Part shown: one piece after another, positions 1 to 64,000 of the stretch
How positions within the stretch are numbered: position 1 is the first letter of the stretch
How the letters are laid out: each line of letters starts with the position of its first letter
Position numbers and translations under genes: made by a program
DNA from: Naegleria gruberi
Taxonomy: Eukaryota
Assembly: GCA_000004985.1 (NCBI GenBank)
Contig: GG738873.1
Strand: one strand, 5' to 3'
DNA: 64,000 bases
Notes under the pieces: model-generated
Database searches by the model: none
Seen by the model: only the letters and a program-made list of their open reading frames with translations
What the model was told of the DNA's origin: nothing

Positions 1-334
1 AACCCAAACCCAAACCCAAACCCAAACCCAAACCCAAACCCAAACCCAAACCCAAACCCAAACCCAAACCCAAACCCAAACCCAAACCCAAACCCAAACC
101 CAAACCCAAACCCAAACCCAAACCCAAACCCAAACCCAAACCCAAACCCAAACCCAAACCCAAACCCAAACCCAAACCCAAACCCAAACCCAAACCCAAA
201 CCCAAACCCAAACCCAAACCCAAACCCAACCCAAACCCAAACCCAAACCCAAACCCAAACCCAAACCCAAACCCAAACCCAAACCCAAACCCAACCCAAA
301 CCCAAACCCAAACCCAAACCCAAACCCAAACCCA
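1..334. repeat. Telomeric repeat tract (CCCAAA)n, about 55 units with two CCCAA variant units near 228 and 290; C-rich strand reads 5'->3' into the chromosome, as expected for a left chromosome end
   Basis: Perfect 6-bp periodicity 'aaccca' from position 1 to 334, then an abrupt switch to unique AT-rich sequence. Confidence 0.9.
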
Positions 335-985
335 TAAGTTAATTTCATATAATAGATTAGACAATTAGAATATCAATGAAAACATTTCAAAATCATTTCA
401 AATCAATATATCACCTTATAAATCATGTTAATAACAATATATATCAATTTCAAATACTTTGGTATCATTTCAGGATATTTACTATTCAACTTGTCAACTG
501 ACCTATTCTAACATTGAAGATAGAAATCTATACCACTTCAATTCACTTCCAATACATCTGTACATGATAATTAAATACATTAATATCATTTTGACATTCA
601 TCCATATTATACATGGTACATGGCTGATCCACTTGATACCTACAGGGATGTGACAATGACATGTACTATACAGATCATCCTGAAATTGATACAGCACCTT
701 ACCAATGATGAATTAACACCACAGTATCAGTTTCGTGACAATTTGAAATCATTCAACTAGTCAGGAGTGTAATCATGGGAATAATGAATATCAAGATAAT
801 GAAATGATATTAATTTTGAAATCTTTCAATTATAGCATCATATATAGATCAATTAATCATGGTATTTCAATAATTGGTATTGACTTTCATATCAATTCAT
901 TCAAACCTTAATGACCTATCCTTAGTTGACCAAGTCAATTTTAAACTATCATGAATCATATAACTATTGATGCCATTGTGTTCAC

Positions 986-3123
986 NNNNNNNNNNNNNNN
1001 NNNNNNNNNNNNNNNNNNNNNNNNNNNNNNNNNNNNNNNNNNNNNNNNNNNNNNNNNNNNNNNNNNNNNNNNNNNNNNNNNNNNNNNNNNNNNNNNNNNN
1101 NNNNNNNNNNNNNNNNNNNNNNNNNNNNNNNNNNNNNNNNNNNNNNNNNNNNNNNNNNNNNNNNNNNNNNNNNNNNNNNNNNNNNNNNNNNNNNNNNNNN
1201 NNNNNNNNNNNNNNNNNNNNNNNNNNNNNNNNNNNNNNNNNNNNNNNNNNNNNNNNNNNNNNNNNNNNNNNNNNNNNNNNNNNNNNNNNNNNNNNNNNNN
1301 NNNNNNNNNNNNNNNNNNNNNNNNNNNNNNNNNNNNNNNNNNNNNNNNNNNNNNNNNNNNNNNNNNNNNNNNNNNNNNNNNNNNNNNNNNNNNNNNNNNN
1401 NNNNNNNNNNNNNNNNNNNNNNNNNNNNNNNNNNNNNNNNNNNNNNNNNNNNNNNNNNNNNNNNNNNNNNNNNNNNNNNNNNNNNNNNNNNNNNNNNNNN
1501 NNNNNNNNNNNNNNNNNNNNNNNNNNNNNNNNNNNNNNNNNNNNNNNNNNNNNNNNNNNNNNNNNNNNNNNNNNNNNNNNNNNNNNNNNNNNNNNNNNNN
1601 NNNNNNNNNNNNNNNNNNNNNNNNNNNNNNNNNNNNNNNNNNNNNNNNNNNNNNNNNNNNNNNNNNNNNNNNNNNNNNNNNNNNNNNNNNNNNNNNNNNN
1701 NNNNNNNNNNNNNNNNNNNNNNNNNNNNNNNNNNNNNNNNNNNNNNNNNNNNNNNNNNNNNNNNNNNNNNNNNNNNNNNNNNNNNNNNNNNNNNNNNNNN
1801 NNNNNNNNNNNNNNNNNNNNNNNNNNNNNNNNNNNNNNNNNNNNNNNNNNNNNNNNNNNNNNNNNNNNNNNNNNNNNNNNNNNNNNNNNNNNNNNNNNNN
1901 NNNNNNNNNNNNNNNNNNNNNNNNNNNNNNNNNNNNNNNNNNNNNNNNNNNNNNNNNNNNNNNNNNNNNNNNNNNNNNNNNNNNNNNNNNNNNNNNNNNN
2001 NNNNNNNNNNNNNNNNNNNNNNNNNNNNNNNNNNNNNNNNNNNNNNNNNNNNNNNNNNNNNNNNNNNNNNNNNNNNNNNNNNNNNNNNNNNNNNNNNNNN
2101 NNNNNNNNNNNNNNNNNNNNNNNNNNNNNNNNNNNNNNNNNNNNNNNNNNNNNNNNNNNNNNNNNNNNNNNNNNNNNNNNNNNNNNNNNNNNNNNNNNNN
2201 NNNNNNNNNNNNNNNNNNNNNNNNNNNNNNNNNNNNNNNNNNNNNNNNNNNNNNNNNNNNNNNNNNNNNNNNNNNNNNNNNNNNNNNNNNNNNNNNNNNN
2301 NNNNNNNNNNNNNNNNNNNNNNNNNNNNNNNNNNNNNNNNNNNNNNNNNNNNNNNNNNNNNNNNNNNNNNNNNNNNNNNNNNNNNNNNNNNNNNNNNNNN
2401 NNNNNNNNNNNNNNNNNNNNNNNNNNNNNNNNNNNNNNNNNNNNNNNNNNNNNNNNNNNNNNNNNNNNNNNNNNNNNNNNNNNNNNNNNNNNNNNNNNNN
2501 NNNNNNNNNNNNNNNNNNNNNNNNNNNNNNNNNNNNNNNNNNNNNNNNNNNNNNNNNNNNNNNNNNNNNNNNNNNNNNNNNNNNNNNNNNNNNNNNNNNN
2601 NNNNNNNNNNNNNNNNNNNNNNNNNNNNNNNNNNNNNNNNNNNNNNNNNNNNNNNNNNNNNNNNNNNNNNNNNNNNNNNNNNNNNNNNNNNNNNNNNNNN
2701 NNNNNNNNNNNNNNNNNNNNNNNNNNNNNNNNNNNNNNNNNNNNNNNNNNNNNNNNNNNNNNNNNNNNNNNNNNNNNNNNNNNNNNNNNNNNNNNNNNNN
2801 NNNNNNNNNNNNNNNNNNNNNNNNNNNNNNNNNNNNNNNNNNNNNNNNNNNNNNNNNNNNNNNNNNNNNNNNNNNNNNNNNNNNNNNNNNNNNNNNNNNN
2901 NNNNNNNNNNNNNNNNNNNNNNNNNNNNNNNNNNNNNNNNNNNNNNNNNNNNNNNNNNNNNNNNNNNNNNNNNNNNNNNNNNNNNNNNNNNNNNNNNNNN
3001 NNNNNNNNNNNNNNNNNNNNNNNNNNNNNNNNNNNNNNNNNNNNNNNNNNNNNNNNNNNNNNNNNNNNNNNNNNNNNNNNNNNNNNNNNNNNNNNNNNNN
3101 NNNNNNNNNNNNNNNNNNNNNNN
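986..3123. other. Assembly gap (run of N); all ORFs crossing it are artefacts
   Basis: 2138 consecutive n characters. Confidence 0.99.
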
Positions 3124-3154
3124 ATTAACATATATAAGATCCAAGATTTAAATA

Positions 3155-3502
3155 TTGGCCATTAATAAAATGGTAATGGGTTTTCGCCATACCCAAACCC
3201 AAACCCAAACCCACACACAAGGGATTTGGATCGAGGATTTTCCATCCCTTCACTACATTCTATCTAAGTCATTTTACAAAAAATCATATAGAAAGCTCAG
3301 CAAGTACATTGACACCTATGGAAGAAAGAGAAGAGGATGGAAGAGATTTGGAAAGAAGAGAATTATCAGAAAGAAGATTGATGTTTATGGAAAGAAGAGA
3401 AGATTTAATAAGAGAAGAATTGACACTTACAGAAAGAAGAATAGAAAGAATAGAAGAGGTGACAAGAAGAATAAGAAAGTTGATATTTACAAGCGTAAAT
3501 AA
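3155..3502 (+). pseudogene. 5'-truncated copy of the polycationic secreted repeat-peptide gene (paralog of 29385-29810). N-terminal and signal-peptide coding is replaced by unrelated sequence and telomere-like repeats. An alternative E/R-rich frame (3309-3506) is also open because the DNA is purine-rich
   Basis: C-terminal 75 aa nearly identical to the right-arm ORF ('YGRKRRGWKRFGKKRIIRKKIDVYGKKRRFNKRRIDTYRKKNRKNRRG.KKNKKVDIYKRK'). Homology to the right copy ends near 3283, so the signal peptide present in the right copy is absent here. Confidence 0.45.
3191..3213. repeat. Interstitial telomere-like tract (about 3.5 CCCAAA units followed by cacacaa) at the outer edge of the left inverted-repeat arm
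   Basis: 'acccaaacccaaacccaaaccca' at 3191-3213, same unit as the terminal telomere; lies about 70 bp outside the point where homology to the right arm stops. Confidence 0.75.
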
Positions 3503-5060
3503 TTGAAACAGAAATCAATTTCTTTAAAAAGTCTAAATTTTTGAATCAATTTTGCTTTTAATAATTATTTAACATTAGAATAAAGTTGTGAGTCTCCATA
3601 AAATTAAGTTTGTTATTTCATTTGTAAAACAATTAAGACGGGAAGCCTGCCAGGAATATGGCGACAATCCCGCTACAGTCTTTGACTGTATGAACAGTGA
3701 AGGCAACGAATCTATTGATTGTTGGTTCAGTAAGTTTGTTGTTCAAAATAAAGTCATTGATCACCATCTATTTATCACTTTTGAATTTGATCTATTTAGA
3801 AAGAGAAACTTGTGGTTGATCAATAAACATTCGGCAATATATAAAAAAATGAAATTTCTCTGTCCAAGTTGAGTTTCACATATTGCTTAGATTAAAAAAA
3901 GACTACAGCACCACAGGTTCCCAAGTTGTCTCCAACCTCAGTACTGATGTGGCTCGACAATGCGGCCGTAGCCATGCATCTTATCAAAATGTGAAAGACA
4001 AATCAAATTCATACAACTCTTTGCTGGAAATATGATGGTAAAATTTGGTTGTTGGGAGAATTGTTGGATATCTTGGAAAACTTTTGGAGTGAAACAATGA
4101 GATGAATAGTAATGTTAGATAACATCCAAGTGATGTATTTATTATTGTCCTGATGAAGATTTATCAAGTAAATAATGAATGAATAATGTTTGGAAGCATG
4201 TGAAAATTCAACTTTATCATCTCTGGAAAATAATCGAAAAACATTGGCAAAACATTCTTTATGATGTGGTACAATAACAAATCTTGTGCCTCTTGAAATT
4301 GAACAAATTTACCAAATGGTGTTTTTCACTTTGATGAAATTAAATTTTACTTTATCTTCTCCAACTCTACATGTGCTTGATGGAAAGTTTTGAAACTTTC
4401 TGAGGTGATGTTAATGAACATTTAGAACATTCCTATCGTGTTCTTATTGTCTTGTCTGATGTTTTTCATGATGAAAATATTAAAATTAATAAATTGATGA
4501 AATTCTATTTCAAGTAAAAGAATGGCATCCATTTTCTTGTTATATTTCTGATGATTATCATCCAATAAAGTGAGTTTTACTTCTCCAATTGAACAAGACT
4601 CGCCATCAATTTAATCATTGCCTTTTAAAATTTGAAATTCATGTTGAAATTTAATAAAATTAATTTCTATACATTCCAAATGATCGTATCATGTTGTGTT
4701 GAAAATGGTTTTGGAAGTGATGAAGAATTGTTTTTGAAAATCATCCATGATGAAACACGTTGCGAATTTGATGAAATTTTTCTTGTTTAATATTTTTTTA
4801 AAATCATCAAATTTCACTCATCACTTTTCTTTCCATATCAAAAAGTCATCAAATATTTTGATGTAAAGAATTAAAGATGAAAAAATTGAGAAAGCCAAGT
4901 AATAATCTAGATGAGCATTAATTTCATTGAATGAGCTTACTTAAGAGAGCCACAATAGGATTAAAAATTGTCATCACAACATCGGTCTCATCAACAAAAT
5001 CATCAACAAAATCATCATCGAGATGAAAGTATTCACATGGAAATGGATGTTTTTCTATTT
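3283..5060. repeat. Left arm of a diverged inverted repeat (partner 27900-29577, roughly 85-90% identity with indels). It carries the basic-peptide gene copy, a 5S pseudogene and about 1 kb of AT-rich non-coding DNA
   Basis: Reverse-complement matches read directly, for example 3981-4040 against 28900-28960, 3902-3960 against 29024-29079, and 4911-5040 against the reverse complement of 27900-28040. Confidence 0.85.
3901..3973 (-). pseudogene. 5S rRNA pseudogene with an internal deletion of about 46 nt (box A region). Helix I ends and the 3' half are retained, followed by a terminator-like A-run on the plus strand at 3894-3900
   Basis: The reverse complement reads 'ggctacggccgcatt|gtcgagccacatcagtactgaggttggagacaacttgggaacctgtggtgctgtagtc'. 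Compared with the intact copy at 28962-29080 it lacks 'atatcacgatgaatgcacctcatcccgtccgatttgagaagttaagcacc'. Confidence 0.8.
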
Positions 5061-5354
5061 TCCTTCCGTATTCATTTCTACTTTAAAGAGAGCAAACATT
5101 ATGGAGTTATGGAAGATTGTGTAGACAGTGAAAGGGAGTGATAATCTTGTTTTCAACGAATTTTACTCTATTGATACTATCTATTATAATAATAACCTGA
5201 TGAAAATATTAATGATCATCCTTGTGGTATTATCAACAATAAGTTGTTGTAGAAGACTTGATAAATTTCTAAATAATTTAATAGAATCAAACATGACTGG
5301 GATGACAAATTTAACCAATTTTAATATTGGATTGATATTTACTTTGGTTTTTAA

Positions 5355-6959
5355 TTAAACATTATAGGGTTTAGGAACATTTGATGCTTCGAAAAAGTAA
5401 TTGTATGTATTTGCTGCATCAACACCCAATTGATAATTGGTGTTTTTGCCTGTAGCCCAAATAGAGGAAGTACTTGATGATGGAATGAGGAAAGTTCCAG
5501 AATCTCCACAAATAATTTCTGGAAAAGTTCGATCTCCCAATACAGCAACCTTATAGAATTGAGTAAGATCTTCACCATAGTAGGATCCAATGACATATAC
5601 ATTATCCTTAAAGTCAGTGACATAGGTTGTGGTTTTACTTGGAGAGAGGCAAACATTTCTAATCATGAATGGAGTTGGAACTTTTGCTGGCATATGGTAA
5701 GGAACTATTTTAGATTCTCTTCCCAATCTAAAATCACCAGTTCCCCATGAGTAGAGTTTTCCTTCAGTTGACAATGCCATGAAATATTGAGATCCTCCAA
5801 GAATTTTAACAAATTTAACATCTGATGAAACTTGTTTCCAAGTGAATACTGGAGATCCAGTTCCTGTTGAAGCACCTGGGATTCTTGATGTTGTTGTTAA
5901 ATCTCCTAATTGACCAAGAGAGTTATCACCTGTACAGTAAATCAAGCTATTAATATTAGAAATGAAACAAATAGATTTTGGAACTGAGGTCAATGTTGCA
6001 ATAGCTACATCCACAACACCATGGTTCAACCCATCTACAATTGTAGACAATACTCTTGGTCTAGTCCAATGCTCAACTATGGCAGTATATTCAAAAGCTC
6101 CCATAAATAATAATCTACCATCAGTTGTAATCATATAGCATCCATAGAAATTATCATTACACTTAATTTTCTTAATAACTGGAGAAGGAATAACAGCACC
6201 AAAATCTGGGTTTTTCATAATATTGATTGTACCAGCCACATTTGCTCCAAGAGTGTTATCGTAATTATATCCCCAGCCCCAAACTTGTCCATCAGAAGTT
6301 AAAATTACAAAGTTATAGGTAGCCACAGCTTGTACATCCACAACTGTCTTTCCAGCAATTGGAGACATGTCAACAAATCCCACTGTTTTAATAACTCTTG
6401 CAGTCAAGTCGGCAGAATTAAAACCAGCATTTCTGTATGTAGTTTCAAATTTTCCAATAAATAATAAAGTATTGTTGGCCAATAAAGCAACAGTTCCCAT
6501 TTCAGTGGAGGCAAATCTATTCATTCTTATTCCATTATTGTATTGTGCAATAATTTGAGTATCAAGTACCTTGATAGATTCTAGAATAATCTTCTTTTTC
6601 AATTGTAAAGTGTTGGTGTAATTTACCATTTCTTGATATTGAAGACTGAAGGATGATGCAAATTGATCCACATCCTGAGCAGTCACTCCATCAATTTTTG
6701 TGATAAAGTCCTTTCCAGCAGCATCTTGTGCAAAGGAGAGTTGAGAGGCCAAATCCCTCGATGTAATAGCTTCTGCAAGATCTGAATTAATAGTGTCCAA
6801 ATAGGTTGAGATTAAATCCCTCTTTTTGAACAATTCCTCCACTTGCAATTGTTGATTCTTTGAAAAAACCAAATTGACAGGATCGGCACCTTCAACAAAT
6901 ACCAATATTGTACATATTAAGACAGCAATCAACATGCTCACCACTTGTACTCTTTTCAT
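5355..6959 (-). CDS. Secreted protein: signal peptide, about 150 aa coiled-coil-like N-terminal region, and a C-terminal RCC1-like beta-propeller. Single exon, 534 aa
   Basis: Complete ORF from ATG (6959) to TAA (5355). N-terminus 'MKRVQVVSMLIAVLICTILVFVEGA'. Repeated RCC1-type motifs 'GQVWGWGYNYDNTLG', 'IYCTGDNSLGQLG', 'GKLYSWGTGDFRLG', 'IWATGKNTNYQLG'. Confidence 0.8.
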   Translation of the reverse strand: MKRVQVVSMLIAVLICTILVFVEGADPVNLVFSKNQQLQVEELFKKRDLISTYLDTINSDLAEAITSRDLASQLSFAQDAAGKDFITKIDGVTAQDVDQFASSFSLQYQEMVNYTNTLQLKKKIILESIKVLDTQIIAQYNNGIRMNRFASTEMGTVALLANNTLLFIGKFETTYRNAGFNSADLTARVIKTVGFVDMSPIAGKTVVDVQAVATYNFVILTSDGQVWGWGYNYDNTLGANVAGTINIMKNPDFGAVIPSPVIKKIKCNDNFYGCYMITTDGRLLFMGAFEYTAIVEHWTRPRVLSTIVDGLNHGVVDVAIATLTSVPKSICFISNINSLIYCTGDNSLGQLGDLTTTSRIPGASTGTGSPVFTWKQVSSDVKFVKILGGSQYFMALSTEGKLYSWGTGDFRLGRESKIVPYHMPAKVPTPFMIRNVCLSPSKTTTYVTDFKDNVYVIGSYYGEDLTQFYKVAVLGDRTFPEIICGDSGTFLIPSSSTSSIWATGKNTNYQLGVDAANTYNYFFEASNVPKPYNV

Positions 6960-7467
6960 TGTGATGATGATATATGGTCAGTAATTTTTTTAGGGATGAT
7001 GGAATATAAAGGATTGGGGAGGAGATGAGAGGCACAAACAAACGCTCAAGATTTGGCCTCTTCTTTTGGAAAGACGCATCATATCATAGTGGTTATTAGT
7101 GCAAGTGAAATCTTCAACAAGGGCTTCCCAGATAACACACTGAATGGCTTTGTTGTGTGCTGTGCTGTGCTGCAACTATTGCACAATCTTCCACTTCAAT
7201 AGGGCAACCGTTGTTGTTTGTACTCTCGTATACAGCTGGATCACTATTAAGGAAATATTATTTACTGGAATGATTACCTTGAGCGAAACAGCATGGCTTT
7301 TTGTGTCAACACCAAATAGCCTCATTATCCTTAATATGCACGCGCGTTGGCAATCTTTCAACATGCAACAACGCATCTTGATCTTCCTCATCAGTGGTTC
7401 TTTTTTCCTTCTCCTCTCGAATGGCTTGCTTATTCATCAGCTTTATATCATTAAAAAAAACCAAAAG
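6960..7467. promoter_or_regulatory. Shared divergent intergenic/promoter region between the two RCC1-like paralogs (5355-6959 minus strand; 7468-9225 plus strand)
   Basis: The two paralogs are head-to-head with about 500 bp between their ATGs; an A-run 'ttaaaaaaaaccaaaag' sits immediately upstream of the plus-strand ATG at 7468. Confidence 0.45.
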
Positions 7468-9225
7468 ATGTTCTCCAATAGGAATGAATCACATGTCGTC
7501 TCGTACACAATAGTGGCCATGTGGATTGCAATGGTGGTGGGATGTTGTGCCTCTCTAGTGATGGCCGCCTCACCTACTGAATTAATTGTTAGTAAGCAGG
7601 CCATTCAATCACAACTTGCAGCTTTGCAAAAACAATTAACGGATGTTAGATTGGCAAAATATACCTTGTCAGGATTGAAGGAAGCAACTGGAATTATTTC
7701 ATCAAATTCCATTTCTGTCAATGGTGTATCATCTTTGGATGTGGATTCCCTTGGAGCAGAAGTTTCTGATCAATATCAAGAATTGGAAAGACATGAAAGA
7801 TCTGTGTTATTGAAAATGGCAGTTGTTCAAAGAAGTCTTGAAGTTATTACTGTCAATATATCCATGTCTGGATATAATCCAATGCTAAAGAGAATTGCTT
7901 CAAACATATATGGAACAACATACATTGCACCAAATGGAAGTTTATTTTATTATGGCGCAATCAATTCTGCTCTTCTAAATGGAAGACCTGGATACGTTTC
8001 TGGTTCATATATTCAAACTTATCCAACTGCTGTTGACATGTCTCCTTTGGGAGGTGATGTTGTAACTCAAGTTTATGGAGGAAGATCATACTTTTATGCG
8101 GTAACCTCTAAGGGAGACGTATGGCATTGGGGAGGAAATGATGGCACCATTGGTTCAATCTGTTCTTGTGGTCCACAGGCATCAGCTGGTTCTTCATATG
8201 TATTGAGAAAACTTGATTTTGGACTTATTGGTAAGGCCGTTATGTCAAAGAAAATTGTTTGTGATCAATCAATTGATAACAACTACGGTCAGTATGGAAC
8301 CTTTGATTGTTTCATGCTTTCAATGGAAGGGGAGCTTTACTTTATGGGTGTGTGGGTTTTCGACGGTAATAGTGGTTGGTCAATTAGATCAACGTACAAT
8401 TCAAACAAGGTCAGAAAGTTAAAGATTCAAATTAATGGTGTTGAAAAATTCGCATCTGACTTGGCTGTATCTCAAACAGCTGTTCCGGCTTATTCTGCTA
8501 TTGCTGGAGGAATTCTTAGAAATGGTGCTGCTATCTGTGTTATTGACAGAGACAATGCAACCAATATTTATTGCACAGGTGATAACAACGGGTAAGTACT
8601 TCTTTTTCAGTATGATTTTAATCATTTATTTAGTGGTCAATTTGGAGATGGTTCAATTGCTCCAACAAATATTCCATTGACTTTGGATATTGCGTCTACA
8701 AGTTGGGTCGTGGCCAAGACGCAAGCATCGTCTTCAGGTGAGATTTTCTCTCAAATTTATGGAGCCTTGAAAACTCTGTATGCTGTTGGTGCTACAGGTA
8801 AGGTTCACTCATGGGGATCAACTGGTACATTGTTGGCAAGAGTTGCTACCGAATCAAATGCCAAGATTGGTAGAACAACCTTCTCCAGCTATTTTTCAGT
8901 CTCAAAGATTTGCACCTCTCCTGCAACAGACATTGTCTTTTTGGTTAGTTCTGCAAATAATGAGGTATATGTTTTGGGAGCTCTGAATGGAGACAATTTT
9001 GACTATCCTTATCAACCACAAGCATTCAAGGGAAAGCAATTTGTTGATTGTGAAGTCAATGAAAATAATGTGTTTGTCCTCTTTGCTAATGGACAAGTAT
9101 ATGCAAAGGGTAGAAATGATGCTGCACACTTAATGGTTGGTTTCACAACACCTTCAGTTACTGGTAATCTAATGGGATTAGTCTACCCATTGACTGAATC
9201 ATTCATTCCTGTATACTATCAATAA
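7468..9225 (+). CDS. Paralog of the secreted RCC1-like propeller protein. Two exons, join(7468..8591, 8634..9225), with a 42-nt intron 'gtaagtacttctttttcag...atttatttag'
   Basis: ATG at 7468 with a hydrophobic N-terminus ('VVSYTIVAMWIAMVVGCCASLVMAAS'). Motifs 'GDVWHWGGNDGTIG', 'IYCTGDNNG|GQFGDGS', 'GKVHSWGSTG', 'GQVYAKGRND'. The donor gtaagt at 8592 and acceptor tag at 8631-8633 restore the frame; exon 2 runs to TAA at 9223-9225. Same architecture as 5355-6959. Confidence 0.7.
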
Positions 9226-9491
9226 ACCAAAAAGCAACTTTGATACAAAGTCCTTTCGCTGTATTATCATACTGTAATCATGCACCAAAATAAGTCCATT
9301 CCCAAAGGATCAAAACACCCATTCTGTCCATTCATTACTGGACTGTAGTGTTCAATACGAATTTGTAGAGATGCATCCTTAACTGAACTGTTACACAACA
9401 ATATCTTTGCTTAGCAACAATGATAATATTGATCAACGCGGAGATTGTCTTCGTCCTAGCATCAAATCATAAAAAAGACTATTGTTAAACA

Positions 9492-12082
9492 ATGATTTGG
9501 ACACCACTACGCATCAATTTCACTTCATCATTATCATCATTAAGGAATATGAATACATCAAATATCGGTAATAACAATAGAGGAAAAGGAATACAACTCA
9601 CACTAGCTCTCCTCAGCCTCATTGTTCTATTAACCTTATTATTTTGTAATAACATAATTAGTTGCCAAAAACTTCCTTCCCCAACCGATTACTTTTCCAA
9701 AATTCTGCCAAATGTTCTCAAGGACAATAAGAAAACTCTCTCTGCACAAAGAGCTAAGCGTATTGATGAACTATCAAAACTAGCAACAAATTATTTGGAA
9801 ATGGAAGAAATGTTAGAAATTGAGGAAAAGATGCAAATTTCCCAATCGGCCATTCAAGCAAGAAAGACCAAAATTTTCAATATTGCCACTCTTATCAATA
9901 CATTGACCAATGAAGTTCAATTAATTGATAGTTATTGCGAAAATAGACTTGGACAAAACTGCGAAATTCCAACATGTTTTGGAAAATACAAAGATGGTGT
10001 TCAAGTGGTTTGTGGAGGAAATGGTAAATGTACTGATGTCGACACTTGTCAATGTGATAAGGGATACTCAGGAATTGAATGTACATATTATAAATGTTAT
10101 GGAATAATCTCCTCTGACTCTTCCGTTTGTTCAGGAAATGGAGTTTGTGTTTCATCTGACATTTGTAATTGTAGAAAGGGCTTCTTTGGTGGTAATTGTA
10201 GTCAAACAGAGTTCACTGGATACATTATGTATTCAAATGGTAAGAATAGACTGACTGGTACCAATAGTGTTCCAAAAACATGTAGAGAATATTATCTTAA
10301 TTATAGAGAGATGTGCGGCATGTTAATGTGGTACATCAAACATTATGAATTTCAGCTTTTTTTTTGTGTGTATTAATTCATTTCGAATATTCAGCAACAT
10401 TTCGCATATTCAACAGCATAATAAATGTGCGCACTCCATTTTAAACGAAAAACAAGACTTTAGAATGGAAGAAAAGATTCTGAAATTCAGAATGTATTTT
10501 GCATGAAACCAATGGCCTGAATAAAGATTCTGAATGATGGAACAAAGATAATAAATGAATGCTAAAAGCTTCTGAATGAACGTCTATTCAGATTTCCCCA
10601 ATAGTCAACACCTTTTTCTTTACCTACAACGATGGTAGCATGAAATAACTGGTTTATGTTATTAGGAACCTTAGAAAACATAAGTCAAAGTTTTTAATAA
10701 GTCAAAAATTGATTCAAAAATTATGTGTTTGTTGGACTCGGTCTTTAATTTTTGTTTTACGACACCTCACCACATGAGACTTTAATTAATATATGTAAAC
10801 AGTGATTTCAATATACCATGAAATAATCACAGATTCAGTCCTTTTTGTTGTGGAGATAGAAATCAGCGCTTGAATGAATTTTTTTTAATACTTATTTTTT
10901 CCAGGTAATATTTCATTCTTTTAATAGAACAGCATTATTTCATAACCAGACCATTTTCATTGTTAGAAATTCTGTAATATGGAGCAATACTAAACATTTT
11001 ATGAATTGTGTGATCTTCAAAGCTTTTAATCATTTTTTGGATGACTTTAAAAGCATGGGCTCCGAGTTTAACAAATTTGCCTAGAAAAAGAAAAAGAAAC
11101 TTGACCTAAATAATAGATAAGGTTCCGCTCTTTTTACTATAATGTTTCAATATGTGAATGTTTCATAATGTTTTTATTACATATATTTGATTATATCTGT
11201 GAAATATTAACCTATACCATGCTCTCATTACGATGATGTAAACTGAGCTTCTCGATCCCAGTTTTTTATGTTATTTTTTTGGCGGGGTTTTTTCACTCTT
11301 TAATTCATTGTCCATTAGTTATTTAAATTGAGGTTTTTATGAATCAATCAGATAGATTATGAAGCCAATTAACGCAAATATGTTGATCAGGAAAAATCAG
11401 CTCTTTATTACATTAATTGGATCTCTTTAAAGTCACAGGCTCCATTACTTAAAAAATACCGTTAAATAAGGAGTACAAAGATTTCGCATGGATACACAAA
11501 TAGTTTAGAATAAACCACCAATTTAAAAAAAAATAACATCATTCTAATCTGAACACACAGCAACATCTCGCATATTCAAAAACATTCCGAATATCCAATT
11601 ACACTTCGTATATTCAAAAACATTCCGACTACACAACAACATAAAAAAGTAGGATATCACTCTATAACACTGCATTATCTGGCAATGGATTGTATGTTGT
11701 AAAGCCAAAGGATAGAGAGATTACTGTGTATTGTAATATGAATGATGGAGGTTGGACTCTATTGAATGAAATTTTGTACTTGGAATCTCTCCTTAGCTCT
11801 ATTCCTCTCCCTAGTGCTAGTAATCTTCTCTCTGCTGATTTGACAACTTATACACAAAAACCAATAAGATTGACAAGTGTCATTTCATCCAACTTATTGA
11901 AAGATTTTAAGGGAAGTTTCAATACTGTCAAGGCTGGTTTTGGGTTGAGATGTAGTGTGGGAGCTGATGATCCAACCATGGATCCTGTTCTGAACTATTT
12001 GTGCCAAATCAATAATAGAAATGGATTGAATACTTATGTTGCTGCTACCTTTAGTTCATATGTAAAATATTGGCTTTATTAA
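9492..12082 (+). CDS. Membrane-anchored or secreted protein with a coiled-coil, two or three EGF-like modules, and a C-terminal fibrinogen-related-domain-like segment. Exon 1 is 9492 to about 10312 or 10330. A distal exon at 11653-12082 carries the 'GNGLYVVKP..VYCNMNDGGWTLL' part across an unusually long (about 1.3 kb) intron or insertion
   Basis: Exon 1: 'CEIPTCFGKYKDGVQVVCGGNGKCTDVDTCQCDKGYSGIEC...' then 'KTCREYYLNYRE'. The distal ORF is open from 11645: 'SRISLYNTALSGNGLYVVKPKDREITVYCNMNDGGWTLLNE'. The order TCREY..GNGLY..VYC.M..GGW is contiguous in the paralog at 14360-15340. Phase-compatible donors at 10313 or 10331 with an acceptor at 11651-11652. Confidence 0.4.
10378..10420. repeat. 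Two copies of an about 20-bp motif ACATTYCGMATATTCAAMARC at the 5' edge of the long intron/insertion in gene 9492-12082
   Basis: 'tttcgaatattcagcaac' followed by 'atttcgcatattcaacagc'; related copies at 11559-11640. Confidence 0.5.
11559..11640. repeat. Four tandem copies of the same about 20-bp motif at the 3' edge of the intron/insertion; direct-repeat partner of 10378-10420
   Basis: 'acatctcgcatattcaaaaac' / 'attccgaatatccaattac' / 'acttcgtatattcaaaaac' / 'attccgactacacaacaac'. Confidence 0.5.
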
Positions 12083-12166
12083 AAATCAAGATATTTGCAA
12101 TATTTAAATAACATGAAATATCTAATTGCTAAAAAGCAATAGCTGACCAATACCATATTTATTTTG

Positions 12167-13892
12167 TTACAAATAAAGGAAGGACAAGATGATCAAAACT
12201 AAAACAATTAAAACGTTTGGAAGACGAACCAATTGAGCATCATTGACATTTCTTGAAGTAATAGCATCAGGAGTAGTAGTGGAATTTGAGTTTGTGTTTG
12301 AATTGGAATGAGAAGAAACTGCTGGTTTTGGTGAAGAAGTAACTGGGCTAGGCACTTCAACCTTTAACATTTGAACTGAAACAGTTGATTCCTGATTGAC
12401 TCCACTAATTGCTGAAATACTTCCCCAACAATAAGAAGATGGCCAAGCAAATACGTAACTTTGTCCATTATTCAAATTTCCAGTATCAATATTTGAAAGA
12501 TTTCTACAAGCCAAATTCAAATACAATCTAAACTGTCCTCCTCCAGTAGTAACAGCTGTAATATTATACAATTGACCAGCAACTGTTTTGGCCCATGAAA
12601 CTGGTGTATATCCATTTCCATTTCCATTATTCTGAACTGTTCTCACAGTTCTGTTTGAAAAGACTACTGCTTGTCTCCATGTATCGAAATATCCAGCAGG
12701 TCCTCCAGAACCAACTAACCAAGGACCTCTCATGGAAAGTAAATTCTGATTTCTATTAAAATCAATCAACTTGTCCTCACCATTCAAATATCCTGAACAA
12801 GATTTGAGAGGTCTGAGAGCAGCTCTAATGAGTTGCAATTCGTATGCAGCTTGATTACTCCAACCATTTGGATGCAATGTGTAATTACTTCCAATTTCAA
12901 CGAAAATGGCATAAGGTGTGCCAGTATTACGATCAGTGACATAGGCACCGTAAGTTTTCAAAGTTTCTGCAATTTTTCTCAATTTTGGAATAGTAAGTTG
13001 GGCAGAAACGTTAAATGTGGAAGGAAGCATCAATAAACTACCTTCTGGAATAGATCCATAATTGCTTTGATAATCAATGTCAGATACAGTGGCTGGCCAA
13101 ACGTAAGGTGGATTATTGGACAAACCATTGTGAGTCATGGAAAGAGTCAATGCATGTCTATATTGAGAATCGCCATCATCCACTTCATGTTTTCTAATCA
13201 ATCCTGCAGAACTTGCAACCCCTGTGGCTCTGGCTCCTTGATAGAATTGAGCTGGATTTCCCCATCCAGAACCATCGAGAGCTGTCCATGAATAGAGAGT
13301 AGTACACCATGTTCCATTTACTTTGACTAATTGCCAGAATGAGTGAATAACGTTTGAAATTGGATCAAAAATTTCACAGTGACCTATTTCCAAAAATACC
13401 AAATTTGACACATGTCAAAAAAAACTCATTACTTTGACAAGAATGAAAATAAACTTACCATCACTTCCGCTAGCTGGTAAAGTATTGGCTGGCCATCTTG
13501 GAATTGTAATATTTGGAGCAAATCCACCAATATCTGGTACGCCAATTCCCGAACTAGATGAACCATAAACTGTAAGTGGAGAATCAGTTTTTGAGGAAAC
13601 GAAAACTCCAGTAGAAAAAATTCCTTCGGCGACTGTTGGGACAAAGTTCATTGTTGATATTGGAATAGTTTTGGTATCGTCTAAAACTGGGTTGACTGGA
13701 CGACTATTCCAAGGAGAGCTTGCAGAGAATGGTCTGTAAACGCTTCCAAAGGGATAAGCCGATTGGAGGCATGTTGCATGTTGAGAAAACATGTCTAATG
13801 AGAACAGTGTCAATTGTCAAAGCAAATGAAAACTTACAAATTACTGACAGCAACAGCAGAACAGATAATTTAACTGTGAATTGTTTATTCAT
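12167..13892 (-). CDS. Secreted, probably GPI-anchored protein of unknown domain family. Three exons: join(13838..13892, 13459..13794, 12167..13383) on the minus strand, with a signal peptide, a Ser/Thr-rich stalk and a C-terminal hydrophobic tail
   Basis: Exon 1 'MNKQFTVKLSVLLLLSVI' ends at donor gtaagt (13837-13832). Exon 2 runs from acceptor cattag (ag at 13796-13795) to donor gtaagt (13458-13453). Exon 3 starts after 'aaatag' at 13383 and reads 'GHCEIFDP...'. The C-terminus is '...SSPKPAVSSHSNSNTNSNSTTTPDAITSRNVNDAQLVRLPNVLIVLVLIILSFLYL'. Confidence 0.65.
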
Positions 13893-14359
13893 GGCTGTGT
13901 TTGTTTTTTTTGATGTTTCGTTCTAGTAGGCAAAAAATGGCAGTGGTTTACTGCTGGATAAAATGAAAGTATTTGTTATTCTAGCGACATTGTTTTCGAA
14001 TAGGTCATTTTGAAAGGTTCTGTGTAACACAGTTGATGAATTAGTAGAAGAAAATACAAGTTTAGTTTGGCTGAGGTTTGGAAAAGGAAGTGCAAGCGAA
14101 ATAGGGTCCCAACTGGAAGTTTCGAATAGAAAATTTTAGCTATGCCAATCAAAAATCAACAAAATAGTTTAATACAATGGAACAGCTGTTTCTCAACAAA
14201 CACATTCAGACTGGAAGTCTAACCGTTAAATTTTGTAATGACAATATCATCTACTAATCAATTAAGTCCAAGTGTACCTCGTTCAAGAGAAAGTTTACAA
14301 TACATTTATTTGAAAAGTAATGAAAGCTTGAATTATTTTATTAAGAATGTTCTTAAGGT

Positions 14360-15340
14360 TTATCTGATGAAATATTGGAAGAAACTGACAAATTTACCTG
14401 GAGTGGAAAATCCATCAACGGTACACAACTTTTTCATTGTCCTTTCATGATAATCATCAGGATCATATGAAATTGCACATTCATCACCAACCATTGACTT
14501 GACTTGATTAGCCAACTTGATCAATGATCTAAATTCAATTGATTCCACAAGATCTGGAGTGATAGGGGTAATTGGTTGCTTGAAAGGAGTCTCATGATTT
14601 TGAATTCCATTCAAATAAATCCATCCTCCCTTACTCATATCACAATACACTGGAAATGCTGGGAATTCAGCAGAGGGTTTTACAATATACAATCCATTTC
14701 CTGTCTTTCCAACATAAAAATTGGTCAAATACTCTCTACATGTAGTTGGGATATAGTTCGAAACAGAGGTGAGACTTTTCACAATAGATCCATCATACCA
14801 TTGAGTTTCATTGATTGAGAATAAATTTTCAGAGGCCATTTCCTCAGGTTTACACGACTTTCCAGAATTAAGATCAAAACAAATGCACTTAGTACCTGGT
14901 ACATAGTTAAATTGTGTTTGATCTGCTAATAAATCAGCACCATTTCTTCTCTGAGAAAGTACAGCAATGGAAGATCCGATAATTTGTTGTTTCATCAATA
15001 AATCTTGTTCTTGTCGGATGAGGGAAATTAAATCGCTAGTAGCCTTGTCCATGATGGATTGTAATTGAACCTTATCAATATTTAAATTATCAACATAGGG
15101 AGTAATGATATCGTTTGCATCCCTTAATGCCATCACATTTTGTTTCATAATTCTGATATTATCCAATTGATCATCCAATTTATTCTTATACAATTTCATC
15201 ATTGATAATCTATCTGGTTGATCATTATCTTGAAATATACTACCTTGTCCAAAACAACATGTAACTCCCAACAATGATATAACAATAAAAAGGTAGAGAA
15301 ATTCCACCGAGTGATGATGATGATTGAAGAGTTTGTTCAT
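14360..15340 (-). CDS. Secreted or type II protein with a hydrophobic N-terminal segment, about 120 aa coiled-coil, and a C-terminal domain carrying a fibrinogen-related-domain-like motif. Paralogous in architecture to gene 9492-12082. There may be a 33-nt 3' intron (14365-14397) that would shorten the C-terminus to '...FSTPDKP' (stop at 14353)
   Basis: 'MNKLFNHHHHSVEFLYLFIVISLLGVTCCFG', a heptad-rich segment, then 'TTCREYLTNFYVGKTGNGLYIVKPSAEFPAFPVYCDMSKGGWIYLNG', matching the FReD A-subdomain consensus C..Y..G...SG.Y.IKP....F.VYCDM...GGWTV. Confidence 0.65.
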   Translation of the reverse strand: MNKLFNHHHHSVEFLYLFIVISLLGVTCCFGQGSIFQDNDQPDRLSMMKLYKNKLDDQLDNIRIMKQNVMALRDANDIITPYVDNLNIDKVQLQSIMDKATSDLISLIRQEQDLLMKQQIIGSSIAVLSQRRNGADLLADQTQFNYVPGTKCICFDLNSGKSCKPEEMASENLFSINETQWYDGSIVKSLTSVSNYIPTTCREYLTNFYVGKTGNGLYIVKPSAEFPAFPVYCDMSKGGWIYLNGIQNHETPFKQPITPITPDLVESIEFRSLIKLANQVKSMVGDECAISYDPDDYHERTMKKLCTVDGFSTPGKFVSFFQYFIR

Positions 15341-15728
15341 TTTGTGTGAGTGATGAGAGAAGTTATAGTCGTTCCTTCTCCTTCCACTTGCTTGATTTCC
15401 AGGTGGAAGATATCAGTTGGGTTGAACCTTATTGTTGTGTTGGCTACTGAAAGAGCCATTCAATAATGGAGATAATCTACAATGCCCAAAAGGAGTAGAT
15501 TTCCATCGTAATTAAGGAATTGGATTTAAGGATACGGTTATCTAAGAACGATAATGCGCAGCCTTTCCCGAAGATATTACTTGCACATTCATTGATACAG
15601 TGCAGTATATAATGGACTTTTGAGTAAGCCAAACCACTAACAGCAAATCTGCCTTAAAAGGCGTATACAACCTGAGAGAATTTTTATACAATTTTTATAC
15701 AACCAAAGTGGTTTGAATTGTCTTTGAA

Positions 15729-16517
15729 TTAGAAGGAAAAGCTCAGGTAGCTTAGTGAGCCAAAGTCATATTGACGAAAGAGAACCTTTCCACTTGTTTC
15801 ATCTTGAGCCATTCCCATGACTATGAAGAGGGGAAGGAAATGTTCACTTCTAGGAATTGCCAATTGATGATGAGGAGCATGCTCACGGTATGAGAAGAGT
15901 TCTTTCAAATTCCATTGTGAAATCTTGTCAATTAGCCAATTGTCAAATTCTTCGGCCCATCTTTCAGTTTTTTTCTTTTTAGAATTGGTTTCCAATAGAT
16001 TGTGAACAGTGCCACCACTTGCAATTACTAATATTTCCATTTCACTCAATTCTTTCAATGCTTTACCTATTTTGAAATGAGTTTCGGCTGAACTTGTTGG
16101 GTCAATCGAGCATTGAACTATTGGAATATTAGAATCTGGAAACATTAGTCCCAAAACAACCCAACTCCCATGATCAAGTCCTCTATCATACTCCCTTCTT
16201 GTTTTTATCCCATTTTGATTCAATTTAGTTTCGACTAATTGTGCAGTTTCGGGCGAACCTTTAGCAGGATACGAAACATGACTCAATTTTGAAAATCCTT
16301 GAAAGTCATGCATTGTTTTATATTCATTTTCATGGAATGAAATGGACACACCTCTATTCTCAATGGATTCTTCCCAATGAGCTGTGAATATGACAATGGC
16401 TTTTGGATGGATTTGTGTGGACAGAGTGGAGAGAAATATGGACATGTTGTGCAGGGGTTGAGCTATGAGGTTGGGAGAACCATGACCTATGAAGAGTGGA
16501 GCAATTCTTGAAGGCAT
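15729..16517 (-). CDS. Extradiol aromatic ring-opening dioxygenase, class III (LigB/YgiD, 4,5-DOPA dioxygenase-like); single exon, 262 aa
   Basis: 'LFIGHGSPNL...IVIFTAHWEE...ILVIASGGTVHNL...' matches the HGSP and SGG(T/S)VHN motifs of the LigB-type dioxygenase family. Confidence 0.8.
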   Translation of the reverse strand: MPSRIAPLFIGHGSPNLIAQPLHNMSIFLSTLSTQIHPKAIVIFTAHWEESIENRGVSISFHENEYKTMHDFQGFSKLSHVSYPAKGSPETAQLVETKLNQNGIKTRREYDRGLDHGSWVVLGLMFPDSNIPIVQCSIDPTSSAETHFKIGKALKELSEMEILVIASGGTVHNLLETNSKKKKTERWAEEFDNWLIDKISQWNLKELFSYREHAPHHQLAIPRSEHFLPLFIVMGMAQDETSGKVLFRQYDFGSLSYLSFSF

Positions 16518-16733
16518 TATTGTTGTCAGTTGTTGAGTTTGATTTTTTTGATGTTTGGCAGGATGAATTTTTCTTTTTGAAATGTTGTAAAAAAATCAAA
16601 ATTGGTTTTTCGGATTCTATTGGATGATGAAACCATCCCGAGAGCAAGCACTAATTTTGTTAAATATATTATCAATATTTTTGTAAACGCAACATTTATT
16701 AAAAATTATTTAAAAATAAATATTAAAAAAATC

Positions 16734-17906
16734 ATGAAGAGCCAAACTTCCGAATCAACTCCAATCATCACCTTCTCATTCCTATCGACAGAATCCGATC
16801 TGGACAAGTGGCTTGATTTTGTCCACTCGATTTTCCGACCAAAAGCCACGAGAGAATATTTCCTTGCTCATCACCTCAATGATCCCAAGGCAAAAGCTTC
16901 CGATATTGTGATTGCTAAATTAGACAATGAAATTGTGGGTACAGTGAAGGTTTTTCATCGATCCATACAGGTACTTGACTCAACAAATGGAAAACAAGGT
17001 GAAAAAGTAGTAAATAATAATGAAGAAATTAATAATGATGAAGAATTAGAAAAGCCGAGCATCGGAATGTGTTCATGTAAGGGAATTGGAGAGGTTGGTA
17101 CGAGAAGTGATTTTAGAGGAAGGGGCATTGCTTCTTCCTTGTTGAATTTGCAGGTGGACAAGATGAAAAGCAATCATGATAATGATGCAATAATATTATC
17201 ATCATTACATGCCTCCACTGATGCCTCTAAACTGTATGGAAAACTAGGATGGAGTGCCATTCCTTTACATTTCTCAAAATTGAAATTTGCATTGAGTAAG
17301 CCAACATGTTCAGCACAAGTGGGAAATAAGGTGGTGAGAATTGAAGTGACCAATTTCAAGAATGAAAATCTTCATGTATTGTATGAAAATTATTGTAGAT
17401 ATTTTGGATTTTTAGGGGTGGAAATTAGATCGGAGGAGTATTGGAATCGATGGGTTGTTCACGAATCGAAAACCCATCAATGTAATTCGTATGCTCTCTA
17501 CGAAAATGATGAGTTGAAGGCTTATATCATTGTTGGGCCTGATGACAAGAATGAGTGTTTGAAAGTGAAGGAGTTTATTTGTGATTATTCTGAAAACTCT
17601 GAGAAACGTCTGGAATATTTCTTTAAACTGATAGACCATGCTCAATCTGAAACTATTGTGGAATTGTCACAAATTTCGGCTATTCTGCCTCGACCAGTTG
17701 CCAAGTTTGTTTTTAACCTTTCTGGAAAAATAGGACAATCTTTGCAAGGTCTTACTCATGCAGGAATATTGGAAGAATATCAAGAATTTTGGTGGACAGA
17801 TAATGGATACATGTACAACCTTGTGAAGAAACCACACGAAAAAAGTACCTTGACTGATTTAATTGAGGAGGAAAAGCATGTCGTGTGGAAAACTGATGGA
17901 TTTTAA
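16734..17906 (+). CDS. GNAT-family N-acetyltransferase domain protein with a C-terminal extension of about 200 aa
   Basis: ATG at 16734 preceded by 'aaaaaaatc'. The acetyl-CoA-binding motif 'VGTRSDFRGRGIASSLL' fits the GNAT motif A pattern (R/Q)xxGxG/A. Confidence 0.7.
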   Translation: MKSQTSESTPIITFSFLSTESDLDKWLDFVHSIFRPKATREYFLAHHLNDPKAKASDIVIAKLDNEIVGTVKVFHRSIQVLDSTNGKQGEKVVNNNEEINNDEELEKPSIGMCSCKGIGEVGTRSDFRGRGIASSLLNLQVDKMKSNHDNDAIILSSLHASTDASKLYGKLGWSAIPLHFSKLKFALSKPTCSAQVGNKVVRIEVTNFKNENLHVLYENYCRYFGFLGVEIRSEEYWNRWVVHESKTHQCNSYALYENDELKAYIIVGPDDKNECLKVKEFICDYSENSEKRLEYFFKLIDHAQSETIVELSQISAILPRPVAKFVFNLSGKIGQSLQGLTHAGILEEYQEFWWTDNGYMYNLVKKPHEKSTLTDLIEEEKHVVWKTDGF

Positions 17907-17927
17907 ATGAATAATATACAAATTTAT

Positions 17928-20900
17928 TTATACCCAAGTATTATAGCTTACACCTCTTGTTATAAAATCACCAATATCATCTTCTTCTGCATCCATATTA
18001 AAGTCCTCTGTGGTTGTTGTAGGTGTTGAATCAATTGAAGAGTTGGTGTTAATTTTTTCGAATAAATCTTGTAAAGTGCTATCTCTACTTGTGTTATTAT
18101 CGTAAAATACATATTTTCCAACATTATTTTTCTTTTTTCTTCTAATAAAATACCATCCAACACCAGCTACAAGAGTGGCACAAAACGCTACCACCAAGAG
18201 TAAACCAATTGAGCCACCTACAATGTAAGGTAAATAATCAATTTGAGTGAGTGAGAAGTCTGATTTTGCACAAGTGACACAAACTTCCATCATACTACTC
18301 ACAGTTAATTCAGGAATTTGAGAGATGCCAGAAAGTAATTGAGCGCATGAAAAAGCTTGTCCAATTCCAAATTGATATCCAGTTGGTTTGGCAAGAATTT
18401 TGGAATTATCAGAAACAAAATTAAGACTACAATCAATCATATCAAGATTAATATTTTTCAATTCCCATTTCGTTCCCTTCTCTGTTAATTTCATTGAAAT
18501 TCTGTAAGAAACACCTGAACTGAATAAACAAGAGGCGGATGATTTCATTCCACTTGATAATTCACCTCCTGATAAAACTTGTTTTCCATTTTCAAAAGAT
18601 AATCCACCAAAGAATGTTCCATTATTCTTTTTAGAAATCCAAAATTCAATTAAATTACCATTTTCAATATTTGAGAATGGTGATAATTTAAAATCAAGTG
18701 ATACAATATTACTGATATCATGTAAATCTGATGATGCAACAACTTGTCTAATTGGTTTGTCTGTACATTTTGATTTGTTCAATTTACCAATATTCATTTT
18801 AATGATCAAAGGTGGTTGAACTGTTTCAGTTGTTTCTTGTCTTTGAATGATTGGAGGTGTTGTATCTTGATCTGGAATATCTTCTGGAGGTGAAATACTT
18901 GTATCAAATTTATCCAAAGAAGTAACTTTTACAACTTCTGGATCAACATATCTGATAAATAATTTGGTATCATAATTACTCGAAATTGAATCTTGAATCA
19001 AAGCTGCTCTTATATTCATTATGGAATCACTTGTTCCCAATAATGGAAGTTTAGCTGAACAAAATGTTGAATTGAGAACTGTGCATGCAATTTGAGTTTC
19101 TTCAGTGGAATATTGTTGACGAATGAAAAGATTGACATTATTGGTTGGTGGGAAGAATGTTGCCATTGCAAGAATCCTATCACCAAAATAAGCTTGTTTT
19201 GGTAAAACTTTCAATAAATCAAATCTATACAATGTCAATTCGGTATCGGTTGAAATTGGTATTGGATCTGATGTTTCACTAATTAATTCAATTTGAACTG
19301 AAACTTTAAATGAATCCTTCATTACCAAATCTTGGGGAAAGTTGCTTATCAAATCCTTTGCATTAACGAATGGCTTGAATGTAGTTCTTGTTCTACTTCC
19401 TGAGGTTTGAACTGGTAAACGAGCAAGAATCAAATTAAGAGGATCATATTTGAGAATTAAATAAGGTCTTGTTCCTGGTAAAACATAATTTCCTTCCAAA
19501 TAAATTGGAATTGAACCAGTCACTGGAACATATAATGGATAAATCTTTCTAATAGATAAAACTGTTGCCTCACTTTGATCATTATTAATATAAGCAATAG
19601 GTTGGAATTTTGTTAATTGAGTACTTTGATCAAAAACTGATGAATCTGGAGTTAATTGAGAAACTGCAATAATCAAAGATACATCTGTATTCACATTGGT
19701 CACTGTAATCTTTTCAGTATCTTTCGTGAGAACAACCAAATCATTCTTATTAACAACAAAGTTTGAATCTGAGGCTAATTCATTGAATTCTGGACTTGAT
19801 GAATCAATATCTGGAACAATTGTACTGATAGTTGTTGTTTGTTGATCACTCGATAATAAATATTGATCTGGATGATCATATAAAACAAGTGTAAAATATT
19901 TCTGAGTACTTTGAGGAATGACAATTTCTTTTGGGGTTTCATTTGGTGCTTCAATATTAACTGATACCAATAAACTTGAATTTGAAGTTCCTTCTTTGAA
20001 GAAGGTGAATGTTGTTGTATTGGTTGATGGATTGAAAACTTGATTTCCTTTATCAATATCTGTGAATGAAATTGGTCCCTTATCAAAAACTGATGAAATA
20101 TTTGCTTCCTTACTTGATGTATCAATTTCCAAGATTGTAACATTCGTTGAATTATCTTTCAATGTGATACCAAGTAAATCACCATTTGGATTATCAATAA
20201 TTTTGACAAGACCATATGTTGCATTATCCATTGTATTTATAATTGGAATAATCATTTGAGTTGCATTACTGAACTTGTCAATCTTCCAAATAATTAAAGA
20301 ATTTGGAATCTTACTCTTATATAATAAGGTATCAAAAGTTAAAAATTTGTCACCACTTTCAGTATTTACATCTGTTGTAATAGTGTAATATTTCAATAAA
20401 TTACTATTAGTAACATTGGATGGAATACCTTCTAATAAAGTTGTACTTTGTAATATCAAAGATTTACCACAAACAGTATCCATCAACGATTTTTGTAAAT
20501 AAATGTTAGAATCTATCACTGTGATTTGTTCTGCTGGTACAAATGAACCTTTACACAATTCAGTTGTGGTTTGATATTGACATAATTGACCAGTAAATCC
20601 ATCATGACATTTACACAAGTTACCTTCAATACATTTACCATTTCCTCCACAAACACTTGAATTAATTCCAGGTGTACCAAAACAAACTGGAATGGAGCAA
20701 TTCAATCCAATATAATTCTCCAAACATGAACAAGTATCATTTGAAATACAAATTCCATTTCCAAAACATGTTAAATTAGATGTTTGTTCAACACCAAAAC
20801 AGTACGTTTTAGGAATTGATGGAGCTGTTGGATCATTATTTCCAGAATTAGATGTTGGTGTTGTAGTATTAAGAGTTTCGTTTGGAGTAAAATGATTAGA

Positions 20901-23900
20901 ATCAATTGTTGAATTAGATGCGTTACTTGAACTGGTTGAATTGTTAGAACTCTGAGAAGTATTAGATCCATTATTTGAACTGGTTGAATTGATAGAATTA
21001 TTAAATCCATTATTTGATTCAGTAGTATTGTTGGATGAATTTGAGCTATTGTGTGATAATGTAGAATTGTCAGACATTGAAGTAGTACCATTAACTTGAC
21101 TGGAATTATTGCCTGTTGGTGACGAATCGTCAATTGTACTGTTATTAGAATTATTAGAACTATTGGTATTACTATTTGAACTATTGGATACACTTGGATA
21201 TGAGTTATTCATTGAATTAGAGATGGTTGAATTATTAGTTTGTGAAGAAGTATTATTAGAAACTAGAATTGTACTATTTGAACCATAGTTGGTTTCATTG
21301 GTGGAATTAGAAGTATCATAATTGGAAGTTGAGTTATTCAAGACATTGGAGGAAAGATTTGATGAATTCTGAGAAGTGTTGTTACTATTAGTAAATGTTC
21401 CATTACTTGTATTGATAGTAGTAGAATTAGAAGTAATAGTAGAATAGTTTCCATTAGAATTAGTAATATTACTTGTAGAACTATTTGTAGAAATGTTACT
21501 AAAATTCAAAATATTAGATGAATTATTCGATAGCGATTCAGTTGTGGAATTGGATATCACACTTGATTGATTTGAATGACTACTTCCATTATTGATATTA
21601 CTTGTTGAATTAGTTGTGTCAATAATTGAATTATTACCACTACTTGTTGAATTATTTTGATTAATAGTACCATTTATACCATGATTATCAATAGAGGTAA
21701 TGTTTGATGAGTCAGAGTTGTTCAGCAATGAACTGTTACCATGAGAATTAGTTACATTAAATGTTCCATTACTTGAATTATTGACAGTAGAATTAGAGTT
21801 ATTTCCATTCGAATTAGAATTATTGGTAATGTTGGAAGAATAAATAATGGATCCATTTTGAACACTTGTTTGATTCTTGTTGAGAGTTTCATTAAAAACA
21901 TTGGTTGTGTTTGTAGCTCCATTACTTGTTGAATTATTTTGATTAATAGTACTATTTATACCATGATTATTTGTTGAATTGGAATTATAATTCCAGGTAG
22001 TATTATCATTACTTGAATTATTGAGAGTAGAATTAGTGAAATTAGAATAACTATTCGTTGTAGAACTATTGTAAGAAGAATTAATGGTCGAGTTAGACGT
22101 TGCATTATTGTTTGTGGAATTTTGAATCATTGTGTCATTACTCATTGATGTATAGTTATTAATAGTATTGCTACTATTTACATTAATTAGAGAGTTTGTA
22201 GAATTAATTGTTCCGTTTTGAATTGTTGTGGAGTTATGTCCTTCACTTTCTTGATTAGTATTGTTGGTATTAGTACTATTGGAAGAATAAATAATAGACC
22301 CATTTTGAACACTTGTTTGATTCTGGATGATAGTTTCATTAACAACATTGGTTGTGTTTGTAGAATTAACCGTTGCAGAATCAAGTGATGTATTGGACGA
22401 ACCACTTTGATTCTTAATAGTTTCGTTGTAATTACTCGTCTGATTAAGCGTTGAATTTGTTGAACTTTCGCTTGTGTTATTAAGACTTTCTGAACCAGTT
22501 AAATTTGATACCACCTGAGAAGTGTTTAAACCATCAGTTGATGTTTCATTAATACCAATAGTATAGTTTGAATCTTGAGTGCTATTTTTAAAATTGGTAG
22601 AAGAGGTAACATTCATAACTAGAGTTGAATTGAGTCCACTATTTGATGTATCATTTCTATTGTTTGAAATGGAAGTTTGATTACTTGAAACAGTATTATT
22701 ATTTTCAAGAGTTTGATTATTTGTCATGGCAGTGTTATTTGAAACAGTATTATTAGAACCTAATGTATCTACTATTCCTGTACTATTTGTTTCATTTTTT
22801 CCAAAGATTGTTTGGTTATTTGAAATGTTAGTTTGATTATTCAATGAGGTATTGTTTGATGAACTGATAGAGGTATTACCACCTAATTGATCTGTATTAT
22901 TTTGTAAAGTGCTAGAATTAAAGTTAATGGTGCTATTAGAAATGTTACTGCTATTTGATATAATTCCATTCGAAGAATTTGAATTCAAATATGAGGATGA
23001 ATTATTTTCAAGAGTTTGATTGTTTGTGATAGCAGTGTTATTTGAAACAGTAGTTCTGGATTCTCCTGTGCTATTTGTATCATTGTTTCCACTATCAGAG
23101 AAGGTTTCTGTGTTATTGTTTGAAGAAGTGTCATTTGTTGAATCGCTGCTTGTACAATTAGTAGAGCCAGTAGAGGTTCCTGAAAGTGAACTATTTGATG
23201 ATGTTGTGTTTTGAGAGCCCAATGTTGAATTGTTACTTGCTGTATTAGATACTGTCTGATTATTACTTCCTTCAGAATTTTTGTCCACATCATTGCTACC
23301 CTTACTAATGGAGGATTCATTAGTTTTAACTTGATATATAGCATCATCAAAATAGAGTGTTTTAGGGTTTGGCAATAAAACTGTGTTGATCTTTCTTTCA
23401 ACTGGTTCAATTAATTTATCAGAAGGTGTAAGTATACTTGAACCATCAGCTTGTGAAATAACTATAGCATTATCAGTTTGGTAAACTCTTGTAGAATTTT
23501 TTAAACTCATCTTTGTGTTATTATAATACATAGCTAGTTCAGTATCTGAGGAAGTCCCATTAACTACAACTGAATAGAAGAAAGATCCCTCTTCATTAAC
23601 CACTACAACACTTTCATCAAAACCATCAAAGATAAAGAAGTAAGGAATTGCATTTGGGTTATTTGCTATTTTAAATGATGAAACAGTGTTTGAACCTCCA
23701 GTTAATGATAATTTTTGAATGGTTTGAACTTGTGATTTACTCTCTTCGATAATTGGCATGTAAAATTCTAAAACACCATTCTTTCTAAGAAGAGGAGTAC
23801 CATATCTTATTTGCTCTGGTGTAAAGACACCTGGACAGTATGAATATCTAAATGGTACATTAAAGTCATTTGGGAGATAATAATAAACAATCAATTGATT

Positions 23901-26900
23901 TCCATCCAAAACTAACGCATAGAAGTCTTCTCCACTTGAAAGAATTCTCGATGTGGCGTTATTTGTTGGAATAGTGAGAGTCACATTTACAGGAACAGGG
24001 CTTGTGGGGTTTACAATAAATACATTAGGCACTGGTTCATCAATTAAGGAAGTATCAATAGTGATAATAGCCGTATCATTCATTTTCTGGGTTTTCACTA
24101 ACTTATCGAGAAAAGAATCTGTAGTGCCTGGCATTGGTCTAGAAATAGTCAATTCTGTAAGATTTTGTTTCTTGTAAGTGAAATAGTAGCCGCAAACACT
24201 AATTTTTCTTATAGTTAAAGTTAGTAAAAACTTGCTATTATACTTCTTTTCAAGATTGAGAACAAAATCTTCAAACTGACCATCGGGAGTACATATAACA
24301 CTTCCATTAGAACCAGTAGAGTTGGATGATCCATTTGAGTTGTAATATGTTGTTGTGTTGGAACTTTTTGAATTGTCTACGTAACTCGAATTGTTTGTTG
24401 AGTCAAGATGAATAGGTGTGTTGCCACATGTTGTACAATTAGTTATTGTTGTATTGTCATATGTACAATTAGTAGTTGTGTTGTCAAATGTTGTACAATT
24501 AGTAGTATTATCATTGGCAACAGGAGGAATCTTAATAACATATTTTTCACTATCATAAAAATAGTAGGAAGGAGGTGGCAAGTCTGGTGATTTCTTTTCG
24601 TTGGATGATAGATCACTTGGGGAAATAAATAATATTTGGCTAGTTTGAAATGCATAAACAGTAACGAACTCGTTATAGTAAATACCAATGGATATATCTG
24701 TTTGGAATGCGGTAAGTAAATATCTTTCTGTAGCAAATGAAAAATGTTCCCAAGGCCAAGGGATTGTTGCCAATTTACGTACTTCGAAAATCTGAGATAG
24801 AGAGTAGACATTAATGCCCTTTTCACTGTATGTAATTATTCTTTCCTCTGTACCATTAAAAATTGAGAAATATGGTATTATCTGTGGATCATTGGATATT
24901 GTAAAAAAATCCAATTTTTCATCATATTGATTCAAGGATAGAATAAGAATAGTTTGATTTGATCCTTCCTCGATAATTGGCATGTATACATTGATTGTGC
25001 CGTCACTTCGTACTATAGGTTGTCCGTATCTTATTAGGTCTGGAGTGAACAGTGTATTACTAATTGAGGAAGATTTGTATTTCTGCTTATCTGAGTTAAA
25101 TCTTTCTATTAATAGATTGTTGTCATTCAAATTCAATACAAAATACTGAAGACCGTTGCTTAGTAACCTTAATGATCTTGGAGAGTTTGTTGGACCTCCA
25201 GTGGTTAAATAGTTTTGAAGATGTAATTCTTGTAGAGACCAGATTCCTATTGGAGAAATAGATGAAATGTAAAAGACAGGTTGTGTAGATAGGTCATAAC
25301 TTGCCCATGACTGATCAACGGTAACCAATAGTGAGCCTTTGAATACCTGGTATGTAATGAGCTTATCCTTAAATGACTCATAAGAAACAGGATTGTTTTT
25401 AAATTTGGAAAGTCTTTTTTGCTCTGAGCTACTGGTTTTTTTTGAAGAACTGGTAGTAAAATTAATAACAATAGGTTCCATTGTGTAACTAAGGTCAGCC
25501 TCAAAATTTGTTTTAAGCCCAATATAACCACCCAAAAGGACTACTGTTGTATCTATTATCTGACATGAAACACCATAATATGGTGTCTTACATTTACATT
25601 TTTCCGTAATCTCATCACAATAACCATTTCCACTACAAACCAGAGAACTGTTTCCACTAATTCCCCTGCATGTTACCTCGTAGTCACACTTATCGCCTTT
25701 AAAAAACTTATAACAATTGCAGGTATCGTTTTTCGTGCACGAACCATGGCCACTACAAACTGTTGGATCAGCTGATTCTTTCCCAAAACACATTACAATG
25801 GGTTTGTTGAATATTTCTGACGGGGTGGAATATTTTGGAGAGTATTTCAAACCACCTAATGATCCAATAAATTGCCACAAAAACCCATCCTTGAAATTTC
25901 TTCCAATAGAAGCACTTTGAACTACTTTGTCAACAGTTGCGTTGGCTGAAAGAGTTATATTAGTGGATAAATAGCCTTGGTAGCTATAAACACGAGTCTC
26001 GAAAGTGTCAGTACCGTCCATATTTTGGTTTCTAGTAATCGTTACTTGATATGTACTGTTGACTTTAAGGTTTGGATCCAAAACCATACTTTTTCCTTCT
26101 GCAATAGGTGACAAATCCACAACCAAAAACTTTTCTGAGCTAATGAAAACTTTGAATCGGTTTACATAATCAAAAAGGGTCATAGCAGATTCAAGTGACA
26201 ACGGAGAAAAGTAGAAATTGAATGTAAACTCACCACTAAGTAGCAAGTAAATATTTGGATCCGTAATTGAGCAATACGAGTCTTCAGAAAGGGAAACAGA
26301 GAAGTCATTATCAAGGCCAGGAGTGAGCTTTACATTTTCACAAGGAAAAGAAGCACCAGTAAGTTTGTCAACCAGATACAACTTAACTGGCTCTCCCTTA
26401 TAAGAATCGCTTGCTGAAGAAGGTACGCTAAAATATGAGCTGTGAGCTGGAACTCCGTAATAAATGGCTTGCCCTATTCGAAATGATTCAGATTGGCAGC
26501 TTACATCGTTGAAAAAATCAATAATATTAGAACAAAAAGGACCATCATGCAAGTAACTGTACATAAGTAGAGTCTCCTTAGTATAATCTAATTTGTTGTC
26601 TAACATATCGTAACAATAACCGTCCTGTTTCATATTACAAAAATTACCCACTCTAGATCTTGTCGAGGTTGGTTTACATTCACTATCTGGTGAATCGCCA
26701 GTGTTTTCACATTGGCAAACATCTTGATCAGTACAAGTTCCTTTTCCGCTACACACTCCAGGCTCATCAGCAAAAATACCAAAACATGATTTTTGAGAGC
26801 TAGTCTGTAAAATAAGTGACAACTTTTCAATTTGAACATGTGGCTCTATGACAAACATGCTTGAGTTACTAATGAAATTTACAAACGAATCCAAAGAGGA

Positions 26901-27473
26901 GAATGAATTAATACGAGAATTAATGTATCCATTAAGATTCAAATACACGCTGTTCTGATAAATAGTTACTTCCAAATAATTATTAAAACTACCAGAGACG
27001 GACTCGATGGATATCCACTCATTACCATTAAATAAACTCAGGACAATTTTGAAATTGGCCATATCAATTTTTAAAACTGGATTTGATAAAACTGAACAAT
27101 CTCCATCTGAGGTTGTAAAGTTCAATGCAAAAGTCTCTGCCTTAATAATGTTCAACATGTCAATATTTGATGATATTACAATTCCTCCATTACTCGCAGT
27201 ATCATTTCTTAGATATTTACTTTCAACATTTCCATTATTATAGTTCAATCTGTTCCATATCCAAGACTGAACATCCAAATCAAATTTGTAATATATGTTT
27301 CCAGTAGAAGCGCCTTCAACAACACTCAAATTTCCCAATAACATTAAGGCTTGTAAACAGCACAATGTCATAATGATCAGCAGCAAACCACCATTCCTAT
27401 TCGCATGCCAACGCGATGAAGAGTTAATTTCATCTCCTCGCATTGTTGAAACATGCAACTGTTGGCTTTTCAT
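17928..27473 (-). CDS. Giant type I membrane glycoprotein, about 3180 aa and apparently intronless. It has a signal peptide, scattered EGF-like Cys modules, an internally duplicated domain of about 110 aa, an Asn/Ser/Thr sequon-saturated region of about 900 aa, and one TM helix. Its short cytoplasmic tail is conserved with the giant gene at 48788-64000
   Basis: First ATG at 27473 ('MKSQQLHVSTMRGDEINSSSRWHANRNGGLLLIIMTLCCLQALMLLGNLSVVEGA'). EGF-like 'CFGVEQTSNLTCFGNGICISNDTCSCLENYIGLNCSIPVCFG...'. TM 'IVGGSIGLLLVVAFCATLVAGVGWYFI'. Tail 'RRKKKNNVGKYVFYDNN...LQDLFEKINT...TTTT..DAEEDDIGDFITRGVSYNTWV'. Confidence 0.8.
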   Translation of the reverse strand: MKSQQLHVSTMRGDEINSSSRWHANRNGGLLLIIMTLCCLQALMLLGNLSVVEGASTGNIYYKFDLDVQSWIWNRLNYNNGNVESKYLRNDTASNGGIVISSNIDMLNIIKAETFALNFTTSDGDCSVLSNPVLKIDMANFKIVLSLFNGNEWISIESVSGSFNNYLEVTIYQNSVYLNLNGYINSRINSFSSLDSFVNFISNSSMFVIEPHVQIEKLSLILQTSSQKSCFGIFADEPGVCSGKGTCTDQDVCQCENTGDSPDSECKPTSTRSRVGNFCNMKQDGYCYDMLDNKLDYTKETLLMYSYLHDGPFCSNIIDFFNDVSCQSESFRIGQAIYYGVPAHSSYFSVPSSASDSYKGEPVKLYLVDKLTGASFPCENVKLTPGLDNDFSVSLSEDSYCSITDPNIYLLLSGEFTFNFYFSPLSLESAMTLFDYVNRFKVFISSEKFLVVDLSPIAEGKSMVLDPNLKVNSTYQVTITRNQNMDGTDTFETRVYSYQGYLSTNITLSANATVDKVVQSASIGRNFKDGFLWQFIGSLGGLKYSPKYSTPSEIFNKPIVMCFGKESADPTVCSGHGSCTKNDTCNCYKFFKGDKCDYEVTCRGISGNSSLVCSGNGYCDEITEKCKCKTPYYGVSCQIIDTTVVLLGGYIGLKTNFEADLSYTMEPIVINFTTSSSKKTSSSEQKRLSKFKNNPVSYESFKDKLITYQVFKGSLLVTVDQSWASYDLSTQPVFYISSISPIGIWSLQELHLQNYLTTGGPTNSPRSLRLLSNGLQYFVLNLNDNNLLIERFNSDKQKYKSSSISNTLFTPDLIRYGQPIVRSDGTINVYMPIIEEGSNQTILILSLNQYDEKLDFFTISNDPQIIPYFSIFNGTEERIITYSEKGINVYSLSQIFEVRKLATIPWPWEHFSFATERYLLTAFQTDISIGIYYNEFVTVYAFQTSQILFISPSDLSSNEKKSPDLPPPSYYFYDSEKYVIKIPPVANDNTTNCTTFDNTTTNCTYDNTTITNCTTCGNTPIHLDSTNNSSYVDNSKSSNTTTYYNSNGSSNSTGSNGSVICTPDGQFEDFVLNLEKKYNSKFLLTLTIRKISVCGYYFTYKKQNLTELTISRPMPGTTDSFLDKLVKTQKMNDTAIITIDTSLIDEPVPNVFIVNPTSPVPVNVTLTIPTNNATSRILSSGEDFYALVLDGNQLIVYYYLPNDFNVPFRYSYCPGVFTPEQIRYGTPLLRKNGVLEFYMPIIEESKSQVQTIQKLSLTGGSNTVSSFKIANNPNAIPYFFIFDGFDESVVVVNEEGSFFYSVVVNGTSSDTELAMYYNNTKMSLKNSTRVYQTDNAIVISQADGSSILTPSDKLIEPVERKINTVLLPNPKTLYFDDAIYQVKTNESSISKGSNDVDKNSEGSNNQTVSNTASNNSTLGSQNTTSSNSSLSGTSTGSTNCTSSDSTNDTSSNNNTETFSDSGNNDTNSTGESRTTVSNNTAITNNQTLENNSSSYLNSNSSNGIISNSSNISNSTINFNSSTLQNNTDQLGGNTSISSSNNTSLNNQTNISNNQTIFGKNETNSTGIVDTLGSNNTVSNNTAMTNNQTLENNNTVSSNQTSISNNRNDTSNSGLNSTLVMNVTSSTNFKNSTQDSNYTIGINETSTDGLNTSQVVSNLTGSESLNNTSESSTNSTLNQTSNYNETIKNQSGSSNTSLDSATVNSTNTTNVVNETIIQNQTSVQNGSIIYSSNSTNTNNTNQESEGHNSTTIQNGTINSTNSLINVNSSNTINNYTSMSNDTMIQNSTNNNATSNSTINSSYNSSTTNSYSNFTNSTLNNSSNDNTTWNYNSNSTNNHGINSTINQNNSTSNGATNTTNVFNETLNKNQTSVQNGSIIYSSNITNNSNSNGNNSNSTVNNSSNGTFNVTNSHGNSSLLNNSDSSNITSIDNHGINGTINQNNSTSSGNNSIIDTTNSTSNINNGSSHSNQSSVISNSTTESLSNNSSNILNFSNISTNSSTSNITNSNGNYSTITSNSTTINTSNGTFTNSNNTSQNSSNLSSNVLNNSTSNYDTSNSTNETNYGSNSTILVSNNTSSQTNNSTISNSMNNSYPSVSNSSNSNTNSSNNSNNSTIDDSSPTGNNSSQVNGTTSMSDNSTLSHNSSNSSNNTTESNNGFNNSINSTSSNNGSNTSQSSNNSTSSSNASNSTIDSNHFTPNETLNTTTPTSNSGNNDPTAPSIPKTYCFGVEQTSNLTCFGNGICISNDTCSCLENYIGLNCSIPVCFGTPGINSSVCGGNGKCIEGNLCKCHDGFTGQLCQYQTTTELCKGSFVPAEQITVIDSNIYLQKSLMDTVCGKSLILQSTTLLEGIPSNVTNSNLLKYYTITTDVNTESGDKFLTFDTLLYKSKIPNSLIIWKIDKFSNATQMIIPIINTMDNATYGLVKIIDNPNGDLLGITLKDNSTNVTILEIDTSSKEANISSVFDKGPISFTDIDKGNQVFNPSTNTTTFTFFKEGTSNSSLLVSVNIEAPNETPKEIVIPQSTQKYFTLVLYDHPDQYLLSSDQQTTTISTIVPDIDSSSPEFNELASDSNFVVNKNDLVVLTKDTEKITVTNVNTDVSLIIAVSQLTPDSSVFDQSTQLTKFQPIAYINNDQSEATVLSIRKIYPLYVPVTGSIPIYLEGNYVLPGTRPYLILKYDPLNLILARLPVQTSGSRTRTTFKPFVNAKDLISNFPQDLVMKDSFKVSVQIELISETSDPIPISTDTELTLYRFDLLKVLPKQAYFGDRILAMATFFPPTNNVNLFIRQQYSTEETQIACTVLNSTFCSAKLPLLGTSDSIMNIRAALIQDSISSNYDTKLFIRYVDPEVVKVTSLDKFDTSISPPEDIPDQDTTPPIIQRQETTETVQPPLIIKMNIGKLNKSKCTDKPIRQVVASSDLHDISNIVSLDFKLSPFSNIENGNLIEFWISKKNNGTFFGGLSFENGKQVLSGGELSSGMKSSASCLFSSGVSYRISMKLTEKGTKWELKNINLDMIDCSLNFVSDNSKILAKPTGYQFGIGQAFSCAQLLSGISQIPELTVSSMMEVCVTCAKSDFSLTQIDYLPYIVGGSIGLLLVVAFCATLVAGVGWYFIRRKKKNNVGKYVFYDNNTSRDSTLQDLFEKINTNSSIDSTPTTTTEDFNMDAEEDDIGDFITRGVSYNTWV
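20800..23300. repeat. Low-complexity coding DNA inside gene 17928-27473, encoding about 850 aa of near-continuous N-x-S/T sequons (Asn about 30%, Ser about 30%, Thr about 15%) with internal imperfect tandem repeats
   Basis: The translated segment 'NSTNNNATSNSTINSSYNSSTTNSYSNFTNSTLNNSSNDNTTWNYNSNSTNN...' shows recurring units such as 'NQTSVQNGSIIYSSN(I/S)TN'. Confidence 0.8.
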
Positions 27474-28961
27474 CTTGTGGCGCGACAACGGTTTATCTAC
27501 AGTTGAAGTGTTGGTTGTTCTTTTCTGTATAGTTTGTTATGAGAATTTTTTAAAAGGTGATATTGATTTTTTGGGTTGATATTTGGGTCTCTGTTCAGAC
27601 ATGTTTGAGCGCACTAAGGTGATGGATCACCGAGATCTGGAAAGATACTAAGCGCGAGCCTTATCATGCGTGGATTTTGGTGTGAGGCTCAACAAACTCT
27701 TTCAATTGCTGCATTGTTGTGAATGGTCTAGAATGATAACGTCCACTTCAAAAAAGGTCTATTCATTACAGTGATTACCGTAAATTGAGACACAAATCCT
27801 CACGCAACAACTGTTGCACATCAGCTAATAGCAGCAATACATTTTGATTCAATGGAGAATATTTAAAATTATGATGAATTTGATTTGATCCGAGGGATCA
27901 CGTTGCAGTTTCTCAATTTTTTCATCTAATAATATTTCCATGTGAATACTTTCAATGATGATTTTGTTGATGATCTTTAATCCTATTGTTGCTCTCTTAA
28001 GTCAGCTCATTCAATGAAATTAATGCTCATCTAGATAGATTATTACAATTTTTTCATCTTTAATTCTTTACATCAAAATATTTGACGATTTTTTGATATG
28101 GAAAGAAAAGTGATGAGTGAAATTTGATGATTTTAAAAAAATATTTTAACAAGAAAAATTTCATCAAATTCGCAACATGTTTCATCATGGATGATTTTCA
28201 AAGGCAATTCTTCATCACTTCCAAAACCATTTTCAACACAACATGATACGATCATTTGGAATGTATAGAAATTAATTTTATTAAATTTCAACATGAATTT
28301 CAAATTTTAAAAGGCAATGATTAAATTGATGGCGAGTCTTGTTCAATTGGAGAGGTAAAATTCACTTTATTGAATGATAATCATCAGAAATATAACAAGT
28401 AAATGGATGCCATTCTTTTACTTGAAATAGAATTTCATCAATTTATTAATTTTAATATTTTCATCATGAAAAACATCAGACAAGACAATAAGAAGACGAT
28501 GGGCATGTTCTAAATGTTCATTAACATCACCTCAGAAAGTTTCAAAACTTTCCATCAAGCACATGTAGAGTTGGAGAAGATAAAGTAAAATTTAATTTCA
28601 TCAAAGTGAAAAACACTTTTTGGTAAACCTGTTCAATTTCAAGAGGAGGCACAAGATTTGTTATTGTACCACATCATAAAGAATGTTTTGCCAATGTTTT
28701 TCGATTATTTTCCAGAGATGATAAAGTTGAATTTTCACATGCTTCCAAACATTATTCATTCATTATTTACTTGATAAATCTTCATCAGGACAATAATAAA
28801 TACATCACTTGGATGTTATCTAACATTACTATTCATCTCATTGTTTCACTCCAAAAGTTTTCCAAGATATCCAACAATCCTCCCAACAAGAATATTTTAC
28901 CATCATATTTCCAGCAAAGAGTTGTATGAATTTGATTTGTCTTTCACATTTTGATAAGAAT

Positions 28962-29080
28962 GGCTACGGCCATATCACGATGAATGCACCTCATCCCGTC
29001 CGATTTGAGAAGTTAAGCACCGTCGAGCCACATCAGTACTGAGGTTGGAGACAACTTGGGAACCTGTGGTGCTGTAGTCT
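28962..29080 (+). rRNA. 5S ribosomal RNA gene (about 119 nt), apparently intact
   Basis: 'GGCTACGGCCATATCACGATGAATGCACCTCATCCCGTCCGATTTGAGAAGTTAAGCACCGTCGAGCCACATCAGTACTGAGGTTGGAGACAACTTGGGAACCTGTGGTGCTGTAGTC'. Helix I pairs 5' GGCUACGGC with 3' GCUGUAGUC. The conserved 3' half 'GGTTGGAGACAAC..GGGAAC...GGTGCTGTA' closely resembles Dictyostelium 5S. Confidence 0.9.
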
Positions 29081-29085
29081 TTTTT
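29080..29085 (+). terminator. Pol III terminator T-run immediately 3' of the 5S gene
   Basis: 'tttttt' directly after '...gctgtagtc'. Confidence 0.7.
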
Positions 29086-29384
29086 GAAATCTTTCTCTTC
29101 TAAATAGATCAAATTCAAAGGAGATAAACAGATGGTCAGGTTGCAATCTTTTCTAAACAATAACTTACTGAACCAACAATCAATAGATTAGTTGCCTTCA
29201 CTGTTCATACAGTCGCCATATTCCTGGCAGGCTTCCCGTCCAATTAAAAGCTTAGTTTAAGCAGAAATAGAGAGAAACTCTCTAACCCTTAAAACCACAA
29301 AAAAGCAACTAAATAATGTTAAATTTAAAAGCAAAATTGATTTAAAAATTTATTCTTTTTAAGGAAATTTGATTTGTTTTTCAA

Positions 29385-29810
29385 TTATTTACGCTTGTAG
29401 ATATCAACTTTCTTATTCTTTCCACCTCGTCTATTCTTTCTATTTTTCTTTCTATAAGTATCAATTCTTCTCTTATTAAATCTTCTCTTCTTTCCATAAA
29501 CATCAATCTTCTTTCTAATAATTCTCTTCTTTCCAAATCTCTTCCATCCTCTTCTCTTTCTTCCATAGGTGTACTTGTTGAGCTTTCTATTGTTCTTTCT
29601 CTTCTTTAATCTGTATTTCTTGAGATTTCTCTTCTTGTTATTATTCTTTCTAATGTACAAGGAAAGTGTTGAGGCAGCAGTTGTTGCTTCTTCTGCAGAA
29701 ACTCCTGAAGTGAAGGAAAGTGCAAGAATGGCCAAAGTCAAGGCAATCAACAAGATTGAAATGAATCTTTTCATTGTTTTTTTGAGTGTTTTGTTCAAGA
29801 AGTGAAACAT
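29385..29810 (-). CDS. Secreted, extremely basic (Lys/Arg-rich) tandem-repeat peptide of about 130-141 aa. It has a signal peptide followed by four or more repeats of about 11 residues of the form x-D-x-Y-(G/R)-(R/K)-K-(R/N)-R. The real start is probably the second ATG at 29774
   Basis: 'MKRFISILLIALTLAILALSFTSGVSAEEATTAAS...YRLKKRKNNRKLNKYTYGRKRRGWKRFGKKRIIRKKIDVYGKKRRFNKRRIDTYRKKNRKNRRGGKNKKVDIYKRK'. The reading frame and most of the sequence are conserved in the diverged left-arm copy. An overlapping E/R-rich frame (29381-29566) lacks a signal peptide. Confidence 0.5.
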   Translation of the reverse strand: MFHFLNKTLKKTMKRFISILLIALTLAILALSFTSGVSAEEATTAASTLSLYIRKNNNKKRNLKKYRLKKRKNNRKLNKYTYGRKRRGWKRFGKKRIIRKKIDVYGKKRRFNKRRIDTYRKKNRKNRRGGKNKKVDIYKRK

Positions 29811-30464
29811 GTTTCAGTATTTAAAGATTTGAAAAGATATTAAATAGTTTGGGTATTATTTGAAAAGAATGGTAATATTAGTATTACCATTTTTTTGGTA
29901 TGATTGAAGATGAATGATTTTCCAAAAAGAGAGTAGCCACAGATTTTGGACATTGTACATTTGGTCTTTGTTAATCAGTGCGGATAATTGAACAAGAACA
30001 GAATGAAAGAACTTCAATGGTTGGATTGTGCACAAAGATGTGGAATATCTTGAAATGAAAAATTCCAATGTTTAAAGAATTAGAAATACGGCTGGTTACA
30101 AAAAAACTCTATTGTTTATAAATCTCTATTCAACGATTGTTTTGTATTGAGAAGAATGTCTGGCTAAGAAGTCTGAAATAATCTGAATCAGGTGTTGAAT
30201 TCACACTTTTCTTGAGTGCCTCCAAAATATATTCCCACAGTAAGAATAACGTAGTCTTTTTAAAGGACCCACCATCAATCTGTTTTCCTTCTAAAATATT
30301 CCAAATATTCAAAAAATTGGAGAAAACTAATCCGAGGCTATTTTCTCAGTGAATACACACTATCACCCTACCATTCGATAATAAATGATGATAGACTTCA
30401 ATTACTATCATAAAATATATAAATATATAAAAGTGGACAAGTGGTAAAAATAATAATTAAAAGC

Positions 30465-30545
30465 TGCAGAAGGTGGGATTTGAACCCACGAAGCTTGCGC
30501 AGTAGAACTTGAGTCTACCCCCTTTGACCACTCGGGAACCCCTGC
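30465..30545 (-). tRNA. tRNA-Leu (anticodon CAA) with a long variable arm
   Basis: Minus-strand sequence 'GCAGGGGTTCCCGAGTGGTCAAAGGGGGTAGACTCAAGTTCTACTGCGCAAGCTTCGTGGGTTCAAATCCCACCTTCTGCA'. Acceptor stem GCAGGGG/CTTCTGC, anticodon stem GTAGA/TCTAC with loop CT-CAA-GT, T-arm GTGGG-TTCAAAT-CCCAC, and a variable arm of about 12 nt. Confidence 0.85.
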
Positions 30546-30926
30546 TTCATATACTTGAAATAAAAACATGTTATGTTTTGTATCAATGCTTAGCCTTAAT
30601 ATTTTGTTCCTTAAAAGAAACAGTTTTCTTATTACTTTCGAATATTTCGCCAAGTCTTAAATATATGGCAAAACAGTTCTCTGTCACCTTTTCATTTCGA
30701 TTCTATCCAATAAACAGTGTTGATATTCCTCCAATGCATCTAGAGCCATATAATTGTCTATTGTTAGTACCAGAATGGTGACAAATATTTAAGAACAACC
30801 AACTCAAATCTTGTGACCATATATTTGTAGTAACTTTACACTCTAATATGGAAAAATTTATTTGAATATTCAAACTATAATTCAGAATTTGAGTTATTAA
30901 AAATCCAATCCATTGTAAATAAAATT

Positions 30927-31997
30927 CTATTCAATTAATCTAGTAATCTTTTCAGATAAGTTTTTGATGCTTGAGGTTACTTCCTCAACACTGGATCCAT
31001 AAATTTCCTCAGAAATTTTAGTGGTAGCCGAAGGTGATGAACAAACAATTGTTGTGTTCAATGTAGTATCCAAATATTCAATATAGGAAAGGCAATCATT
31101 CATGAAGAAATAATCAACATGGTCAATGAGAGATCTGACAACATTTTGACCTGCCCTATAGGTCTGTAATAATCTGTTATTCAATATTTCCACACAAAAA
31201 AATAAAAATTTTCATGAATCTCATTTGAAATGTGTGATATATATGATAAACCTACTGTTGATGATTAAGAGGAGATTGATACTCTAAAAAAGGATGAGAC
31301 ATGACCAGAGGATCATTTTTTCCAGTATCAGGAGCTCTTAAAATATTTGGTGAGAAAACTATTGATAAATTCTCTGAATTCATCCTATTGGTTGAACTGT
31401 GTGTTGACAATTCATGTAAAAATAAACATAATTGTTGTAAAACTCTATTTCATTAATAAATCTCAAACAATAAACATGAACCTCTACTTACAATCTATTC
31501 GAAGGTGGAATATAGGCCAATAACTTTTTTATACAATCCAATCTTGAATATTCATCTGGTATCGAATCTGCAATTACAAACATGTCATAACATTCAAATG
31601 TCATCAATGGATTTGGTAATTCTCTAAAATACATCTTTACCAATCCAGCAATATTATGCACATTTTCAATACTTTTCAATTCAATTGCTTGTCCATCATT
31701 TAATTGTTTTTTCAATTTTGAAATATCGGCTGCATTTCCTGAAATTCTAAATAATCCCTCAACATTGTAGCAATGTTTTAGGAGAAATTTCATGGATTTG
31801 ATGATAAATTCGGGAATTTCCGACTCGGAAAGTGCTTGACCGAAATGGACTTTGACTAGATAGAGTGATTTTCTATTCGAATGTTTGTCTTTTTCTTTCG
31901 AATGTTCTTGTTGTTGGTTATTTAAATAAGTGGTGGTTGAAGATGATGATGAAGTGCTTGGTTGGATGGTTAGAGTCGATGGAATGAATTGTGACAT
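30927..31997 (-). CDS. RhoGAP-domain protein of about 313 aa. Three exons: join(31492..31997, 31256..31444, 30927..31173) on the minus strand
   Basis: Exon 1 'GLFRISGNAADISKLKKQLNDGQ...HNIAGLVKMYFRELPNPLMTF'. Donor gtaagtagagg at 31491, acceptor aaatag at 31446-31445. Exon 2 '...NLSIVFSPNILRAP...'. Donor gtaggt at 31255, acceptor aataacag at 31175-31174. Exon 3 runs to TAG at 30927. These are the canonical RhoGAP motifs. Confidence 0.75.
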
Positions 31998-32285
31998 TTT
32001 TTTTCAAACAAATGACAGGTGATTGTTTTTAAACAGAAATGTTTACTCTTCGTCTTTCTTGAATATTTAATTGTTAAATATTTAAATAGTATTTAACTGT
32101 AATAATACTGTAAAGAAGGCTTTCAAAAAAATGAGAAAAATTTAGAAAAAAAGAAGGGAAACGTTTTCTCTCCAACACTCTTGCTCAAGTATTAAGGTGT
32201 AACGGAATTTATTTTCTCTGTAGTAGTAATAATTAATACTAGTAATTGTATATTAAAAAAGTTGATGATTAAGGAGGAATAGAAA

Positions 32286-32903
32286 ATGGTTGAAGCTACA
32301 TGTTTTGGATTATTGGCCAGCAATCCGAGGGTTTGTTCAGGTAATGGAAATTGTACATATTTAAACTTTTGTGATTGTCAAGACGGTTGGGATGGTAATC
32401 AGTGTCAAGCCTTAACAGCAATTGATATTAGAGAAGTAATGTTTGGATTTTCAATTACTGGTCCAATATTAGCTGTTATTATTTCAATCTTACTGTGCAT
32501 TCCCTTCATTATTTATATTAGGAGAAGGAAGAAGCAAGAGGAAGCAAGGAAATCAGCATCAGCTGCTGCTGGTAGTAATGTAGATACAAATTCCTCTTCC
32601 GATAGAGTGATAAGGTTTAGTGGACGAGGAAAGAGTAATAGTAATGCAGGTGATGATATTCAACGATCGCCCACCCATGCCTATCTTAAACCTCATCCTT
32701 TCACATTGGGTCGATCACACAGTGAGAGAACTGACCGATCTGATGATATACTTATTGGCAAATCAAAAAGTCCTCCTCCTTCAAGCATATCATCATTGGG
32801 AAAGACAAGGAGAGAATTGAGTGGAAGCTTTTCTGAGCCTAAAACACCAAAGAGTCCAAAAGATACTTCCAACATACTGAACGATGAAATGAATCAAGTT
32901 TAA
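32286..32903 (+). CDS. Small single-pass membrane protein: a single EGF-like module, a TM helix and a basic, Ser-rich cytoplasmic tail. It has no signal peptide, so it is possibly a fragment derived from the EGF/TM giant-gene family, or an upstream exon is missing
   Basis: 'MVEATCFGLLASNPRVCSGNGNCTYLNFCDCQDGWDGNQCQ' then TM 'VMFGFSITGPILAVIISILLCIPFIIYI' then 'RRRKKQEEARK...'. The 3' end overlaps the convergent gene 32900-35800 by 4 bp. Confidence 0.4.
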   Translation: MVEATCFGLLASNPRVCSGNGNCTYLNFCDCQDGWDGNQCQALTAIDIREVMFGFSITGPILAVIISILLCIPFIIYIRRRKKQEEARKSASAAAGSNVDTNSSSDRVIRFSGRGKSNSNAGDDIQRSPTHAYLKPHPFTLGRSHSERTDRSDDILIGKSKSPPPSSISSLGKTRRELSGSFSEPKTPKSPKDTSNILNDEMNQV

Positions 32904-35800
32904 TAAAGAGAGCTATCCTTCTTCTTTCTGTAGTGAGCATCATAGGCACAAACATAAAAGTTATCAAAGACAGGGAAAAGAGATCCCAATAATTGACGAT
33001 GAGGTTGTTCAGTGATCCATTCAATGGTTGGTGAAATGGTATGATTAGAAGTTAGAATATCTTTCGAGTCAATTATGCTTTCCACATCGTTAAGTGCACA
33101 TACAAAGTGGCACTTGTGTTTTTGAATAAAGTTTTTGTAGGAGATCATCATGTATGGGAACGGGTATGACATGATTTTGTGACAGAAAAAGTCTCCATAA
33201 TCTGAATGCTTTCCTTCTTGTTCTTCTTCAGAATCAGTGGATTCGCTTGAGATGGAAATATTGTCGTTTCGTTTTGCTGTAAATGGATTAATAACAGAAG
33301 TATCTGCCTGGTAGTAGAGTAATAAGGCTAATCCATTCAAGTCACTTTGTTTCCAATAGTAAGAGTGACTTAACAAGCCAGGTTTCTTTACAAGTTCTGG
33401 TTTATATCCTGGAACCATAACTCTAAATCCTCTATAAGCATATTTTCGCAGTCTTAATTCATAAGTAAGTGATTGTCTTTCAATATCTACAAGATTGTAA
33501 CGACGAGTAAATGCTCTTCTAAATCTTGGTAAACACCACACTTTGTTTCCATCATATCCAACGCACTGTTATTTCAAAAATTCCACAATACAGTCCAAAG
33601 TAGAATTAGTCTCGTTGTGATTGAACTCATATATTACTTACACAAGAATCAATATCAAAACCAATCAAGACCTCTGCACAACTCTTATATAATCTGGTAA
33701 CAACTTGAATAGCAGGTATGCCAGGGGCACAGAATGTTACGGTATATTTTGTTCTGACAACAATAAAATTATCCTTTTTCACCTTCTTGACCAACGAATA
33801 AATATGTCTAATCTTATCTTCTGCTTCAGATTTAGTAAGGCCGTACAAAAAAATGTCAATATCCTGAGACGACTGAAGCATAGTTGCTGCTATCTTCTTA
33901 TTGTACATACTCGCATGGGCTTTACAACAAGTTTGAATGGCTCCTCCTAATATTTAAATGAGCAAATTAATAATACAATTAGTCACTTACCTGCAATGAA
34001 AACTCCATTCCAATCCAACTCTTCGAAAATGTTTGCAGTGAAAGACTTGAAGTTGAAATCAAATTCTTCCTTTCCTGTGGCAATGATTGGTATTTCCTTG
34101 CCATGTAGTTCAGAATTATTTTCAAAATCGAACAACATGTTTGTTAGTGTTGGTTGTTCCACAGGATAAAAATCTGTGACATTATCGAACACCGAGATTA
34201 AGTTCACGAAAGGGTCATCAATCAAAGGATTTTGTCTGTCATAACTGAACAATTTTCTAAGAATTGATTCAGTTTCTCTAATTTCTCTATCTTCCTCGCT
34301 TAAATCTTCAACAGGATATCTGAAAATATCTATCTTTACAGTGAGAGCATCAATACCAAAAAATTTAGACTCCTCAATGAGTTTAATTTGTTTTTGGTTA
34401 GCCAAACCAGTTGGAATAGTTTCATTCTTGATAAACTTGTAAATATAAGAAAACATAGAAGGATCCCTATCCAAAAAGATAGACTTCTTATCCTGACTCT
34501 TATTCATTAACTTGTAAAGTAAGCTAGATTCGTACTTGAGCAATTCAGTTGATTTGAAAGCAAAATCTTCACCACCAATATTAAAAACAATATCAAATTC
34601 TTCAACTGAGGTGGATTTCGCATCCTCATTCTTGAATGATGCTTTCATTTCTACCAATTTCGAAATTAAATCCTGTTCTTTCTTCAATCTTAACTTTTCA
34701 ACTAGCAATTTAGACTTTTTTTCTTCCATTGACCTCAATTGTTTAATGAGTTCTCTAATTTTTTCATCAGCTTGAGAAATGGCTTTTTCATTGGCCTTGA
34801 CTTTTTTATAATATTCTTCTTTTTCTTGTTCAATGTGTCTGTACTTTTCAGAGAGAACCTCTAATCCTAATGGATTTTCGAAATTTTCAACCTTCTTCTC
34901 AATCAAGGTCAACAAATCTTTCACACAAAAGTAATTACAAATTTCATGAAATTCCAAATAGTTTGCCAAATTGAATCCTTCTGTAATAAACTTGAACTTT
35001 TTCCTCATGGTGCTAGTAATTTCGTCTGAAAGTTCTTTATCACTTGGTGTAATCTCCTCGTCATCACCTCTGAAAAATATGAGAATGTGTTTAAAGTAGT
35101 CTGAGTGAGGAACTGAACGGAAAACAACTCTTCCTGCAGAATCTGTTTCAATATCAAATCCTCCACTTTCCTTGTTTTCAATCATTACCTTGATCAATGA
35201 ATCATACTTCATCATTGTCTTTCTAGTGGTTTTATAAATCTTGCCGTCAATGTTCAATTCAAGAAATGTTGTATTATCAGTTTCTTCGAGATTAAACTTG
35301 ATAATTTCTTCTACCAATTCATCGGATTGTTTTTCCTTCCTCTCATACTTTAACAATTCAATTTTAGCCTTTTCTAATAATTCCCTGTCAACTTGATGAA
35401 CATTATTGACAATAGATGAAGATGCTTCTGTTTCCTCCTTGTTATTACTTTCTTCACGTTGTTTGGCCCAGTAGGCTTGCATTGATCGCTTCACATAATT
35501 TCTAACAAGTGCAGATCCTTGTGTTGGCCGTTTAGCATCCTCCAATATAGTGAAAATAGGATGTTGAAAGAGTAAATCATCCTTAGAGAAGGCTGAAGCA
35601 CCAGCCCAACCAAAAGGCTTTGTATTTAAAGTGGTACTATTATTATGAGGATGATAGGTTCCACAACTTGAACAATAATAATAATCACTATTGTTACGAC
35701 GATAATCATCATCGTAATCATCGGAATCATCGTCTTCTTCAGAGGGATGGAAGGATCTATCACTTTCCCATTCATCAGAATCTTCGCCGGATGAGTACAT
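32900..35800 (-). CDS. Protein of about 925 aa with an acidic N-terminus, two KCTD/T1-type BTB domains, and a C-terminal domain with nucleotidyltransferase-like motifs (GG..DIDIF..GFDIDSC). Three exons: join(33991..35800, 33642..33946, 32900..33565) on the minus strand
   Basis: BTB/T1-like 'LELNIDGKIYKTTRKTMMKYDSLIKVMI' and 'FDIVFNIGGEDFAFKSTELLKYESSLLYKLM'. Donor gtaagtgac (33990-33985), acceptor atattag (33948-33947), donor gtaagtaat (33641-33636), acceptor aataacag (33567-33566). The spliced junctions read '...NGVFIAG|GAIQTCC...' and '...GFDIDSC|CVGYDGNKVW...'. Confidence 0.6.
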
Positions 35801-35871
35801 TTTTACTGCAGAACGTTGTTGGTATTTTTTTTACTTCTTTCAGAATGAAGAACAAATGGTGTGTTTAATTT

Positions 35872-36383
35872 CTAGGCTAAAATTAATGTCGATAAGAATA
35901 AGATTTTTAGAGTTTTAAATTCACATATTTTAGATTGTCCAGAATTCTGGCTTGATTGTGTGTTAACAGAGTAAACTTCATAATCATCCACAGTAAAAGT
36001 TATAGAGCCAGCTAAATACAATGCACACGACTCACCAAGGACACATTCATAATCTGATCCAAAAACTGTAACACTATCTTTTTCAGTTTGGCCACGAATC
36101 ATCAAATCGGGAATTTTACCAAATTGTGGACCATTATTCTTATAATTTTCAATGGCAGACTTTGGGTTCAAAACTCTATGCAGTGACCACTTTCTTCTCC
36201 ACTTGCAGATTTAATACTGAATAACATTGCCTTTTCGTCGAAAACACGAACTCTGGTAACAGTGCTCTTCCAAGATACCTCCGAATAGCCACCAAAGATA
36301 TCTTTTCCAGACTTGGTAATCCTCAATGTTAGCCCTTTATTATCACATGCTCTGTGAAATTGTTCTAAATTGGAGCCATTCAA
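35872..36383 (-). pseudogene. TLDc-domain gene of about 170 aa, interrupted by a 1-nt frameshift in a TTTT homopolymer near 36168-36172. It also lacks an ATG in the first ORF, so it is either a pseudogene or a sequencing error
   Basis: Frame A gives 'GKDIFGGYSEVSWKST...DEKAMLFSIKSASGEESGHCIEF*'. The next frame continues naturally with 'NPKSAIENYKNNGPQFGKIPDLMIRGQTEKDSVTVFGSDYE', matching TLDc consensus blocks (FGGY..W, FLFSL, G..G..L.I). No GT..AG intron is possible in the 15-nt overlap. Confidence 0.5.
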
Positions 36384-36483
36384 TGAGGCTAACTATGGTA
36401 ATTTTTGCTCAATCATATAATCTCTTCCCAATGTTCAAAATCAAATCATCACTGAATTCAATAATTTATTTTCCCGGGGATAT

Positions 36484-38256
36484 TTACAAAACAAATGTTG
36501 GTTCAAGTTTTAGATCAATGTGGTAATCTTCCAGGCAGAAAGATTTCATACGTTCTCTCAATTCCTCATCTCTTAGATTCAATAAGGTTGACAAATGGTT
36601 GTGTAATAATTTTGAAACAAGATCTTTGCTATCCTTTTCCACATAATCACCAATAATATTCAATGATTTTCTCAACATTTCTCTATTAATTGAACTAGAC
36701 AAGAGCATCTCAAATGCTTCTTCGAAATTAACATACTTCTGTGAGTCTTCCTTTTGTTGCAATTCATAGAGCCATTCATCGTCATTAACTTTGTCCTCTC
36801 CTATAAGTTCAATGATTTTCTGGGTGGTCTTTCCATCCAAATCAAAAGCAATATCTTCTCCCAAAACTGAATTCCTCTTTGAAAAGTGAACAGGTCTTGA
36901 AATAAAATCAGAAAGGAGAGCATTTGTCATGGATTCATCAGTTAGAATTTTTGTTCTAAGAGTCGCATTCAAAGAAGCCAGTTTCAATGCATTGCTAGAG
37001 CATTCACCAATCAAGGAAAAATACTTGACCTGACTAGTTCCAATATTTCCTACAAGACATTCAGAACGAGATACTCCAATTCCATAATCTAGTTCTGGTA
37101 ACTTGACTTGATCTTTAAGTTGTGAATTGACTGCTTCCATTTGTTTCTTCAGATGAACAGCACACATCAATGCTCCCTTCTCAAAACTTCTTCCATTCTC
37201 AAAACTGACCATAATTATCTTTGGAGTCACTATGGTAGCTCTTCCCCTAAATTGTTTGCTAACACTCTGAACTTTCTGATATAGCATTGTGAAAACACCC
37301 AACAAATCAGTTGAAATTGGATAGCTTCTTCCATCGAAATTTCTAAATTGAATTACCAACACTGTTGCCACATATGATGAAAGCCCCAATTCCAAGCTAA
37401 CTTTCTGTTGATGATTGCTTGTCATTGATGTGGTAGCCTGTGAAACCTTGCTCTTATGAGAATGGCCCCCAACAGAACTCATTTCAACAAAACTTGATAC
37501 TAAACTCGTTTTGGAAACTTGTTTTCTTTGAGTAACGAGTTTTCTCATCTCTATGAGTTGTTTCTCACGATGTTCCTCGGCCAGTCTATCTTGTTCTTTT
37601 TCCAAATCGTCGTCTTCCATTGAAAAGAGGCTTTCTGGAATAAAGGGTCTTATTTCCTTCATGACTTTGTTAAATTCCCAAAAGAGGCTAAAGAAGGGAA
37701 TGAATTCGGCTATCAAAGTTGGCATTTTCTCAATATCTTCAAATTTCATCTTCTTCATTTTGAAGAGTTGCAAAGTAATTCTTTGAAGTGGTCGTTTCAA
37801 AGTAAAATAATGTATAATTGGAATGGTAAGTAATGTCAAGATACTCATCACTACAAAGGTCAACCATGAAATGATGGAAATTATAGAAATATCAATTGAA
37901 ACTCCTTGATTAATAACTACAACCGAAGAGATCCATATTATCAAGCAAGTAATAAATAAGAGAGATAACGAGAGAGCAATCACAAGCATCCTAATTGACA
38001 TGAAACAGTCCACCACAGTTGACCTTCCGGTACTCAACGGATTATCAAACACATCACCTCGTTTTTCATCTACTTGAATGGAATCATTTGTGCTGGCACT
38101 GGGCACTATCATAATCTTGCTATTGTTTGTTTTTACATTGATTTTATCACTTCTCATTGATGCTTGCCTTGTCGAATTCAAAACAGCAATTTCTTGAGCA
38201 GAAGTTGACCCAACACTTTCAATTTCCAATCTTGATGGGAAAATACGGGTTGGCAT
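36484..38256 (-). CDS. Two-TM membrane protein with a degenerate class III adenylyl/guanylyl cyclase homology domain; probably a pseudo-cyclase. 590 aa, single exon
   Basis: TM helices at 'IRMLVIALSLSLLFITCLIIWI' and 'IISWLTFVVMSILTLLTIPII'. The CHD-like region 'ATVLVIQFRNFDG...IVTPKIIMVSFENG...LDYGIGVSRSECLVGNIGTSQVKYFSLIGECSSNALKLASLNA' aligns to F.DI.GFT...KTIGD.YM...IGIH.G.V.AGVIG...YD.WGD.VN.ASRMES, but the metal-binding Asp positions are replaced (FRNFDG, FENG). Confidence 0.6.
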   Translation of the reverse strand: MPTRIFPSRLEIESVGSTSAQEIAVLNSTRQASMRSDKINVKTNNSKIMIVPSASTNDSIQVDEKRGDVFDNPLSTGRSTVVDCFMSIRMLVIALSLSLLFITCLIIWISSVVVINQGVSIDISIISIISWLTFVVMSILTLLTIPIIHYFTLKRPLQRITLQLFKMKKMKFEDIEKMPTLIAEFIPFFSLFWEFNKVMKEIRPFIPESLFSMEDDDLEKEQDRLAEEHREKQLIEMRKLVTQRKQVSKTSLVSSFVEMSSVGGHSHKSKVSQATTSMTSNHQQKVSLELGLSSYVATVLVIQFRNFDGRSYPISTDLLGVFTMLYQKVQSVSKQFRGRATIVTPKIIMVSFENGRSFEKGALMCAVHLKKQMEAVNSQLKDQVKLPELDYGIGVSRSECLVGNIGTSQVKYFSLIGECSSNALKLASLNATLRTKILTDESMTNALLSDFISRPVHFSKRNSVLGEDIAFDLDGKTTQKIIELIGEDKVNDDEWLYELQQKEDSQKYVNFEEAFEMLLSSSINREMLRKSLNIIGDYVEKDSKDLVSKLLHNHLSTLLNLRDEELRERMKSFCLEDYHIDLKLEPTFVL

Positions 38257-38775
38257 CGTTCAATTTATTGAATATCCTCAATGGCTGATGGGATGTTGTT
38301 TGGGTTTTTTTATGAAAAAGCTTTGTTAGTGGGTGGGTTACTTTGTTTCTTCACTTCAATAGACATCAGATTGAGGCGCCACTCATAACAAACTAATATA
38401 GATATGTTAGTGCTAAATACATTTTGAGATTTTGTTTCGTATTAAATATTGCCCCTCACCTCAGAACATTTCATGCATTTGTCGGTGACAGACACATTTC
38501 GGATTTATCGCTGGACGCTTAAATGCAATTCTGAATTCAACCAGGTTTTAGTTACTAGTAAACGTATTTTTCTAAACCTATTTTAGAACAACCAGGTTCA
38601 AGCTTATTTGAACAAAAAACTTATTTAATAATACTCCAATCATTTCATTAATAATATTATTCCAGGCTAAAAAGGGTTCATGGCGCTCCTTTTTGCTTAG
38701 TAAAAAGGTCGCTCCTTTTGAATTGGTGAAGAAATAATATGTGGCAACCTACTCAATGAAACACATTAAGAAAAA

Positions 38776-40404
38776 ATGAATTTGTCATCAAACACCTTAA
38801 TATTATCAATCCAACTATGCTTTTTATTATGTTTCATTGGTGTTGTGATGGTGAACGGTTTAGAGTGGAATGGTCAAATTAAAATTGAAAATAGTGTTAC
38901 CATTCCGGTTGGTGAAAATTTGGTGATTAAGGAAGGTGCTGTGGTGAGCTTTGCTCCAACTACCTCAGCAAGTGGACAAATTTTGATAAGAGTGGAAGGT
39001 AGATTGAATATTGAATCGGGAGTTGAACTAAAAAGTGATGATATTTTGAATAATCAGAATGGTACAAATGACCAGTGGGGTTTCTTATTCCCTATTGGAA
39101 CCCAACAAGGTTCTTTAACATTAACAAATTCAAAGATTAGGAAGAGCTCTCCACTCTCCTCTGGAGTGGCAACTTTTTCATTTGAAGGAGGAGATAATTC
39201 AACAGGAATTGTTTTGGATAATTGTGAAGTGGATGGTGGTTTTATTGGCATTCATGTTTCGAGTAATATTGTCATTTCAATCAAATCAAGCTCTTTCTCT
39301 AACATGATATCAGCAGTTCAAACTGACAAGACATCCTTCCCTAAAATGACATTTTTTGATTCCAAATTCACTGGAATGGGTATTGCCATTGATGATAGAG
39401 GTATTTCATCAAACGGTGATTTGGTTTATAGAACCATCTCACTGACAGATTGTAAATTTAAGAGTGTCAGTCGTGCCATTAGTGCAAGCTGTAAGGTGGT
39501 TGTGTCTAGCAATGTATTTCAAGCATTTAGAGGAGCTATCACTGCACCATTTGTTCATTGTACCAATTCCATATTTGATAATAGACAATATATAGTATCT
39601 GCACTCGGTCTATATATTTCAAATATTCCTCAAGGTTATAAGGGAGAAGTTTTCATTAAGGATTCAACATTCTCTGAAATTACAGGCTCAGTCTTTGGAT
39701 CTCAAGGAGATGTTGTCGATTTCACATTTGTGAATAACATTGTGAGAAATTGTGCCACCTCTGCTGGTTTGAAAACTCGTCACTCCTTAATTGAAATGGC
39801 TGCAATTACTGGATCTGTCTCTATTACCAAGAATGACTTTGTTGGAAATCAAATTGTTGCTGGTTCAAGTGCCATACTCTCTCTGCATCAACTCCAATCA
39901 TTGGCTTATATTACCCACAATAATTTCCATGATAATAATATTAATACTTGTACTGTCAAAATGTCAAATGTACCAGATGCTTTGGGAGTATTGACCTTCT
40001 CACAAAATACATTTACCAATTACTTTGGAAGCAAATCTGAGATTGCAACAGAGTTTTGCTATGAAGGACCTTTAGGCAAAAAGATAAATATTGCCTACAA
40101 TTATTGGGGAACTGACCCAACCAGTATGGATGCAACTCAAATGTACGATATGATCATTTCAAAGTTGAAGCCACTCGATGCTCTTGAATTCACTCCATAT
40201 TATTTGACTTCCAATGTGGATGACCAAAGTTCAACCAATCTTGGTGGTCTCCACAAGCCAATCAAACCAAACTCTAGTATTATTGCAACAGTTATTGGAG
40301 GATTATTCGGAGGAATTACACTAGTTCTTTTCATCTCTATGATTATTGCTGTCACTGTAATTCTCATCCGAAGAAGAAGGAAAGGATATGAAAGTTTGAT
40401 ATAA
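38776..40404 (+). CDS. Type I membrane protein: signal peptide, right-handed parallel beta-helix (pectate-lyase-like) ectodomain, a TM helix, and a short basic tail ending RRRRKGYESLI (YxxPhi-type motif). 542 aa
   Basis: 'MNLSSNTLILSIQLCFLLCFIGVVMVNG'. Periodic beta-helix-type repeats rich in G/N/S/T/V/I ('IVLDNCEVDGGFIGIHVSSNIVISIKSSSFSNMISA', 'FVNNIVRNCATSAG', 'ITKNDFVGNQIVAGSSAI'). C-terminal TM 'IIATVIGGLFGGITLVLFISMIIAVTVILI'. Confidence 0.65.
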   Translation: MNLSSNTLILSIQLCFLLCFIGVVMVNGLEWNGQIKIENSVTIPVGENLVIKEGAVVSFAPTTSASGQILIRVEGRLNIESGVELKSDDILNNQNGTNDQWGFLFPIGTQQGSLTLTNSKIRKSSPLSSGVATFSFEGGDNSTGIVLDNCEVDGGFIGIHVSSNIVISIKSSSFSNMISAVQTDKTSFPKMTFFDSKFTGMGIAIDDRGISSNGDLVYRTISLTDCKFKSVSRAISASCKVVVSSNVFQAFRGAITAPFVHCTNSIFDNRQYIVSALGLYISNIPQGYKGEVFIKDSTFSEITGSVFGSQGDVVDFTFVNNIVRNCATSAGLKTRHSLIEMAAITGSVSITKNDFVGNQIVAGSSAILSLHQLQSLAYITHNNFHDNNINTCTVKMSNVPDALGVLTFSQNTFTNYFGSKSEIATEFCYEGPLGKKINIAYNYWGTDPTSMDATQMYDMIISKLKPLDALEFTPYYLTSNVDDQSSTNLGGLHKPIKPNSSIIATVIGGLFGGITLVLFISMIIAVTVILIRRRRKGYESLI

Positions 40405-40577
40405 TTGTTTGGAATTAAATTATTATTGTTACATTGCAATGTAACTTCTTTTAATTGTGCCTCAAGGGCAACAAGTTTATCCAACACTTGGAGTTATTCT
40501 TGCAACATAAAATTCATCCAACTCTTGTCCTCCTTTTAAATCCAATCTAAATTTCATCTTATATTCCTAGTAGACAT

Positions 40578-40823
40578 CTATCCATTGTGATGATCCTGAT
40601 ATTTTGGAGGGTTTAACAAGAATAATGTTGATTGTTTTCTCAATTCGGAACAATTCTTCAAACACTCTGCATATTCTCTACTCAAGTCTTTTGGCAACAT
40701 TGTTGCTCCTCCAACATCAATAGATCCACCACTCGAAAAACACTGACGAAAACAATACGACAAATCAGAGAGTAGAATTAAATGTTCTCCTTGTTGATTA
40801 TTACTATCACCACTCTTGCTCAT
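40578..40823 (-). CDS. Small 81-aa protein with a twin CX3C motif; possibly a mitochondrial intermembrane-space protein of the small-Tim type (tentative)
   Basis: '...CFRQC...(25 aa)...CLKNC...'. The spacing is longer than in canonical Tim9/Tim10, hence the low confidence. Confidence 0.3.
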   Translation of the reverse strand: MSKSGDSNNQQGEHLILLSDLSYCFRQCFSSGGSIDVGGATMLPKDLSREYAECLKNCSELRKQSTLFLLNPPKYQDHHNG

Positions 40824-41294
40824 CTTATTGAATGATGGGAAAAATATTTTTTACGGTTTGAATCTAAAAATCAATGATTACGTTATTCTTCGGCAACTAA
40901 CTCTTTAATAAGGTTAACATTTTCCAAATGTTTATTACTAGGGTGAGGCTTGATGGCTAAAGGACATTTAAAAGTGTTGGATTCATGTCAAGTAAATTGC
41001 CAGGCAAAGAACGAGTTGAAAAAAGAATCAAACTCTCCTCTTGGTGCTTGTTGTTTAATTATTAGCTTCCTATTGTTTTTCTATTATTTCCTTTTGTTGA
41101 ATTTAATTTTCATTTCTTGTGTAGTAATAGAATTTTAGTATTATTTAATTCATCATTGAGTCAGTTTGATATTCTTTTAAAGTGCTATTTCTCCACTCTA
41201 AATTAACTTGATACATTCATAATTACATACAACACCACCCGGGTCTGCACATTCATAATTGTAAATAATAATAACAACAACAGAATAACAACAG

Positions 41295-42833
41295 ATGAAG
41301 CCTCTCTCGGATCAAGACTTGCTTCTCTACTTTACTAAATTCAAAAAAGAAATTAAACCAAGGGATCATACCTATCTATTCACAAGTTATGCTAATTGCT
41401 TCTCAGGGAAGGAGGCTGTTAAAACATTGACTTCTCTCTTTAATAATCTTTCAATGGAGGATGCTATTCAATTAGGAAATCAAATGATTGAGAGGAAATT
41501 GTTTATTCACGTAACACACGAATCTTCACAATTACTCAACAAACGATACGAGTTTTACAGATTTACCAACTTTAGGAGATGTTCAAAGAGATTGAGTATT
41601 ATGAACGTTACACAATTCACATCGAGTCTTGATGCTTCCTATCAGAAAGTTATTCAAGATGAATATAATAACAAGGGACGAGTTGGAGACATTAGAATAT
41701 TATTGGATGATGTTTACTTGTCGAGTCAAAACAATAATCAAACTGCCACCGGTGGTGCCATCAGTACTGCGAATGCAGTCACTTCGAATAGTGCAGTCCT
41801 ATCTCGTTCAAGCTCATTCTTTTCCTCAGCTTGCGTTCAATCCTTTTTAAATGATGATATTGCATTGGTCAACAACCAAACCAATGAGACGGATACTTCA
41901 TCACCAGACCAACAGCAAAATGCCAGTTCAATATCCTTATTTGGAAAGAAAATATCTGTACCTCTAAAGATTAGAAAGAATTCACAACCTTCCCACCAAA
42001 ATTCTCCACCAATGAGTGGTTCCTTTGATAATCCAAACCTTTTGAAAAAATCTCCAAGAGGAAACAATAGCCCATTCACTGGATTCAGTTCTGAGCTGTC
42101 TCCACACCACAAATCATCTAGTGCTGAGGATTTATACGGAAGAAAAGTGAGACTAAATGAGTATGTTGATGTTAACTCCCTTGGAGTTGGGTCACCACTC
42201 AAATCTATAGCAACATCTTCTGCTGATGATTCGAGTCCTCTTCAAGACACTCCCTCTCCTCAAAATGAGAGTAGCGTTGTTTCCTCCTCTCCTAGACGTC
42301 ATGGTATGATAGCCCGAACAACTTCACAAGATTTTGAATTGAAACGTAACTTGGAAGATATGGATTTGGATTTTGACAAGTTTGCAAATATTGATGAGGT
42401 TTTAAAGCATCCAAAAGCTTGTGCCATTCTCACCAAATTTGCATTTGATGAATATGCAGAGGAATCAATTTACTTTTGGAAAGATTTGAAAGCCTACAAG
42501 AAGGAATCGAGAATTGATTGTAAATTAGATATGGCTATCAAAATTTTCGATACCTATGTGAATCCAGATGGTAGCTTGGCTCTTAATATTACAAAAAAAC
42601 AAATAGTTGAGTGTAGGAGAAAGTATCTCAATGCTGATGATGATTGTTTCGATGATATTCAAAAGGAAGTCAAGATTATTTTGAATGATCTCCTTGACCG
42701 TCTTCGTTTGGGTATTCAACAACAAAAAACCAATCAAATTAACATGCTAAACAGCAAGAGCTCTCTTATTCCCTCATCAACTTCCAATTTGAAAATGTCT
42801 AGATCTGATGAAAGTATAGCCTTTGTCCAATAA
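41295..42833 (+). CDS. DEP-domain plus RGS-domain protein (regulator of G-protein signalling), 512 aa, single exon
   Basis: N-terminal DEP-like 'FSGKEAVKTLTSLF...EDAIQLGNQMIERKLFIHVTHESSQLLNKRYEFYRF'. C-terminal RGS 'FANIDEVLKHPKACAILTKFAFDEYAEESIYFWKDLKAYKK...DMAIKIFDTYVNPDGSLALNI'. Confidence 0.75.
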   Translation: MKPLSDQDLLLYFTKFKKEIKPRDHTYLFTSYANCFSGKEAVKTLTSLFNNLSMEDAIQLGNQMIERKLFIHVTHESSQLLNKRYEFYRFTNFRRCSKRLSIMNVTQFTSSLDASYQKVIQDEYNNKGRVGDIRILLDDVYLSSQNNNQTATGGAISTANAVTSNSAVLSRSSSFFSSACVQSFLNDDIALVNNQTNETDTSSPDQQQNASSISLFGKKISVPLKIRKNSQPSHQNSPPMSGSFDNPNLLKKSPRGNNSPFTGFSSELSPHHKSSSAEDLYGRKVRLNEYVDVNSLGVGSPLKSIATSSADDSSPLQDTPSPQNESSVVSSSPRRHGMIARTTSQDFELKRNLEDMDLDFDKFANIDEVLKHPKACAILTKFAFDEYAEESIYFWKDLKAYKKESRIDCKLDMAIKIFDTYVNPDGSLALNITKKQIVECRRKYLNADDDCFDDIQKEVKIILNDLLDRLRLGIQQQKTNQINMLNSKSSLIPSSTSNLKMSRSDESIAFVQ

Positions 42834-43261
42834 CATATGTTCTAAAATCCTTCCACTATTTTGCTATTCCCTATCTAATGAGCCATTCCACCACAAGTTT
42901 TTTTAATTTGTAATCTTGTACAACACAACTGAAAGAGAGAAATTAATTTTTGATATTACGGCCAATATAATTTGTTACAATTTTGAGTAAATAATAATAA
43001 CCAATTTTCATAATCGTTGAATCTAATCTCCTTCGTGCATGAGACTGGTATCATAGTCCAATAGATTTCCTTCAGTTGATGAAATTCAACAAGTCAACAA
43101 TACAAAATTGTCTCCCATCACATAACTCTTGACAGTTAATCACAATCAAAAAAAATTCAGAAACAAAAAGTTCCGTTCACACAAAAACCATCAGGGTCAA
43201 CAGCTTTAAACAAACTTTCACCCGTTCATATACGAAACTCTCTCAACTATCACACAACTAA

Positions 43262-45053
43262 ATGTTCAACTCTGTCGATAAAAGACAAGGCAATCATCTA
43301 TCCGAATTTGATTATGGATACGAAGCCTCCAGTCCAACAAGTCAAACCAATGAACAATCCTACTATACTAATACCAATACTACCACCAATAACAATAACA
43401 ACAACAATAATGGATCGGACGACGAAGGTGGTGATGATACAGTCGACATGACCTTCTCTCAACTCTACGAAATGATGAAGCAACAACCTGTTGAAAACAT
43501 TCCCGCCAATATTTTACAAACCCTCTCAAAAAAAGATTTGGTCTTGTGTGAGTTGAGGCGAGAGGGCATGAATCCACAATTTAAAAGGGATGCTGAATAT
43601 TGGTACAATACATTGAGTGTATTTACTCATCAATCGAATCAAGATGTTATTATGAGTGATTTTTCATTGGCTAGTAATATTACTGAAAAATTTGAATTAA
43701 TTGCTTTGGAAAAGAAGAGAATTGATATTTTGAGAAGAATGTTTATAGTGTTACGTTATGGAGATTTATTATATAGAAAATCAAAGAAAACTAATGATTG
43801 GATGCCTTGGAGTGAATTGAAGGGTTTACCAATTGCTACTGCCATGTCACATGGTTCTAGAATTATTATTCAATTACCTAAATCTGCAATGGCAGCTGAA
43901 AAGAAGGGAATCTTTTCAAAATTAAAGAATACACTTCGACCAAAGGATGAAAGCTCTCACGATCATGGTTTTTGGACTTGGTTATTGTGTGGTGATGAGA
44001 ATGGTAGTTTGGAAATGGTAGTCACTCCAGAAACAACAAATGGAAGTGTAAGTTTTAATATTTCTATCAATAATTTAATAATTATTATGTAAACTACTAC
44101 TATCAATGAAATTTAAATGTCATTTTGATGATATTAATTCACACAATATCACACACTCACTAAATACATATTAATCATTGTGCTAAATACATATTAATCA
44201 TCATATGATGAACATTAATTTTATAATACAATATAATTAGGAAGCTGCAAAGAAAGGATATTTATTATTTAAAAGAACAGCAGCAACTCACAGTTTAGGA
44301 TATTATACAGACGAAATTAAAGATGAAGAATCACCATCTTCACCTGCAGGTGGTAAAAAGAAGAAGGTCAAACAATTGAGAAGAATCACTGCTAACTATA
44401 CCGATCAAAACAATCAAAGGGGAACAATGAAAAAACTCAAGGATATTATTGAAATTAAGGAAAAACTAGGATTGAATACCAGAAATTCCAAACTCCTCGG
44501 AAGCAAGGAAGAAGTTATGCTCAAACACAGACATTGGGGACTCAACGTTTCAATGAGTGGATTTGGTAAAAAACTTCCAGTATTTTTACCTTATAAGGAA
44601 GCTAAAAAAGCAAGAAAAAAAGGACCAAAGAAGGGATCAAAAGTTTCATACACAACAGTTGAACCAACTGGTGAACATTCACATATTTATCTTTACTACA
44701 TGTCACCAGGACCAAAGAGGTATGGTGGCATTATGATTGGTGTTGAAGGTTCTGAACCAGGTAAGAAAGACCAATCTGGAGAACACCACGGCATAACCGC
44801 TGGTTCACCTTTTATTGGTGTGACAGATGGCATGAAGTGGAATAAGATTAAGGATATGGGTATGGAAGAATATCCTGACAAGTATGACTCACTCTTTATT
44901 GACTTGTCATCTGGATGGGAATTTTTGAAAGATAAAGTAAATGAGTGGCGAGATGAAATGGTTTTTGAAACTATTTACATTAAACCAGCTCAAGAAGCCG
45001 AAGAAGAAGCTCAATTCAAGGAACAACAATATATTGAAGATGAGGATGAATAA
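43262..45053 (+). CDS. Hypothetical protein of about 534 aa with an Asn/Thr-rich N-terminus. Two exons: join(43262..44047, 44241..45053), with a 193-nt AT-rich intron
   Basis: Donor 'agt|gtaagttttaat' at 44048, acceptor 'caatataattag|gaagct' at 44239-44240. Exon 2 is in frame ('EAAKKGYLLFKRTAATHSLGYYTDEIKDEE...') and continues into ORF 44376-45053 ending 'FKEQQYIEDEDE'. Confidence 0.6.
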
Positions 45054-45305
45054 ACTATGTAAAATATTTCTGTATTTGTATGATATCTTTATGGTAATTT
45101 AACAACGTTTTCAATTTGGTAAGTTTGAGCGAAATTGCGAAATGCAACATAGGACAAAATTTCGAATAGGATTGCCTTCATGATGGCTTTAACATGTGTT
45201 TATAGGATGTGAAAGGAAACATCGAAATGACCTTATCTGATTCTCTCGCCATAATTCAGTTTCAACCCACACAACAATCTGGCTTCAAAAAAAATATACG
45301 AAACT

Positions 45306-46094
45306 ATGCCTCCCACCAATTCTCAAACAAAACCAAATCAAACTTCAAATACGTCTACGAAAGCAATAAAGAAAACAAAGAAGAAGAAACATGAGTTTGT
45401 AAATATCATGTTCTTTGATAACCAGATTACATCAGAATGCTTTGAGAATCATAAGGCGGGAAACTTGTTTCATTGGAAAGTGCAACAACCTACACATGCA
45501 TCATCTTCAACACAGCATGGAGTTTCTTCTACAATTGGTGCTTCAACTCCAACTTCGGTTGTTTCTTCATCATTATCATCAAACTCAGCTACCAGTAGCA
45601 GATTTTTGCCAACACATGTACTTTCGAATAGTAGTGGAAGTTCATCTTCTTCGGCAAGTGAATCAGACAATACAATATTACATGATGCATTACCAACAAG
45701 TCATAGCACTCTGCATGCTAGTAATAGTAGTATTAGTAGTGTAAATAGTTCGAATAGTTCTCAAAGCCACAGATTATTAGAAACCAACCAAAAAATTCAA
45801 GATTACACTCCCATATTTATTAAACCTCCAAATATGTTGGATTCGTTAGCCACATCCACAACAGAAACGCACCCCTCGCTGTATCAAATAATGGAAAAAC
45901 AACATGTTGAAAGAGAGAAATCCGAAACGAGACAAGATTATTCTTCCAATTTAGTAATCAGAAACGAAACCTCAATAACATTAATGGGTTCAATTCCTCC
46001 TTCTCCTCAACAACAGCATACCGGCCATGCTGTTGGTGTTGAGAAAAGGAAGGTGAGAAGTAGCATATCTATCAGAGAATTGCTTAATGATTAG
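45306..46094 (+). CDS. Hypothetical Ser-rich low-complexity protein, 262 aa
   Basis: ORF with ATG at 45306. The composition is biased, with no recognisable domain. Confidence 0.35.
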   Translation: MPPTNSQTKPNQTSNTSTKAIKKTKKKKHEFVNIMFFDNQITSECFENHKAGNLFHWKVQQPTHASSSTQHGVSSTIGASTPTSVVSSSLSSNSATSSRFLPTHVLSNSSGSSSSSASESDNTILHDALPTSHSTLHASNSSISSVNSSNSSQSHRLLETNQKIQDYTPIFIKPPNMLDSLATSTTETHPSLYQIMEKQHVEREKSETRQDYSSNLVIRNETSITLMGSIPPSPQQQHTGHAVGVEKRKVRSSISIRELLND

Positions 46095-47002
46095 GATAAC
46101 AAAAAGAAGGAGCGGATTATCAGTTCAAATGAGTTGGAGCACATTTTGTTTGCTTTTTGTGGTTCAAATTGGAAGATTACAGTAGCATGCATGCAACTTC
46201 TTCTTCAATGTAAAATTTCAAATAACAAATAAGGAAGTACATGCATTTATACAAAAATTTTTTTTTTCAAAGGAAACGAAAATTTTACAAACCATCAACT
46301 TGATTGAATAGCTATACATCATTAAGATTATCAAATATCAATCAAATTACCAACAAAATTCATTCAAAAATTCACCAATCACACACAAACTTTACTAATA
46401 GAAAATTACATTACAAAAAATATGAGAAACACATTCACTTTTTTATCCGTTCTAAAGATGGAACATTAGAGTATTTAATAAACTCCTGAAATTAAACTCC
46501 CATCTCACAAATTAACATCTGAGAGTTTTATTTGAAATTAAGGTAATTGAGCGAGTTGGAATTTTGTGAAGGAAGGTGTACTGAATTTTAGAAGAGTAGT
46601 AATGGTCCAATTTTCCCACTCAAGGTTTAAAAACTATTGTTTTCAATACATTTTTTAATTCTTTTATCAATTTTTTACAATTTCCAATTAGAAAACATGT
46701 TTTCTTCCAATTGAGTTCCAAGTAGAAACCATTTGGAAATCTAATAGCGCTTAAAAAATTCGCAATTTAAAAAAAAATTGAATGAAGCAACGGCCATCTT
46801 TTTAAATTTTTATCATCACGTAGAATTTATTTGATTTTTTAAAACATAACCTTCTTTGAATGCTGCTGTTTTCCTCTTCTTGTAGAGAACAAATAATTTA
46901 ATAGTAGTAGTATCTTCCGCCACTTTTGTAGTGGAGATTGAATCATCCGAATCTTCATCATCACACAATATATATAATTTCATCTTGTTAATAATAACAA
47001 TA

Positions 47003-48013
47003 ATGGAGGTGGTTAATAATTCAATACCTTTGAATATTGATCAGTATTCACCTCCGCCACCAAATATCATTGTGAATAATCATCTAAATCATCATCATTC
47101 ACAACAACAACATTCTAATAATAATGGTCAACAAGAAATGATGGAAGTTGATAGAGTTTTCATGATGATGAATAATAATAATAACAATAATTTTGTACAA
47201 AATCCATCCACCTCTCCTCCACAACAAACTCCTCCCAATCATCCTGGAATTAATAATTATTATTATTATATGCCTAATCCCTATAATCATTCCGAGTCAG
47301 CTACCAATAATGGTGTTTTTGCTTATCAACCTGTTTTTGTAACCATTCCAAGTCATCATTTGATACCTTCTCCTTCCAATACTAATATTCCACAACCACA
47401 ACCACAACAGAATGTAGGATCAATACCCAATAACTTATCCAAATCAATATCATTTGATAGTGATCCATTGTCAGCGAGTAACCACATGAATCATTTCAAA
47501 CAGAAATTCTCAAATGAAGTTTACATTGATGAATACTCTCTACCTCATTATGCACAACAAAATCCCAGTGATCAATATTATTCCTATTCACAATTTTCAG
47601 ATCCAAGATTATGGATAAAACCATCCAACTCATTCTTTACATATCCACTAGTAATGAGCTTTTTCAATTTAATATTATTAGGTCTTGGACATACCTTAAT
47701 TGGACAAGATAGAAAAGGAGTTAGTTACATGTTAGTGACAATGATAATCTTTTTTTTATGTATTGTGTTCTTTGGAATTCTGGCTCTTCCATTTTATTGG
47801 CTGTGGGCATTAATGGTAATTATGGACGGATATAAACTGTCTAAACGTTTAAGGGAAGGGATTCCAATCCACCAGTCAGAATGTACTAACAAGTGGGCAA
47901 CTAGAGGTATTAGTCAATTTGTAGGTGCTGATTTAACACTATTCAATAATAATAATCCTCGAGAGTGTTCACAGGAATGGTTAGATATGATCAATCATTT
48001 AACAACGATATAA
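47003..48013 (+). CDS. Membrane protein with a Pro/Asn/Gln-rich N-terminus and a C-terminal TM2-domain-like pair of helices
   Basis: The first in-frame ATG is at 47003 (the ORF-track start at 46931 is GTG). The region 'LILLGLGHTLIGQDRKGVSYMLVTMIIFFLCIVFFGILALPFYWLWALMVIMDGYKL' resembles the TM2 domain pattern G..G.H.FYLG...G...L...W..D. Confidence 0.5.
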   Translation: MEVVNNSIPLNIDQYSPPPPNIIVNNHLNHHHSQQQHSNNNGQQEMMEVDRVFMMMNNNNNNNFVQNPSTSPPQQTPPNHPGINNYYYYMPNPYNHSESATNNGVFAYQPVFVTIPSHHLIPSPSNTNIPQPQPQQNVGSIPNNLSKSISFDSDPLSASNHMNHFKQKFSNEVYIDEYSLPHYAQQNPSDQYYSYSQFSDPRLWIKPSNSFFTYPLVMSFFNLILLGLGHTLIGQDRKGVSYMLVTMIIFFLCIVFFGILALPFYWLWALMVIMDGYKLSKRLREGIPIHQSECTNKWATRGISQFVGADLTLFNNNNPRECSQEWLDMINHLTTI

Positions 48014-48113
48014 AAGCAAAATTGTTTTATCAAAATTCTCCACTCTCTAATTGTTCAACAGGAAAGATAATTCTCTCTAAATAATAATACAAGTAATAAT
48101 GTGACAAAATAAG

Positions 48114-48740
48114 TTAGTCCATTATTTGATCTCCATCATAAAGTGGACGATACTTGTGCACTTGGCTATTCTTTCTTGTCACTACAATCCTCAAAATTCC
48201 ACACACAAATAAAGGTACACAACAACAAATTAACAAGGTACAAGCAACACCAACAAAACTCGAATAGTATAGCACTGAAAATTTGTACGTTTTCAATGCT
48301 GCTTGATCATCCTTTGGTTGTGTCGTGTTTAGCACACTGTCTAATTTACTGCCATATCCTCCTATTAAACAAGTCATGGCCATCAATGAGAGTAGTATTG
48401 AAAATGTCCACACATAGGCACAAATAGAAAAGTAACGTGTAGAATTTAATGAAGCTGTACAATCCACTACTGATACCATTCCAACAATACTCATCATTAG
48501 AAAGAATGACACGGCAACAAACTCAAAAACTAGCAACATGGTACCATACTGTTTGTCATTCAATTCTAATAATGTCTTTCCTTCCACAATTAAAACTATC
48601 AACGAAATCAAATATCCTAGAGAAGATAAAAACACAATCAAACAACCAACAAGCGTGCATAGTATGGATAGTGTTGTTGCTTTGTGTTTTGTGTTAATGC
48701 TACTTGTCGGAACGTTGAGCATTTTTTTAATGGTTATCAT
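48114..48740 (-). CDS. Small four-TM membrane protein of 208 aa with tetraspanin- or claudin-like topology; family uncertain
   Basis: Four hydrophobic segments: 'LSILCTLVGCLIVFLSSLGYLISLIVLIV', 'MLLVFEFVAVSFFLMMSIVGMVSVV', 'FSICAYVWTFSILLSLMAMTCLIGG', 'FSVLYYSSFVGVACTLLICCCVPLFVCGIL'. Confidence 0.5.
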   Translation of the reverse strand: MITIKKMLNVPTSSINTKHKATTLSILCTLVGCLIVFLSSLGYLISLIVLIVEGKTLLELNDKQYGTMLLVFEFVAVSFFLMMSIVGMVSVVDCTASLNSTRYFSICAYVWTFSILLSLMAMTCLIGGYGSKLDSVLNTTQPKDDQAALKTYKFSVLYYSSFVGVACTLLICCCVPLFVCGILRIVVTRKNSQVHKYRPLYDGDQIMD

Positions 48741-48787
48741 TTAACATTTGACATTGATTGAAATAAATGATATTTATTTAATAAAAA

Positions 48788-51700
48788 TTAATTCCATACA
48801 GCATAACTATTAACCATAACATTAGGATCTGCATCATCATCATCAAATTCTGGCATAACATTTGTTGTTGTTGCTGTAGATGAGGACATTTGATCATCAG
48901 AAGAATTCATCTTATCAAACAAGTCATTCATTGCATCTTGTAAATCATCTCTGTTGTGGGCATAATCATAAACAGAATACTTGCTACTTCTCATCTTCTT
49001 TCTTCTGTAATACCAAATACCAGCAACAACGAATACCAATACTGTAACTATTAAAATAATTGCAACTGCACCAGAAATTGCTCCAGCAAGAATGGTTGTA
49101 ATATTGGAGGATTCCATGTTAGGTAATAAAGTGGCATGGGCAACACACTTTTGAACTTTACAAGCAGCCACAATATTGTACAAATCTGTTTCAATGTTAA
49201 TGGTTGGCTTATTTAGAATTTGAGTACAAGTTACACTACTTTCCAACCTTAATGTGTAATTATGAGAGAACTTTTCAATAAATTGAGGGTAAGTGATTGG
49301 GAGAATAAAAGAGTTAGAATTACAAATGGCATCTCCATTGCTGTCCTTGATTGTGTAAGAGAGAGTGGCTTTCCAATCCTTATAATCTTGAGAGGACCAT
49401 TCAGAATAATCTAATTGAGAGAAACTGTGTGTAACCTTCATATCTAACTTCATATTTTCACCTTCTTTAAAGTCACAACGAGTAGATATATTTTTGGTTT
49501 CAAATGAATGTACCCAAGTTACTTCAGAATAAAGANNNNNNNNNNNNNNNNNNNNNNNNNNNNNNNNNNNNNNNNNNNNNNNNNNNNNNNNNNNNNNNNN
49601 NNNNNNNNNNNNNNNNNNNNNNNNNNNNNNNNNNNNNNNNNNNNNNNNNNNNNNNNNNNNNNNNNNNNNNNNNNNNNNNNNNNNNNNNNNNNNNNNNNNN
49701 NNNNNNNNNNNNNNNNNNNNNNNNNNNNNNNNNNNNNNNNNNNNNNNNNNNNNNNNNNNNNNNNNNNNNNNNNNNNNNNNNNNNNNNNNNNNNNNNNNNN
49801 NNNNNNNNNNNNNNNNNNNNNNNNNNNNNNNNNNNNNNNNNNNNNNNNNNNNNNNNNNNNNNNNNNNNNNNNNNNNNNNNNNNNNNNNNNNNNNNNNNNN
49901 NNNNNNNNNNNNNNNNNNNNNNNNNNNNNNNNNNNNNNNNNNNNNNNNNNNNNNNNNNNNNNNNNNNNNNNNNNNNNNNNNNNNNNNNNNNNNNNNNNNN
50001 NNNNNNNNNNNNNNNNNNNNNNNNNNNNNNNNNNNNNNNNNNNNNNNNNNNNNNNNNNNNNNNNNNNNNNNNNNNNNNNNNNNNNNNNNNNNNNNNNNNN
50101 NNNNNNNNNNNNNNNNNNNNNNNNNNNNNNNNNNNNNNNNNNNNNNNNNNNNNNNNNNNNNNNNNNNNNNNNNNNNNNNNNNNNNNNNNNNNNNNNNNNN
50201 NNNNNNNNNNNNNNNNNNNNNNNNNNNNNNNNNNNNNNNNNNNNNNNNNNNNNNNNNNNNNNNNNNNNNNNNNNNNNNNNNNNNNNNNNNNNNNNNNNNN
50301 NNNNNNNNNNNNNNNNNNNNNNNNNNNNNNNNNNNNNNNNNNNNNNNNNNNNNNNNNNNNNNNNNNNNNNNNNNNNNNNNNNNNNNNNNNNNNNNNNNNN
50401 NNNNNNNNNNNNNNNNNNNNNNNNNNNNNNNNNNNNNNNNNNNNNNNNNNNNNNNNNNNNNNNNNNNNNNNNNNNNNNNNNNNNNNNNNNNNNNNNNNNN
50501 NNNNNNNNNNNNNNNNNNNNNNNNNNNNNNNNNNNNNNNNNNNNNNNNNNNNNNNNNNNNNNNNNNNNNNNNNNNNNNNNNNNNNNNNNNNNNNNNNNNN
50601 NNNNNNNNNNNNNNNNNNNNNNNNNNNNNNNNNNNNNNNNNNNNNNNNNNNNNNNNNNNNNNNNNNNNNNNNNNNNNNNNNNNNNNNNNNNNNNNNNNNN
50701 NNNNNNNNNNNNNNNNNNNNNNNNNNNNNNNNNNNNNNNNNNNNNNNNNNNNNNNNNNNNNNNNNNNNNNNNNNNNNNNNNNNNNNNNNNNNNNNNNNNN
50801 NNNNNNNNNNNNNNNNNNNNNNNNNNNNNNNNNNNNNNNNNNNNNNNNNNNNNNNNNNNNNNNNNNNNNNNNNNNNNNNNNNNNNNNNNNNNNNNNNNNN
50901 NNNNNNNNNNNNNNNNNNNNNNNNNNNNNNNNNNNNNNNNNNNNNNNNNNNNNNNNNNNNNNNNNNNNNNNNNNNNNNNNNNNNNNNNNNNNNNNNNNNN
51001 NNNNNNNNNNNNNNNNNNNNNNNNNNNNNNNNNNNNNNNNNNNNNNNNNNNNNNNNNNNNNNNNNNNNNNNNNNNNNNNNNNNNNNNNNNNNNNNNNNNN
51101 NNNNNNNNNNNNNNNNNNNNNNNNNNNNNNNNNNNNNNNNNNNNNNNNNNNNNNNNNTTTCTTTTGGTAAATCCAATGTTTGATGCAGTCTTCTTGATTA
51201 CATTCAACTTGATGAATGTATTCTTAACTGTATTCACAAGGTAAATAATATCGTCAACTTTAACAATACTGATCTTGTCAGAGTATTCGGAAAATTGAGA
51301 AATACTTGATGGGTAATTAGCAATTTGTTCAAACTTCATAGAATCTGTCCATAGATTGGTTTTGGAATCTTGTTGAGTAACATTTGCAATAAAGATCTTT
51401 GTTCCTTGATCAGTAATGGTGGCAATCAATATCTTGATACCTGAGGCTTCAGTAGCAGAGATTAGCGCTCTAGCGTTAGAAACTGCGTCCTTGTTTGGGA
51501 ATTCAACAGTTGATATGATTCTAACTCTAGCATCGAAGAAAATAAGGGTTGGTGTTAAGGTATATCTATTACTAGCTGTAAAGACAATTGAAGTAGTATT
51601 ATCAACAACAATATTCAAATCCTTAACTGTTTCTCTGTTGAATGTATGATTGTACAATCGTTTGTTGTCGTATAGGGTTGTCTTGATAATACTGTTTCCT

Positions 51701-54700
51701 GAGATATCTCTAGCAGATAAGGATTCATAGAATTCAATAGTAGTAACTGTAAAATTATTTGTGTTAATGGTAATACCATACAAAACAGAGTCCATAATAA
51801 AGATCTTATCAATTTGGTCTGCTTCAGTAAGGCTTGAAAGGTATTTCCAGTTTGAAATTGAGTCAACAATATCCATTTGTGTATAAATTAAAACTGAGAA
51901 ATCATCATAATTAATTACTGTAAAGTAATAAGTCCCATCAAATATTGTTGGAGTAGTAGATTTGATAGGAGATGAAGGTAAACCCAACTCGGAAAGTTTT
52001 TGGGAAGATATGACCACCAAATTACTGCATGCTACATCCATTACAATAATGTCAACCGATTTGGAAGTAACTGAAACAGAATTGACTGTAATATTGGAGC
52101 AAGACTTACTGCTGTCAAAATATTCACAATTCTTGCCGGTAAATTCTTGCTCACAAGAGCAAACATTAGGGAAAACACATACACCATGAGTGCTACAAGC
52201 ATCAGCCAAAGTCTTGTTAAAGCAAACAGGAATGGAACAATTTTCTCCTCTATAATCAGGCCTGCAAACACAAACATCTTGTGAGATACAAGTACCGTGA
52301 GCCGAGCAATTATTTCTATTGGCACAATCAAAGTATGAAGTAATGTTACATTCAATACCCTCGAATCCATAGTCACAAGTGCAATTGTTTGGAGCAGCAC
52401 AATATCCTCTATTACAAGCGTCCTTACCATACTTTTCGTAACAAATAACATACTGACATTCTTCTCCAGTATAACCTTCAGAGCATTTGCAATTATTGTT
52501 AGAAATACAAGCACCCCTGCCACTGCAAACTTGGCTATTATTGACAGATAAACCATAACAAGTATACCAATTACATGTATCAAAATCGTTACAAGTACCC
52601 TTCTTGGCACATACGTTTGGATCAGTGGCTGGTAGTCCATAACAAACCGGTGTAGAACAATTGGTTCCGATATAACCATTGCATTTACAATTGTCTGGAT
52701 AGGTACAATTTCCGTGTCCATTACAAACATTGGTTTCATTAGCTGGAATGTTATAACAAATAGTAAATTCACATTTTGGACCTGTAAAACCTTCACTGCA
52801 TTGACAGGTATCTGGCAAAGAACAAATACCACGACCAGTACAAACATTTTGAGAGTCTGAAGCATTAAAACCATAACAAATTGGAATGGAACAATCTTTT
52901 CCAACATAAGTTGAAATGCATAAGCATAAATCTGTATCGTTACAAATACCATGCCCATAACAAACAGTTGAATCATTTGAAAGAATGTCGAAACAATTTG
53001 AAACTTCACAAGCTGAACCAATGTATCCATTTGAACAAGTGCAATGGTTTGCATAATCACAGGAACCGCGATTGGAACAATCAGTAATATTGTTGACAAT
53101 ACAAGTCCAGTTTTGACAATTATTTCCAAAGTAGTTTGTTTCACATTCACAAGTATTATTGCCAATACATTTTCCTCTGGAGCTACAAACATCTGTTTCA
53201 TTACTTTCCACACCAAAGCAATGGTAGTATTCACAAACATCTGGTGCAATACATTTTCCAATTCTTCCACAAACAGTACTTGTATTAGATACCACACCAT
53301 AACAATTGGTAAGGGAACAGTCTGGAGCAAAGTACCCAACCTCGCATGTACAATTATTAGGTGAACCACAAATACCTCTTCCACTGCAAACTTCTGTTTG
53401 GGTGGAATCAAAGCCAAAGCAAATAGGAAGGGAGCAGCTTTCTCCATCATAAATAGGATCGCAAACACAAGTATCCTTATCCACACATAAACCATGTCCA
53501 GAACAAACATTTGAATCATTTGAAAGAATGTTGAAACAAATGGAAACTTCACAAGCATTACCGACATGTCCTTCTTCACAAACACAGTGATTTGCATAAT
53601 CACAGGAACCGCGATTGGAACAATCAGTAATATTGTTGACAATACAAGTCCAGTTTTGACAATTATTTCCAAAGTAGTTTGTTTCACATTCACAAGTATT
53701 ATTGCCAATACATTTTCCTCTGGAGCTACAAACATCTGTTTCATTACTTTCCACACCAAAGCAATGGTAGTATTCACAAACATCTGGTGCAATACATTCA
53801 CCAATTCTTCCACAAACATCTGGGTGAGTCAAACGTAATCCACCACAAGTTATAATTGAACAATCGACACCATCGGTATTGTTGTTACAAATGCAGGTAT
53901 CAGGAGCAACACAAACACCCTTAGAGCTGCAAACTCGTATGTCTGAAGAATTGAGACCAAAACACATAGGAATAGAACACACACTTCCAGTGAATGTGGA
54001 ATTGCAGCTACAGGTGTCATGAGAAATACATTCACCATTGTTGCTACAAACACCAGATTGGTTGGATAACAAACCATAACAAATTGGAACTTCGCAGTTA
54101 GAACCATAATAACCGTCATTGCAAACACAAACATCTGGTTCAGAACACAATCCGCTTGAAGAACAAACTGTTTGCTTGTCTGATGGAATTCCGTGGCAGA
54201 CAGGATATTGACATTCAGGACCACTGTATTGTGAAGTGCAATTACAAACGTTAACAGCAACACAATGACCATGACTATGGCAAGTACTGGAACTGTTGGA
54301 TGAAATATTAAAGCACTTATGGAACTCACAGTCAGAACCATCGTGTTCATTATCGCAAGAACAAGTGCTTTCAAATTCACAAACTCCAAAGCCACTACAG
54401 ACCGTTGTGTCATTACCTCTTTTACCATTACAAAGAACAAGGAAAATATCAGGCAATGCTTCACCCAATGAGAATTCTAAACTATACAAGGAGCCATCCA
54501 ATTTGGCATCAGAAACACCTGGTTCCGAACCAATTGTGTTTTGTTTTCCCTTGTTGAACACAGTATTTCTTATCCTCCAATCATCTAGCAAAGTTGAGTT
54601 TACTAGTTTTCTAGTACCATCAACAAACAGGCTAGTACCATGGTTTGTGCTCTTAGAGACAGCAACGGTGTGAATATTATTTTCAAAGGTATGTGGTATG

Positions 54701-57700
54701 TTGATATGGGATTCTAGACCATCTGACAAATTGAAACTTAATATCAAAGTGTTATTTTTGTAAACTAATTTCCAATCGGCACCACAAGCAAAATTGAATA
54801 GTGTATGAGTTTTTGAAGGAGAACCATTCATTTTGAATGTAAGAGAAACGGTAAAATTGTTAGAAAACCATCTATCGAATGGTTGATAAACTCCAAGCTT
54901 ACCAAGCACATCAGCCTGTCTTATTGAAAGGGAGATATTTGAGGAGGTAGTCACTTCAGTGCCGTACCCATCAGTAGTGTTGTCGTAAGCCACTGCAACG
55001 ATATCATTGTCAGAACCATTTCCAAACACATATTTTCCTTCGACATATATTGACGAGTTGAAAATTATTGTCTTGTACATAGGTTCCTTTGCTGATAATT
55101 TACAGTCATCACCAAAATAAGGACTGGTACAAACACATGTGTCAACATCAATGCAAGCACCATGATTGGAACAAACTTTTGCTGTGTCGTTAGCATACGC
55201 ACCAAAGCATCTTGGAATTTCGCACCAAGTACCAATCCAATCTTTCTTAAGGTTAGGGTCTGTAGCGTTTGTAGGGTTACAAATGCAATTATCAAGGGAG
55301 TCACATTTTCCATGGGCACTGCAAACTTTTATCAGATCGGTATTTAGAATGTTATTACAAAAATGATATTCACATTTTTCACCAGTGTATCCAGTCTTGC
55401 AAAGACAAGTGTGATTATTAGTGCACTCACCATGTTTACTACAAGCAACGTCGTAGGTTTCATTATGGCATTTAGGCTTAGAACAGTAAAGATCTGTCCA
55501 CAAGTCTTCGCAAGTGCAGTTATTCTTATTATGACAAGTACCGTGACCATTACAAACGAATGTACTGTTGGTGTTCATTATATTATTACAAGTAAAGTCT
55601 TGGCAATACTCTCCATAATAATCGCTAAAGCAGTCACATTTGTTGTACTCAATGCATTTACCTCCTTCATCTTTCTTTTTAAACGAACATTGCACGTTAT
55701 TATCGGAAGAAAATGGAATTCCAAAACAAACAGGACCTTCTTGGTCATAACGGCTTTGTAAACTTTGAGGACTATTCTCAATAGAGATGGTGCTATTGAT
55801 AGTCAAAGAGCTAAGTACAGCAGCATCAAACCTCAGGTTGGATATGCTTCCCATAAAGTATGATTCCCTTGTACTTGGATTATAGCCAATCGCTGACATT
55901 ATATGAATATCAATAGTACGTCTCCAAGAGTAGGTTGTATCAGTGTCCACAAAGCAAGTAGAGAACTCATTGTTAAAACAAACTGAAAGTCCGTTACTGG
56001 TAGAATCTTTAGTGACAGAAACAAAGTAGTATCTATTATATTTCAATAAGTTGCTAACCGATCTAGTTGTGTATTGATCAGTTAGAGACAGTGTAAATCC
56101 ATCAATGGATTCAGTTGCAACTAGCTGCCAGTAGCTTGGAGATCCCATGTAAATAACTGTTTGGGAAGAATTTCCATCCTTCTTTTCTTTCTTCAGCCAC
56201 AAAGTAACGGTGAAATCGTTGTGGAAGAAAACCATGTTTGAATCATGGGCAATGTCAATCTTTGATGATGATCCATCAAAGTAAATACCACTTCTATTTG
56301 AGTTTAACCCATTTGTAGTAATACAATTTTCGCACTCCAATTCTTCGTTGCAATACTTGGATTTTAGACTGTCTGTTTCTTGAACGAGATGTCCTCTTAT
56401 GAATGTCGAATAACCTTGTGTAGTCAAGTTATTGAAATCATACACTTGACTTGTGGCAACCAAGCTGCAATCATCAGCAACATATCCCTTCTTACATTCA
56501 CAATTGTCTGTATATACACAAACACCATGTCCAGAACAAACGTCGGAAGACAATGTAGAAATACCGTAACAGGTAGTGTAGTCAGCAAAATCTTGAATGG
56601 CCTGTTTATCTGAAAAGCCTCCTGCAACAAGAGCAATGAACTTGAAGAAACCATTCAAGGAAGTAGAATTAACATTGTTAAAACCGAAATAAGTTTCTGT
56701 TACCGCTACTAGACTTGTAGTTGATGACAATCTTACAGATGGTAAACCATTGATATAAATGGTAACACCTCTCTGCTTTGACTTTACAAGCGTTACAACC
56801 ACAACAGAGTTGTCAGAAGGTACAACATTATTGTCTGTTTCCACTGTTTCAATTTCAGATTTGTTACTGTTCAAATAGCCAATATATCTAATCGAATTGA
56901 GTGGAGTCTTTTCCAAGAAGAAATTTGATGAGACTATTGGCTGGGCTTGGGTAGATGTATTATCAAATGAAAGTACTATTGTAAATGAAAATTCAGTTTT
57001 GATATTGAAAGGAGAGTTTAAATAAGGTGTAAAGTAGCTATTTTCTCCGTTAAATATAGCACCCTTGTTGTTTGTTATGGTTGCATTGTTGATTATCATT
57101 TGGAAGAGACTGTCTCGGTCAATTACTACTTTGTCCTCAAGGATTGCTTTTGGGTACCCTATTGGTTGGTCAGCAAGAGCAAAAACAATTCTGTCTCCAT
57201 CTCTTAGCGAAACAGAGGAAATAGACAATTTTGGTAATGTTGAAAGTAAATTACAGAATGGTGCACAGGACAGGGTTGGTGTTGAATTTGTGCTTGAAAA
57301 GAAATCTGATGCATTATCAGTTGTACAGACACCATCAGTAGTATTGCATGTGGTCTTACTTGAATCTACTTGACAATTGGATCCAACGTAAGGAGTTTTG
57401 CATTCACATTTATCTGGAGCAGAACAATATCCTTTACCTGAGCAAACTGTTTTTTCATCTTCAGCTGAAACACCAAAACACAACGGAGTTTGGCACTCTT
57501 CACCAGTGTAATTACCATTACAGACACATACATTTCCACCAAAGCAAACTCCATTATGGCTGCACACAGAACTTTCAAGTTGGGAAATTCCAAAACATGT
57601 AAACAAACTAGTATCCACCCCAGAATAGTTGATTGGATCTATTCTGATAAGGATGAGAGATTCTAAAGTTCCGTTCAAATAAATAGGCAAGTCATTCACC

Positions 57701-60700
57701 AAGTCATAACCCACAAAGCTTTCACTTGTCAAAGAAGGATTTAAGGCTAGGAATTCTGGAACACCTCCAAAGAGTCCAAGAGGATTACCGTTTACCAGAA
57801 CAGTTGTCACGTAACTTTTAACAACATTTACATGGTACAGTAAACCAGTGTATGGAATGGCATCCTCTACGGTTAAGGTAATTGGCGATAGAGATGTTTC
57901 ACTAATTCCTTGGATAACAAGAGAAGACCCATCCAAAAAGACTTTCCAGTAGCCTCCATCTTTGAGACTTATGATTGGTTGGATTCCTCCCAAAGATTGA
58001 AGTCTAATATCAAAAGACAAACTAAAGTCATCAGAAAACAAGGTCAAAGGAGACGGATCTTCCAAAATATCGAAGATGACAGATGATTTACCAAATTGTA
58101 AATAACCATTGTTATCAAAAGAAGGATTCTCCACCATTAGGTTAACATGATAAGCTAAATCAAGCAATATTCCGTACATAGGGGCATTAATATCGAAAGA
58201 GTGTGTCAAATTCGAATTTACCACCAATGAGGTATTGTAAGAGATGAACTTGGAGTGTGGTGTATAAACCAAACGATAGTATGGATTTTCTTCCAATGTG
58301 GTTGTTTGGGTAGTCTTAATTTTTTCAATGTAAGAGTTGTCAACTTGACAGTTATTGCCGGAATACCCTACTTTACATTTACAAAAGTCTGGTTTAGTAC
58401 AAGTTCCCTTTCCAGAGCAAACATTCTTATCTTGTGATTGAACTTTGAAACATATTGGGTACTTGCAGTTAGTTCCATAATAACCAACTTTACAAGTGTT
58501 AACAGTGGTATTGACCACACTTGGCTTTGCAGTTGGGTTTGTCGATAATCCACAAAACATGGCTTCAGCGGTAGTTTTTGTATTGTTACAATCAATACCA
58601 ACCTCTATCGTTCCATTGTTAGTCTTATTCAAGTAGTTACTTGGATCATCTAGAGTACAATTAGGATTTCCTTTACATAGAGTGTTTGTAACATCAATAG
58701 AACAGTTTGCTCCAATAAATCCAGGATTACAGGCACATGTATCAGGTGCCTCACAAAGTCCTTTACCAGAACAAACTCTCTTATCATCCGAAGCAATACC
58801 AAAACAAACTGGAGTAGAGCATTTAGAGCCAGTATAATTAGAATTACAGGAACAAACATCCAAACCATAACATTTACCATGGCCATTACAAACTGATGGT
58901 TCAAGTAAAAATGTACCATCACAAGTAAATGCTCTATCAAGTATGTCAGTTGGTGATTGTGGTGTTGAAGCAACAACTATCTTACGTATTTGACCCATAA
59001 AATGTGATTCCTTTCCATCCACAAAGTTATAGCCTATTCTTGCACCCATATCTTTACCTGCCATTGTATTCTTATAGTCTCTACTGAATACAGAGGTGAA
59101 AACTTCCTTATTATTTACAACAACAGATGTACCACTTATGGACGATTTGGTGATTAATATAGAGTAGGGCACATGTTCTACCTCTATTACATATGGAATT
59201 GATATTACTTCAGGTTTTATCAACTCTTTGGTATTACCTTCAATAAACAACACACGGTCAAGCAAGTAAATGTTAAAAGCTGCAACATCAGAAACGAAAA
59301 GTATAGGACTAATTGCTTCGAAACTGTCAATTGTCAGATCTATGTAAATAACGAAATCGTTGATGAATGGGACAAACAGTTTTGAGGTTGGGATGTCCAT
59401 TTTTGCAAGTTTGGGAACAATATAGCTGGCACTATCCACGGACAAGCCTGAAATTTGAACAGTTGTTGAATTTCTAAGTTCAACTAAATTACCAGTTTCG
59501 TCTAAATAAGCTTTGTGAAGCATAAACCTGATGTACGGAATTGTATTATTGCTACTGTCAGGAAGATTAGTTTTTGTAAGGTTATTTGCGGTTAAGTTGT
59601 TGTTTGTAAAGTTACTACTTGTAACATTGTCAAATGTGAAATTGCCCCTACTATTTGTATAGTTATTATATGTGAAATTACCAATTGTAATATTATTGCT
59701 TGTAAAGTTACTAATTGTAAAGTTACTAATTGTAATGTTATCACTCGTAAGGTTACGGATTGTTAAATTAGTATATGTGAAATTACCAATTGTAATGTTA
59801 TCACTTGTAAAGTTACTATTTGTAAAGTTACCAATTGTAATATTATCACTCGTAAGGTTAGTGTTTGTAAAGTTACTGCTTGTTGAATTAGTATATGTGT
59901 AATTACCAATTGTAATATTATCACTTGTAAAGTTACTATTTGTAAAGTTACTGATCGTTAAATTAGTATATGTGTAATTACCACTTGTGGTATTCTCATA
60001 TGTAAAATTATAATAGGTAAAATTGTTGAGTGTCAAATTCGGTATTTCCGTAATTCTCATCACCTCGTTTTCTGGATAATTTGCATCATTTTGGCAATTT
60101 TGTCCCGTAATAGAATTTCTAAAACATTTACAAAAATCAGGCTTGGTACAATTACCATTTCCACTGCAAACAAGTGGATCTTCTGATTTAACACCAAAAC
60201 AAATTGGTAAAGAACAATTTGATCCATAATATCCTTCTCTGCAAGTGGTTACATTTAAGAGACCTGTTGCATTCTTCTTGGAGCAAAGATACAAATTATC
60301 ACCTGTTGGGTTTGTACAATCAATTTCAAGATCAAGAGTTCCATTAATCTTTGTATTATTACATTTACCTTCAGGATTGGTACATGTCGCCATACTAACA
60401 TTTGTTTGACACTGTGTGCCAATAAAACCAACTTTGCAAGAACATTGATTTGGTTTCTCACAATAACCATTTCCTGAACAAACCTTAGAAAAAGTGGCAG
60501 GAATATTAAAACAAACTGGAATATTGCAGATTGAACCAATGTAAGTGACATTACAGATACAATTATCATAACCAACACATTTACCATTACCACTACAAAC
60601 TTTTGGTGAGGTCATAGATATATTTGCACAGGTGAAAGATTTGTCATTCTTTGGAGGATATTGCGGATCTTCAATAGGTGGAAGATTATCATTGAGTGCA

Positions 60701-63700
60701 ATTTCAATCAAATCTAAAGTTCCTGAAAATCCAATAGTGGATCCATCATCCAAAATATCAAAACCAATGTAGCTGTCTCTATTTTGATTCAATGTATCAA
60801 TATAATCATAACTGAAAACACTATTATAACAACGTTTGTTGTTGATGTATACTTGTGTCCCCATTGATTTTGATTTCATTATGAATACATCATAAACCTG
60901 ACCTATTAACTCAATTTCATTTGGTACAGAGATTATATAAGGAAGAGGAGAATCTAAAATACTGGCCTTAATAACCAATGTCGTTCCTGTCAAATAAATA
61001 TTGAAAGAGGCACCACTTTGTATGTTCATGATAGGATTGTATGATTTAAACTCTGTTGGTGAAATTGAGAATGAAACGTAAAAGTTGTTGGTAAATAAGT
61101 AAAGAATTGAAATGACATTGTTGGTATTCAATATTATTTGAGTTCCATCTTTGAATGAAATTATGTTATCTTGATCAATTACCAAATTCTTTACAAGTAC
61201 CTTCATTTCACTTCCAAGCTCTTCAATATACATATTACCATCAATGTCTGGTTCACTTATATAAAGAGGATCAATAACAAGTCTAAAACTAGTAAGGTTT
61301 TGTTTCAATTCATTTTGTAAATTAGTAATATTTTGTAGTAATTCAATATTTACACCACAATCTAATCTTGTAAATGTTGAATTAAAACATTTACAAAAAT
61401 CAGGCTTGATACAATTACCATTTCCACTGCAAACAAGTGGATCTTCTGATTTAACACCAAAACAAATTGGTAAAGAACAATTTGATCCATAATATCCTTC
61501 TCTGCAAGTGGTTACATTTAAGAGACCTGTTGCATTCTTCTTGGAGCAAAGATACAAATTATCACCTGTTGGGTTTGTACAATCAATTTCAAGATCAAGA
61601 GGTGTATTAATAGTTGTACAGTTACCTTCAGGATCCATACATGTTGTCATAGAAAGGTCTGTTTGACATTGTGTACCAATAAAACCAACTTTGCAAGAAC
61701 ATTGATTTGGTTTCTCACAATAACCATTTCCTGAACAAACGTTAGGTAAAGTTGCCGGGACAGTAAAACAAACTGGTATGTCGCAATATTTACCAATATA
61801 AATCCCATTACATTCACACAAATCATTACCATAACATTTTCCATTGCTATTACATGCTTTTGGTGATGTCAAGTAAATACCATTACAAGAGTAAGCAAGT
61901 TGGTCGTTCACAATTGCTAATATTTGTGAGTAATTATTACTACCTATTTTGGACATTTGGATATCATCAATAGTGCCAGAAAATGTGATTTTGTTACCAT
62001 CTTTAAAATCAATACCAACATAACTATTGGCAGTTTTGTTAGAAAGTGAGGTCAAAAAGCTGTAACTGAAAACACTATTGTACTCCTCATGTCCATTAAT
62101 ATAAACTTGAGTTCCGTCTTCAAATGATTTCATAATCAAAACAGAATATTCAATGTTAGTGAATTCAATACCATTAGGAACTAGCTGTACTATTGGATAG
62201 GGGAATTCTACAGTCAAGCCTTCAATGGCTAAAGTTGTGCCCATCAAGTAAATACTGAAGCAGGCCCCACTAGTAATATTCATTATTGGATTGTAGTCTT
62301 TGAATTCAGTAACCACAATCTTGAAGGAAATGTAAAAATCATTGGTGTACGTGTATAAGGGAGAAATAGTATTGTATGTACTGATGATTAAACCACTTCC
62401 GTTTTCGAAAGAAATTGTACCATTAGAGACAACAATGTCAACAACGGTAATCTTTAAAGATCCACCCAATTCCTCTAGCACAGCAGTGTCTGTATCAACA
62501 GCGAGCAATTTTCTTCGAGTACTAAACTTTTGACTGCCAGAGCTTGGATAAGTGGTATTTTTTACAAATGTTGGGCTAACTTTTAATCTAAAACTATAGT
62601 CAGGATATTCTGTTCTCATGTTGTACTGGATTTTAATCAACTCTTTAATGTATTCGTTATCAACACCACAATCTCTTCTAGAGAACGTTGAGTTATAACA
62701 ACGACAATAATCAGGTTTTGTACAATTACCATTTCCATTGCAAACAAGTGGATCTTCTGATTTAACACCAAAACAAATTGGTAAAGAACAATTTGATCCA
62801 TAATATCCTCGTGGGCAAGGGTTACCGGGCAATAAAGGTAACGCAACAGATTTACCACCACAAAGATAAATTTCTGTATCAGTTTGTGGATTGGAACAAT
62901 CGTATTCGTTAATATATTTTCGAGTTCTAAAATACTTTGTTGGGTCATTTGCAAAACAATCACCATTTACGTCTGTGCAAGTTGTTGCACTTAGATCTGT
63001 TTGGCATTGTTCACCAGCATATCCAACCTTGCAAGCACAAAAACCTGGTTTCTCACAGTGTCCATTTCCAGAGCAAACCTGAGAACAGTCAGCGGAAATA
63101 CCAAAGCAGACTGGAATATCACAATTTGATCCTGTGAAGTTTCTGTTGCATTCACAAACGTTATTACCATAGCATTTACCATTAGAATTACAAACTTGAG
63201 GGGATGTCAAGTAAATTCCTGCACAGAAGTGTCCCTTATTCTCTCTGAGTAAATTAGCTACTTCAACCGAGGATAATCCGAGGTTGCTGCCGATTTGAAT
63301 ATCATCAATATAGCCATTTAAACTTATTTTATGGCCTTCCTTAATGTCAAATCCAATAAAACTATCAGCATTTTGTTGGGGTAAAGTAACAACAAAGTCA
63401 TAGCTAAATGGAGTAGAATACCTCAATACCCCATTAACAAATACTTGAGTACCTGTGCTAGTTGATTTGGTTATTAATATTGAATATATCTGATTTTCAA
63501 CTTCAACTTCTCCATGAACAGAAATAATGAACGGGGAAAGTTCAATTGTATGGCCTTCAAAAACCAATGTGGTTCCAATTAGATATATGCTAAATGAAGC
63601 CCCACTAGTAATGTTCATGATAGGATTGTAATCAGTAAATTCTTCAATTATCAATTTGAAAGATATATAGTAGTCATTAGTAAATAGATATAAAGGGGTA

Positions 63701-64000
63701 ATGTTTGTCTTTGTGTGCATTATGACCTCAGTACCATTACGGAAAGAAATTGAATTATTATTCAAAACAAGGTTATTGATTTGGATAGTCATATTACCGC
63801 CCAGTTCTTGCAAATATTTCTTGTCAGCAGTAGTGAACATAAAGTCCGAACTAAGTTTAAGTCTGAAAGAATAGTTGGTATCGTTGGCCTTCAAAAGTTG
63901 TTGAATAGTGTATAATTCTTGTAAAAAGGTAGCATTATTACCACAGTTTTGTCCGCTTATGGAGGATTCAAAACATTTGCAAAAATCAGGCTTAGTACAA
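48788..64000 (-). CDS. Giant type I membrane glycoprotein of more than 5000 aa. Its 5' end lies beyond the window edge and an assembly gap falls inside it. It consists of alternating blocks of Dictyostelium-type EGF-like modules and ConA/LamG-like beta-sandwich modules of about 270 aa, a roughly 1200-aa run of almost pure EGF-like modules, an N-x-T sequon array, a TM helix, and a cytoplasmic tail conserved with gene 17928-27473
   Basis: The ORF 49519-63894 is open to the window edge (upstream reads 'CTKPDFCKCFESSISGQNCGNNATFLQELYTIQQLLKANDTNYSF...'). The ORF 48788-49453 is open upstream into the gap ('...LYSEVTWVHSFETKNISTRCDFKEGENMKLDMKV...'). TM 'ILAGAISGAVAIILIVTVLVFVVAGIWYY' and tail 'RRKKMRSSKYSVYDYAHNRDDLQDAMNDLFDKMNSSDD...TTTN..EFDDDDADPNVMVNSYAVWN'. 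EGF modules such as 'CSGNGKCYGNDLCECNGIYIGKYCDIPVCF'; beta-sandwich repeats such as 'YNPIMNI(T/Q)SGA.FSIYL.GTTL..EG...'. Confidence 0.75.
49536..51157. other. Assembly gap (run of N) inside the giant gene
   Basis: 1622 consecutive n characters. Confidence 0.99.
52900..53980. repeat. Intragenic tandem duplication with a period of 540 bp (two copies; about 180 aa of EGF-like modules each), including a core of about 240 bp that is essentially identical
   Basis: 53048-53264 is identical to 53588-53804 ('tttgcataatcacaggaaccgcgattggaacaatcagtaatattgttgacaatacaagtccag...'). The protein block 'CGRIGKCIAPDVCEYYHCFGVESNETDVCSSRGKCIGNNTCECETNYFGNNCQNWTCIVNNITDCSNRGSCDYANHC' occurs twice. Confidence 0.85.
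59550..60060. repeat. Coding microsatellite-like array (9-15 bp units, 'aattgtaaagttact' type) encoding about 45 consecutive N-x-T/S sequons (about 150 aa of almost pure NFT/NYT/NLT/NIT triplets)
   Basis: Translation 'NYTYTNLTISNFTNSNFTSDNITIGNYTYTNSTSSNFTNTNLTSDNITIGNFTNSNFTSDNITIGNFTYTNLTIRNLTSDNITISNFTISNFTSNNITIGNFTYNNYTNSRGNFTFDNVTSSNFTNNNLTANNLTKTNL'. Confidence 0.85.
60060..64000. repeat. Intragenic tandem array of units of about 1.26-1.3 kb (at least three copies plus the start of a fourth at the window edge), each encoding one EGF cluster plus one ConA-like beta-sandwich module. Blocks of about 200 bp are near-identical between copies
   Basis: 'acatttacaaaaatcaggcttggtacaattaccatttccactgcaaacaagtggatcttctgatttaacaccaaaacaaattggtaaagaacaatttgatccataatatcc' recurs at about 60125, 61385 and 62700 (variant). 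'gcaaaaatcaggcttagtacaa' at 63979 begins another copy. Confidence 0.8.

Follow-up and report, generated by a model that had tools for sequence, protein, structure and literature searches.

Tyrosine-based sorting signals of the YXXPhi (YXXO) class do not usually list tryptophan at their hydrophobic position, which is taken by L, I, M, F or V, and in other systems acidic clusters go with sorting signals; the AP complexes as a group occur in Naegleria. The YXXO motif needs a bulky hydrophobic residue, leucine being the best fit, and a conforming sequence is not predictive by itself (PMC2133128). A homologue of the AP-5 mu subunit has been reported in Naegleria (PMC3191125). Among adhesion receptors, the definition of the TRAP family is a tail that is acidic and in which a Trp at the C-terminus is conserved (PMC4427158). 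Talin has not been found in Naegleria (PMC10846614). Here we analyzed a stretch of 64,000 nucleotides of Naegleria gruberi contig GG738873.1 (the window), in which an initial annotation had described a cytoplasmic tail shared by two giant surface proteins and had read its tyrosine-containing end as a sorting signal.

Two giant genes and their C-terminal ends

The two genes, NAEGRDRAFT_68488 (gene 1) and NAEGRDRAFT_58267 (gene 2), occupy the same strand with ~21 kb between them and are unstudied, being annotated only as "predicted proteins"; our literature search found no paper that mentions either of them. The open reading frame of gene 1 is unbroken from 17928 to 27488 (-), giving 3186 aa, with the start of the public model at 27473 (Table 1), and its translation ends in GWYFIRRKKKNNVGKYVFYDNNTSRDSTLQDLFEKINTNSSIDSTPTTTTEDFNMDAEEDDIGDFITRGVSYNTWV, followed by a stop codon. 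From N- to C-terminus, the protein comprises a signal peptide, EGF modules, an Asn/Ser/Thr-rich mucin-like region of ~900 aa, further EGF modules, an orphan ectodomain of ~780 aa, a transmembrane (TM) helix and the tail. Its Pfam domains were EGF_Teneurin and EGF_2 only, and it corresponds to sequence P0001 of the library that we searched with HMMER.

The C-terminal fragment of gene 2, whose translation ends in GIWYYRRKKMRSSKYSVYDYAHNRDDLQDAMNDLFDKMNSSDDQMSSSTATTTNVMPEFDDDDADPNVMVNSYAVWN before its stop codon, is separated from a giant ectodomain frame by an assembly gap, and we treat the two parts as one gene because of the scaffolding and because the public model (5396 aa) is spliced across the gap. 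That model makes an intron of 49412-49534, yet this stretch is in frame and can be aligned with the environmental homologue P0003 described below. Pfam assigned EGF_TEN (E 1.7e-104), EGF_Teneurin and EGF_2 to the ectodomain. Matches of the fragment to Pfam Stevor and Rifin were rejected as TM-driven, as they cover the juxtamembrane/TM segment only and have no counterpart in gene 1. A type I topology is probable for these proteins because of the N-terminal signal peptide, the ectodomain rich in sequons and EGF modules, and the basic cluster that follows the single C-terminal TM helix.

Table 1. Positions of the two genes, their C-terminal cassettes and the tail elements in the window.
Feature	Position	Strand	Remarks
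Gene 1, NAEGRDRAFT_68488 / XP_002676241	17928..27473	(-)	3171 aa, public model
Gene 1 cassette	17931..18380	(-)	residues 3037-3186 of the 3186-aa frame; Cys-containing juxtamembrane stretch, TM, tail
Gene 1 TM helix	18144..18227	(-)	YIVGGSIGLLLVVAFCATLVAGVGWYFI; sequence and motif scan; GxxxG (GGSIG) in outer half
Gene 1 cytoplasmic tail	17931..18143	(-)	71 aa
Gene 1 basic cluster			RRKKK, membrane-proximal end of tail
Gene 1 KYVFYD	18099-18116
Gene 1 TLQDLFEKIN	18048-18077		followed by Thr-rich linker
Gene 1 acidic cluster	17976-17993		DAEEDD
Gene 1 terminal motif	17931-17945		YNTWV
Gene 2 C-terminal fragment	48788..49535	(-)	248 aa, open from N gap to stop codon
Gene 2 cassette	~48791-49261	(-)
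Gene 2 TM helix	49007..49093	(-)	ILAGAISGAVAIILIVTVLVFVVAGIWYY; GxxxG (GAISG); AF2 TM helix at fragment residues 145-185
Gene 2 cytoplasmic tail	48791..49006	(-)	72 aa
Gene 2 basic cluster			RRKK, membrane-proximal end of tail
Gene 2 KYSVYD	48965-48982
Gene 2 predicted helix	48905-48952		RDDLQDAMNDLFDKMN; followed by Ser/Thr linker
Gene 2 acidic cluster	48827-48850		EFDDDDAD
Gene 2 terminal motif	48791-48805		YAVWN
Assembly gap	49536..51157		1622 N, between gene 2 fragment and giant frame
Gene 2 giant ectodomain frame	51158..64000	(-)	repeated non-EGF and EGF units, long EGF array; open to window edge, gene runs on

Homology and conservation of the C-terminal cassette

All of the motifs by which the initial annotation had aligned the two tails are in place, and their similarity is homology: a BLASTP alignment of the C-termini covered 99 aa at 33% identity (E 2e-13), and the stretch of tail that follows the basic cluster reached a Smith-Waterman score of 75, as against 31 +/- 5.8 in composition-preserving shuffles, none of 5000 of which attained 75. 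One listed element, the juxtamembrane RRKK, does occur in both tails but is a generic positive-inside feature, seen as well in the unrelated TM proteins at 32286-32903 and 38776-40404. The shared unit is larger than the tail, and forms a cassette made up of a Cys-containing juxtamembrane stretch, a TM helix with GxxxG and a cytoplasmic tail of ~70 residues. Post-EGF residues 725-859 of gene 1 aligned with residues 92-234 of the gene 2 fragment (BLASTP, E 1.7e-10), so that the cassette takes in ~55 aa of the ectodomain, where three Cys columns align; the remaining non-EGF ectodomain of gene 1 gave no alignment with that of gene 2. Identity of the tail-coding DNA is ~50%, which excludes recent gene conversion as the source of the shared tail and makes the split of the two genes an old one.

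A profile search with HMMER of the whole library (1.84 billion representatives, E <= 1e-3) found three bearers of the tail, namely gene 1, gene 2 and P0003, a fragment encoded at 2-811 of a 957-bp environmental contig. P0003 retains KFVVYE and LQKVMNDLFDKMN, its nine residues MNDLFDKMN being identical to those of gene 2. It ends in ...EEDNNIFVI and thus has no Y-x-x-W; as its stop codon lies 146 bp inside the contig, this end is a real stop, unless a 3' intron hides an exon with Y-x-x-W. A fourth match, P0004 (E 1.6e-4), was discarded as spurious, being a bacterial PPC-domain repeat protein matched over four weak stretches. The family-wide tail that had been envisaged was not found by this search, although a wider family may exist, since the search had low sensitivity for members that differ as much as genes 1 and 2 do from each other. 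Within the window, a six-frame HMM scan detected no further copy of the cassette (nothing better than E ~1), and the small EGF/TM protein encoded there has a tail unrelated to it. Word-indexed searches with the tail alignment and with the C-terminal 856 aa of gene 1 gave no match, missing N. gruberi's own proteins too; the same kind of search with the EGF region of gene 2 (2299 aa) returned only a JGI protein, a fragment from Acrasis kona and a diatom protein, all of which lack the tail. Scanning metagenome DNA for back-translated motifs of the tail yielded no confirmed relative.

In all three bearers the elements follow one order: a TM helix with GxxxG (3/3), a basic cluster, K[YF]x[VF]Y[DE], (L)Q..DLF[DE]K[IM]N and an acidic cluster (DAEEDD in gene 1, EFDDDDAD in gene 2, FDD...SEED in P0003). 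Between genes 1 and 2, identity rose from 19% (ectodomain) through 31% (TM helix) to 35% (tail), and between gene 2 and P0003 from 27% (ectodomain) to 53% (tail). In each pair, conservation of the tail is thus roughly double that of the ectodomain beside it, a ratio that rests on n = 3 sequences and to which the short length and biased composition of the tail could contribute in part. That the tail is better kept than the adjacent ectodomain argues for a common cytosolic function. The best conserved residues in the three tails are membrane-proximal and not terminal. There, an aromatic strand is followed by a weakly predicted amphipathic helix: AF2 placed a helix over RDDLQDAMNDLFDKM (residues 195-209 of the gene 2 fragment, pLDDT ~53-63) in a model of the cassette that was poor overall (mean pLDDT 47.7, too low for a fold search), and the hydrophobic moment of this helix was high in gene 2 and P0003 (p ~0.005; 0.5% of shuffles exceeded gene 2), with no significant amphipathicity in gene 1 (p 0.12).

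What the shared tail may do

We think it reasonably likely that the two genes encode paralogous type I giant glycoproteins which carry one lineage-specific C-terminal anchoring cassette, with a tail that is under purifying selection and docks a shared cytosolic partner. Purifying selection would have held the tail while the adjacent ectodomain drifted. The conserved core lies by the membrane, where the basic cluster leads into the aromatic, strand-like K[YF]x[VF]Y[DE] and then into a putative amphipathic helix, (L)Q..(M/L).DLF[DE]K[IM]N; strand and helix together may form the docking site for one common partner, which could be an adaptor for trafficking or a protein linking membrane and cytoskeleton. 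Beyond the helix, a variable Ser/Thr-rich linker leads to the acidic cluster and, in genes 1 and 2 but not in P0003, to a terminal S-Y-x-x-W-x; this distal, acidic region would be an accessory element that evolves faster.

A match by chance or composition, in which TM hydrophobicity and basic, Ser/Thr-rich and acidic low-complexity sequence merely look alike, could draw on the Thr runs and acidic runs of the tails, but we regard it as extremely improbable: no shuffle out of 5000 reached the observed score even with the TM helix and basic cluster left out, which rules out a compositional artefact, the same order of motifs recurs in three sequences, and nothing else in the window matched better than E ~1. 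Similarity that is real and yet carries no specific function, left over from shared ancestry or from conversion between neighbouring paralogues of an exon for the TM helix and tail, would suit the closeness of the two genes on one strand and the recovery of just these two N. gruberi proteins by the library-wide search. At ~50% DNA and 35% protein identity, however, any conversion must be ancient, the tail exceeds the flanking ectodomain in conservation in both comparisons, and MNDLFDKMN has stayed identical between gene 2 and P0003 with ectodomains only 27% identical, so we consider a functionless tail very unlikely. The conserved tail of two of the largest predicted surface glycoproteins of N. 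gruberi offers a bait of ~45 residues for their cytosolic partner, be it a sorting adaptor or a cytoskeletal linker. What is conserved, and can be tested, is the membrane-proximal K[YF]xVY[DE] together with the helix DLF[DE]K[IM]N rather than the Y-x-x-W at the end. Seen in three sequences and restricted to one lineage, this uncharacterised motif is a useful lead, if in itself an unsurprising one.

Comparison with sorting signals and adhesins

The earlier suggestion of a common trafficking or endocytic adaptor stands in so far as tail homology and conservation argue for a shared cytosolic function; its YxxPhi/AP-2 part is unsupported. In a regex scan of the tails of gene 1, gene 2 and P0003, no YXX[LIMFV] was found, the sole candidates being YNTW and YAVW in the N. 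gruberi tails, and [DE]XXXL[LI], NPXY, the clathrin box L-Phi-x-Phi-[DE], DPF/DPW, FxDxF and NPF were likewise absent (0/3), the scan yielding otherwise only the D-L-F tripeptide inside the conserved helix and the acidic cluster. The terminal S-Y-x-x-W and acidic cluster might still be read by AP-2 mu or another AP mu as a YXXPhi signal for endocytosis or endolysosomal sorting of both giants. As in LAMP-1 (GYQTI) and the transferrin receptor (YTRF), a Tyr stands three residues before a bulky one, close to the C-terminal end of a type I tail, in this case at the same place in both N. gruberi tails, five residues from the end and with an acidic cluster nearby; Trp is bulky and hydrophobic, and the habit of acidic clusters and the AP-5 mu homologue also count for such a signal. 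Against it, Trp falls outside the canonical L/I/M/F/V, the motif is missing from the only outside homologue found, and the strongest conservation is membrane-proximal. The YXXO definition is degenerate, but Leu fits it best and a match alone is not predictive (PMC2133128), and on balance a YXXPhi signal is unlikely here. The protein at 38776-40404, cited earlier for its ending in YESLI, does end in ...RRRRKGYESLI and fits the YXXPhi class far better than genes 1 and 2, but it is unrelated to them, its 11-residue tail not being homologous to the two long ones. A LigB-like gene is another neighbour.

If the giants were receptors for adhesion to substrate or prey, coupling to actin in the manner of TRAP/MIC2 tails might run through their acidic stretch and the Trp near the end, perhaps aided by the strand next to the membrane, and rhomboid shedding might occur via the small residues of the TM helix. 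That talin has not been found in Naegleria would leave room for such a link. Like these apicomplexan adhesins (PMC4427158), genes 1 and 2 would encode type I proteins with a large, modular, adhesive-looking ectodomain (here EGF arrays and a mucin-like region), a single TM helix with small residues or GxxxG in its outer half, and a short acidic tail with Trp adjoining the C-terminus (..TWV in gene 1, ..VWN in gene 2). Unlike them, they belong to Heterolobosea and have no TSR or vWA domain in the ectodomains, in which Pfam found EGF-type domains only; the Trp is not embedded in the acidic cluster but lies 10-12 residues away from it and is absent from P0003, GxxxG is equally a generic TM dimerisation motif, and the resemblance is a putative one that lacks homology in sequence; the K[YF]xVY[DE] and DLF[DE]K[IM]N helix of the Naegleria tails have no counterpart in TRAP. 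We consider this actin link distinctly unlikely. The stretch R-S-S-K-Y-S-V-Y-D-Y-A also resembles the FERM-binding motif of ICAM-2, RxxTYxVxxA, but is a candidate lead at most, as its spacing and key residues do not agree in all three tails.

Teneurin/tenascin-type proteins share with genes 1 and 2 the type of EGF module, as reflected in the strong EGF_TEN, EGF_Teneurin and EGF_2 matches, and that alone, for the Naegleria proteins are anchored C-terminally (type I), with an unrelated tail and no other teneurin domain detected. The Sib proteins of Dictyostelium, with their integrin beta-like tails, offer a parallel of another kind, as they too are paralogous amoebal type I proteins of adhesion type with a common, conserved short tail (PMC10846614); they differ in the talin-binding NPxY and the VWA domain, neither of which genes 1 and 2 possess (Pfam for the latter). 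We see a slim probability that the cassette is the cytoplasmic handle of a heterolobosean class of receptors for adhesion to substrate or prey, in which the strand and helix, or the acidic, Trp-terminated end, would couple giant EGF adhesins to actin without talin or integrins, as an independently evolved link of the TRAP or integrin kind.

Gene models and genomic setting

Gene 1 (NAEGRDRAFT_68488, XP_002676241; 3171 aa) and gene 2 (NAEGRDRAFT_58267, XP_002676246; 5396 aa), which encode the two giant EGF-repeat surface proteins, are each annotated as "predicted protein", and neither is mentioned in the literature that we searched. Gene 1 is an uninterrupted ORF. Behind a signal peptide, its product has two sets of EGF modules separated by a mucin-like region of ~900 residues rich in Asn, Ser and Thr; an orphan region of ~780 residues follows, and the protein ends with a single transmembrane (TM) helix and a 71-residue tail. 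Gene 2 as annotated is divided by an assembly gap into a tail fragment and, upstream of the gap, a long frame rich in EGF_TEN-type repeats. The public gene 2 model connects them by enclosing the gap in an "intron", passing from ...ISATEAS straight to DYSEWSS..., and drops open in-frame coding sequence on both flanks. Because the 41 in-frame codons adjoining the gap on the tail side align with P0003, an independent homologue from an environmental metagenome, we concluded that the gene 2 ORF truly runs into the gap and that the "intron" is a gap artefact. It is likely that the gene 2 tail belongs to the giant EGF ORF across the gap. The same tail fragment gave a Pfam match to Stevor (PF17410; 27.1 bits against a cut-off of 25.4), with a weaker Rifin match beside it; both span the juxtamembrane and TM segment and are absent from gene 1, which makes the composition of the TM segment their probable cause.

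The window, a eukaryotic scaffold with low GC (30–37% in coding sequence), has around these two genes others of typical amoebal signalling types (DEP+RGS, RhoGAP, BTB, RCC1-like and GNAT). Paralogous secreted/TM proteins in divergent arrangement combine an N-terminal coiled-coil-like region with RCC1-like repeats, the second of them being split into two ORFs, probably by an intron. Two adjacent ORFs carry the halves of Ntox11 (PF15521, "Novel toxin 11"; Pfam) and look like a single gene interrupted by a ~280 bp intron or a frameshift; the domain is here encoded by a nuclear gene of Naegleria. In two further ORFs the C-terminal part looks, by eye, like the beginning of a fibrinogen-related domain (..PTTCREYL..GNGLYIV..FPVYCDMSKGGW.. 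and ..PKTCREYYLN..), and 14360–15340 has no Pfam match at E <= 1e-3. An EGF protein of Acrasis kona, P0010, has PF00147, in our reading the C-terminal domain of fibrinogen.

Features of the window discussed in the text
Feature	Coordinates	Strand	Remarks
Overlapping "ORFs"	897–3165		four; artefacts of N run
N run (assembly gap)	986–3123		2138 N
~14% GC sequence	3124–4000		directly after the gap
RCC1-like paralogues	5355–6959	-	
	7144–8595	+	
	8677–9225	+	
Fibrinogen-like C-terminal part	9492–10376	+	
Fibrinogen-like C-terminal part	14360–15340	-	
Gene 1 ORF	17928–27488	-	public start 27473
tRNA-Leu(CAA)	30465–30545	-	upstream of gene 1, within 4 kb poor in genes
Small EGF/TM protein	32286–32903	+	one EGF module, TM, 127-residue Ser-rich tail starting RRRKK
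TM protein ending YESLI	38776–40404	+	542 aa; signal peptide and TM
Ntox11, first half	43262–44092	+	profile positions 1–98, E 2.5e-37
Ntox11, second half	44376–45053	+	profile positions 128–293, E 7.5e-78
Gene 2 tail fragment	stop at 48788	-	248 codons, open from N gap down to stop
Stevor match	48788–49453	-	residues 83–160 of 221-aa ORF
Dropped coding sequence, tail side	49412–49534	-	
N run (assembly gap)	49536–51157		1622 N
Dropped coding sequence, EGF side	51158 to ~51500	-	
Gene 2 EGF frame	51158–64000	-	4245 codons, reaching window edge and beyond

Homology, constraint and distribution of the cassette

The likeness of the gene 1 and gene 2 tails had been described in the initial annotation by a series of motifs, all of which we found where they had been placed, and comparison by BLASTP and against shuffled sequences confirmed that the tails are genuinely homologous, beyond chance. 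The TM helix and tail share 33% identity (E 2e-13, BLASTP), and the cytoplasmic sequence past the basic cluster alone gave a local alignment score of 75, against 31 +/- 5.8 for shuffles, with 0/5000 shuffles scoring as high. EGF modules aside, the two proteins match significantly only over their last 135–150 residues. This piece, which we term a C-terminal anchoring cassette, consists of a juxtamembrane stretch in which three cysteines align, followed by the TM helix and the tail; a GxxxG motif in the outer TM half is present in all three known copies of this cassette. Recent gene conversion as the source of the likeness was ruled out, since the coding DNA of the two tails is only ~50% identical.

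Between gene 1 and gene 2, identity is 19% in the ectodomain, 31% in the TM helix and 35% in the tail, and the corresponding values for gene 2 and P0003 are 27%, 14% and 53%. The tail has about double the conservation of the adjoining ectodomain, with the conserved columns concentrated in its membrane-proximal 45 residues. AlphaFold2 modelled the cassette poorly overall (pLDDT 47.7). It predicted two helices, the first being the TM helix and the second covering RDDLQDAMNDLFDKM (pLDDT ~53–63), with the remainder disordered. The hydrophobic moment of the second helix is high in gene 2 and P0003 (p ~0.005) and not significant in gene 1 (p 0.12).

A tail profile run with HMMER against 1.84 billion representative proteins matched only gene 1, gene 2, P0003 and a bacterial repeat protein, the last of which we rejected as spurious; a word-indexed homology search and metagenome scans added nothing to this distribution. 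P0003 is a 5′-truncated protein of 269 aa on a 957-bp JGI metagenome contig (sample 3300059473). Its gene ends 146 bp before the contig does, so unless an intron intervenes the C-terminus is a true stop. In its tail (KKKKKRKVVSKFVVYENAYRKTELQKVMNDLFDKMNESTDFDDTIKIDVFSEEDNNIFVI), the basic cluster, acidic residues, K[YF]xVY[DE] and the LQ..MNDLFDKMN block are retained, the block with nine residues identical to gene 2; neither the Thr linker nor a terminal Y-x-x-W is present. No third copy of the cassette was found in the window, where the tail of the small EGF/TM protein is unrelated to that of the cassette; not every EGF/TM protein in the window bears the common tail. The family-wide tail envisaged initially was not recovered by the profile search, which had low power in this respect: at library size the gene 1 and gene 2 tails, scored against each other, reach only ~31 bits (E 0.02), so the search would have overlooked members of a family at that degree of divergence.

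Sorting signals and the role of the tail

The tails had also been read as carrying a tyrosine-based sorting signal. The hydrophobic residues usual in YXXPhi motifs are L, I, M, F and V, a list to which Trp does not belong. In a motif scan, YXX[LIMFV], [DE]XXXL[LI], NPXY, the clathrin box, DPF/DPW, FxDxF and NPF were absent from all three tails, and the lone tyrosine candidate was the Y-x-x-W located five residues from the C-terminal end. Given its Trp, the lack of any canonical motif in the tails and its own absence from P0003, Y-x-x-W does not qualify as a canonical signal of this type. The YXXO definition calls for a residue that is both bulky and hydrophobic, ideally Leu, and a match by itself is not predictive (PMC2133128). 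What stands of the initial interpretation is thus the homology and constraint of the tails, and not their assignment to a canonical tyrosine signal or to a whole family.

The YESLI end of the neighbouring protein at 38776–40404, noted beside the two tails in the initial annotation, is indeed present, in an 11-residue cytoplasmic tail (RRRRKGYESLI) that places a canonical GYxxPhi six residues from the membrane, at the C-terminus. Pfam matches nothing in this protein, which shares no homology with the two long tails and falls outside the cassette family. A GYXXPhi motif near the membrane and the C-terminus is a textbook lysosomal signal, as in LAMP-1, which makes this short tail a better sorting-signal candidate than the long ones.

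The best-supported reading is that of an inherited cassette whose tail is kept for the docking of one common cytosolic partner. Two paralogous giant surface glycoproteins would have inherited it, and the juxtamembrane aromatic strand and amphipathic helix would together dock the partner, which would explain the retention of the tail; the more distal parts (linker, acidic cluster, Trp end) would evolve faster. The partner of this strand-helix core could plausibly be either a sorting adaptor or a cytoskeletal linker. We assign a low probability to a TRAP/MIC2-like reading, for although gene 1 and gene 2 resemble these apicomplexan adhesins in having an acidic tail whose penultimate residue is Trp (PMC4427158), the Trp lies outside the acidic run rather than embedded in it, P0003 lacks it, and no TSR or vWA domains were found (Pfam).

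The cassette tail is a new, lineage-specific form of a familiar theme, that of paralogous type I surface proteins with a common anchor and tail.

Follow-up and report, generated by a model that had tools for sequence, protein, structure and literature searches.

An unannotated gene for a predicted secreted polybasic protein, a further member of a Naegleria-restricted family, near a chromosome end of Naegleria gruberi

Cationic host-defence peptides, such as the arminins of Hydra and the cathelicidin-derived PR-39, carry a signal peptide ahead of a mature region that is very basic and unstructured, and they belong to small, lineage-restricted multigene families. In dibasic-processed precursors, including preproTRH (KR-QHPG-KR), the FMRFamide precursors, the yeast alpha-factor, and the fungal Kex2-processed repeat proteins, a signal peptide is followed by a short peptide that recurs in tandem between K/R pairs in a variable copy number. 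The silaffin precursors of diatoms, of which Sil1p is an example, are secreted protist proteins with a signal peptide and tandem, highly basic Lys/Arg-rich units. Here, a gene for a short polybasic protein with a predicted signal peptide is described from Naegleria gruberi and compared with these systems. It lies in the window, that is, the whole stretch of 64,000 nt that was analyzed (GenBank assembly GCA_000004985.1, contig GG738873.1).

The polybasic gene and its chromosome-end setting

The window begins with a telomere of (CCCAAA)n at positions 1-335 (~55 copies), in the orientation expected for the left end of a chromosome, and it includes two assembly gaps (986-3123 and 49536-51157). Its genes are of eukaryotic type, among them RhoGAP, DEP+RGS, and RCC1-like genes and teneurin-type EGF arrays. 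Large secreted or surface EGF-rich proteins are encoded by genes neighboring the polybasic gene.

As the first-pass annotation had proposed, the (-) strand at 29385-29810 contains an open reading frame, which comprises 141 codons when counted from its first ATG. When the region was shuffled 2000 times with its dinucleotides preserved, no ORF longer than 112 codons arose. The second ATG, at 29774, is the start common to all relatives of the gene, and it gives an intact coding sequence at 29385-29774 (-) for a product of 129 aa, ending in a TAA stop. The in-frame upstream extension MFHFLNKTLKKT (29775-29810, (-) strand) is absent from every relative, all of which begin at MKR, and it is probably part of the 5' UTR rather than coding. 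The sequence 5' of the ATG aligned poorly with that of the closely related metagenome contig L003, and an AATAAA is present on the coding strand 31-36 nt past the stop codon. With either start, the protein had no exact match in a collection of 15 billion proteins.

The 3' part of the gene is included in an inverted duplication. A blastn comparison with the reverse-complemented right arm (27934-29598) identified the left, telomere-proximal arm at 3278-5044, with 86-97% identity in blocks. Left position 3278 corresponds to right position 29598 and marks the start of homology, the left sequence upstream of it being unrelated. Because the right arm terminates inside the coding sequence, with codons 1-59 of the gene outside the repeat, no more than the final 71 codons plus the stop are present in the left arm. 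These form a 5'-truncated relic at 3287-3502 (+), which contains neither a start codon nor a signal peptide. An earlier reading of the sequence, in which the gene was duplicated on both arms, is hence correct for the 71 codons and the stop, but does not extend to the start, the signal peptide, or the upstream region.

The relic is covered by a published gene model, NAEGRDRAFT_68479 (P0004, EFC43417, 110 aa), which sits on a 461,873-nt N. gruberi scaffold and is identical to the translation of 3170-3502 (+). Its N-terminus (MVMGFRHTQTQTQTHTQ...) starts from an ATG at 3170, runs through an interstitial telomere tract, and includes no signal peptide. The tract, ACCCAAACCCAAACCCAAACCC+ACACACA at 3191-3219, is located ~60 nt beyond 3278 and has the same orientation as the terminal telomere. 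The model is probably, or even very probably, an annotation artifact on a gene relic. It was present in the protein collection from which the intact protein was missing. From the match to this model, the window can be identified as the end of a scaffold of N. gruberi NEG-M.

A 5S rRNA gene is also found in both arms. The right copy, at 28962-29080 (+), is intact (Rfam RF00001, 101.9 bits, model positions 1-120); it is convergent with the polybasic gene and located ~300 nt from its stop codon. The left copy, at 3889-3973 (-), is a pseudogene (Rfam, 42 bits) with ~50 nt deleted internally, as right positions 28972-29021 had no counterpart between left positions 3958 and 3964 in the blastn alignment. 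The left polybasic copy is best read as a truncated relic of a subtelomeric inverted duplication, which also duplicated the 5S rRNA gene. Given the 5' truncation of this relic and its 5S rRNA pseudogene neighbor, the frame that it keeps open is little evidence of selection on the left copy.

A functional link between the polybasic gene and the 5S rRNA gene was considered and rejected: a 5S gene was absent from all three metagenome contigs that carry relatives, namely L003, where the relative has RCC1-repeat and TMEM120 neighbors, L001, and L004.

Family membership and the frame under selection

A word-indexed search with the right-copy protein returned five homologues, and an exhaustive profile search of 1.84 billion representatives returned the same set together with one additional protein, P0006. 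Only family proteins were retrieved by the family profile among these representatives. The relatives in N. gruberi include the 'predicted proteins' NAEGRDRAFT_71365, NAEGRDRAFT_68008, and NAEGRDRAFT_71069 and the first ~130 aa of NAEGRDRAFT_50395 (UniProt D2VQW0, D2VGK2, D2VQ94, and D2VKU9), while the truncated model NAEGRDRAFT_68479 and ENA metagenome proteins were also returned. The NAEGRDRAFT_50395 model has an additional NOT2/3/5-like C-terminus, and two neighboring genes seem to have been fused in it. The right-copy protein was 75-91% identical to the N. gruberi proteins P0001-P0003, with E-values from 6e-51 to 3e-30 at a query coverage of 100%, and over aligned columns its identity to the N. 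gruberi relatives was 78-91%. The signal peptide, an ASTLSLYI box, the [IVLF]DxY-(G)-basic repeats, and a C-terminus of VD(I/L)YKRK-stop are shared with these relatives; the right copy differs in having no annotation, in lacking the 'ID' of the first motif, and in being shorter by one Lys.

Metagenome sequences added both close and distant relatives. L003, a contig of 2292 nt, encodes a near-identical relative of NAEGRDRAFT_71365 between an RCC1-repeat gene and a TMEM120 homologue. L001 and L004, of 616 and 636 nt, encode a relative that is 43% identical by BLASTP and 57-58% identical over aligned columns. The gene caller had overrun the stop of this protein, of which the true end is VD(F/L)YKKK-TAG. 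The features common to L001 and L004 include the signal peptide MKR(F/I)(I/V)SILLIALTL... and an ASTLS(L/T)YI box, and a (K/R)(K/R)-[IVF]DTY-G-KK unit and the C-terminal (V/F)D(I/L/F)YK(R/K)K-stop are also kept, while the linkers are not alignable with those of N. gruberi. The two contigs differ from each other by 14 non-synonymous changes and one synonymous change, all within a cluster of about 20 codons, which may hint at rapid non-synonymous divergence of close variants. They come from different assemblies and share their 3' end base, 16 nt past an AATAAA; both are ~0.6 kb long, and the 5' end of L004 is Illumina adapter sequence. They look as if they may be derived from cDNA, in which case this relative would be transcribed.

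The mature net charge was between +32 and +44 in seven of seven family sequences. Since this charge is kept while the number of motifs varies from two to five and the linkers cannot be aligned, the polycationic character itself appears to be maintained. The right copy resembles the family over its full length and has the conserved signal peptide, the ASTLS(L/T)YI box, the [IVLF]-D-x-Y repeats, and the C-terminus, and on these features the gene can be placed as a further paralogue of an uncharacterized, Naegleria-restricted orphan family.

No relative of the family was found in Pfam above the cutoff or in the PDB, and the family locus tags had no mention in the searchable literature. The family profile also found no homologue in the proteomes of other sequenced Naegleria species, and any role would thus be lineage-specific and dispensable for the genus. 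When JGI metagenomes were scanned with family motifs back-translated to DNA, 600 matches to the pattern were obtained, of which not one was confirmed, and low-complexity masking may hide true ones. Several weak candidates were rejected. A Pfam match to DUF7813 (E = 0.0023, below the cutoff) appeared with the 141-aa form and was gone with the 129-aa form, and the sub-threshold matches to Sar8_2, Protamine_P2, LPAM_1, and Cytokin-bind, each in one member, were considered compositional or signal-peptide noise. Similarly, an identity as a protamine or another nuclear basic protein was dismissed, as the Protamine_P2 match of the one member was sub-threshold (E = 0.024) and a conserved ER-type signal peptide is present. 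The sole contig from a scan with a degenerate signal-peptide DNA pattern, L002, was a coincidence, being a high-GC bacterial sequence with a 251-aa protein that merely shares MKRFLSILLIALTL.

The first-pass annotation had proposed a protein under selection in the K/R-rich frame, as well as a dN/dS comparison of the two copies and of relatives, and this comparison favored the K/R frame. By the method of Nei and Gojobori, the K/R frame gave a dN/dS of 0.20 between the right copy and L003 (128 codons), and the frames shifted by +1 and +2 gave 1.09 and 1.48. Between the right copy and L001, the corresponding values were 0.31, 1.66, and 0.42. All indels among the right copy, the left copy, and L003 are of 3 or 6 nt. 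The K/R frame can hence be taken as the selected frame, under purifying selection.

The same earlier reading had pointed to a second, E/R-rich frame that is also open, and had raised a non-coding role of the purine-rich DNA. The second frame does exist in the right copy, where it is open for 61 codons (29381-29566), and an antisense frame is open for ~75 codons. A purine-rich non-coding element, or an E/R-rich protein as the real product, is nevertheless extremely improbable. The omega of the E/R frame was about 1.1-3.7, compared to 0.1-0.3 for the K/R frame, stop codons break the E/R frame in L001, the divergent relative, and all full-length members have the conserved signal peptide in the same frame as the basic region. 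Because of the dN/dS values by frame, the indels in multiples of three, and the stops in L001, both the non-coding and the alternative-frame readings were rejected as far as sequence comparison can do so.

A comparison of the two copies in the window gave 6.5 synonymous and 3.5 non-synonymous differences (omega about 0.1, only suggestive, as the changes are few and most are transitions), together with 6-nt and 3-nt in-frame indels. With L003 as the outgroup, four synonymous changes and no more than one non-synonymous change were assigned to the right-copy lineage, along with two in-frame deletions, which remove the first-motif 'ID' and one Lys. In the relic lineage, two changes are synonymous, and one codon was changed at two sites, from Gly to Asp. 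The frame is kept in the left copy, as had been noted earlier, but most of the synonymous changes fall on the intact right lineage. Hence, the signal of constraint appears to lie mainly with the intact copy.

These changes also bear on a reading of the right copy as a paralogue that has fallen silent or is in decay, with only other members such as NAEGRDRAFT_71365 being functional. It was not called in the reference annotation, one of its unique in-frame deletions took the conserved first-motif 'ID', and it lies within an inverted duplication in a rearranged subtelomere, of which the other arm is clearly degenerate. Nonetheless, it retains an undamaged ORF, complete with start codon, signal peptide, and C-terminus, the four synonymous and at most one non-synonymous changes in its lineage are accompanied by deletions that both stay in frame, and an AATAAA follows the stop at 31-36 nt. 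Small genes are also often missed, and the pipeline did call the truncated copy. Decay of this copy is thus hardly probable, and the right copy is almost certainly a real coding gene in the K/R frame, very likely functional, and missing from the published annotation. The reference annotation of N. gruberi would be corrected accordingly at this chromosome end, where an intact gene is missing while a relic is annotated with a telomere-derived N-terminus.

Signal peptide, composition, and repeats of the predicted protein

The first 27 codons (29694-29774, (-) strand) encode MKRFISILLIALTLAILALSFTSGVSA, which is followed by EE and has the n/h/c layout of a signal peptide: the residues MKR, an 18-residue core with a mean Kyte-Doolittle value of 2.75, and V-S-A at positions -3 to -1. 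The signal peptide claimed earlier is thus borne out, by a heuristic check on hydrophobicity and on the -3/-1 residues. Its residues M1-K2-R3, S6-L14, and others are invariant across the five full-length sequences aligned, and the whole region is near-identical in all full-length family members. The product likely enters the secretory pathway by means of this cleavable 27-residue signal peptide, and we infer that it is secreted.

The mature part consists of 102 aa (~12.8 kDa), with a net charge of +42 and a pI of 11.8. It includes 26.5% K, 19.6% R, and 10.8% N, and its five acidic residues occur only among the first few mature residues and as the motif Asp. The strongly basic composition reported earlier was recovered at a lower figure: K and R make up 46% of the 102 aa and 53% of the last 88 aa, compared to the ~55% given for about 100 aa. 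The hydrophobic content is low, and no amphipathic structure was predicted with confidence. From an alignment of five sequences, AlphaFold2 gave no confident fold (mean pLDDT 63, pTM 0.24, C-terminal half below ~55), the helices in the model being of low confidence.

Tandem Repeats Finder identified a 39-nt (13-codon) repeat at 29446-29535 (-), with 2.2 copies and 80% matches (...IDVYGKKRR / ...IDTYRKKNR), and a 42-nt (14-codon) repeat at 29570-29649 (-), with 1.9 copies, 76% matches, and no indels (NNNKKRNLKKYRLK / KRKNNRKLNKYTYG). Both periods are multiples of 3. In the protein, these correspond to degenerate repeats of 13-14 residues, each with an aromatic residue, in many cases that of [IVLF]-D-x-Y, and a Lys/Arg cluster after it. 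Aromatic residues are spaced about every 13-14 residues. The tandem repeats of x-D-x-Y-(G/R)-(R/K)-K-(R/N)-R described earlier are therefore present, while only three clear [IV]-D-x-Y motifs were found; a fourth, which is the first in order, is degenerate (KY--TYG) and lost its 'ID' through a 6-nt deletion. The C-terminus is VDIYKRK-stop.

The arrangement of the motifs resembles that of a multi-copy precursor of small peptides, which is the main rival to a polycation. In such a precursor, cleavage at dibasic sites by a kexin- or furin-like convertase, followed by trimming of the basic residues by a carboxypeptidase, would release [IVLF]-D-x-Y tetrapeptides as secreted signals, C-terminally amidated where a Gly follows the Tyr, and the polybasic linkers would be discarded spacers. 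Among the 24 motifs of seven family proteins, all are followed by at least two basic residues, directly or past one Gly; 20 are preceded by at least two basic residues, and in 13 the Tyr is followed by Gly. Motifs occur back to back in P0006 (KKRR-VDIY-KKK-FDTYG-KR and KKR-IDIY-KRKR-IDTYG-KK), and the motif copy number ranges from two to five across the family. Additionally, the motif Asp is the sole acidic residue within the basic region, and KRRIDTYGKK and KKVDxYKxK-stop are the best-conserved parts of that region in the distant relative. However, with a background of 43-47% K/R, dibasic flanks are not unusual by chance alone, and the motifs, being duplicates of one another, do not count as independent observations. 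The spacers of known precursors are not themselves polybasic, the first motif (in four such cases) is preceded by (H/N)-K-Y and has no upstream dibasic site, and the charge is kept in the L001/L004 relative with only two motifs (net +44), which points to selection on charge itself rather than to dispensable spacers. A proprotein-convertase P domain somewhere in Excavata has been inferred only (PMC2770060), and a search of the literature on a Naegleria amidating enzyme or convertase, and on Naegleria telomeres or subtelomeres, returned nothing usable. Overall, a peptide precursor appears unlikely, and its specific form, a TRH/FMRFamide-style precursor of tetrapeptide signals in a heterolobosean amoeba, built on [IVLF]-D-x-Y and an amide, is quite unlikely. 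If true, such a precursor would represent a TRH/FMRFamide-style peptide-hormone system far outside animals and fungi, with the copy number of the active unit varying between paralogues.

The extreme, conserved charge and the lack of a confident fold would also suit a structural or storage polycation, which neutralizes or cross-links a polyanion of the amoeba itself instead of acting on prey. Candidate polyanions include polyphosphate, acidic glycans of the cyst wall or surface coat, and nucleic acid, and the tyrosines could serve in cross-linking. An aromatic spacing of 13-15 residues in most N. gruberi members is consistent with this role, as is the presence of large secreted or surface EGF-rich proteins among the neighbors in the window. 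In contrast, the tyrosine spacing is not kept in L001/L004, where it is 21-38 residues, and no homology to a known wall or matrix protein was found in Pfam or the PDB. Proposed from composition, a structural or storage role is considered improbable.

Possible roles and comparison with known systems

The role proposed for the protein is that of a secreted polycation. The signal peptide would be cleaved in the ER to release the ~12.8 kDa protein of net charge about +42, which may be trimmed at its many dibasic sites and would exert its effect as a polycation either along the secretory or food-vacuole pathway or extracellularly. Its targets would be anionic surfaces, with the envelopes of bacterial prey as the most plausible ones, and it would bind them in the manner of a host-defence peptide. 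At the sequence level, the signal-peptide architecture (heuristic), the net charge of +42, and the pI of 11.8 are as expected for such a peptide. On the other side stand the low hydrophobicity and the dibasic bracketing of xDxY, which fits a multi-peptide precursor equally. The family profile search, Pfam, and the PDB revealed no similarity to any characterized antimicrobial or polyanion-binding protein. Judged from composition, action on anionic targets as an intact or trimmed polycation is a tentative proposal, and a specifically antibacterial role, drawn from the same composition, is more doubtful.

The present analysis defines a small family, found in Naegleria only, that has a signal peptide, a net charge of about +40, and no homologue elsewhere. 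The family may be regarded as a reasonable candidate for an amoebal antibacterial effector and, less likely, as a precursor of peptide signals. Either role, if true, would have some relevance to the interactions of protists with bacteria and to peptide discovery. Current understanding is not overturned by these findings, nor is a long-standing question opened.

Among the described systems, dibasic-processed precursors share with the family the signal peptide, the tandem short peptide, and the variable copy number; they also recall it in the K/R pairs around this peptide, which the K/R-rich background of the family may likewise give, and a Gly precedes the basic pair in about half of the family motif copies, as it does in those precursors. 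In contrast to them, the family linkers are polybasic with a conserved charge, and the first motif has no upstream dibasic site. The silaffin precursors resemble the right copy as secreted protist proteins with tandem basic units behind a signal peptide. However, silaffins are Ser/Lys-rich, are cut at RRIL/RRNL, and function in silica deposition, while the right copy includes no Ser-Lys units and no homology between them was found. To our knowledge, Naegleria makes no silica. Cationic host-defence peptides match the family in the signal peptide, the very basic and unstructured mature region, the small size and lineage restriction of the multigene family, and possibly the fast non-synonymous change hinted at by L001 and L004. 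They differ from the right-copy protein in that no sequence homology between them was found, and in that the latter is much longer and more highly charged (+42 over 102 aa) than is typical, low in hydrophobic content, and devoid of an anionic pro-region beyond the residues 'EE'.

Telomere-like sequences and a gene model at the scaffold end

The window opens with a terminal telomere array (positions 1-335) of about 55 CCCAAA units, corresponding to TTTGGG on the G strand, within which CCCAA variants are occasionally scattered. The start of the window is therefore a chromosome or scaffold end. No paper stating the telomere repeat sequence of N. gruberi was found in a literature search. An interstitial telomere-like tract, composed of 3.5 copies of ACCCAA followed by ACACACA, was located at 3191-3219. 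It is oriented like the terminal telomere and lies approximately 60 nt distal of the truncated copy of the gene (3287-3502, +), next to the assembly gap at 986-3123. This tract could be the trace of a former, healed terminus of the chromosome that later gained about 3 kb. Alternatively, it could be a scaffolding artefact beside the gap.

The published gene model NAEGRDRAFT_68479 (EFC43417; 3170-3502) has a translation that crosses this tract, read as MVMGFRHTQTQTQTHTQ..., and continues into the gene relic. The model is probably spurious. Whereas it has been published, the intact paralogue at 29385-29774 carries no annotation.

Family members and a look-alike outside the window

Another member of the family was contained in NAEGRDRAFT_50395, a gene model of 565 amino acids located outside the window. 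Its residues 1 to ~132 constitute a family member with a signal peptide and five xDxY motifs, followed by a region rich in Q and N. Judged by eye from the sequence, the C-terminus appears to resemble a NOT2/3/5 domain. Annotation has probably merged two neighboring genes in this model.

Two metagenome contigs, L001 and L004, encode close variants of the divergent relative, which differ by 14 non-synonymous changes and one synonymous change (omega ~3.3), grouped in about 20 codons close to the C-terminus. Either diversifying selection or gene conversion by a paralogue could account for this pattern, and there are too few changes to decide between the two.

A further candidate came from the high-GC, bacterial metagenome contig L002, where 645-1400 (-) encodes a protein of 251 amino acids whose signal peptide, MKRFLSILLIALTL, is a near-exact match to that of the Naegleria family. 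The protein was rejected as a relative, as it is unrelated beyond the signal peptide, and the match is therefore a coincidence. Coincidental matches of this type could mislead pattern searches.

Genes surrounding the peptide gene

Two giant intron-less ORFs were found on the minus strand, at 17928-27488 (3,186 amino acids) and at 51160-63894 (more than 4,245 amino acids, extending into an N gap). Their products are surface-type proteins in which teneurin-type EGF arrays occur alongside long tracts rich in N, S and T. Within the latter ORF, a tandem array with a 15-nt unit lies at 59597-60069 and repeats of about 1.3 kb lie at 60120-63209. The region 5355-9225 encodes a cluster of RCC1-like beta-propeller proteins, whose N-termini are signal-peptide- or transmembrane-like and whose leaders resemble coiled coils; here, 7144-8595 and 8677-9225 look like a single gene interrupted by an intron or a frameshift. 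An RCC1-repeat gene was also observed directly upstream of the P0001-like paralogue in the metagenome contig L003.

A tRNA-Leu(CAA) gene of 81 nt (30465-30545, -) lies approximately 650 nt upstream of the start of the peptide gene. A complete 5S rRNA gene (28962-29080) is convergent with the peptide gene at a distance of 300 nt, and the other arm of the duplication includes a 5S pseudogene (3889-3973) from which about 50 nt have been deleted internally. Hence, 5S genes in this region are scattered and subtelomeric instead of forming part of an rDNA array.

What the first reader, a model, noticed from the sequence alone, without database searches (positions are those of the whole stretch)
32900..35800. 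Double KCTD-type BTB protein fused to a nucleotidyltransferase-like C-terminal domain
After an acidic N-terminus and two T1/KCTD-like BTB domains, the spliced C-terminal third reads '...VFIAGGAIQTCC...(26 aa)...DIDIFLYG...VLIGFDIDSCCVGYDG...'. This fits the Pol-beta-superfamily signature hG[GS] .. DhDh .. third acidic residue, although the spacing is longer than usual. A BTB scaffold coupled to a possible NTase would be an unusual signalling architecture.
Basis: inference. Interest (0 to 1): 0.5.

Follow-up and report, generated by a model that had tools for sequence, protein, structure and literature searches.

The report
Double-BTB protein with Gad2-type nucleotidyltransferase domain
This is a real three-exon gene of a Naegleria-like amoeba encoding two KCTD-type BTB domains followed by a nucleotidyltransferase-fold domain. 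That domain belongs to a large, already catalogued but biochemically uncharacterised family (Pfam Gad2), so the gene is a new member of a known kind rather than a new architecture.

Summary
A 926-aa protein is encoded on the minus strand at 32900-35800. It carries an acidic N-terminus, two T1/KCTD-type BTB domains separated by a probable coiled coil, and a roughly 400-aa C-terminal domain.

Two points need correcting. 'GFDID' sits at the position of class II motif B (RRD) and is not the third catalytic carboxylate; that position probably holds an invariant Gln. The architecture is also not unique. Double-BTB plus this domain recurs in Acrasis, Willaertia and Naegleria lovaniensis, BTB plus this fold occurs in giant viruses, and a Pandoravirus BTB-NTase family was described in a 2023 preprint.

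Activity and substrate are unknown. Relatives fused to PARP, PBZ, WWE and PNKP modules hint at a link to poly(ADP-ribose) or DNA damage.

The parts
32900..35800 (-). Whole gene: 3-exon CDS, 926 aa plus stop (stop codon at 32900-32902)
   Evidence: ORF list, sequence and splicing script. Collinear with Acrasis kona KAL0489973.1 over aa 142-778, 31% identity, E 9e-83.
33991..35800 (-). Exon 1 (aa 1-603 plus the first base of codon 604)
   Evidence: A 98%-identical 605-aa ORF (P0008) lies on an ENA/Logan metagenome contig.
33947..33990 (-). Intron 1, 44 nt, GTAAGT..TAG
   Evidence: Splicing restores VFIAGGA, the family consensus VF.AGGA.
33642..33946 (-). Exon 2 (aa 604-705): NTase core from GG through DxD, Gln684 and the motif-B-like GFDID
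   Evidence: The ORF covering this exon (P0089, 91 aa, 100% identical) carries a precomputed Pfam hit to PF26128 Gad2.
33566..33641 (-). Intron 2, 76 nt, GTAAGT..CAG
   Evidence: Splicing restores GFDIDSCCVGYDG, which is near-invariant in the family.
32900..33565 (-). Exon 3 (aa 706-926 plus stop)
35681..35800 (-). Acidic low-complexity N-terminus (aa 1-40)
   Evidence: Read from the translation. No Pfam hit.
35024..35275 (-). BTB1, T1/KCTD type (aa 176-259)
   Evidence: Pfam BTB_2 E 4e-4, 21.1 bits when scanned alone. phmmer against the PDB: BACURD3 BTB 5fta E 5.6e-5, BACURD1 4uij E 4e-4.
34616..34849 (-). K/E-rich linker between the BTBs (aa 318-395), probably a coiled coil
   Evidence: Inference from the sequence. 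The only match is a weak YabA hit, E 0.26.
34337..34591 (-). BTB2, T1/KCTD type (aa 404-488)
   Evidence: Pfam BTB_2 aa 404-488; E 9.8e-11 when scanned alone. PDB hits: Kelch13 BTB, SHKBP1, KCTD9, KCTD1.
32936..34270 (-). Gad2-family NTase-like domain (aa 511-915; the span includes both introns). It has an N-terminal helical part (511-595), a class II-like head (596-765) and a conserved C-terminal extension (766-915).
33939..34003 (-). Motif A part 1: VFIAGGA (aa 600-606; spans intron 1), the hG[GS] loop
   Evidence: A603 99% and G604 100% conserved. hhalign places it on E. coli Cca LVGGAVRD, in register but not significant, E 0.14.
33849..33863 (-). Motif A part 2: DIDIF (aa 632-636), the two presumed metal-binding Asp
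   Evidence: D632 and D634 100% conserved in 241 sequences. This segment is strand 2 in the homologue model.
33705..33707 (-). Gln684, invariant, on the strand where class II enzymes carry the third carboxylate (inferred)
   Evidence: Q in 236 of 237 sequences. Strand order. Compared with PcnB IIEVATFR. A Pandoravirus family shows the same conserved Gln.
33648..33674 (-). Motif-B-like EVLIGFDID (aa 695-703)
   Evidence: E695 95%, D701 100%, D703 99% conserved. Phage Gad2 has FDFTVC here, and Cca and PcnB have RRDLTIN and RRDFTIN.
33425..33454 (-). RLRKYAYRGF (aa 743-752), an invariant basic patch (R743, K746, R750)
   Evidence: It aligns with phage Gad2 RVQKYTDKEY.
32966..33031 (-). C-terminal conserved motif PTIEWITEQPHRQLLGSLFPVF (aa 884-905)
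   Evidence: Conserved in Acrasis, fungal and metagenomic relatives.

Best explanation
The gene encodes a multidomain protein of a heterolobosean (Naegleria-like) amoeba. Two T1/KCTD-type BTB domains, separated by a probable coiled coil, make it an oligomer and possibly a Cul3-binding adaptor. Its C-terminal domain is a Gad2-family member of the Pol-beta nucleotidyltransferase superfamily, and its closest solved relatives are the head domains of class II enzymes (CCA-adding and A-adding enzymes, bacterial poly(A) polymerase).

Most likely the domain is catalytically active. The G604-G605 loop and D632/D634 would bind Mg2+-NTP. D701 would occupy the ribose-recognition position of motif B. An NMP would be transferred to a hydroxyl of an acceptor, most plausibly the 3' end of an RNA or another nucleotide-containing polymer.

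It is not a CCA-adding enzyme. The RRD motif is not kept, no match to the class II family model was found, and the conserved C-terminal part has no detected counterpart in class II enzymes.

Shown: the gene model, the BTB domains, family membership, the fold (on homologues) and residue conservation. Inferred: catalysis, metal ligands, acceptor, oligomeric state and Cul3 binding.
For: - Gene model and motifs.
- BTBs.
- Family: precomputed PF26128 Gad2 on the exon-2 ORF and on most of the 98 homologues listed.
- Link to phage Gad2 (SPbetaL7, WIT28108.1): hhalign E 0.0058 with motifs in register; hmmsearch against that single target E 8.9e-6; shared PHROG families phrog_4400 and phrog_1614 'nucleotidyltransferase'.
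- Conservation: G604, D632, D634, Q684, D701, R743, K746 and R750 are about 100% conserved, and the window protein keeps all of them.
- Architecture: collinear double-BTB plus domain proteins exist in Acrasis kona, N. lovaniensis and Willaertia magna.
- Literature: Gad2 was predicted to be an NTase by AlphaFold2 (bioRxiv 10.1101/2023.05.01.538930). The authors of the Pandoravirus preprint, citing Hou et al. 2005, state that class II CCA-adding enzymes need only the two motif A carboxylates (bioRxiv 10.1101/2023.12.02.569716).
Against: - No member of this family has a demonstrated enzymatic activity in the literature I could search.
- The canonical third carboxylate appears to be replaced by Gln.
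- The GG-to-DxD spacing is 26 residues rather than 9-13.
- Sequence profiles do not reach class II NTases: no PDB hit by profile, hhalign against E. coli Cca/PcnB E 0.14, and no Pfam PolyA_pol or NTP_transf hit at E<=1.
- The structures are of homologues, not the window protein itself.
- BTB oligomerisation and Cul3 binding rest only on homology to KCTD and BACURD proteins.
- The introns have no transcript evidence.
Confidence: 0.55

Rival explanations
1. ADP-ribose-linked enzyme (a refinement of the best explanation). The Gad2-type domain works in poly(ADP-ribose) or DNA-damage signalling. For example, it might add a nucleotide to ADP-ribose or PAR hydroxyls, or to damaged DNA or RNA ends. 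The BTBs would couple this to Cul3-dependent ubiquitylation.
For: Relatives carry the domain fused to:
- a PARP catalytic domain alone (P0003, P0004, P0109);
- PARP_reg-PARP, with WGR in some and BRCT in two (P0112, P0118, P0145, P0168, P0183);
- PARP plus two ubiquitins (P0111);
- a PBZ-type zinc finger, PF10283 (P0035);
- WWE, in the double-BTB proteins of N. lovaniensis and Willaertia;
- PNK3P plus an AAA_33 kinase, a PNKP-like arrangement (P0193);
- an HMG box.
That PBZ and WWE bind PAR is established knowledge, not something tested here.
Against: The window protein has none of these modules. The sample of architectures was chosen by me for long N-terminal extensions, so it is biased. Most top hits are ankyrin-repeat fusions. 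Kinase and TPR fusions also occur. Fusion with PARP does not identify the acceptor.
Confidence: 0.2
2. Non-catalytic module. The NTase-like domain only binds a nucleotide or nucleic acid, or serves as the substrate-recognition end of a BTB-Cul3 ubiquitin ligase adaptor, as Kelch or MATH domains do in other BTB adaptors.
For: The third carboxylate is apparently replaced by Gln. There is non-canonical spacing and no detected match to class II models. BTB1's best solved match is a Cul3 adaptor, BACURD3. No activity is known for any member.
Against: Absolute conservation of G604, D632, D634 and D701 over about 240 diverse members is what a working active site would show. Pseudo-NTases usually lose the DxD motif (general knowledge). 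The preprint, citing Hou et al. 2005, states that class II CCA-adding enzymes work with two carboxylates.
Confidence: 0.15
3. tRNA 3'-end (CCA) maturation or repair enzyme, as proposed for the Pandoravirus BTB-NTase family.
For: The top structural hits are CCA-adding and A-adding enzymes. The Pandoravirus preprint proposes tRNA maturation.
Confidence: 0.07
4. Gene-model artefact: the BTB ORF and the NTase exons are separate genes, or the locus is a pseudogene.
For: There is no transcript evidence. A prokaryote-style gene call on the metagenome contig lists three separate ORFs. The N. fowleri homologue is annotated as a stand-alone 302-aa protein.
Against: The spliced CDS is open for 926 codons. 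Canonical splice sites restore invariant motifs. Exon 1 already contains the first 93 residues of the NTase domain (aa 511-603), so the domain spans the intron. Acrasis, Willaertia and N. lovaniensis proteins are collinear. The N. fowleri model is truncated next to a run of N, with BTB-like and domain-start ORFs just upstream.
Confidence: 0.03

Closest known systems
Pandoravirus 'cluster 7' BTB-nucleotidyltransferase proteins (representative A0A2U7UAG2; bioRxiv 10.1101/2023.12.02.569716)
   Different: That family is viral and has a single BTB described there as BTB-BACK, not the T1/KCTD type. The window protein is cellular, has two T1-type BTBs with a probable coiled coil between them and an acidic N-terminus.
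Phage Gad2 (Gabija anti-defence 2; Bacillus phage SPbetaL7, WIT28108.1), namesake of Pfam PF26128
   Same: The same motif order: AGGA, D-x-D-[IV]-[YF], T..A.T, Q on the last core strand, FD..C, then R..KY. Profile-to-sequence E 8.9e-6 for the single target; hhalign E 0.0058. Both hit phrog_4400 and phrog_1614. Gad2 was predicted to be an NTase by AlphaFold2.
   Different: Gad2 is a 400-aa stand-alone phage protein that blocks the bacterial Gabija system; no mechanism had been published in the library I searched. It has FDFT instead of FDID. It lacks the BTBs, the N-terminal helical segment and the C-terminal IEW..GSF.P motif. Similarity to the eukaryotic branch is remote: it is not found at E<=1e-3 in a multi-sequence search.
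Class II nucleotidyltransferases (CCA-adding and A-adding enzymes, bacterial poly(A) polymerase; Pfam PolyA_pol PF01743)
   Different: No significant sequence or profile match. RRD is replaced by GFD. The third carboxylate is replaced by Gln (inferred). The tRNA-binding body and tail are not matched. The GG-to-DxD insert is longer.
Heterolobosean double-BTB plus Gad2-domain proteins (Acrasis kona KAL0489973.1 and KAL0486384.1; Naegleria lovaniensis XP_044551059.1; Willaertia magna KAL9656478.1)
   Same: The same BTB - linker - BTB - NTase order. Collinear alignment with KAL0489973.1 over aa 142-778 (31% identity, E 9e-83). Two BTB_2 stretches in each.
   Different: They share only 27-31% identity with the window protein, so they are paralogues or distant orthologues. 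The Naegleria lovaniensis and Willaertia proteins add a C-terminal WWE domain that the window protein lacks. All are annotated only as hypothetical or 'BTB domain-containing protein'.
KCTD / T1-type BTB proteins (KCTD1, 5, 9, 16; BACURD1 and BACURD3; SHKBP1)
   Same: Both BTBs match PF02214 and solved KCTD-type BTB domains.
   Different: KCTD proteins have a single BTB and a small C-terminal domain. None has an NTase domain or a tandem BTB.

Membership tests
Pol-beta nucleotidyltransferase superfamily | Core alpha/beta fold (strand - helix - strand - helix - three further strands) | tested here: met
Pol-beta nucleotidyltransferase superfamily | hG[GS] loop after strand 1 | tested here: met
   I-A-G604-G605. 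G604 is 100% conserved in 239 sequences. Ascomycete members have AGS.
Pol-beta nucleotidyltransferase superfamily | [DE]h[DE]h on strand 2 | tested here: met
   D632-I-D634-I-F. Both Asp are 100% conserved in 241 sequences.
Pol-beta nucleotidyltransferase superfamily | Spacing of 9-13 residues between G[GS] and DhD | tested here: not met
   26 residues in the window protein. The spacing ranges from about 16 to more than 100 in the family, so this is a variable insert.
Pol-beta nucleotidyltransferase superfamily | Third catalytic carboxylate on a neighbouring strand | tested here: inconclusive
   No conserved acidic residue lies on strands 3-5. An invariant Q684 sits where PcnB has the E of IIEVATFR; this rests on sequence pattern and strand order only, because no model coordinates were available. 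The same was reported for the Pandoravirus family.
Class II NTases (CCA-adding/poly(A) polymerase, PF01743) | Significant match to the family model or to family sequences | tested here: not met
   No Pfam hit at E<=1. No PDB sequence hit with the single sequence or the profile. hhalign against E. coli Cca plus PcnB gives E 0.14, with only motif A in register.
Class II NTases (CCA-adding/poly(A) polymerase, PF01743) | Motif B, DxxRRD (ribose recognition) | tested here: not met
   The sequence reads E695-V-L-I-G-F-D701. Only the flanking acidic residues are kept and the two Arg are absent.
Class II NTases (CCA-adding/poly(A) polymerase, PF01743) | Base-reading motif (EDxxR...) and tRNA-binding body and tail domains | tested here: inconclusive
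Pfam PF26128 (Gad2) | Match to the family model | tested here: met
   Precomputed Pfam hits were used. The exon-2 ORF, identical to the window (P0089), and the corresponding ORF on the metagenome contig are labelled PF26128:Gad2 at the unmarked level, meaning E<=1e-5. The closest full homologues are also labelled. The model is absent from the local Pfam copy, so I could not rerun it.
Pfam PF26128 (Gad2) | Homology to the namesake phage protein Gad2 | tested here: met
   hmmsearch of the 256-sequence family profile against Gad2 alone gives E 8.9e-6, with two stretches in register. hhalign gives E 0.0058. The relationship is remote but consistent.
Pfam PF26128 (Gad2) | Anti-Gabija activity | not testable with these tools
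   This is a phage phenotype. It is not expected for a eukaryotic protein.
T1/KCTD-type BTB (PF02214 BTB_2) | Match above the gathering score, in two copies | tested here: met
   Whole protein: 56.5 bits against a cut-off of 21.4, two stretches. BTB2 alone: 42.3 bits. BTB1 alone: 21.1 bits, just under the cut-off, but supported by PDB matches at E 5.6e-5.
T1/KCTD-type BTB (PF02214 BTB_2) | Homo-oligomerisation and/or Cul3 binding | not testable with these tools
   This rests only on analogy with KCTD and BACURD proteins.

The most novel reading that the evidence does not exclude
The eukaryotic Gad2-type domain is a previously unrecognised enzymatic arm of poly(ADP-ribose) and DNA-damage signalling. 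It would be a two-carboxylate, Gln-containing class II-like nucleotidyltransferase that modifies ADP-ribose or PAR, or damaged nucleic-acid ends. It is repeatedly fused to PARP1/2-like catalytic modules, PBZ, WWE, PNKP-like and ubiquitin/BTB/RING modules. Phage Gad2 would then disarm the nucleotide-sensing Gabija nuclease by related chemistry. The window gene would be the BTB-coupled (Cul3-linked) version of that enzyme in a free-living amoeba.
Probability: 0.2. Interest if true: 0.75.

Novelty: new member of a known kind. Interest (0 to 1): 0.38.

Why it matters
The gene itself is one more member of an already catalogued family, and its BTB-NTase architecture already has a described viral counterpart. 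What is of wider interest is the family. It has at least 9084 cluster representatives across fungi, Heterolobosea, other protists, giant viruses and phages. Its putative active site is strictly conserved. No biochemical activity is known for any member, including phage Gad2, for which only the anti-Gabija phenotype is known.

The cellular double-BTB versions, and the fusions to PARP, PBZ, WWE and PNKP modules seen here, give testable hypotheses about the acceptor substrate. A free-living amoeba related to a culturable genus offers a cellular context in which to test them.

Tried and rejected
I modelled the homologues P0001 and P0020 instead.
- The local Pfam copy does not contain PF26128, so neither the window protein nor its homologues show a C-terminal hit there. 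The family name came only from precomputed annotations.
- phmmer and profile searches of PDB sequences with the C-terminal domain found nothing meaningful: no hits at all, and one chance IFT74 hit at E 0.96.
- tblastn of the core against 50,697 phage records gave only weak, probably spurious hits to a microvirus 'DNA pilot protein', E 0.01. Gad2 had to be fetched by accession through phi3T and SPbetaL7.
- hhalign against an E. coli Cca/PcnB mini-alignment was not significant, E 0.14.
- NCBIfam gave nothing.
- PHROGs gave only marginal hits for the eukaryotic proteins, E 0.001-0.2.
- Literature searches found nothing for 'PF26128', for BTB + nucleotidyltransferase + Naegleria, for NTase + WWE + BTB + PARP + PBZ, or for a Gad2 mechanism.
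- I considered that the upstream TLDc-like ORFs (35872-36383) might be 5' exons of this gene. I rejected this because every frame has stops before the ATG at 35800, including after a plausible short intron.
- I considered a glycosyltransferase-type DxD reading of GFDID. I dropped it after the fold searches.
Full report
**The window.** It is eukaryotic, with about 31-37% GC in coding stretches, short introns and very AT-rich spacers. Its closest named relatives are heterolobosean amoebae (Naegleria fowleri, Acrasis kona). A contig with an ORF 98% identical to the exon-1 product occurs in an ENA/Logan metagenome assembly (ERZ929261 / ERR1078381).

**Observation.**
- On the minus strand a 605-aa ORF (33983-35800) runs into a GTAAGT donor at 33990.
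- Joining the three exons gives an open 926-codon CDS ending at 32900.
- Comparative evidence for the splicing is strong. The junctions rebuild VFIAGGA and GFDIDSCCVGYDG, which are contiguous and near-invariant in relatives.
- The intron-less N. fowleri homologue aligns across both junctions in one HSP (52% identity over 298 columns, E 2e-96).
- Exon 1 already contains the first 93 residues of the C-terminal domain, so the BTB part and the NTase part cannot be separate genes.
- The ATG at 35800 is preceded by stops in all frames.

**BTB domains.**
- Pfam BTB_2 matches twice (E 3.7e-15).
- BTB2 (aa 404-488) is clear: E 9.8e-11, with solved matches to Kelch13-BTB, SHKBP1, KCTD9 and KCTD1.
- BTB1 (aa 176-259) is borderline in Pfam when scanned alone (21.1 bits against 21.4). 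It nevertheless matches the solved BTB domains of the Cul3 adaptors BACURD3 and BACURD1 at E 5.6e-5 and 4e-4.
- A K/E-rich stretch that looks like a coiled coil links the two; this is inferred from the sequence.
- The first 35 residues contain 16 D/E (read).

**C-terminal domain: family.**
- A search with aa 534-926 found 15 proteins. A profile of the core found 98. Most carry a precomputed Pfam label PF26128, which another tool names 'Gad2'.
- The ORF identical to exon 2 of the window carries that label itself (P0089). The local Pfam copy lacks this model.
- Gad2 is Gabija anti-defence protein 2 of Bacillus phage SPbetaL7. It is a 400-aa protein that AlphaFold2 predicted to contain a nucleotidyltransferase domain. 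Its mechanism is unknown (bioRxiv 10.1101/2023.05.01.538930).
- I fetched that protein (OQ921347.1 109563-110765) and tested the link. The eukaryotic family profile matches it in register at E 8.9e-6 for the single target, and hhalign gives E 0.0058.
- Gad2 and eukaryotic members hit the same PHROG families, phrog_4400 and phrog_1614 'nucleotidyltransferase'.
- The relationship is remote but real. An exhaustive profile search found 9084 cluster representatives at E<=1e-3.

**C-terminal domain: fold.**
- The spliced window protein could not be submitted, so I modelled two homologues.
- Foldseek against viral models returned giant-virus CCA-adding/poly(A) polymerase enzymes. It also returned giant-virus 'ankyrin repeat' and 'BTB domain-containing' proteins.

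**Residues.**
- In an alignment of about 240 relatives, these positions are 91-100% conserved: G604, D632, D634, Q684, D701, D703, D710, G711, R719, R743, K746 and R750. The window protein keeps all of them. The second refutation test, 'GG/DID not conserved', is also not met.
By sequence pattern, E695-x3-G-F-D701-I-D703-S-C corresponds to class II motif B, D-x-x-R-R-D-[FL]-T-I-N. Phage Gad2 has the intermediate F-D-F-T-V-C.
- The strand that carries the third carboxylate in PcnB (IIEVATFR) reads IQVVTRLY here, with an invariant Gln. This is inferred from strand order and sequence pattern.
- The 26-residue GG-to-DxD spacing is a variable insert in the family.
- Sequence methods do not connect the family to class II enzymes, and the defining RRD motif is absent. 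I therefore do not file it as a class II CCA-adding/poly(A) polymerase member, only as a Pol-beta-fold relative whose nearest solved neighbours are those enzymes.

**Precedent.**
- A 2023 preprint on Pandoravirus hypothetical proteins (bioRxiv 10.1101/2023.12.02.569716) describes a family with an N-terminal BTB and a class II-like NTase domain.
- Pandoravirus proteins are among the BFVD hits here.
- Within Heterolobosea the full double-BTB plus domain architecture recurs. It occurs in Acrasis kona KAL0489973.1 and KAL0486384.1. With an added C-terminal WWE domain it occurs in N. lovaniensis XP_044551059.1 and Willaertia magna KAL9656478.1.
- The window protein is collinear with the first of these over aa 142-778.
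- The N. fowleri gene model is truncated next to a run of N, with BTB-like and domain-start ORFs just upstream.

**Other architectures of the domain (a sample biased towards long N-terminal extensions).**
- PARP_reg-PARP, in some with WGR, BRCT or ankyrin repeats (P0112, P0118, P0145, P0168, P0183)
- PARP plus two ubiquitins
- PBZ zinc finger
- RING plus MYND
- PNK3P plus AAA_33 (PNKP-like)
- HMG box
- protein kinase
- TPR
- WD40
- very long ankyrin-repeat proteins

The recurrence of PAR-writing and PAR-reading modules and of a DNA-end repair enzyme suggests a link to ADP-ribose or DNA-damage signalling, but does not show one.

**Mechanism, with degrees of support.**
- Shown: the gene model (comparatively), two T1-type BTBs, membership of the Gad2 family, a Pol-beta NTase fold in close homologues, and an invariant GG/DxD site.
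- Inferred: the domain binds Mg2+-NTP through G604/G605, D632 and D634, with Q684 and D701 assisting. It transfers an NMP to a hydroxyl of an unknown acceptor, and the BTBs oligomerise the enzyme and may dock Cul3.
- I put 0.55 on an active NTase of this kind. I put 0.2 on the more specific PAR or DNA-damage version, 0.15 on a non-catalytic binding or adaptor role, 0.07 on tRNA CCA maturation and 0.03 on a gene-model artefact.

**Verdict.** Novelty is limited: this is a new cellular member of a catalogued but uncharacterised family, with an architecture already seen in relatives and in giant viruses.

Noticed in passing
window 1-334 (and 1-4000): There are 56 tandem copies of AACCCA (TTTGGG-type on the other strand) at 98% match, right at the start of the window. 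The first 4 kb are only 14-17% GC. This looks like a telomere, so the window would be a chromosome end and the BTB-NTase gene would lie about 33 kb from it.
   Followed up: partly
window 35872-36383 (-): Two adjacent ORF pieces in different frames (71 aa and 99 aa) read like a TLDc-type domain (FHRACDNKG...IFGGY..., GPQFG...); I recognised this by eye and did not test it. The first piece has no ATG. They lie between the 590-aa ORF at 36484-38256 and the BTB gene. A GTAAAT overlaps the stop of the 590-aa ORF, so they may be its 3' exons or a decayed gene.
   Followed up: partly
L007 (N. fowleri VFQX01000061.1) 4560-5910: The annotated N. fowleri homologue FDP41_008560 (302 aa) is probably a truncated model. 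Upstream ORFs encode a BTB-like piece (GRILFQDVPQAQYFSYILSYFR) and the start of the NTase domain (LRKLFSFDRTNPLLDDPHLSLISVFEN). A run of N interrupts the locus.
   Followed up: partly
window 50001-52000: A second extremely AT-rich island, GC 13.6%, sits inside otherwise 31-38% GC sequence.
   Followed up: no
window 59649-60039: A degenerate tandem repeat array with a 15-nt unit (TACTAATTGTAAAGT) and higher-order periods of 60, 75, 105 and 120 nt.
   Followed up: no
window 30465-30545 (-): A tRNA-Leu(CAA) gene, 81 nt.
   Followed up: no
window 36484-38256 (-): A 590-aa ORF directly upstream, with hydrophobic segments near its N-terminus and a long C-terminal region. No Pfam hit is on record for the identical product on the metagenome contig.
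   Followed up: no
P0193 (JGI metagenome protein, 1022 aa): A relative in which the Gad2-type domain is inserted between a PNK3P phosphatase domain and an AAA_33 kinase domain. This is a PNKP-like DNA-end repair enzyme carrying the NTase-like domain in the middle.
   Followed up: partly

Follow-up and report, generated by a model that had tools for sequence, protein, structure and literature searches.

Results and Discussion

The far end of the window, by which we mean the whole 64,000-nt stretch of Naegleria gruberi DNA that was analyzed, holds the 3′ part of a giant gene (Table 1). The preliminary description of this DNA had reported the gene and its repeats, and both are indeed present at the positions given there; the strand, which it did not name, is minus. 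A minus-strand frame runs without stops from 63999 to 51160 (4280 codons) and reaches an assembly gap, an N run lying exactly where it had been reported. Beyond it, a second stop-free run of 248 codons, from 49534 to 48791, encodes a single transmembrane helix plus a cytoplasmic tail and ends at the stop codon 48788–48790. No start codon of the gene lies inside the window, and the gene is intron-free within it. The earlier figure of more than 5000 residues is plausible: the in-window total comes to ~5069 codons, conditional on a correct gap size and a continuous frame.

The neighbouring genes are RGS, Ntox11 and unknowns, and a telomere-type (CCCAAA)n array occupies positions 1–335 of the window. 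An ENA metagenome contig matches window positions 14809–16482 with 97% identity, evidence that close relatives have been sampled. A 595-codon stop-free +1 frame in the EGF array (ORF 52041–53819) was considered as an overlapping gene and rejected. Its product is rich in V, L, I, F and M, and the frame stays open because the strong use of T at third codon positions makes T the middle base of the +1 codons, which then never form stops.

Table 1. Features of the giant gene, listed from the window edge towards its 3′ end.
Feature	Position	Strand	Remarks
Giant gene, in-window part (3′ ~15.2 kb)	48788–64000	-	5′ end past the window edge
Repeat unit U3: ConA-like module 63217–63909, then EGF cluster	62652–63943	-	61–62% nt identity to U1 and U2
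Exact 71-nt tract common to all three units	62739–62809 = 60165–60235 = 61428–61498	-	Encodes GYYGSNCSLPICFGVKSEDPLVC
Repeat unit U2: ConA-like module 61879–62634, then EGF cluster	61346–62651	-	67.5% nt and 54.6% aa identity to U1
Repeat unit U1: ConA-like module 60625–61323, then EGF cluster	60083–61345	-	Alignment of units
Putative conversion tract, 192 nt, exact between U1 and U2	60147–60338 = 61410–61601	-	aa 1221–1285 = 800–864
15-nt-period array, ~30 x-N-[FLIY]-T-x pentapeptides (aa ~1310–1478)	59597–60069	-	TRF/repeat search and translation
Five further, more diverged ConA-like modules with EGF clusters between	54424–59571	-	58915–59571, 57589–58314, 56563–57267, 55720–56454, 54424–55107
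Uninterrupted EGF array	52135–54423	-	120 Cys, ~21 modules, spacing C-x10-C-x5-C-x5-C-x-C-x8-C
Higher-order EGF repeat of 543 nt (five modules, 181 aa), two copies	52822–53907	-	Offset 543 nt
Putative conversion tract, 208 nt, exact	53048–53255 = 53591–53798	-	aa 3582–3651 = 3401–3470
Non-repetitive post-EGF region, aa 3956–4280	51160–52134	-	No DNA repeats
Assembly gap, N run	49536–51157	.	1622 nt; within the non-repetitive C-terminal portion
Extracellular juxtamembrane domain, frame open up to the gap	49100–49534	-	Family profile match starts here
Transmembrane helix TTILAGAISGAVAIILIVTVLVFVVAGIWYY, then RRKK	49007–49099	-	~31-residue hydrophobic segment; aligned with the family helix
Conserved cytoplasmic tail, ~72 aa	48791–49006	-	Alignment covers four Naegleria proteins plus a metagenome fragment

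The translated part contains 283 cysteines and 141 N-x-S/T sequons. Its EGF content is recognized by Pfam with EGF_TEN (PF25024, 349 bits against a cut-off of 65, E 1.3e-104), EGF_Teneurin (PF23106, 284 bits, E 2.9e-86) and EGF_2 (249 bits). These scores, together with the regular six-cysteine spacing of 11-6-6-2-9-5 over the 120 cysteines of the array, assign the predicted product to the EGF-like domain proteins of the teneurin/tenascin type. The array has a higher-order period of five modules (181 aa), one of which is a truncated four-cysteine module.

At least eight putative ConA-like (Laminin_G_3-type) beta-sandwich modules are found in the window, each followed by an EGF cluster. One module scores 28.9 bits with Laminin_G_3 (PF13385, cut-off 27.6) and three others reach 13.8–25.2 bits, while two of the six modules scanned gave no match. 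In the whole-protein Pfam scan at E ≤ 0.01 Laminin_G_3 was not among the matches, and the ConA-like alignment, run as a sequence-profile search against PDB, returned noise only. An AF2 model of a ConA-like module, with a mean pLDDT of 46.7 of low confidence and used for the fold class only, has a jelly-roll beta-sandwich form. From the weak Pfam scores and this model we assign the modules to the ConA-like fold only tentatively.

Between these modules lies the pentapeptide array, in which every x-N-[FLIY]-T-x unit is an N-glycosylation sequon; 39 sequons fall within aa 1201–1600. The array scores 17 bits with Pfam Pentapeptide_4 (cut-off 38, E 0.006), and its single-sequence AF2 model is all-beta with low confidence (pLDDT 41). 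The early reading of a modular EGF/ConA-like surface protein is borne out by the Pfam-supported EGF domains and the C-terminal transmembrane anchor, and from this architecture a location at the cell surface can soundly be predicted.

The C-terminal end links the gene to other Naegleria proteins. After the helix the tail shows, in this order, RRKK, KYSVYDY, ~8 residues, MNDLFDKMN, an acidic/Ser-Thr stretch and the C-terminal SYAVWN. The C-terminal helix, the basic residues behind it and the tail predict a type I topology. Additionally, the window contains a second giant gene (17928–27443), which is 100% identical over all 3171 aa to NAEGRDRAFT_68488 (XP_002676241.1, D2VHY4). This protein is complete, with a hydrophobic N-terminal segment and ~780 aa of non-repeat sequence between its last EGF and the transmembrane helix. 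Further members are NAEGRDRAFT_69794 (D2VLI8), NAEGRDRAFT_61792 (D2UZ30) and C9374_003931 of N. lovaniensis. A profile of the four members matched the 248-aa piece at positions 705–876 of 877 (E 1.2e-14) and gave no match to aa 3890–4280. An exhaustive HMMER search through 1.84 billion representatives, with the C-terminal 882 aa of the paralogue as query, found only five proteins: three of N. gruberi, a single one of N. lovaniensis and a metagenome fragment. The giant gene shares the juxtamembrane region, helix and tail with NAEGRDRAFT_68488, a feature found almost only in Naegleria.

Common to the family and the giant gene are the basic stop-transfer sequence, the tail motifs [KH][YF]V[YF]Y and xDLF[DE]K[IM]N, the aromatic C-terminus, a wealth of N-glycan sequons and EGF modules that directly precede the C-terminal module. 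The four full-length members, all with the tail at the C-terminus, have 2085–3506 aa, whereas the giant gene is larger with its gap-dependent >5000 codons. NAEGRDRAFT_68488 carries its ConA-like modules N-terminally, and the giant gene has more ConA-like/EGF units. The likeness behind the EGF array is weak: BLASTP aligns the first ~110 aa of the post-EGF region to aa 2226–2412 of NAEGRDRAFT_68488 with ~31% identity, and the middle of the giant gene's C-terminal part lies in the gap. D2UZ30, encoded elsewhere in the genome, has tandem ConA-like modules with 62–82% aa identity; the in-window ConA profile detected no modules in the other family members. All members are uncharacterized, and membership hence confers no function.

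Searches with the giant gene itself gave little. The 5.8-billion-cluster collection contains no close or identical protein, so that we know no independent gene model, and a homologue search with the post-EGF region (aa 3955–4280) yielded no match at E ≤ 1e-3. Two repeat units used as query returned EGF-level matches only (~35% identity, ~20% coverage) from Naegleria, Acrasis and unnamed protists, and recovered no orthologue of the ConA-like units. Two JGI metagenome scans, the first by protein and the second by an exact 41-mer of the shared tract, revealed no second allele, nor did exact look-ups. Literature searches covering EGF, LamG and adhesion proteins of Naegleria, as well as its telomeres and the TTTGGG telomere, gave no relevant results. 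A preprint on DGF-1 says no more than that N. gruberi is without DGF-1 homologues.

We then come to the repeats. The three units were present as described, with offsets of 1263 and 1311 nt and hence 1.26–1.31 kb in length, but the 200-bp blocks reported within them reduce to a 192-nt exact run limited to U1 and U2, and U3 shares only 71 nt. Likewise, the duplication given as 540 bp with a 240-bp identical core exists with a true offset of 543 nt and an exact core of 208 nt. To call these repeats near-identical was an overstatement: whole units are 61–68% identical in nucleotides and 48–55% in amino acids, with synonymous sites saturated, and only the short cores are identical. In the EGF array, 52822–53275 and 53368–53818 are 84.8% identical over 454 nt, and the full 543-nt copies 78%.

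The exact tracts stand out sharply from this diverged background. When the columns of the same alignments were shuffled, the longest runs were at most 36, 30 and 56 nt, compared to the observed 192, 71 and 208 nt. In the U2/U1 tract 0 of 42.5 synonymous sites differ, and in the tract of the 543-nt repeat 1 of 38.3 does (0.026); in the flanks the synonymous difference is 0.67–0.95 (0.665 beside the 208-nt tract). The tracts have sharp, in-frame edges and code for intact EGF modules, the 192-nt tract for a Cys-rich insert and one EGF. The synonymous values point strongly to recent exchange of sequence between repeats. Exact tracts inside diverged units carry the signature of short-tract gene conversion, and we read the mosaic in this way because unequal crossing-over would leave entire units near-identical. 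Of the two mechanisms proposed earlier, conversion thus agrees with the short tracts of almost no synonymous change, while unequal crossing-over does not agree with units this ancient. The pattern would equally fit small templated insertions or replacements by other repair routes.

These data also bear on the idea of a hypervariable adhesion or allorecognition gene of the VNTR-like type, whose repeat number shifts fast by unequal crossing-over, as in yeast FLO/ALS adhesins or, by analogy, the polymorphic tgr genes of Dictyostelium. Tandem modules with recent exchange would be expected of such a gene, and it lies ~49–64 kb from the telomere-type array; subtelomeres are a frequent home of fast-evolving surface genes. 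The family is moreover lineage-restricted, and the tandem modules of D2UZ30 are alike enough to suit the idea. However, no recent whole-unit duplication is visible in the giant gene, where the units are old by both nucleotide identity and synonymous change. Only ~470 nt of ~12.8 kb are homogenized, and even the 15-nt array is diverged, with 67–83% matches between copies. Domain scans of the protein detected no IPT/TIG domains, and the two metagenome scans contained no alleles. We consider this explanation unlikely, and the label VNTR-like does not suit the gene.

The gap raises a different question, namely whether it hides a gene boundary or a lesion, so that the locus would consist of a secreted EGF/ConA-like protein and a small membrane protein, or of a pseudogene, which would account for the absence of a public protein model. 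Indeed, with a gap of exactly 1622 nt the two sides would be in different frames, neither part is matched by any protein in the collections, and the ATG at 49453, the first of its frame, could begin a 221-aa ORF. But gap sizes are estimates, and this ORF has an N-terminus unlike a signal peptide, which its topology would need. On either side the frame stays open as far as the gap, and we infer that the frame continues across it in a single gene, since the downstream piece lacks a signal peptide of its own and the tail module ends giant proteins in 4/4 full-length family members. A run of 4280 stop-free codons in DNA of 34% GC cannot be decay, given that the same stretch contains 544 stops when read in the +2 frame. 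The missing protein entry is shared by other plain ORFs of the window, for example the LigB gene, and this gap in annotation is therefore not specific. A split or decayed gene is in our view quite improbable.

The gap had been ascribed to collapse of the repeats, which finds no support: it sits within the non-repetitive C-terminal part, the giant gene's tail matching the last ~170 positions of the family profile, and its flanks are unique, resembling neither any repeat nor one another. The latter also led us to reject a false gap with overlapping edges. That the exact tracts are assembly or consensus artefacts from reads misplaced between repeats, with the gap having the same cause, is very unlikely: repeats are a classic cause of consensus errors and the draft scaffold has two N gaps in 64 kb, but tracts of 71–208 nt flanked on both sides by 30–40% difference let reads of a few hundred bases anchor uniquely (the genome was reportedly assembled from roughly 8x Sanger reads), the tracts begin and end in frame around intact modules, and the gap flanks are unrelated to the repeats.

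The locus, then, is probably one very large gene of N. gruberi NEG-M for a type I transmembrane glycoprotein, in which old module repeats carry recent short-tract gene conversion. The ectodomain would run from ConA-like modules with EGF clusters, interrupted by a ~170-aa N-x-T run, through the 21-module EGF array and a membrane-proximal region to the helix and tail. The DNA repeats would be old module duplications with saturated synonymous sites, on which two or three recent events (71–208 nt) may have copied EGF-coding sequence into a neighbouring repeat. Such tracts would arise by homologous repair inside the gene and not by VNTR expansion or contraction. Judged by its domain content alone, the protein may act as a multivalent cell-surface adhesion or recognition receptor: the lectin-fold modules could bind glycan or protein ligands on substrate, prey or other cells, rigid EGF spacers could keep them away from the membrane, and the conserved tail could connect the protein to an intracellular partner.

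One may speculate further that the gene is an unannotated member, with more than 5000 residues, of a giant-receptor family confined to Naegleria, whose conserved tail serves signalling or sorting and whose members sit in a subtelomeric cluster, where ongoing intragenic and possibly ectopic conversion shuffles EGF/lectin modules and so diversifies the surface for mating-type, kin or prey recognition. We regard this extension as doubtful; if true, contingency surface-gene systems would have a counterpart in this protist family.

Conclusion and Comparison with Known Systems

In summary, the gene described here is probably among the largest in an amoeboflagellate that serves widely as a model. It apparently has no protein model, and proteome-based surveys of Naegleria adhesion and surface proteins would therefore miss it. 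Together with NAEGRDRAFT_68488 and a few others it forms a small Naegleria-specific family of predicted giant type I glycoproteins with a conserved cytoplasmic tail. These are reasonable candidates for receptors of substrate, prey or cell recognition in Naegleria, including the relatives of the pathogen N. fowleri. The locus is also a clean example of gene conversion, with short tracts on anciently duplicated modules and EGF arrays kept locally homogenized; this biology is real but fairly ordinary, and conceptually nothing new.

In yeast FLO/ALS and Dictyostelium tgrB1/tgrC1, recombination likewise shapes the internal or allelic diversity of surface proteins, but the likeness is one of analogy only. 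FLO/ALS repeats are near-identical over whole units and vary in number, unlike the diverged units found here. The tgr proteins have IPT/TIG folds and form a polymorphic ligand-receptor pair, whereas neither such domains nor a partner gene were seen here; the allorecognition parallel drawn before the organism was known to be Naegleria gruberi thus loses its basis. Teneurin and tenascin arrays resemble the present one in their compact six-cysteine modules set in long uninterrupted rows, although teneurins have type II topology and carry NHL/YD-shell domains of a kind not detected in the giant gene. The metazoan LamG/LNS-EGF proteins (neurexins, Crumbs, agrin, the laminin alpha LG domains and pikachurin) also alternate a beta-sandwich lectin fold with EGF modules, and neurexin and Crumbs have the same single-pass type I topology as predicted here. 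Sequence homology to them exists at the domain level only, and the modules of the giant gene fit Laminin_G_3 (PF13385) and not the LamG families PF00054/PF02210. With a heterolobosean as host, the likeness to the metazoan LamG-EGF proteins probably reflects independent domain shuffling.

Results and Discussion

On the minus strand of the window (GC ~34%), the giant EGF/ConA-like gene forms one very long coding frame of 4280 stop-free codons, which shows no start codon within the window and runs on past position 64000. Below the 1622-N gap follow 248 further stop-free codons and then a stop at 48788-48790, so that the gene occupies ~5069 codons of the window, provided that the gap size is correct. 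The main frame is clearly under selection, because the +2 frame of the same 12.8 kb carries 544 stops. Within the EGF array the +1 frame also stays free of stops for 595 codons, and the product read from this run is rich in V/L/I/F/M; we rejected an overlapping gene here, since codons of the real frame strongly prefer T at the third position, which accounts for the run.

The encoded protein carries EGF modules (Pfam: EGF_TEN 1.3e-104, EGF_Teneurin 2.9e-86, EGF_2 2.5e-75) and, between the EGF clusters, eight lectin-fold, ConA-like modules of ~230 aa each, whose bounds were obtained with a profile of these modules and the two of the paralogue NAEGRDRAFT_68488. Laminin_G_3, of the ConA-like superfamily, was matched by four of the six modules scanned singly, the best with 28.9 bits versus a gathering score of 27.6 and the other three with 13.8-25.2 bits; we accept the fold class and assign no specific family. 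Every pentapeptide of the N-x-T array holds an N-glycosylation sequon. The array resembles pentapeptide-repeat proteins weakly (loose consensus fit, 17 bits in Pfam), and its AF2 model (pLDDT 41) is too poor to inform on the fold. The post-EGF region has no database homologue except the paralogue. Its window part counts 283 Cys and 141 N-x-S/T sequons, and the protein is probably heavily N-glycosylated. It ends in a transmembrane anchor with a family-wide tail, which points to type I topology and to the surface location proposed in the preliminary description. Such a protein could act as a multivalent adhesion or recognition molecule whose cytoplasmic tail couples it to an intracellular partner.

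Features of the window; aa positions are codons of the giant gene counted from window position 63999 downward
Feature	Window position (strand)	aa	Remarks
Telomere-type array	1-335		~55 tandem copies of AACCCA (G-strand TTTGGG)
N run	986-3123		2138 N
EGF- or RCC1-domain ORFs	5355-6959 (-); 7144-8595 (+); 9492-10376 (+); 32286-32903 (+)		
Match to ERZ929261 contig	14809-16482		97% DNA identity
LigB/DODA-type ORF	15729-16517 (-)		
Second giant ORF	17928-27488 (-)		NAEGRDRAFT_68488 at 17928-27443
Ntox11 ORFs	43262-44092 (+); 44376-45053 (+)		E 2.5e-37; 7.5e-78
C-terminal piece below gap	49534-48791 (-)		juxtamembrane domain, ~31-residue TM helix, RRKK, 72-residue tail
N run in giant gene	49536-51157		
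Stop-free frame above gap	63999-51160 (-)	1-4280	
+1-frame run	52041-53819 (-)		
543-nt duplication	52822-53275; 53368-53818		84.8%, self-comparison
208-nt exact tract	53048-53255 = 53591-53798		543-nt pair
N-x-T array	59597-60069 (-)	~1310-1478	~30 pentapeptides x-N-[FLIY]-T-x, 15-nt period
U1; U2; U3	60083-61345; 61346-62651; 62652-63943		tandem, self-comparison
192-nt exact tract	60147-60338 = 61410-61601		U1/U2
71-nt exact tract	60165-60235 = 61428-61498 = 62739-62809		U1, U2, U3
ConA-like modules 1-4		31-261; 456-707; 893-1125; 1477-1695	profile
ConA-like modules 5-8		1896-2137; 2245-2479; 2516-2760; 2965-3192	profile
Uninterrupted EGF array		3193-3955	120 Cys, ~21 modules, five-module higher-order period
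Post-EGF region		3956-4280	non-repetitive

Self-comparison found the 1.26-kb units and the ~540-bp duplication that had been described, namely three tandem units U1-U3, each a ConA-like module followed by an EGF cluster, and a 543-nt duplication in the EGF array. To call these repeats near-identical and VNTR-like was overstated: whole units agree at 67.5% nt and 55% aa (U1/U2), 61.9% and 50% (U2/U3) or 61.1% and 48% (U1/U3), and synonymous sites are saturated along most of each unit (difference 0.7-1.0). These ancient repeats carry recent exchange tracts, all in EGF-coding segments and with the modules left intact. Inside the 192-nt tract the synonymous difference is 0/42.5 sites versus 0.67-0.95 in the flanks; inside the 208-nt tract it is 1/38.3 sites versus 0.665 in the flanks. 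The longest runs in 5000 shuffles were 36 nt (192-nt tract), 30 nt (71-nt) and 56 nt (208-nt); the preliminary observation holds and is statistically solid. Undiverged patches with sharp edges on old duplicates classically mark short-tract gene conversion, while unequal crossing-over is expected to make whole units alike. Of the two mechanisms previously invoked, gene conversion is thus upheld by exact tracts of near-zero synonymous difference far beyond the shuffle maxima, and unequal crossing-over is disfavored by the unlike units. That the tracts are an artefact of the assembly, which is presumably of Sanger origin, is unlikely, because 30-40% divergent sequence flanks each of them and anchors reads uniquely. 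In D2UZ30, a paralogue encoded elsewhere, tandem ConA-like modules share 62-82% aa identity; varying homogenisation is therefore a family trait.

No signal peptide is seen when the 248-aa piece is read from the first ATG. Because of this, and because its tail module ends large proteins, we infer that one continuous gene spans the gap. The gap separates the post-EGF region from the juxtamembrane domain. The paralogue's counterpart of this stretch is non-repeat and spans roughly 780 aa, of which ~466 aa are visible in the giant gene, so ~300 aa or more are missing. Collapse of the EGF/ConA repeats had been suggested as the cause, yet nothing ties the gap to them: both flanks (836 nt below, 1043 nt above) match neither each other nor anything else in the window. 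An ordinary sequencing gap is compatible with these data, and a hidden repeat of another kind may conceivably lie within it.

The second giant ORF is, from its Met at 27443, identical to NAEGRDRAFT_68488 over all 3171 residues (XP_002676241.1 / EFC43497.1 / D2VHY4, "predicted protein" of Naegleria gruberi), which identifies the window as N. gruberi NEG-M. This paralogue begins with a signal-peptide-like segment and has two ConA-like modules, EGFs and an ~800-aa Asn/Ser/Thr-rich sequon region. Its C-terminal 882 aa (end of the last EGF, post-EGF region, TM helix, tail) served as query in an exhaustive HMMER search of 1.84 billion representatives, which matched only five proteins: N. gruberi D2VHY4 (100%), D2VLI8 and D2UZ30, N. 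lovaniensis C9374_003931 and one 269-aa metagenome fragment, none with a functional name. When the four long members were combined into a profile, it matched the 248-aa piece at profile positions 705-876 of 877 (E 1.2e-14). The tails share, in this order, a basic stop-transfer, [KH][YF]V[YF]Y, xDLF[DE]K[IM]N, an acidic stretch and an aromatic C-terminus, and the module closes a 2085-3506 aa protein in every full-length member. The giant gene is a new, apparently unannotated member of this uncharacterised Naegleria family. It seems to be without a public protein model: a 5.8-billion-cluster collection, which does hold other N. gruberi proteins, gave no identical or close entry for the repeat units or the post-EGF region. 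A model could exist and have been filtered out for its run of X.

The neighbouring genes are eukaryotic (RCC1, BTB, DEP-RGS, GNAT), and homologue matches show RCC1+EGF and RGS+RCC1+EGF combinations to recur in Naegleria and related protists. Two adjacent ORFs each match one half of Pfam Ntox11 (PF15521, "Novel toxin 11"). They probably represent two exons of a single gene, and a free-living amoeba would then carry a toxin-family domain. For the ORF of a LigB/DODA-type extradiol dioxygenase, the best 120 matches listed include no N. gruberi protein; the best named is N. lovaniensis (53%), and many Bacillota (Paenibacillus, Ammoniphilus) come next with 42-51%, which suggests an unannotated gene of possibly bacterial origin. 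A metagenome contig (ENA ERZ929261, PRJEB11402, 1680 nt) matches the window closely enough to indicate sampling of an organism closely related to N. gruberi NEG-M.

The window opens with the telomere-type array, which marks the end of a scaffold or chromosome. All 64 kb are therefore subtelomeric, with the giant gene ~49-64 kb from that end; a literature search found no published account of a Naegleria telomere repeat. An N run adjoins the array in very AT-rich surroundings. Being subtelomeric and having the paralogue and EGF ORFs nearby, the giant gene could belong to a fast-evolving surface gene cluster, a reading to which we assign a low probability.

Conclusion

The proposed analogy to the tgr allorecognition genes has no positive evidence: the domain search found no TIG domains, and the lineage is different. 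NAEGRDRAFT_68488 has the C-terminal module, TM helix and tail in common with the giant gene, whose domain types and shaping mechanism are both well known.

Follow-up and report, generated by a model that had tools for sequence, protein, structure and literature searches.

Pentapeptide repeat proteins and related luminal domains

Tandem units of five residues are the hallmark of the pentapeptide repeat proteins (PRPs; clan with PF00805, PF13599 and PF13576), which fold into a right-handed quadrilateral β-helix (Rfr fold). Assignment to this family is based on at least eight contiguous five-residue repeats, and its consensus [S,T,A,V][D,N][L,F][S,T,R][G], covering positions i-2 to i+2, already includes N-L-T and N-L-S (PMC8145042). 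In its fuller form, the consensus reads (A/C/S/V/T/L/I)(D/N/S/K/E/I/R)(L/F)(S/T/R/E/Q/K/V/D)(G/D/E/N/R/Q/K) (PMC8145042). The repeat array of Naegleria gruberi described here shares with PRPs the tandem five-residue unit, an N at i-1, a residue of the L/F type at i and a T at i+1, and it gives significant in-register phmmer alignments to Pfam-verified members. In contrast, most PRPs vary D/N and S/T/R at the positions where N and T of the array are invariant, and they are mostly bacterial, whereas the array is embedded in a eukaryotic ectodomain of EGF and jelly-roll domains.

With respect to cellular setting, luminal domain 4 of SV2A/B/C comes closest, as it is likewise a eukaryotic β-helix of the PRP type in the luminal/extracellular part of a membrane protein. 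Its central residues are aromatic (Phe), and three N-glycosylation sites are conserved, with one of the glycans mattering for the binding of BoNT/A. SV2C-LD, a PRP of five coils in which three N-glycosylation sites are conserved, sets a precedent for N-glycans on a PRP domain in the lumen. However, SV2 combines about five coils with only three sequons, while the array holds approximately one sequon per repeat, and the glycosylated N559 of SV2 occupies i+2, two residues past the central F557, in contrast to the i-1 position of the Naegleria N. A sequence relationship between the SV2 luminal domain and the array is not detectable.

The main outcome of our analysis is a correction. In a preliminary description, the array had been presented as a 'pure sequon' device. 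Instead, it is to be regarded as a divergent pentapeptide-type repeat, with its N-x-T already contained in the family consensus (PMC8145042). Given this match to a known consensus, the array counts as a further case of a familiar repeat type and not as a novel glycan device.

Location and composition of the array

The array is encoded by gene NAEGRDRAFT_58267 of N. gruberi, the 5396-aa protein of which comprises teneurin-type EGF runs, ConA/LamG-like jelly-roll domains and one C-terminal transmembrane helix. Within the window (the whole stretch of 64,000 nucleotides analysed), the following features are relevant:

48788..49453, minus strand: C-terminal exon of NAEGRDRAFT_58267 past an assembly gap; its ORF maps to the gene-model protein (P0001) from aa 5236 onward
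51158..64000, minus strand: in-window part of NAEGRDRAFT_58267, jelly-roll domains alternating with teneurin-type EGF runs
58930..59541, minus strand: jelly-roll domain of the ConA-like lectin / laminin-G / CBM40 type, directly after the array
59560..60039, minus strand: pentapeptide-type repeat array (based on register, counts, shuffles, TRF, in-register alignment and library matches)
60040..60144, minus strand: end of a teneurin-type EGF run (KPDFCKC...NCQ) and short linker NDANYPENEVMRITEIP into the array

The frame of NAEGRDRAFT_58267 is still open where the window ends on the right; on the left, it is cut by the assembly gap (49536..51157). The C-terminal exon encodes an acidic cytosolic tail and the protein's only transmembrane helix (P0001 aa 5293-5322). 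Since the array lies N-terminal to this sole helix, with the cytosolic tail beyond it, a luminal/extracellular position is likely from the order of these elements. At the N-terminus of the gene model, no obvious signal peptide was found.

An N-x-T repeat inside the giant gene had previously been placed at 59550-60060, and a non-random repeat of this kind does exist there, at 59560..60039 of the minus strand. The frame error that might have invalidated it can be dismissed: the array lies in the only open frame, within a 14-kb ORF (49519..63894, minus strand), out-of-frame reading yields 44 stops per 200 codons, and the translated array of 160 aa is 100% identical to aa 2324-2483 of the public gene model XP_002676246.1.

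Disulfide-rich EGF domains flank the array. The jelly-roll domain directly following it is the fourth of at least five paralogous copies in the in-window part of the gene (five paralogs aligned). Its AlphaFold2 model has a mean pLDDT of 56, with residues 61-150 averaging 55-85 per 10-residue block, and Foldseek matched it to CBM40 in the PDB (E = 5e-7) as well as to laminin LG and pentraxin. From KPDxCxC to IYL, the module carrying the array measures 294 aa, compared to 138-158 aa in three paralogous modules; judged by these lengths, the array has been inserted into a single linker between modules and extends it by about 155 aa. For an N. gruberi surface protein that is otherwise uncharacterised, the region can now carry the annotation of a repeat module.

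The repeat unit consists of five residues, N-[F/L/I/Y]-T-x-x, and occurs 32 times, arranged as 26 contiguous units, a two-residue insertion (RG) and six further units, the last of which is NLP. While N is present at unit position 1 in 32/32 and T at position 3 in 31/32 cases, position 2 is F, L, I, Y or V in 30/32 (F13, L8, I5, Y3, the rest V/T/S). Altogether, the 160 aa contain 31 sequons, every one of them N-x-T, compared to 14.0 ± 2.6 (maximum 24) in 20,000 shuffles preserving composition. Their spacing is exactly five residues in 29/30 cases, for which the shuffles give an expectation of 0.98 and a maximum of 7. This corresponds to 19.4 sequons per 100 aa, versus 2.7 in the remaining protein. 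Hence, the picture of about 45 sequons in back-to-back triplets at near-maximal density has to be revised, as the count is 31, the unit is a pentapeptide and one sequon per five residues stays well under the theoretical maximum.

Relationship to the pentapeptide repeat family

With 26 contiguous units plus six, the array exceeds the eight contiguous repeats used to define PRPs. Agreement with the fuller consensus is highest at i-1 (32/32) and i+1 (31/32), and the central position i is L or F in 21/32 units and I, Y or V in nine more. Position i-2 fits in 13/31 units (S, T), being occupied by S/N/G/T/D and not by the canonical inward Ala, while agreement at i+2, which is often I or Y, is limited to 6/31 units (N, K). 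Because of these deviations at i-2 and i+2, packing of the array may depart from that of canonical Rfr folds.

In phmmer searches against the PDB, the best matches of the array were 5dra, 4yc5, 4yei and 4yfo, all of them chains of A-[ND]-L-x-x units, with E-values from 1e-7 to 1.5e-6 that are inflated, as usual among low-complexity repeats. In the corresponding alignments, N stands opposite N and F/L/I opposite L. These 'beta1' chains (4YC5 etc.) we take to be consensus-designed pentapeptide solenoids; a literature search on PDB code 4YC5 gave no relevant paper. Natural PRPs in the PDB (3n90, 6fls, 2w7z) matched the array weakly. A search of a library of 1.84 billion representatives returned 1014 proteins at E ≤ 1e-3 and 57 at E ≤ 1e-10, including P0004 (E = 8e-27) as well as P0012 and P0013 (both about 2e-16), which, even with E-values subject to the same inflation, is at odds with the earlier impression that comparable arrays had gone undescribed. 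When the best 10 of the 1014 matches were scanned with Pfam, 10/10 lay far over the cut-offs for PF00805, PF13599 or PF13576, and P0004, P0012 and P0013 each reached more than 250 bits on PF00805. The array itself has a sole Pfam match, PF13599 (Pentapeptide_4), with 17.0 bits (E = 0.0064), below the gathering cut-off of 38 bits.

Structure prediction from the single sequence by AlphaFold2 gave an all-β model of the array with a pLDDT of 41 and no confident fold, and a Foldseek search with this low-confidence model returned nothing significant, its matches (best E = 0.64) being to other solenoid types. No Naegleria orthologue was obtained in three protein searches, which also missed the identical N. 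gruberi protein: the array plus jelly-roll query had no match, the jelly-roll plus EGF query returned metagenome EGF proteins only, and the array alone gave nothing at E ≤ 10. Literature searches on pentapeptide repeats in Naegleria, or on sequons in tandem pentapeptide repeats, found nothing relevant.

Repeat structure at the DNA level

Analysis of the array DNA with TRF yielded a period of 15 nt (20.3 copies, 67% matches), in line with the five-residue unit, and a mean pairwise identity of about 65% between units. Two stretches of 34 nt, offset by 120 nt, make up the longest exact internal repeat. Taken together, these values rule out the microsatellite that the array had initially been thought to be. 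With regard to its suggested role as a length-variable glycan spacer, the degenerate units, in the one copy of the locus analysed, argue against high slippage rates. Higher-order periods of 60, 75, 105 and 120 nt were detected in addition:

59663..59965, minus strand: higher-order block duplications within the array (TRF)

The best of these is the 105-nt period (92% identity, 1.9 copies), and the 120-nt period shows 83% identity over 2.2 copies. These block duplications are a record of how the array has grown. At the codon level, 31/31 units share the same first two bases in both their N and their T codon, whereas the wobble base of the N codon is T in 16 and C in 15 of them, and unit positions 4 and 5 hold eight different residues each. 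Thr is encoded by ACA in 26/31 units; elsewhere in the gene, ACA and ACT are used about equally often.

Comparable arrays in other proteins

Two eukaryotic proteins among the top library matches resemble the Naegleria array particularly closely, since both contain long strict N-h-T-x-x runs in proteins of the secretory or membrane type and share 52% identity with it across the matched stretches. XP_065190326 from the sponge Sycon ciliatum carries an SNFTQ/R array of about 30 units besides Sushi, LRR and EGF domains, while KAM3863986 from the fish Diretmus argenteus carries a DNVTI array of about 67 units following NRF and acyltransferase_3 domains. The Diretmus and Naegleria arrays are further alike in their hydrophobic i+2 position and in a Pfam profile limited to Pentapeptide_4. 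The Sycon array, in contrast, passes the PF00805 threshold, whereas the Naegleria array passes none. Both host proteins are unrelated to the Naegleria host, and their units are far more uniform, suggesting a more recent expansion. As both are uncharacterised, they offer no precedent for function.

A different type of sequon-rich sequence is found in the same window:

20814..23213, minus strand: irregular N/S/T-rich sequon tract of 800 aa in a neighbouring giant protein

At 17.8 versus 19.4 sequons per 100 aa, this tract is similarly dense, and its host is also a giant membrane protein of the single-pass type, the transmembrane helix and cytosolic tail of which are homologous to those of NAEGRDRAFT_58267. 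Unlike the array, however, the tract lacks a five-residue period, a dominant spacing and a conserved hydrophobic position, and its sequons are a mixture of N-x-S and N-x-T, while the array is N-x-T throughout. By its sequence, the neighbouring tract looks like a disordered glycan stalk, the array like a structured repeat.

Interpretation and alternatives

Our favoured interpretation, held with modest confidence, is that the array constitutes a divergent PRP-type β-solenoid module grown by tandem block duplication in one linker, as a strict five-residue period together with a hydrophobic or aromatic middle residue is the signature of this family. Alternatively, it could form an extended, non-globular stalk that maximizes N-glycan load, i.e. 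an 'N-linked mucin' serving as spacer or shield, in which the hydrophobic middle residues are incidental. Such a stalk would fit the use of T in all 31 sequons, T being the better acceptor residue, whereas the solenoid fold alone would permit D at i-1 and S/R/K/E at i+1. Indeed, the bacterial PRPs P0004, P0031 and P0032 contain 46, 49 and 45 adjacent [DN]-h-[STR] unit pairs, respectively, but just 5, 2 and 0 strict N-h-T pairs, while the sponge and fish proteins of extracellular type likewise hold strict N-x-T in their pentapeptide arrays. The luminal location of the array, the lack of a confident AlphaFold2 fold, the near-complete N-glycosylation pathway tabulated for N. gruberi (PMC4973528) and the finding that two- and three-site NXT clusters with two-residue spacers can be occupied at all sites in human cells, being fully glycosylated (PMC6761772), point in the same direction. 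Yet a mere glycan carrier needs neither a strict five-residue period nor F/L/I/Y in 29/32 units, and the unconstrained sequon-rich tract in the same window indeed shows irregular spacing and an N/S/T-only composition. Moreover, a TIR-domain protein and a YjbI-type protein, both pentapeptide proteins without signs of secretion, contain perfect A-N-L-T-x arrays, which makes N-L-T a preferred repeat unit even in the absence of glycosylation. A pure stalk is thus rather unlikely in our view.

The block duplications at 83-92% identity, on the other hand, might merely reflect a near-neutral, functionless minisatellite expansion tolerated in a flexible linker, its regularity stemming from recent duplication of one founding unit. 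The presence of the array in just one of four comparable linkers of the protein and the ACA bias of its Thr codons, which suggests a shared recent origin, are compatible with this, and no orthologue from the three protein searches lends support to conservation. Although the units share on average just 65% identity and have diversified widely at positions 2, 4 and 5, N has been kept in every unit and T lost in the terminal one only, which indicates purifying selection on both residues, and the frame has stayed open across 480 nt of AT-rich repeat. We therefore regard neutral expansion as improbable. Far more remote still is an unglycosylated solenoid binding ice or a regular polysaccharide lattice through outward Asn and Thr ladders. 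Invariant N and T around an inward residue would generate such ladders if the geometry of the PRP fold applies, and β-helical antifreeze proteins present T-x-T and T-x-N faces; in addition, the non-significant structural matches of the array model include insect and bacterial ice-binding solenoids, and the Pfam matches of P0004, one of the PRPs found, include the CfAFP family. However, this reasoning is geometric alone, with no confident fold behind it, the protein transits the ER, where those Asn are acceptor sites, and the significant matches include no homologous ice-binding proteins.

In the favoured solenoid model, tandem block duplication would have expanded the array within a single inter-module linker of a giant single-helix membrane protein. 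Its 32 units would suffice for about eight coils of a four-sided β-solenoid, with the central F/L/I/Y packed inside and N and T facing outwards. The resulting short rigid rod of about 4 nm could serve as a spacer or interaction platform between the EGF run and the lectin-like jelly-roll domain. This rod probably carries some N-glycans, since every outward N-x-T doubles as an acceptor for the oligosaccharyltransferase. The sequon itself would then be a by-product of the repeat consensus, perhaps exploited, and not the reason for the existence of the repeat. Accordingly, the initial emphasis on N-glycosylation sequons is justified in part: they are real and likely extracellular, and, given the N. 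gruberi pathway and the possible occupancy of closely spaced NXT sites, some glycosylation of the array is plausible. However, N-L-T arrays also occur in cytoplasmic bacterial pentapeptide proteins without N-glycosylation.

Once a pentapeptide repeat enters the eukaryotic secretory pathway, each N-L/F-T unit becomes an oligosaccharyltransferase acceptor, and solenoid folding and co-translational glycosylation then compete for the same residues. If the oligosaccharyltransferase fills most of the 31 sites prior to folding, glycans would follow one another at 4.8 Å along each face, which may prevent a compact solenoid from forming. A folded four-sided solenoid that is nonetheless heavily glycosylated would amount to a rigid 'glycan bottle-brush', with an N-glycan ladder on each face as a protein-templated scaffold; we consider the chances of this small. 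If true, the N-h-T arrays of Naegleria, sponge and fish would be convergent, self-organising sequon lattices derived from the pentapeptide consensus. These strict N-x-T arrays would offer natural test cases for sequon occupancy at five-residue spacing and for the tolerance of solenoids towards it.

As a minor observation, the plus strand within the array contains a single ORF of 76 aa (59672..59902), which is taken as an antisense artefact of the repeat.

Structure and reading frame of the array

The array lies on the minus strand (59560..60039) within a very long ORF listed at 49519..63894, whose reading frame runs beyond the right window end, and it translates as NLTLN NFTYY NFTYE NTTSG NYTYT NLTIS NFTNS NFTSD NITIG ... 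NLTKT NLP. Its 160 residues hold 31 sequons, every one N-x-T, and 29 of the 30 spacings measure exactly five residues; an RG insertion widens the remaining one to seven. Composition-preserving shuffles (20,000) gave only 14.0 ± 2.6 sequons (maximum 24) and 0.98 five-residue spacings (maximum 7), and sequon density reaches 19.4 per 100 aa compared to 2.7 in the rest of the giant protein. The N-x-T repeat is thus real and far beyond chance, as the preliminary description held, but the unit is the pentapeptide N-h-T-x-x and not a triplet, so that the roughly 45 back-to-back sequons reported there become 31, set five residues apart. A frame error, which the same description had named as its own refutation, does not apply, since the stretch read out of frame contains 44 stops in 200 codons and the public gene model has the identical 160 residues (100%). 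No further N-h-T-x-x array was found in any frame of the window.

Host gene and protein

An exhaustive search of representative proteins returned an identical match (100%), a 5396-aa protein which cluster look-up identified as XP_002676246.1/EFC43502.1 (NAEGRDRAFT_58267) of Naegleria gruberi. This protein is annotated only as "predicted protein"; its repeat is of a well-known kind. Neighbouring ORFs encode the eukaryotic domains DEP+RGS, RCC1 and BTB, and in the giant protein itself Pfam detects numerous EGF repeats of the teneurin type. The following features concern its gene model and the assembly:

986..3123, assembly gap (run of N)
49536..51157, assembly gap (Ns) interrupting the giant gene, bridged by the public gene model
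57604..63873, minus strand, repeated ~200-aa non-EGF module between EGF runs, five copies

Four overlapping "ORFs" at ~900-3165 and three at ~49504-51244 were rejected as artefacts from translated Ns. Beyond the second gap, 48788..49453 (minus strand) encodes the end of the gene model, a single transmembrane helix with an acidic tail, and this topology puts the array on the luminal/extracellular side of the membrane. Between the final EGF motif (KPDxCxC) and the IYL motif of the jelly roll, three paralogous modules measure 138-158 aa and the fourth 294 aa; hence, the array is an insertion of ~155 aa within one inter-module linker. The repeated module has no Pfam match. Its model, built from the five in-window paralogs (mean pLDDT 56; residues 61-150 averaging 55-85 per 10-residue block), resembles the ConA-like jelly rolls of CBM40, laminin-G and pentraxin (Foldseek against PDB, E 5e-7). 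Sialic-acid-binding CBM40 domains give the best structural matches, and a carbohydrate-binding role of the giant protein is possible.

Relation to pentapeptide repeats

Pentapeptide repeats follow the consensus [S,T,A,V][D,N][L,F][S,T,R][G], for which an updated broader version exists, are recognized from at least eight contiguous repeats, and fold into a right-handed, four-sided beta-helix in which each coil takes up four repeats; eukaryotes contribute 13.7% of PF00805 sequences (PMC8145042). With its strict five-residue period and a hydrophobic centre between N and T, the array, at 32 units, matches this family in sequence. Among 1.84 billion representatives, 1014 matched it at E <= 1e-3, of which 57 reached E <= 1e-10, and the ten top matches that were examined with Pfam lie far above its Pentapeptide thresholds, among them library protein P0004 (671 bits, PF00805), a Sycon ciliatum sponge protein (P0003, 104 bits, PF00805) and a Diretmus argenteus fish protein (P0002, 74 bits, PF13599). 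The array itself scores 17 bits on PF13599, below the cut-off of 38. Its best phmmer matches among PDB sequences are "beta1" chains (E 1e-7 to 1.5e-6) with an A-[ND]-L-x-x consensus repeat, aligned in register with N over N and F/L/I over L, and the natural pentapeptide proteins 3n90, 6fls and 2w7z come up only at E 0.2-3. Relative to the central residue i, position i-2 is S/N/G/T/D instead of Ala, and i+2 is often I or Y, a pattern common to fish (DNVTI), frog (INITI) and metagenomic (GNLTL) arrays. AlphaFold2, given the single sequence, predicts an all-beta structure at low confidence (pLDDT 41), for which Foldseek returned no significant match. Given this mixed support, the array is classed as pentapeptide-type by its sequence, its fold being a prediction.

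Possible role of the array

We lean towards a divergent pentapeptide-type solenoid module of ~8 coils and ~4 nm, which would act as rigid spacer or platform linking the EGF run and the lectin-like domain, its outward N-x-T motifs probably being partly glycosylated. Period, conserved residues, homology-level similarity, insertion and membrane topology are observed in this reading; fold, residue orientation, rigidity and glycan occupancy are inferred. Insertion of a near-neutral minisatellite seems improbable by comparison. Tandem Repeats Finder detects a 15-nt period at 59649..59952 (20.3 copies, 67% matches) as well as higher-order periodicity at 60, 75, 105 and 120 nt, strongest at 105 nt (92% identity, 1.9 copies). 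The array is thus a degenerate protein-coding repeat expanded through block duplication; its 15-nt units share a mean pairwise identity of 65%, and no exact internal repeat exceeds 34 nt, which rules out the microsatellite of the preliminary description. All 31 full units have the same bases one and two in their Asn codons and in their Thr codons, the wobble base of Asn is T in 16 and C in 15, and unit positions 4 and 5 each accept eight different residues. Therefore, selection holds Asn and Thr, and the other positions drift. As a caveat, 26 of 31 Thr codons are ACA, which points to a common, fairly recent origin of the units. That the conserved residues form an Asn/Thr-ladder binding face of antifreeze-protein type is very hard to credit.

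N-x-T periodicity on its own is no evidence for glycan function, since N-x-T falls within the pentapeptide consensus and long A-N-L-T-x arrays are present in pentapeptide proteins without any sign of secretion. N-only and T-only units are not demanded by the pentapeptide fold: adjacent [DN]-h-[STR] pairs number 46, 49 and 45 in the bona fide members P0004, P0031 and P0032, and strict N-h-T pairs just 5, 2 and 0. Additional selection for the sequon could therefore underlie the strict N-x-T seen in Naegleria, sponge and fish, although the match list is biased to N-x-T. N-glycosylation is plausible because N. gruberi is marked with nearly all pathway components (PMC4973528), because two- and three-site NXT clusters with two-residue spacers, the spacing of the array, are fully modified in human cells, and more slowly and less completely in yeast (PMC6761772), and because the luminal domain of SV2 provides an N-glycosylated pentapeptide-type helix as precedent, though in a different register (N559 at i+2 relative to F557). 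The extended glycan-saturated stalk proposed earlier is rather unlikely for the array. An internal control is offered by the neighbouring giant gene:

20814..23213, minus strand, N/S/T-rich low-complexity tract, aa 1426-2225 of ORF 17928..27488

This 800-aa tract carries 142 N-x-S/T sequons (17.8 per 100 aa), a density nearly equal to that of the array at five times the length, with irregular spacing and no single dominant interval. It shows how a disordered sequon-rich stalk looks in this genome; the array differs, and the tract is the better in-window candidate for a disordered stalk saturated with glycans. What remains of interest for a solenoid is how folding competes with co-translational glycosylation when each repeat is an acceptor site.

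Other arrays and further observations

The literature searched contained no relevant work on Naegleria pentapeptide repeats, nor on pentapeptide arrays that carry sequons. Comparable N-x-T arrays are already in public databases and lie above Pfam pentapeptide thresholds when scanned. Strict N-h-T pentapeptide arrays occur in the metazoan library proteins P0002, P0003, P0026 and P0043, comprising a fish NRF-acyltransferase-like protein (DNVTI, ~67 units), a sponge protein with Sushi, LRR and EGF domains (SNFTQ), a frog gene model similar to alpha-2-macroglobulin (INITI) and a frogfish protein. Errors of annotation or assembly may account for some of these.

Both giant proteins end with a homologous transmembrane helix and acidic cytosolic tail (BLASTP E 7e-13):

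48788..49453, minus strand, C-terminal end of the array-bearing protein
17928..18599, minus strand, C-terminal end of the second giant protein

Both contain KY.xYD...RD..LQD.F.K.N together with SY.xW at the C-terminus, and this sequence similarity points to a family of giant Naegleria surface proteins that have a sorting or signalling tail in common. The window also contains an ORF cluster:

5355..6959, minus strand
7144..8595, plus strand
9492..10376, plus strand
14360..15340, minus strand

The RCC1 portion of the first ORF is all that Pfam supports here. Most of the ORFs have a hydrophobic stretch near the N-terminus that could serve as signal or anchor, and each has a heptad-like Q/L-rich segment there with similar sequence (such as 'VQLQSIMDKA...' and 'QSQLAALQKQL'), followed by differing heads, namely RCC1-like repeats, EGF repeats or a domain without assignment.
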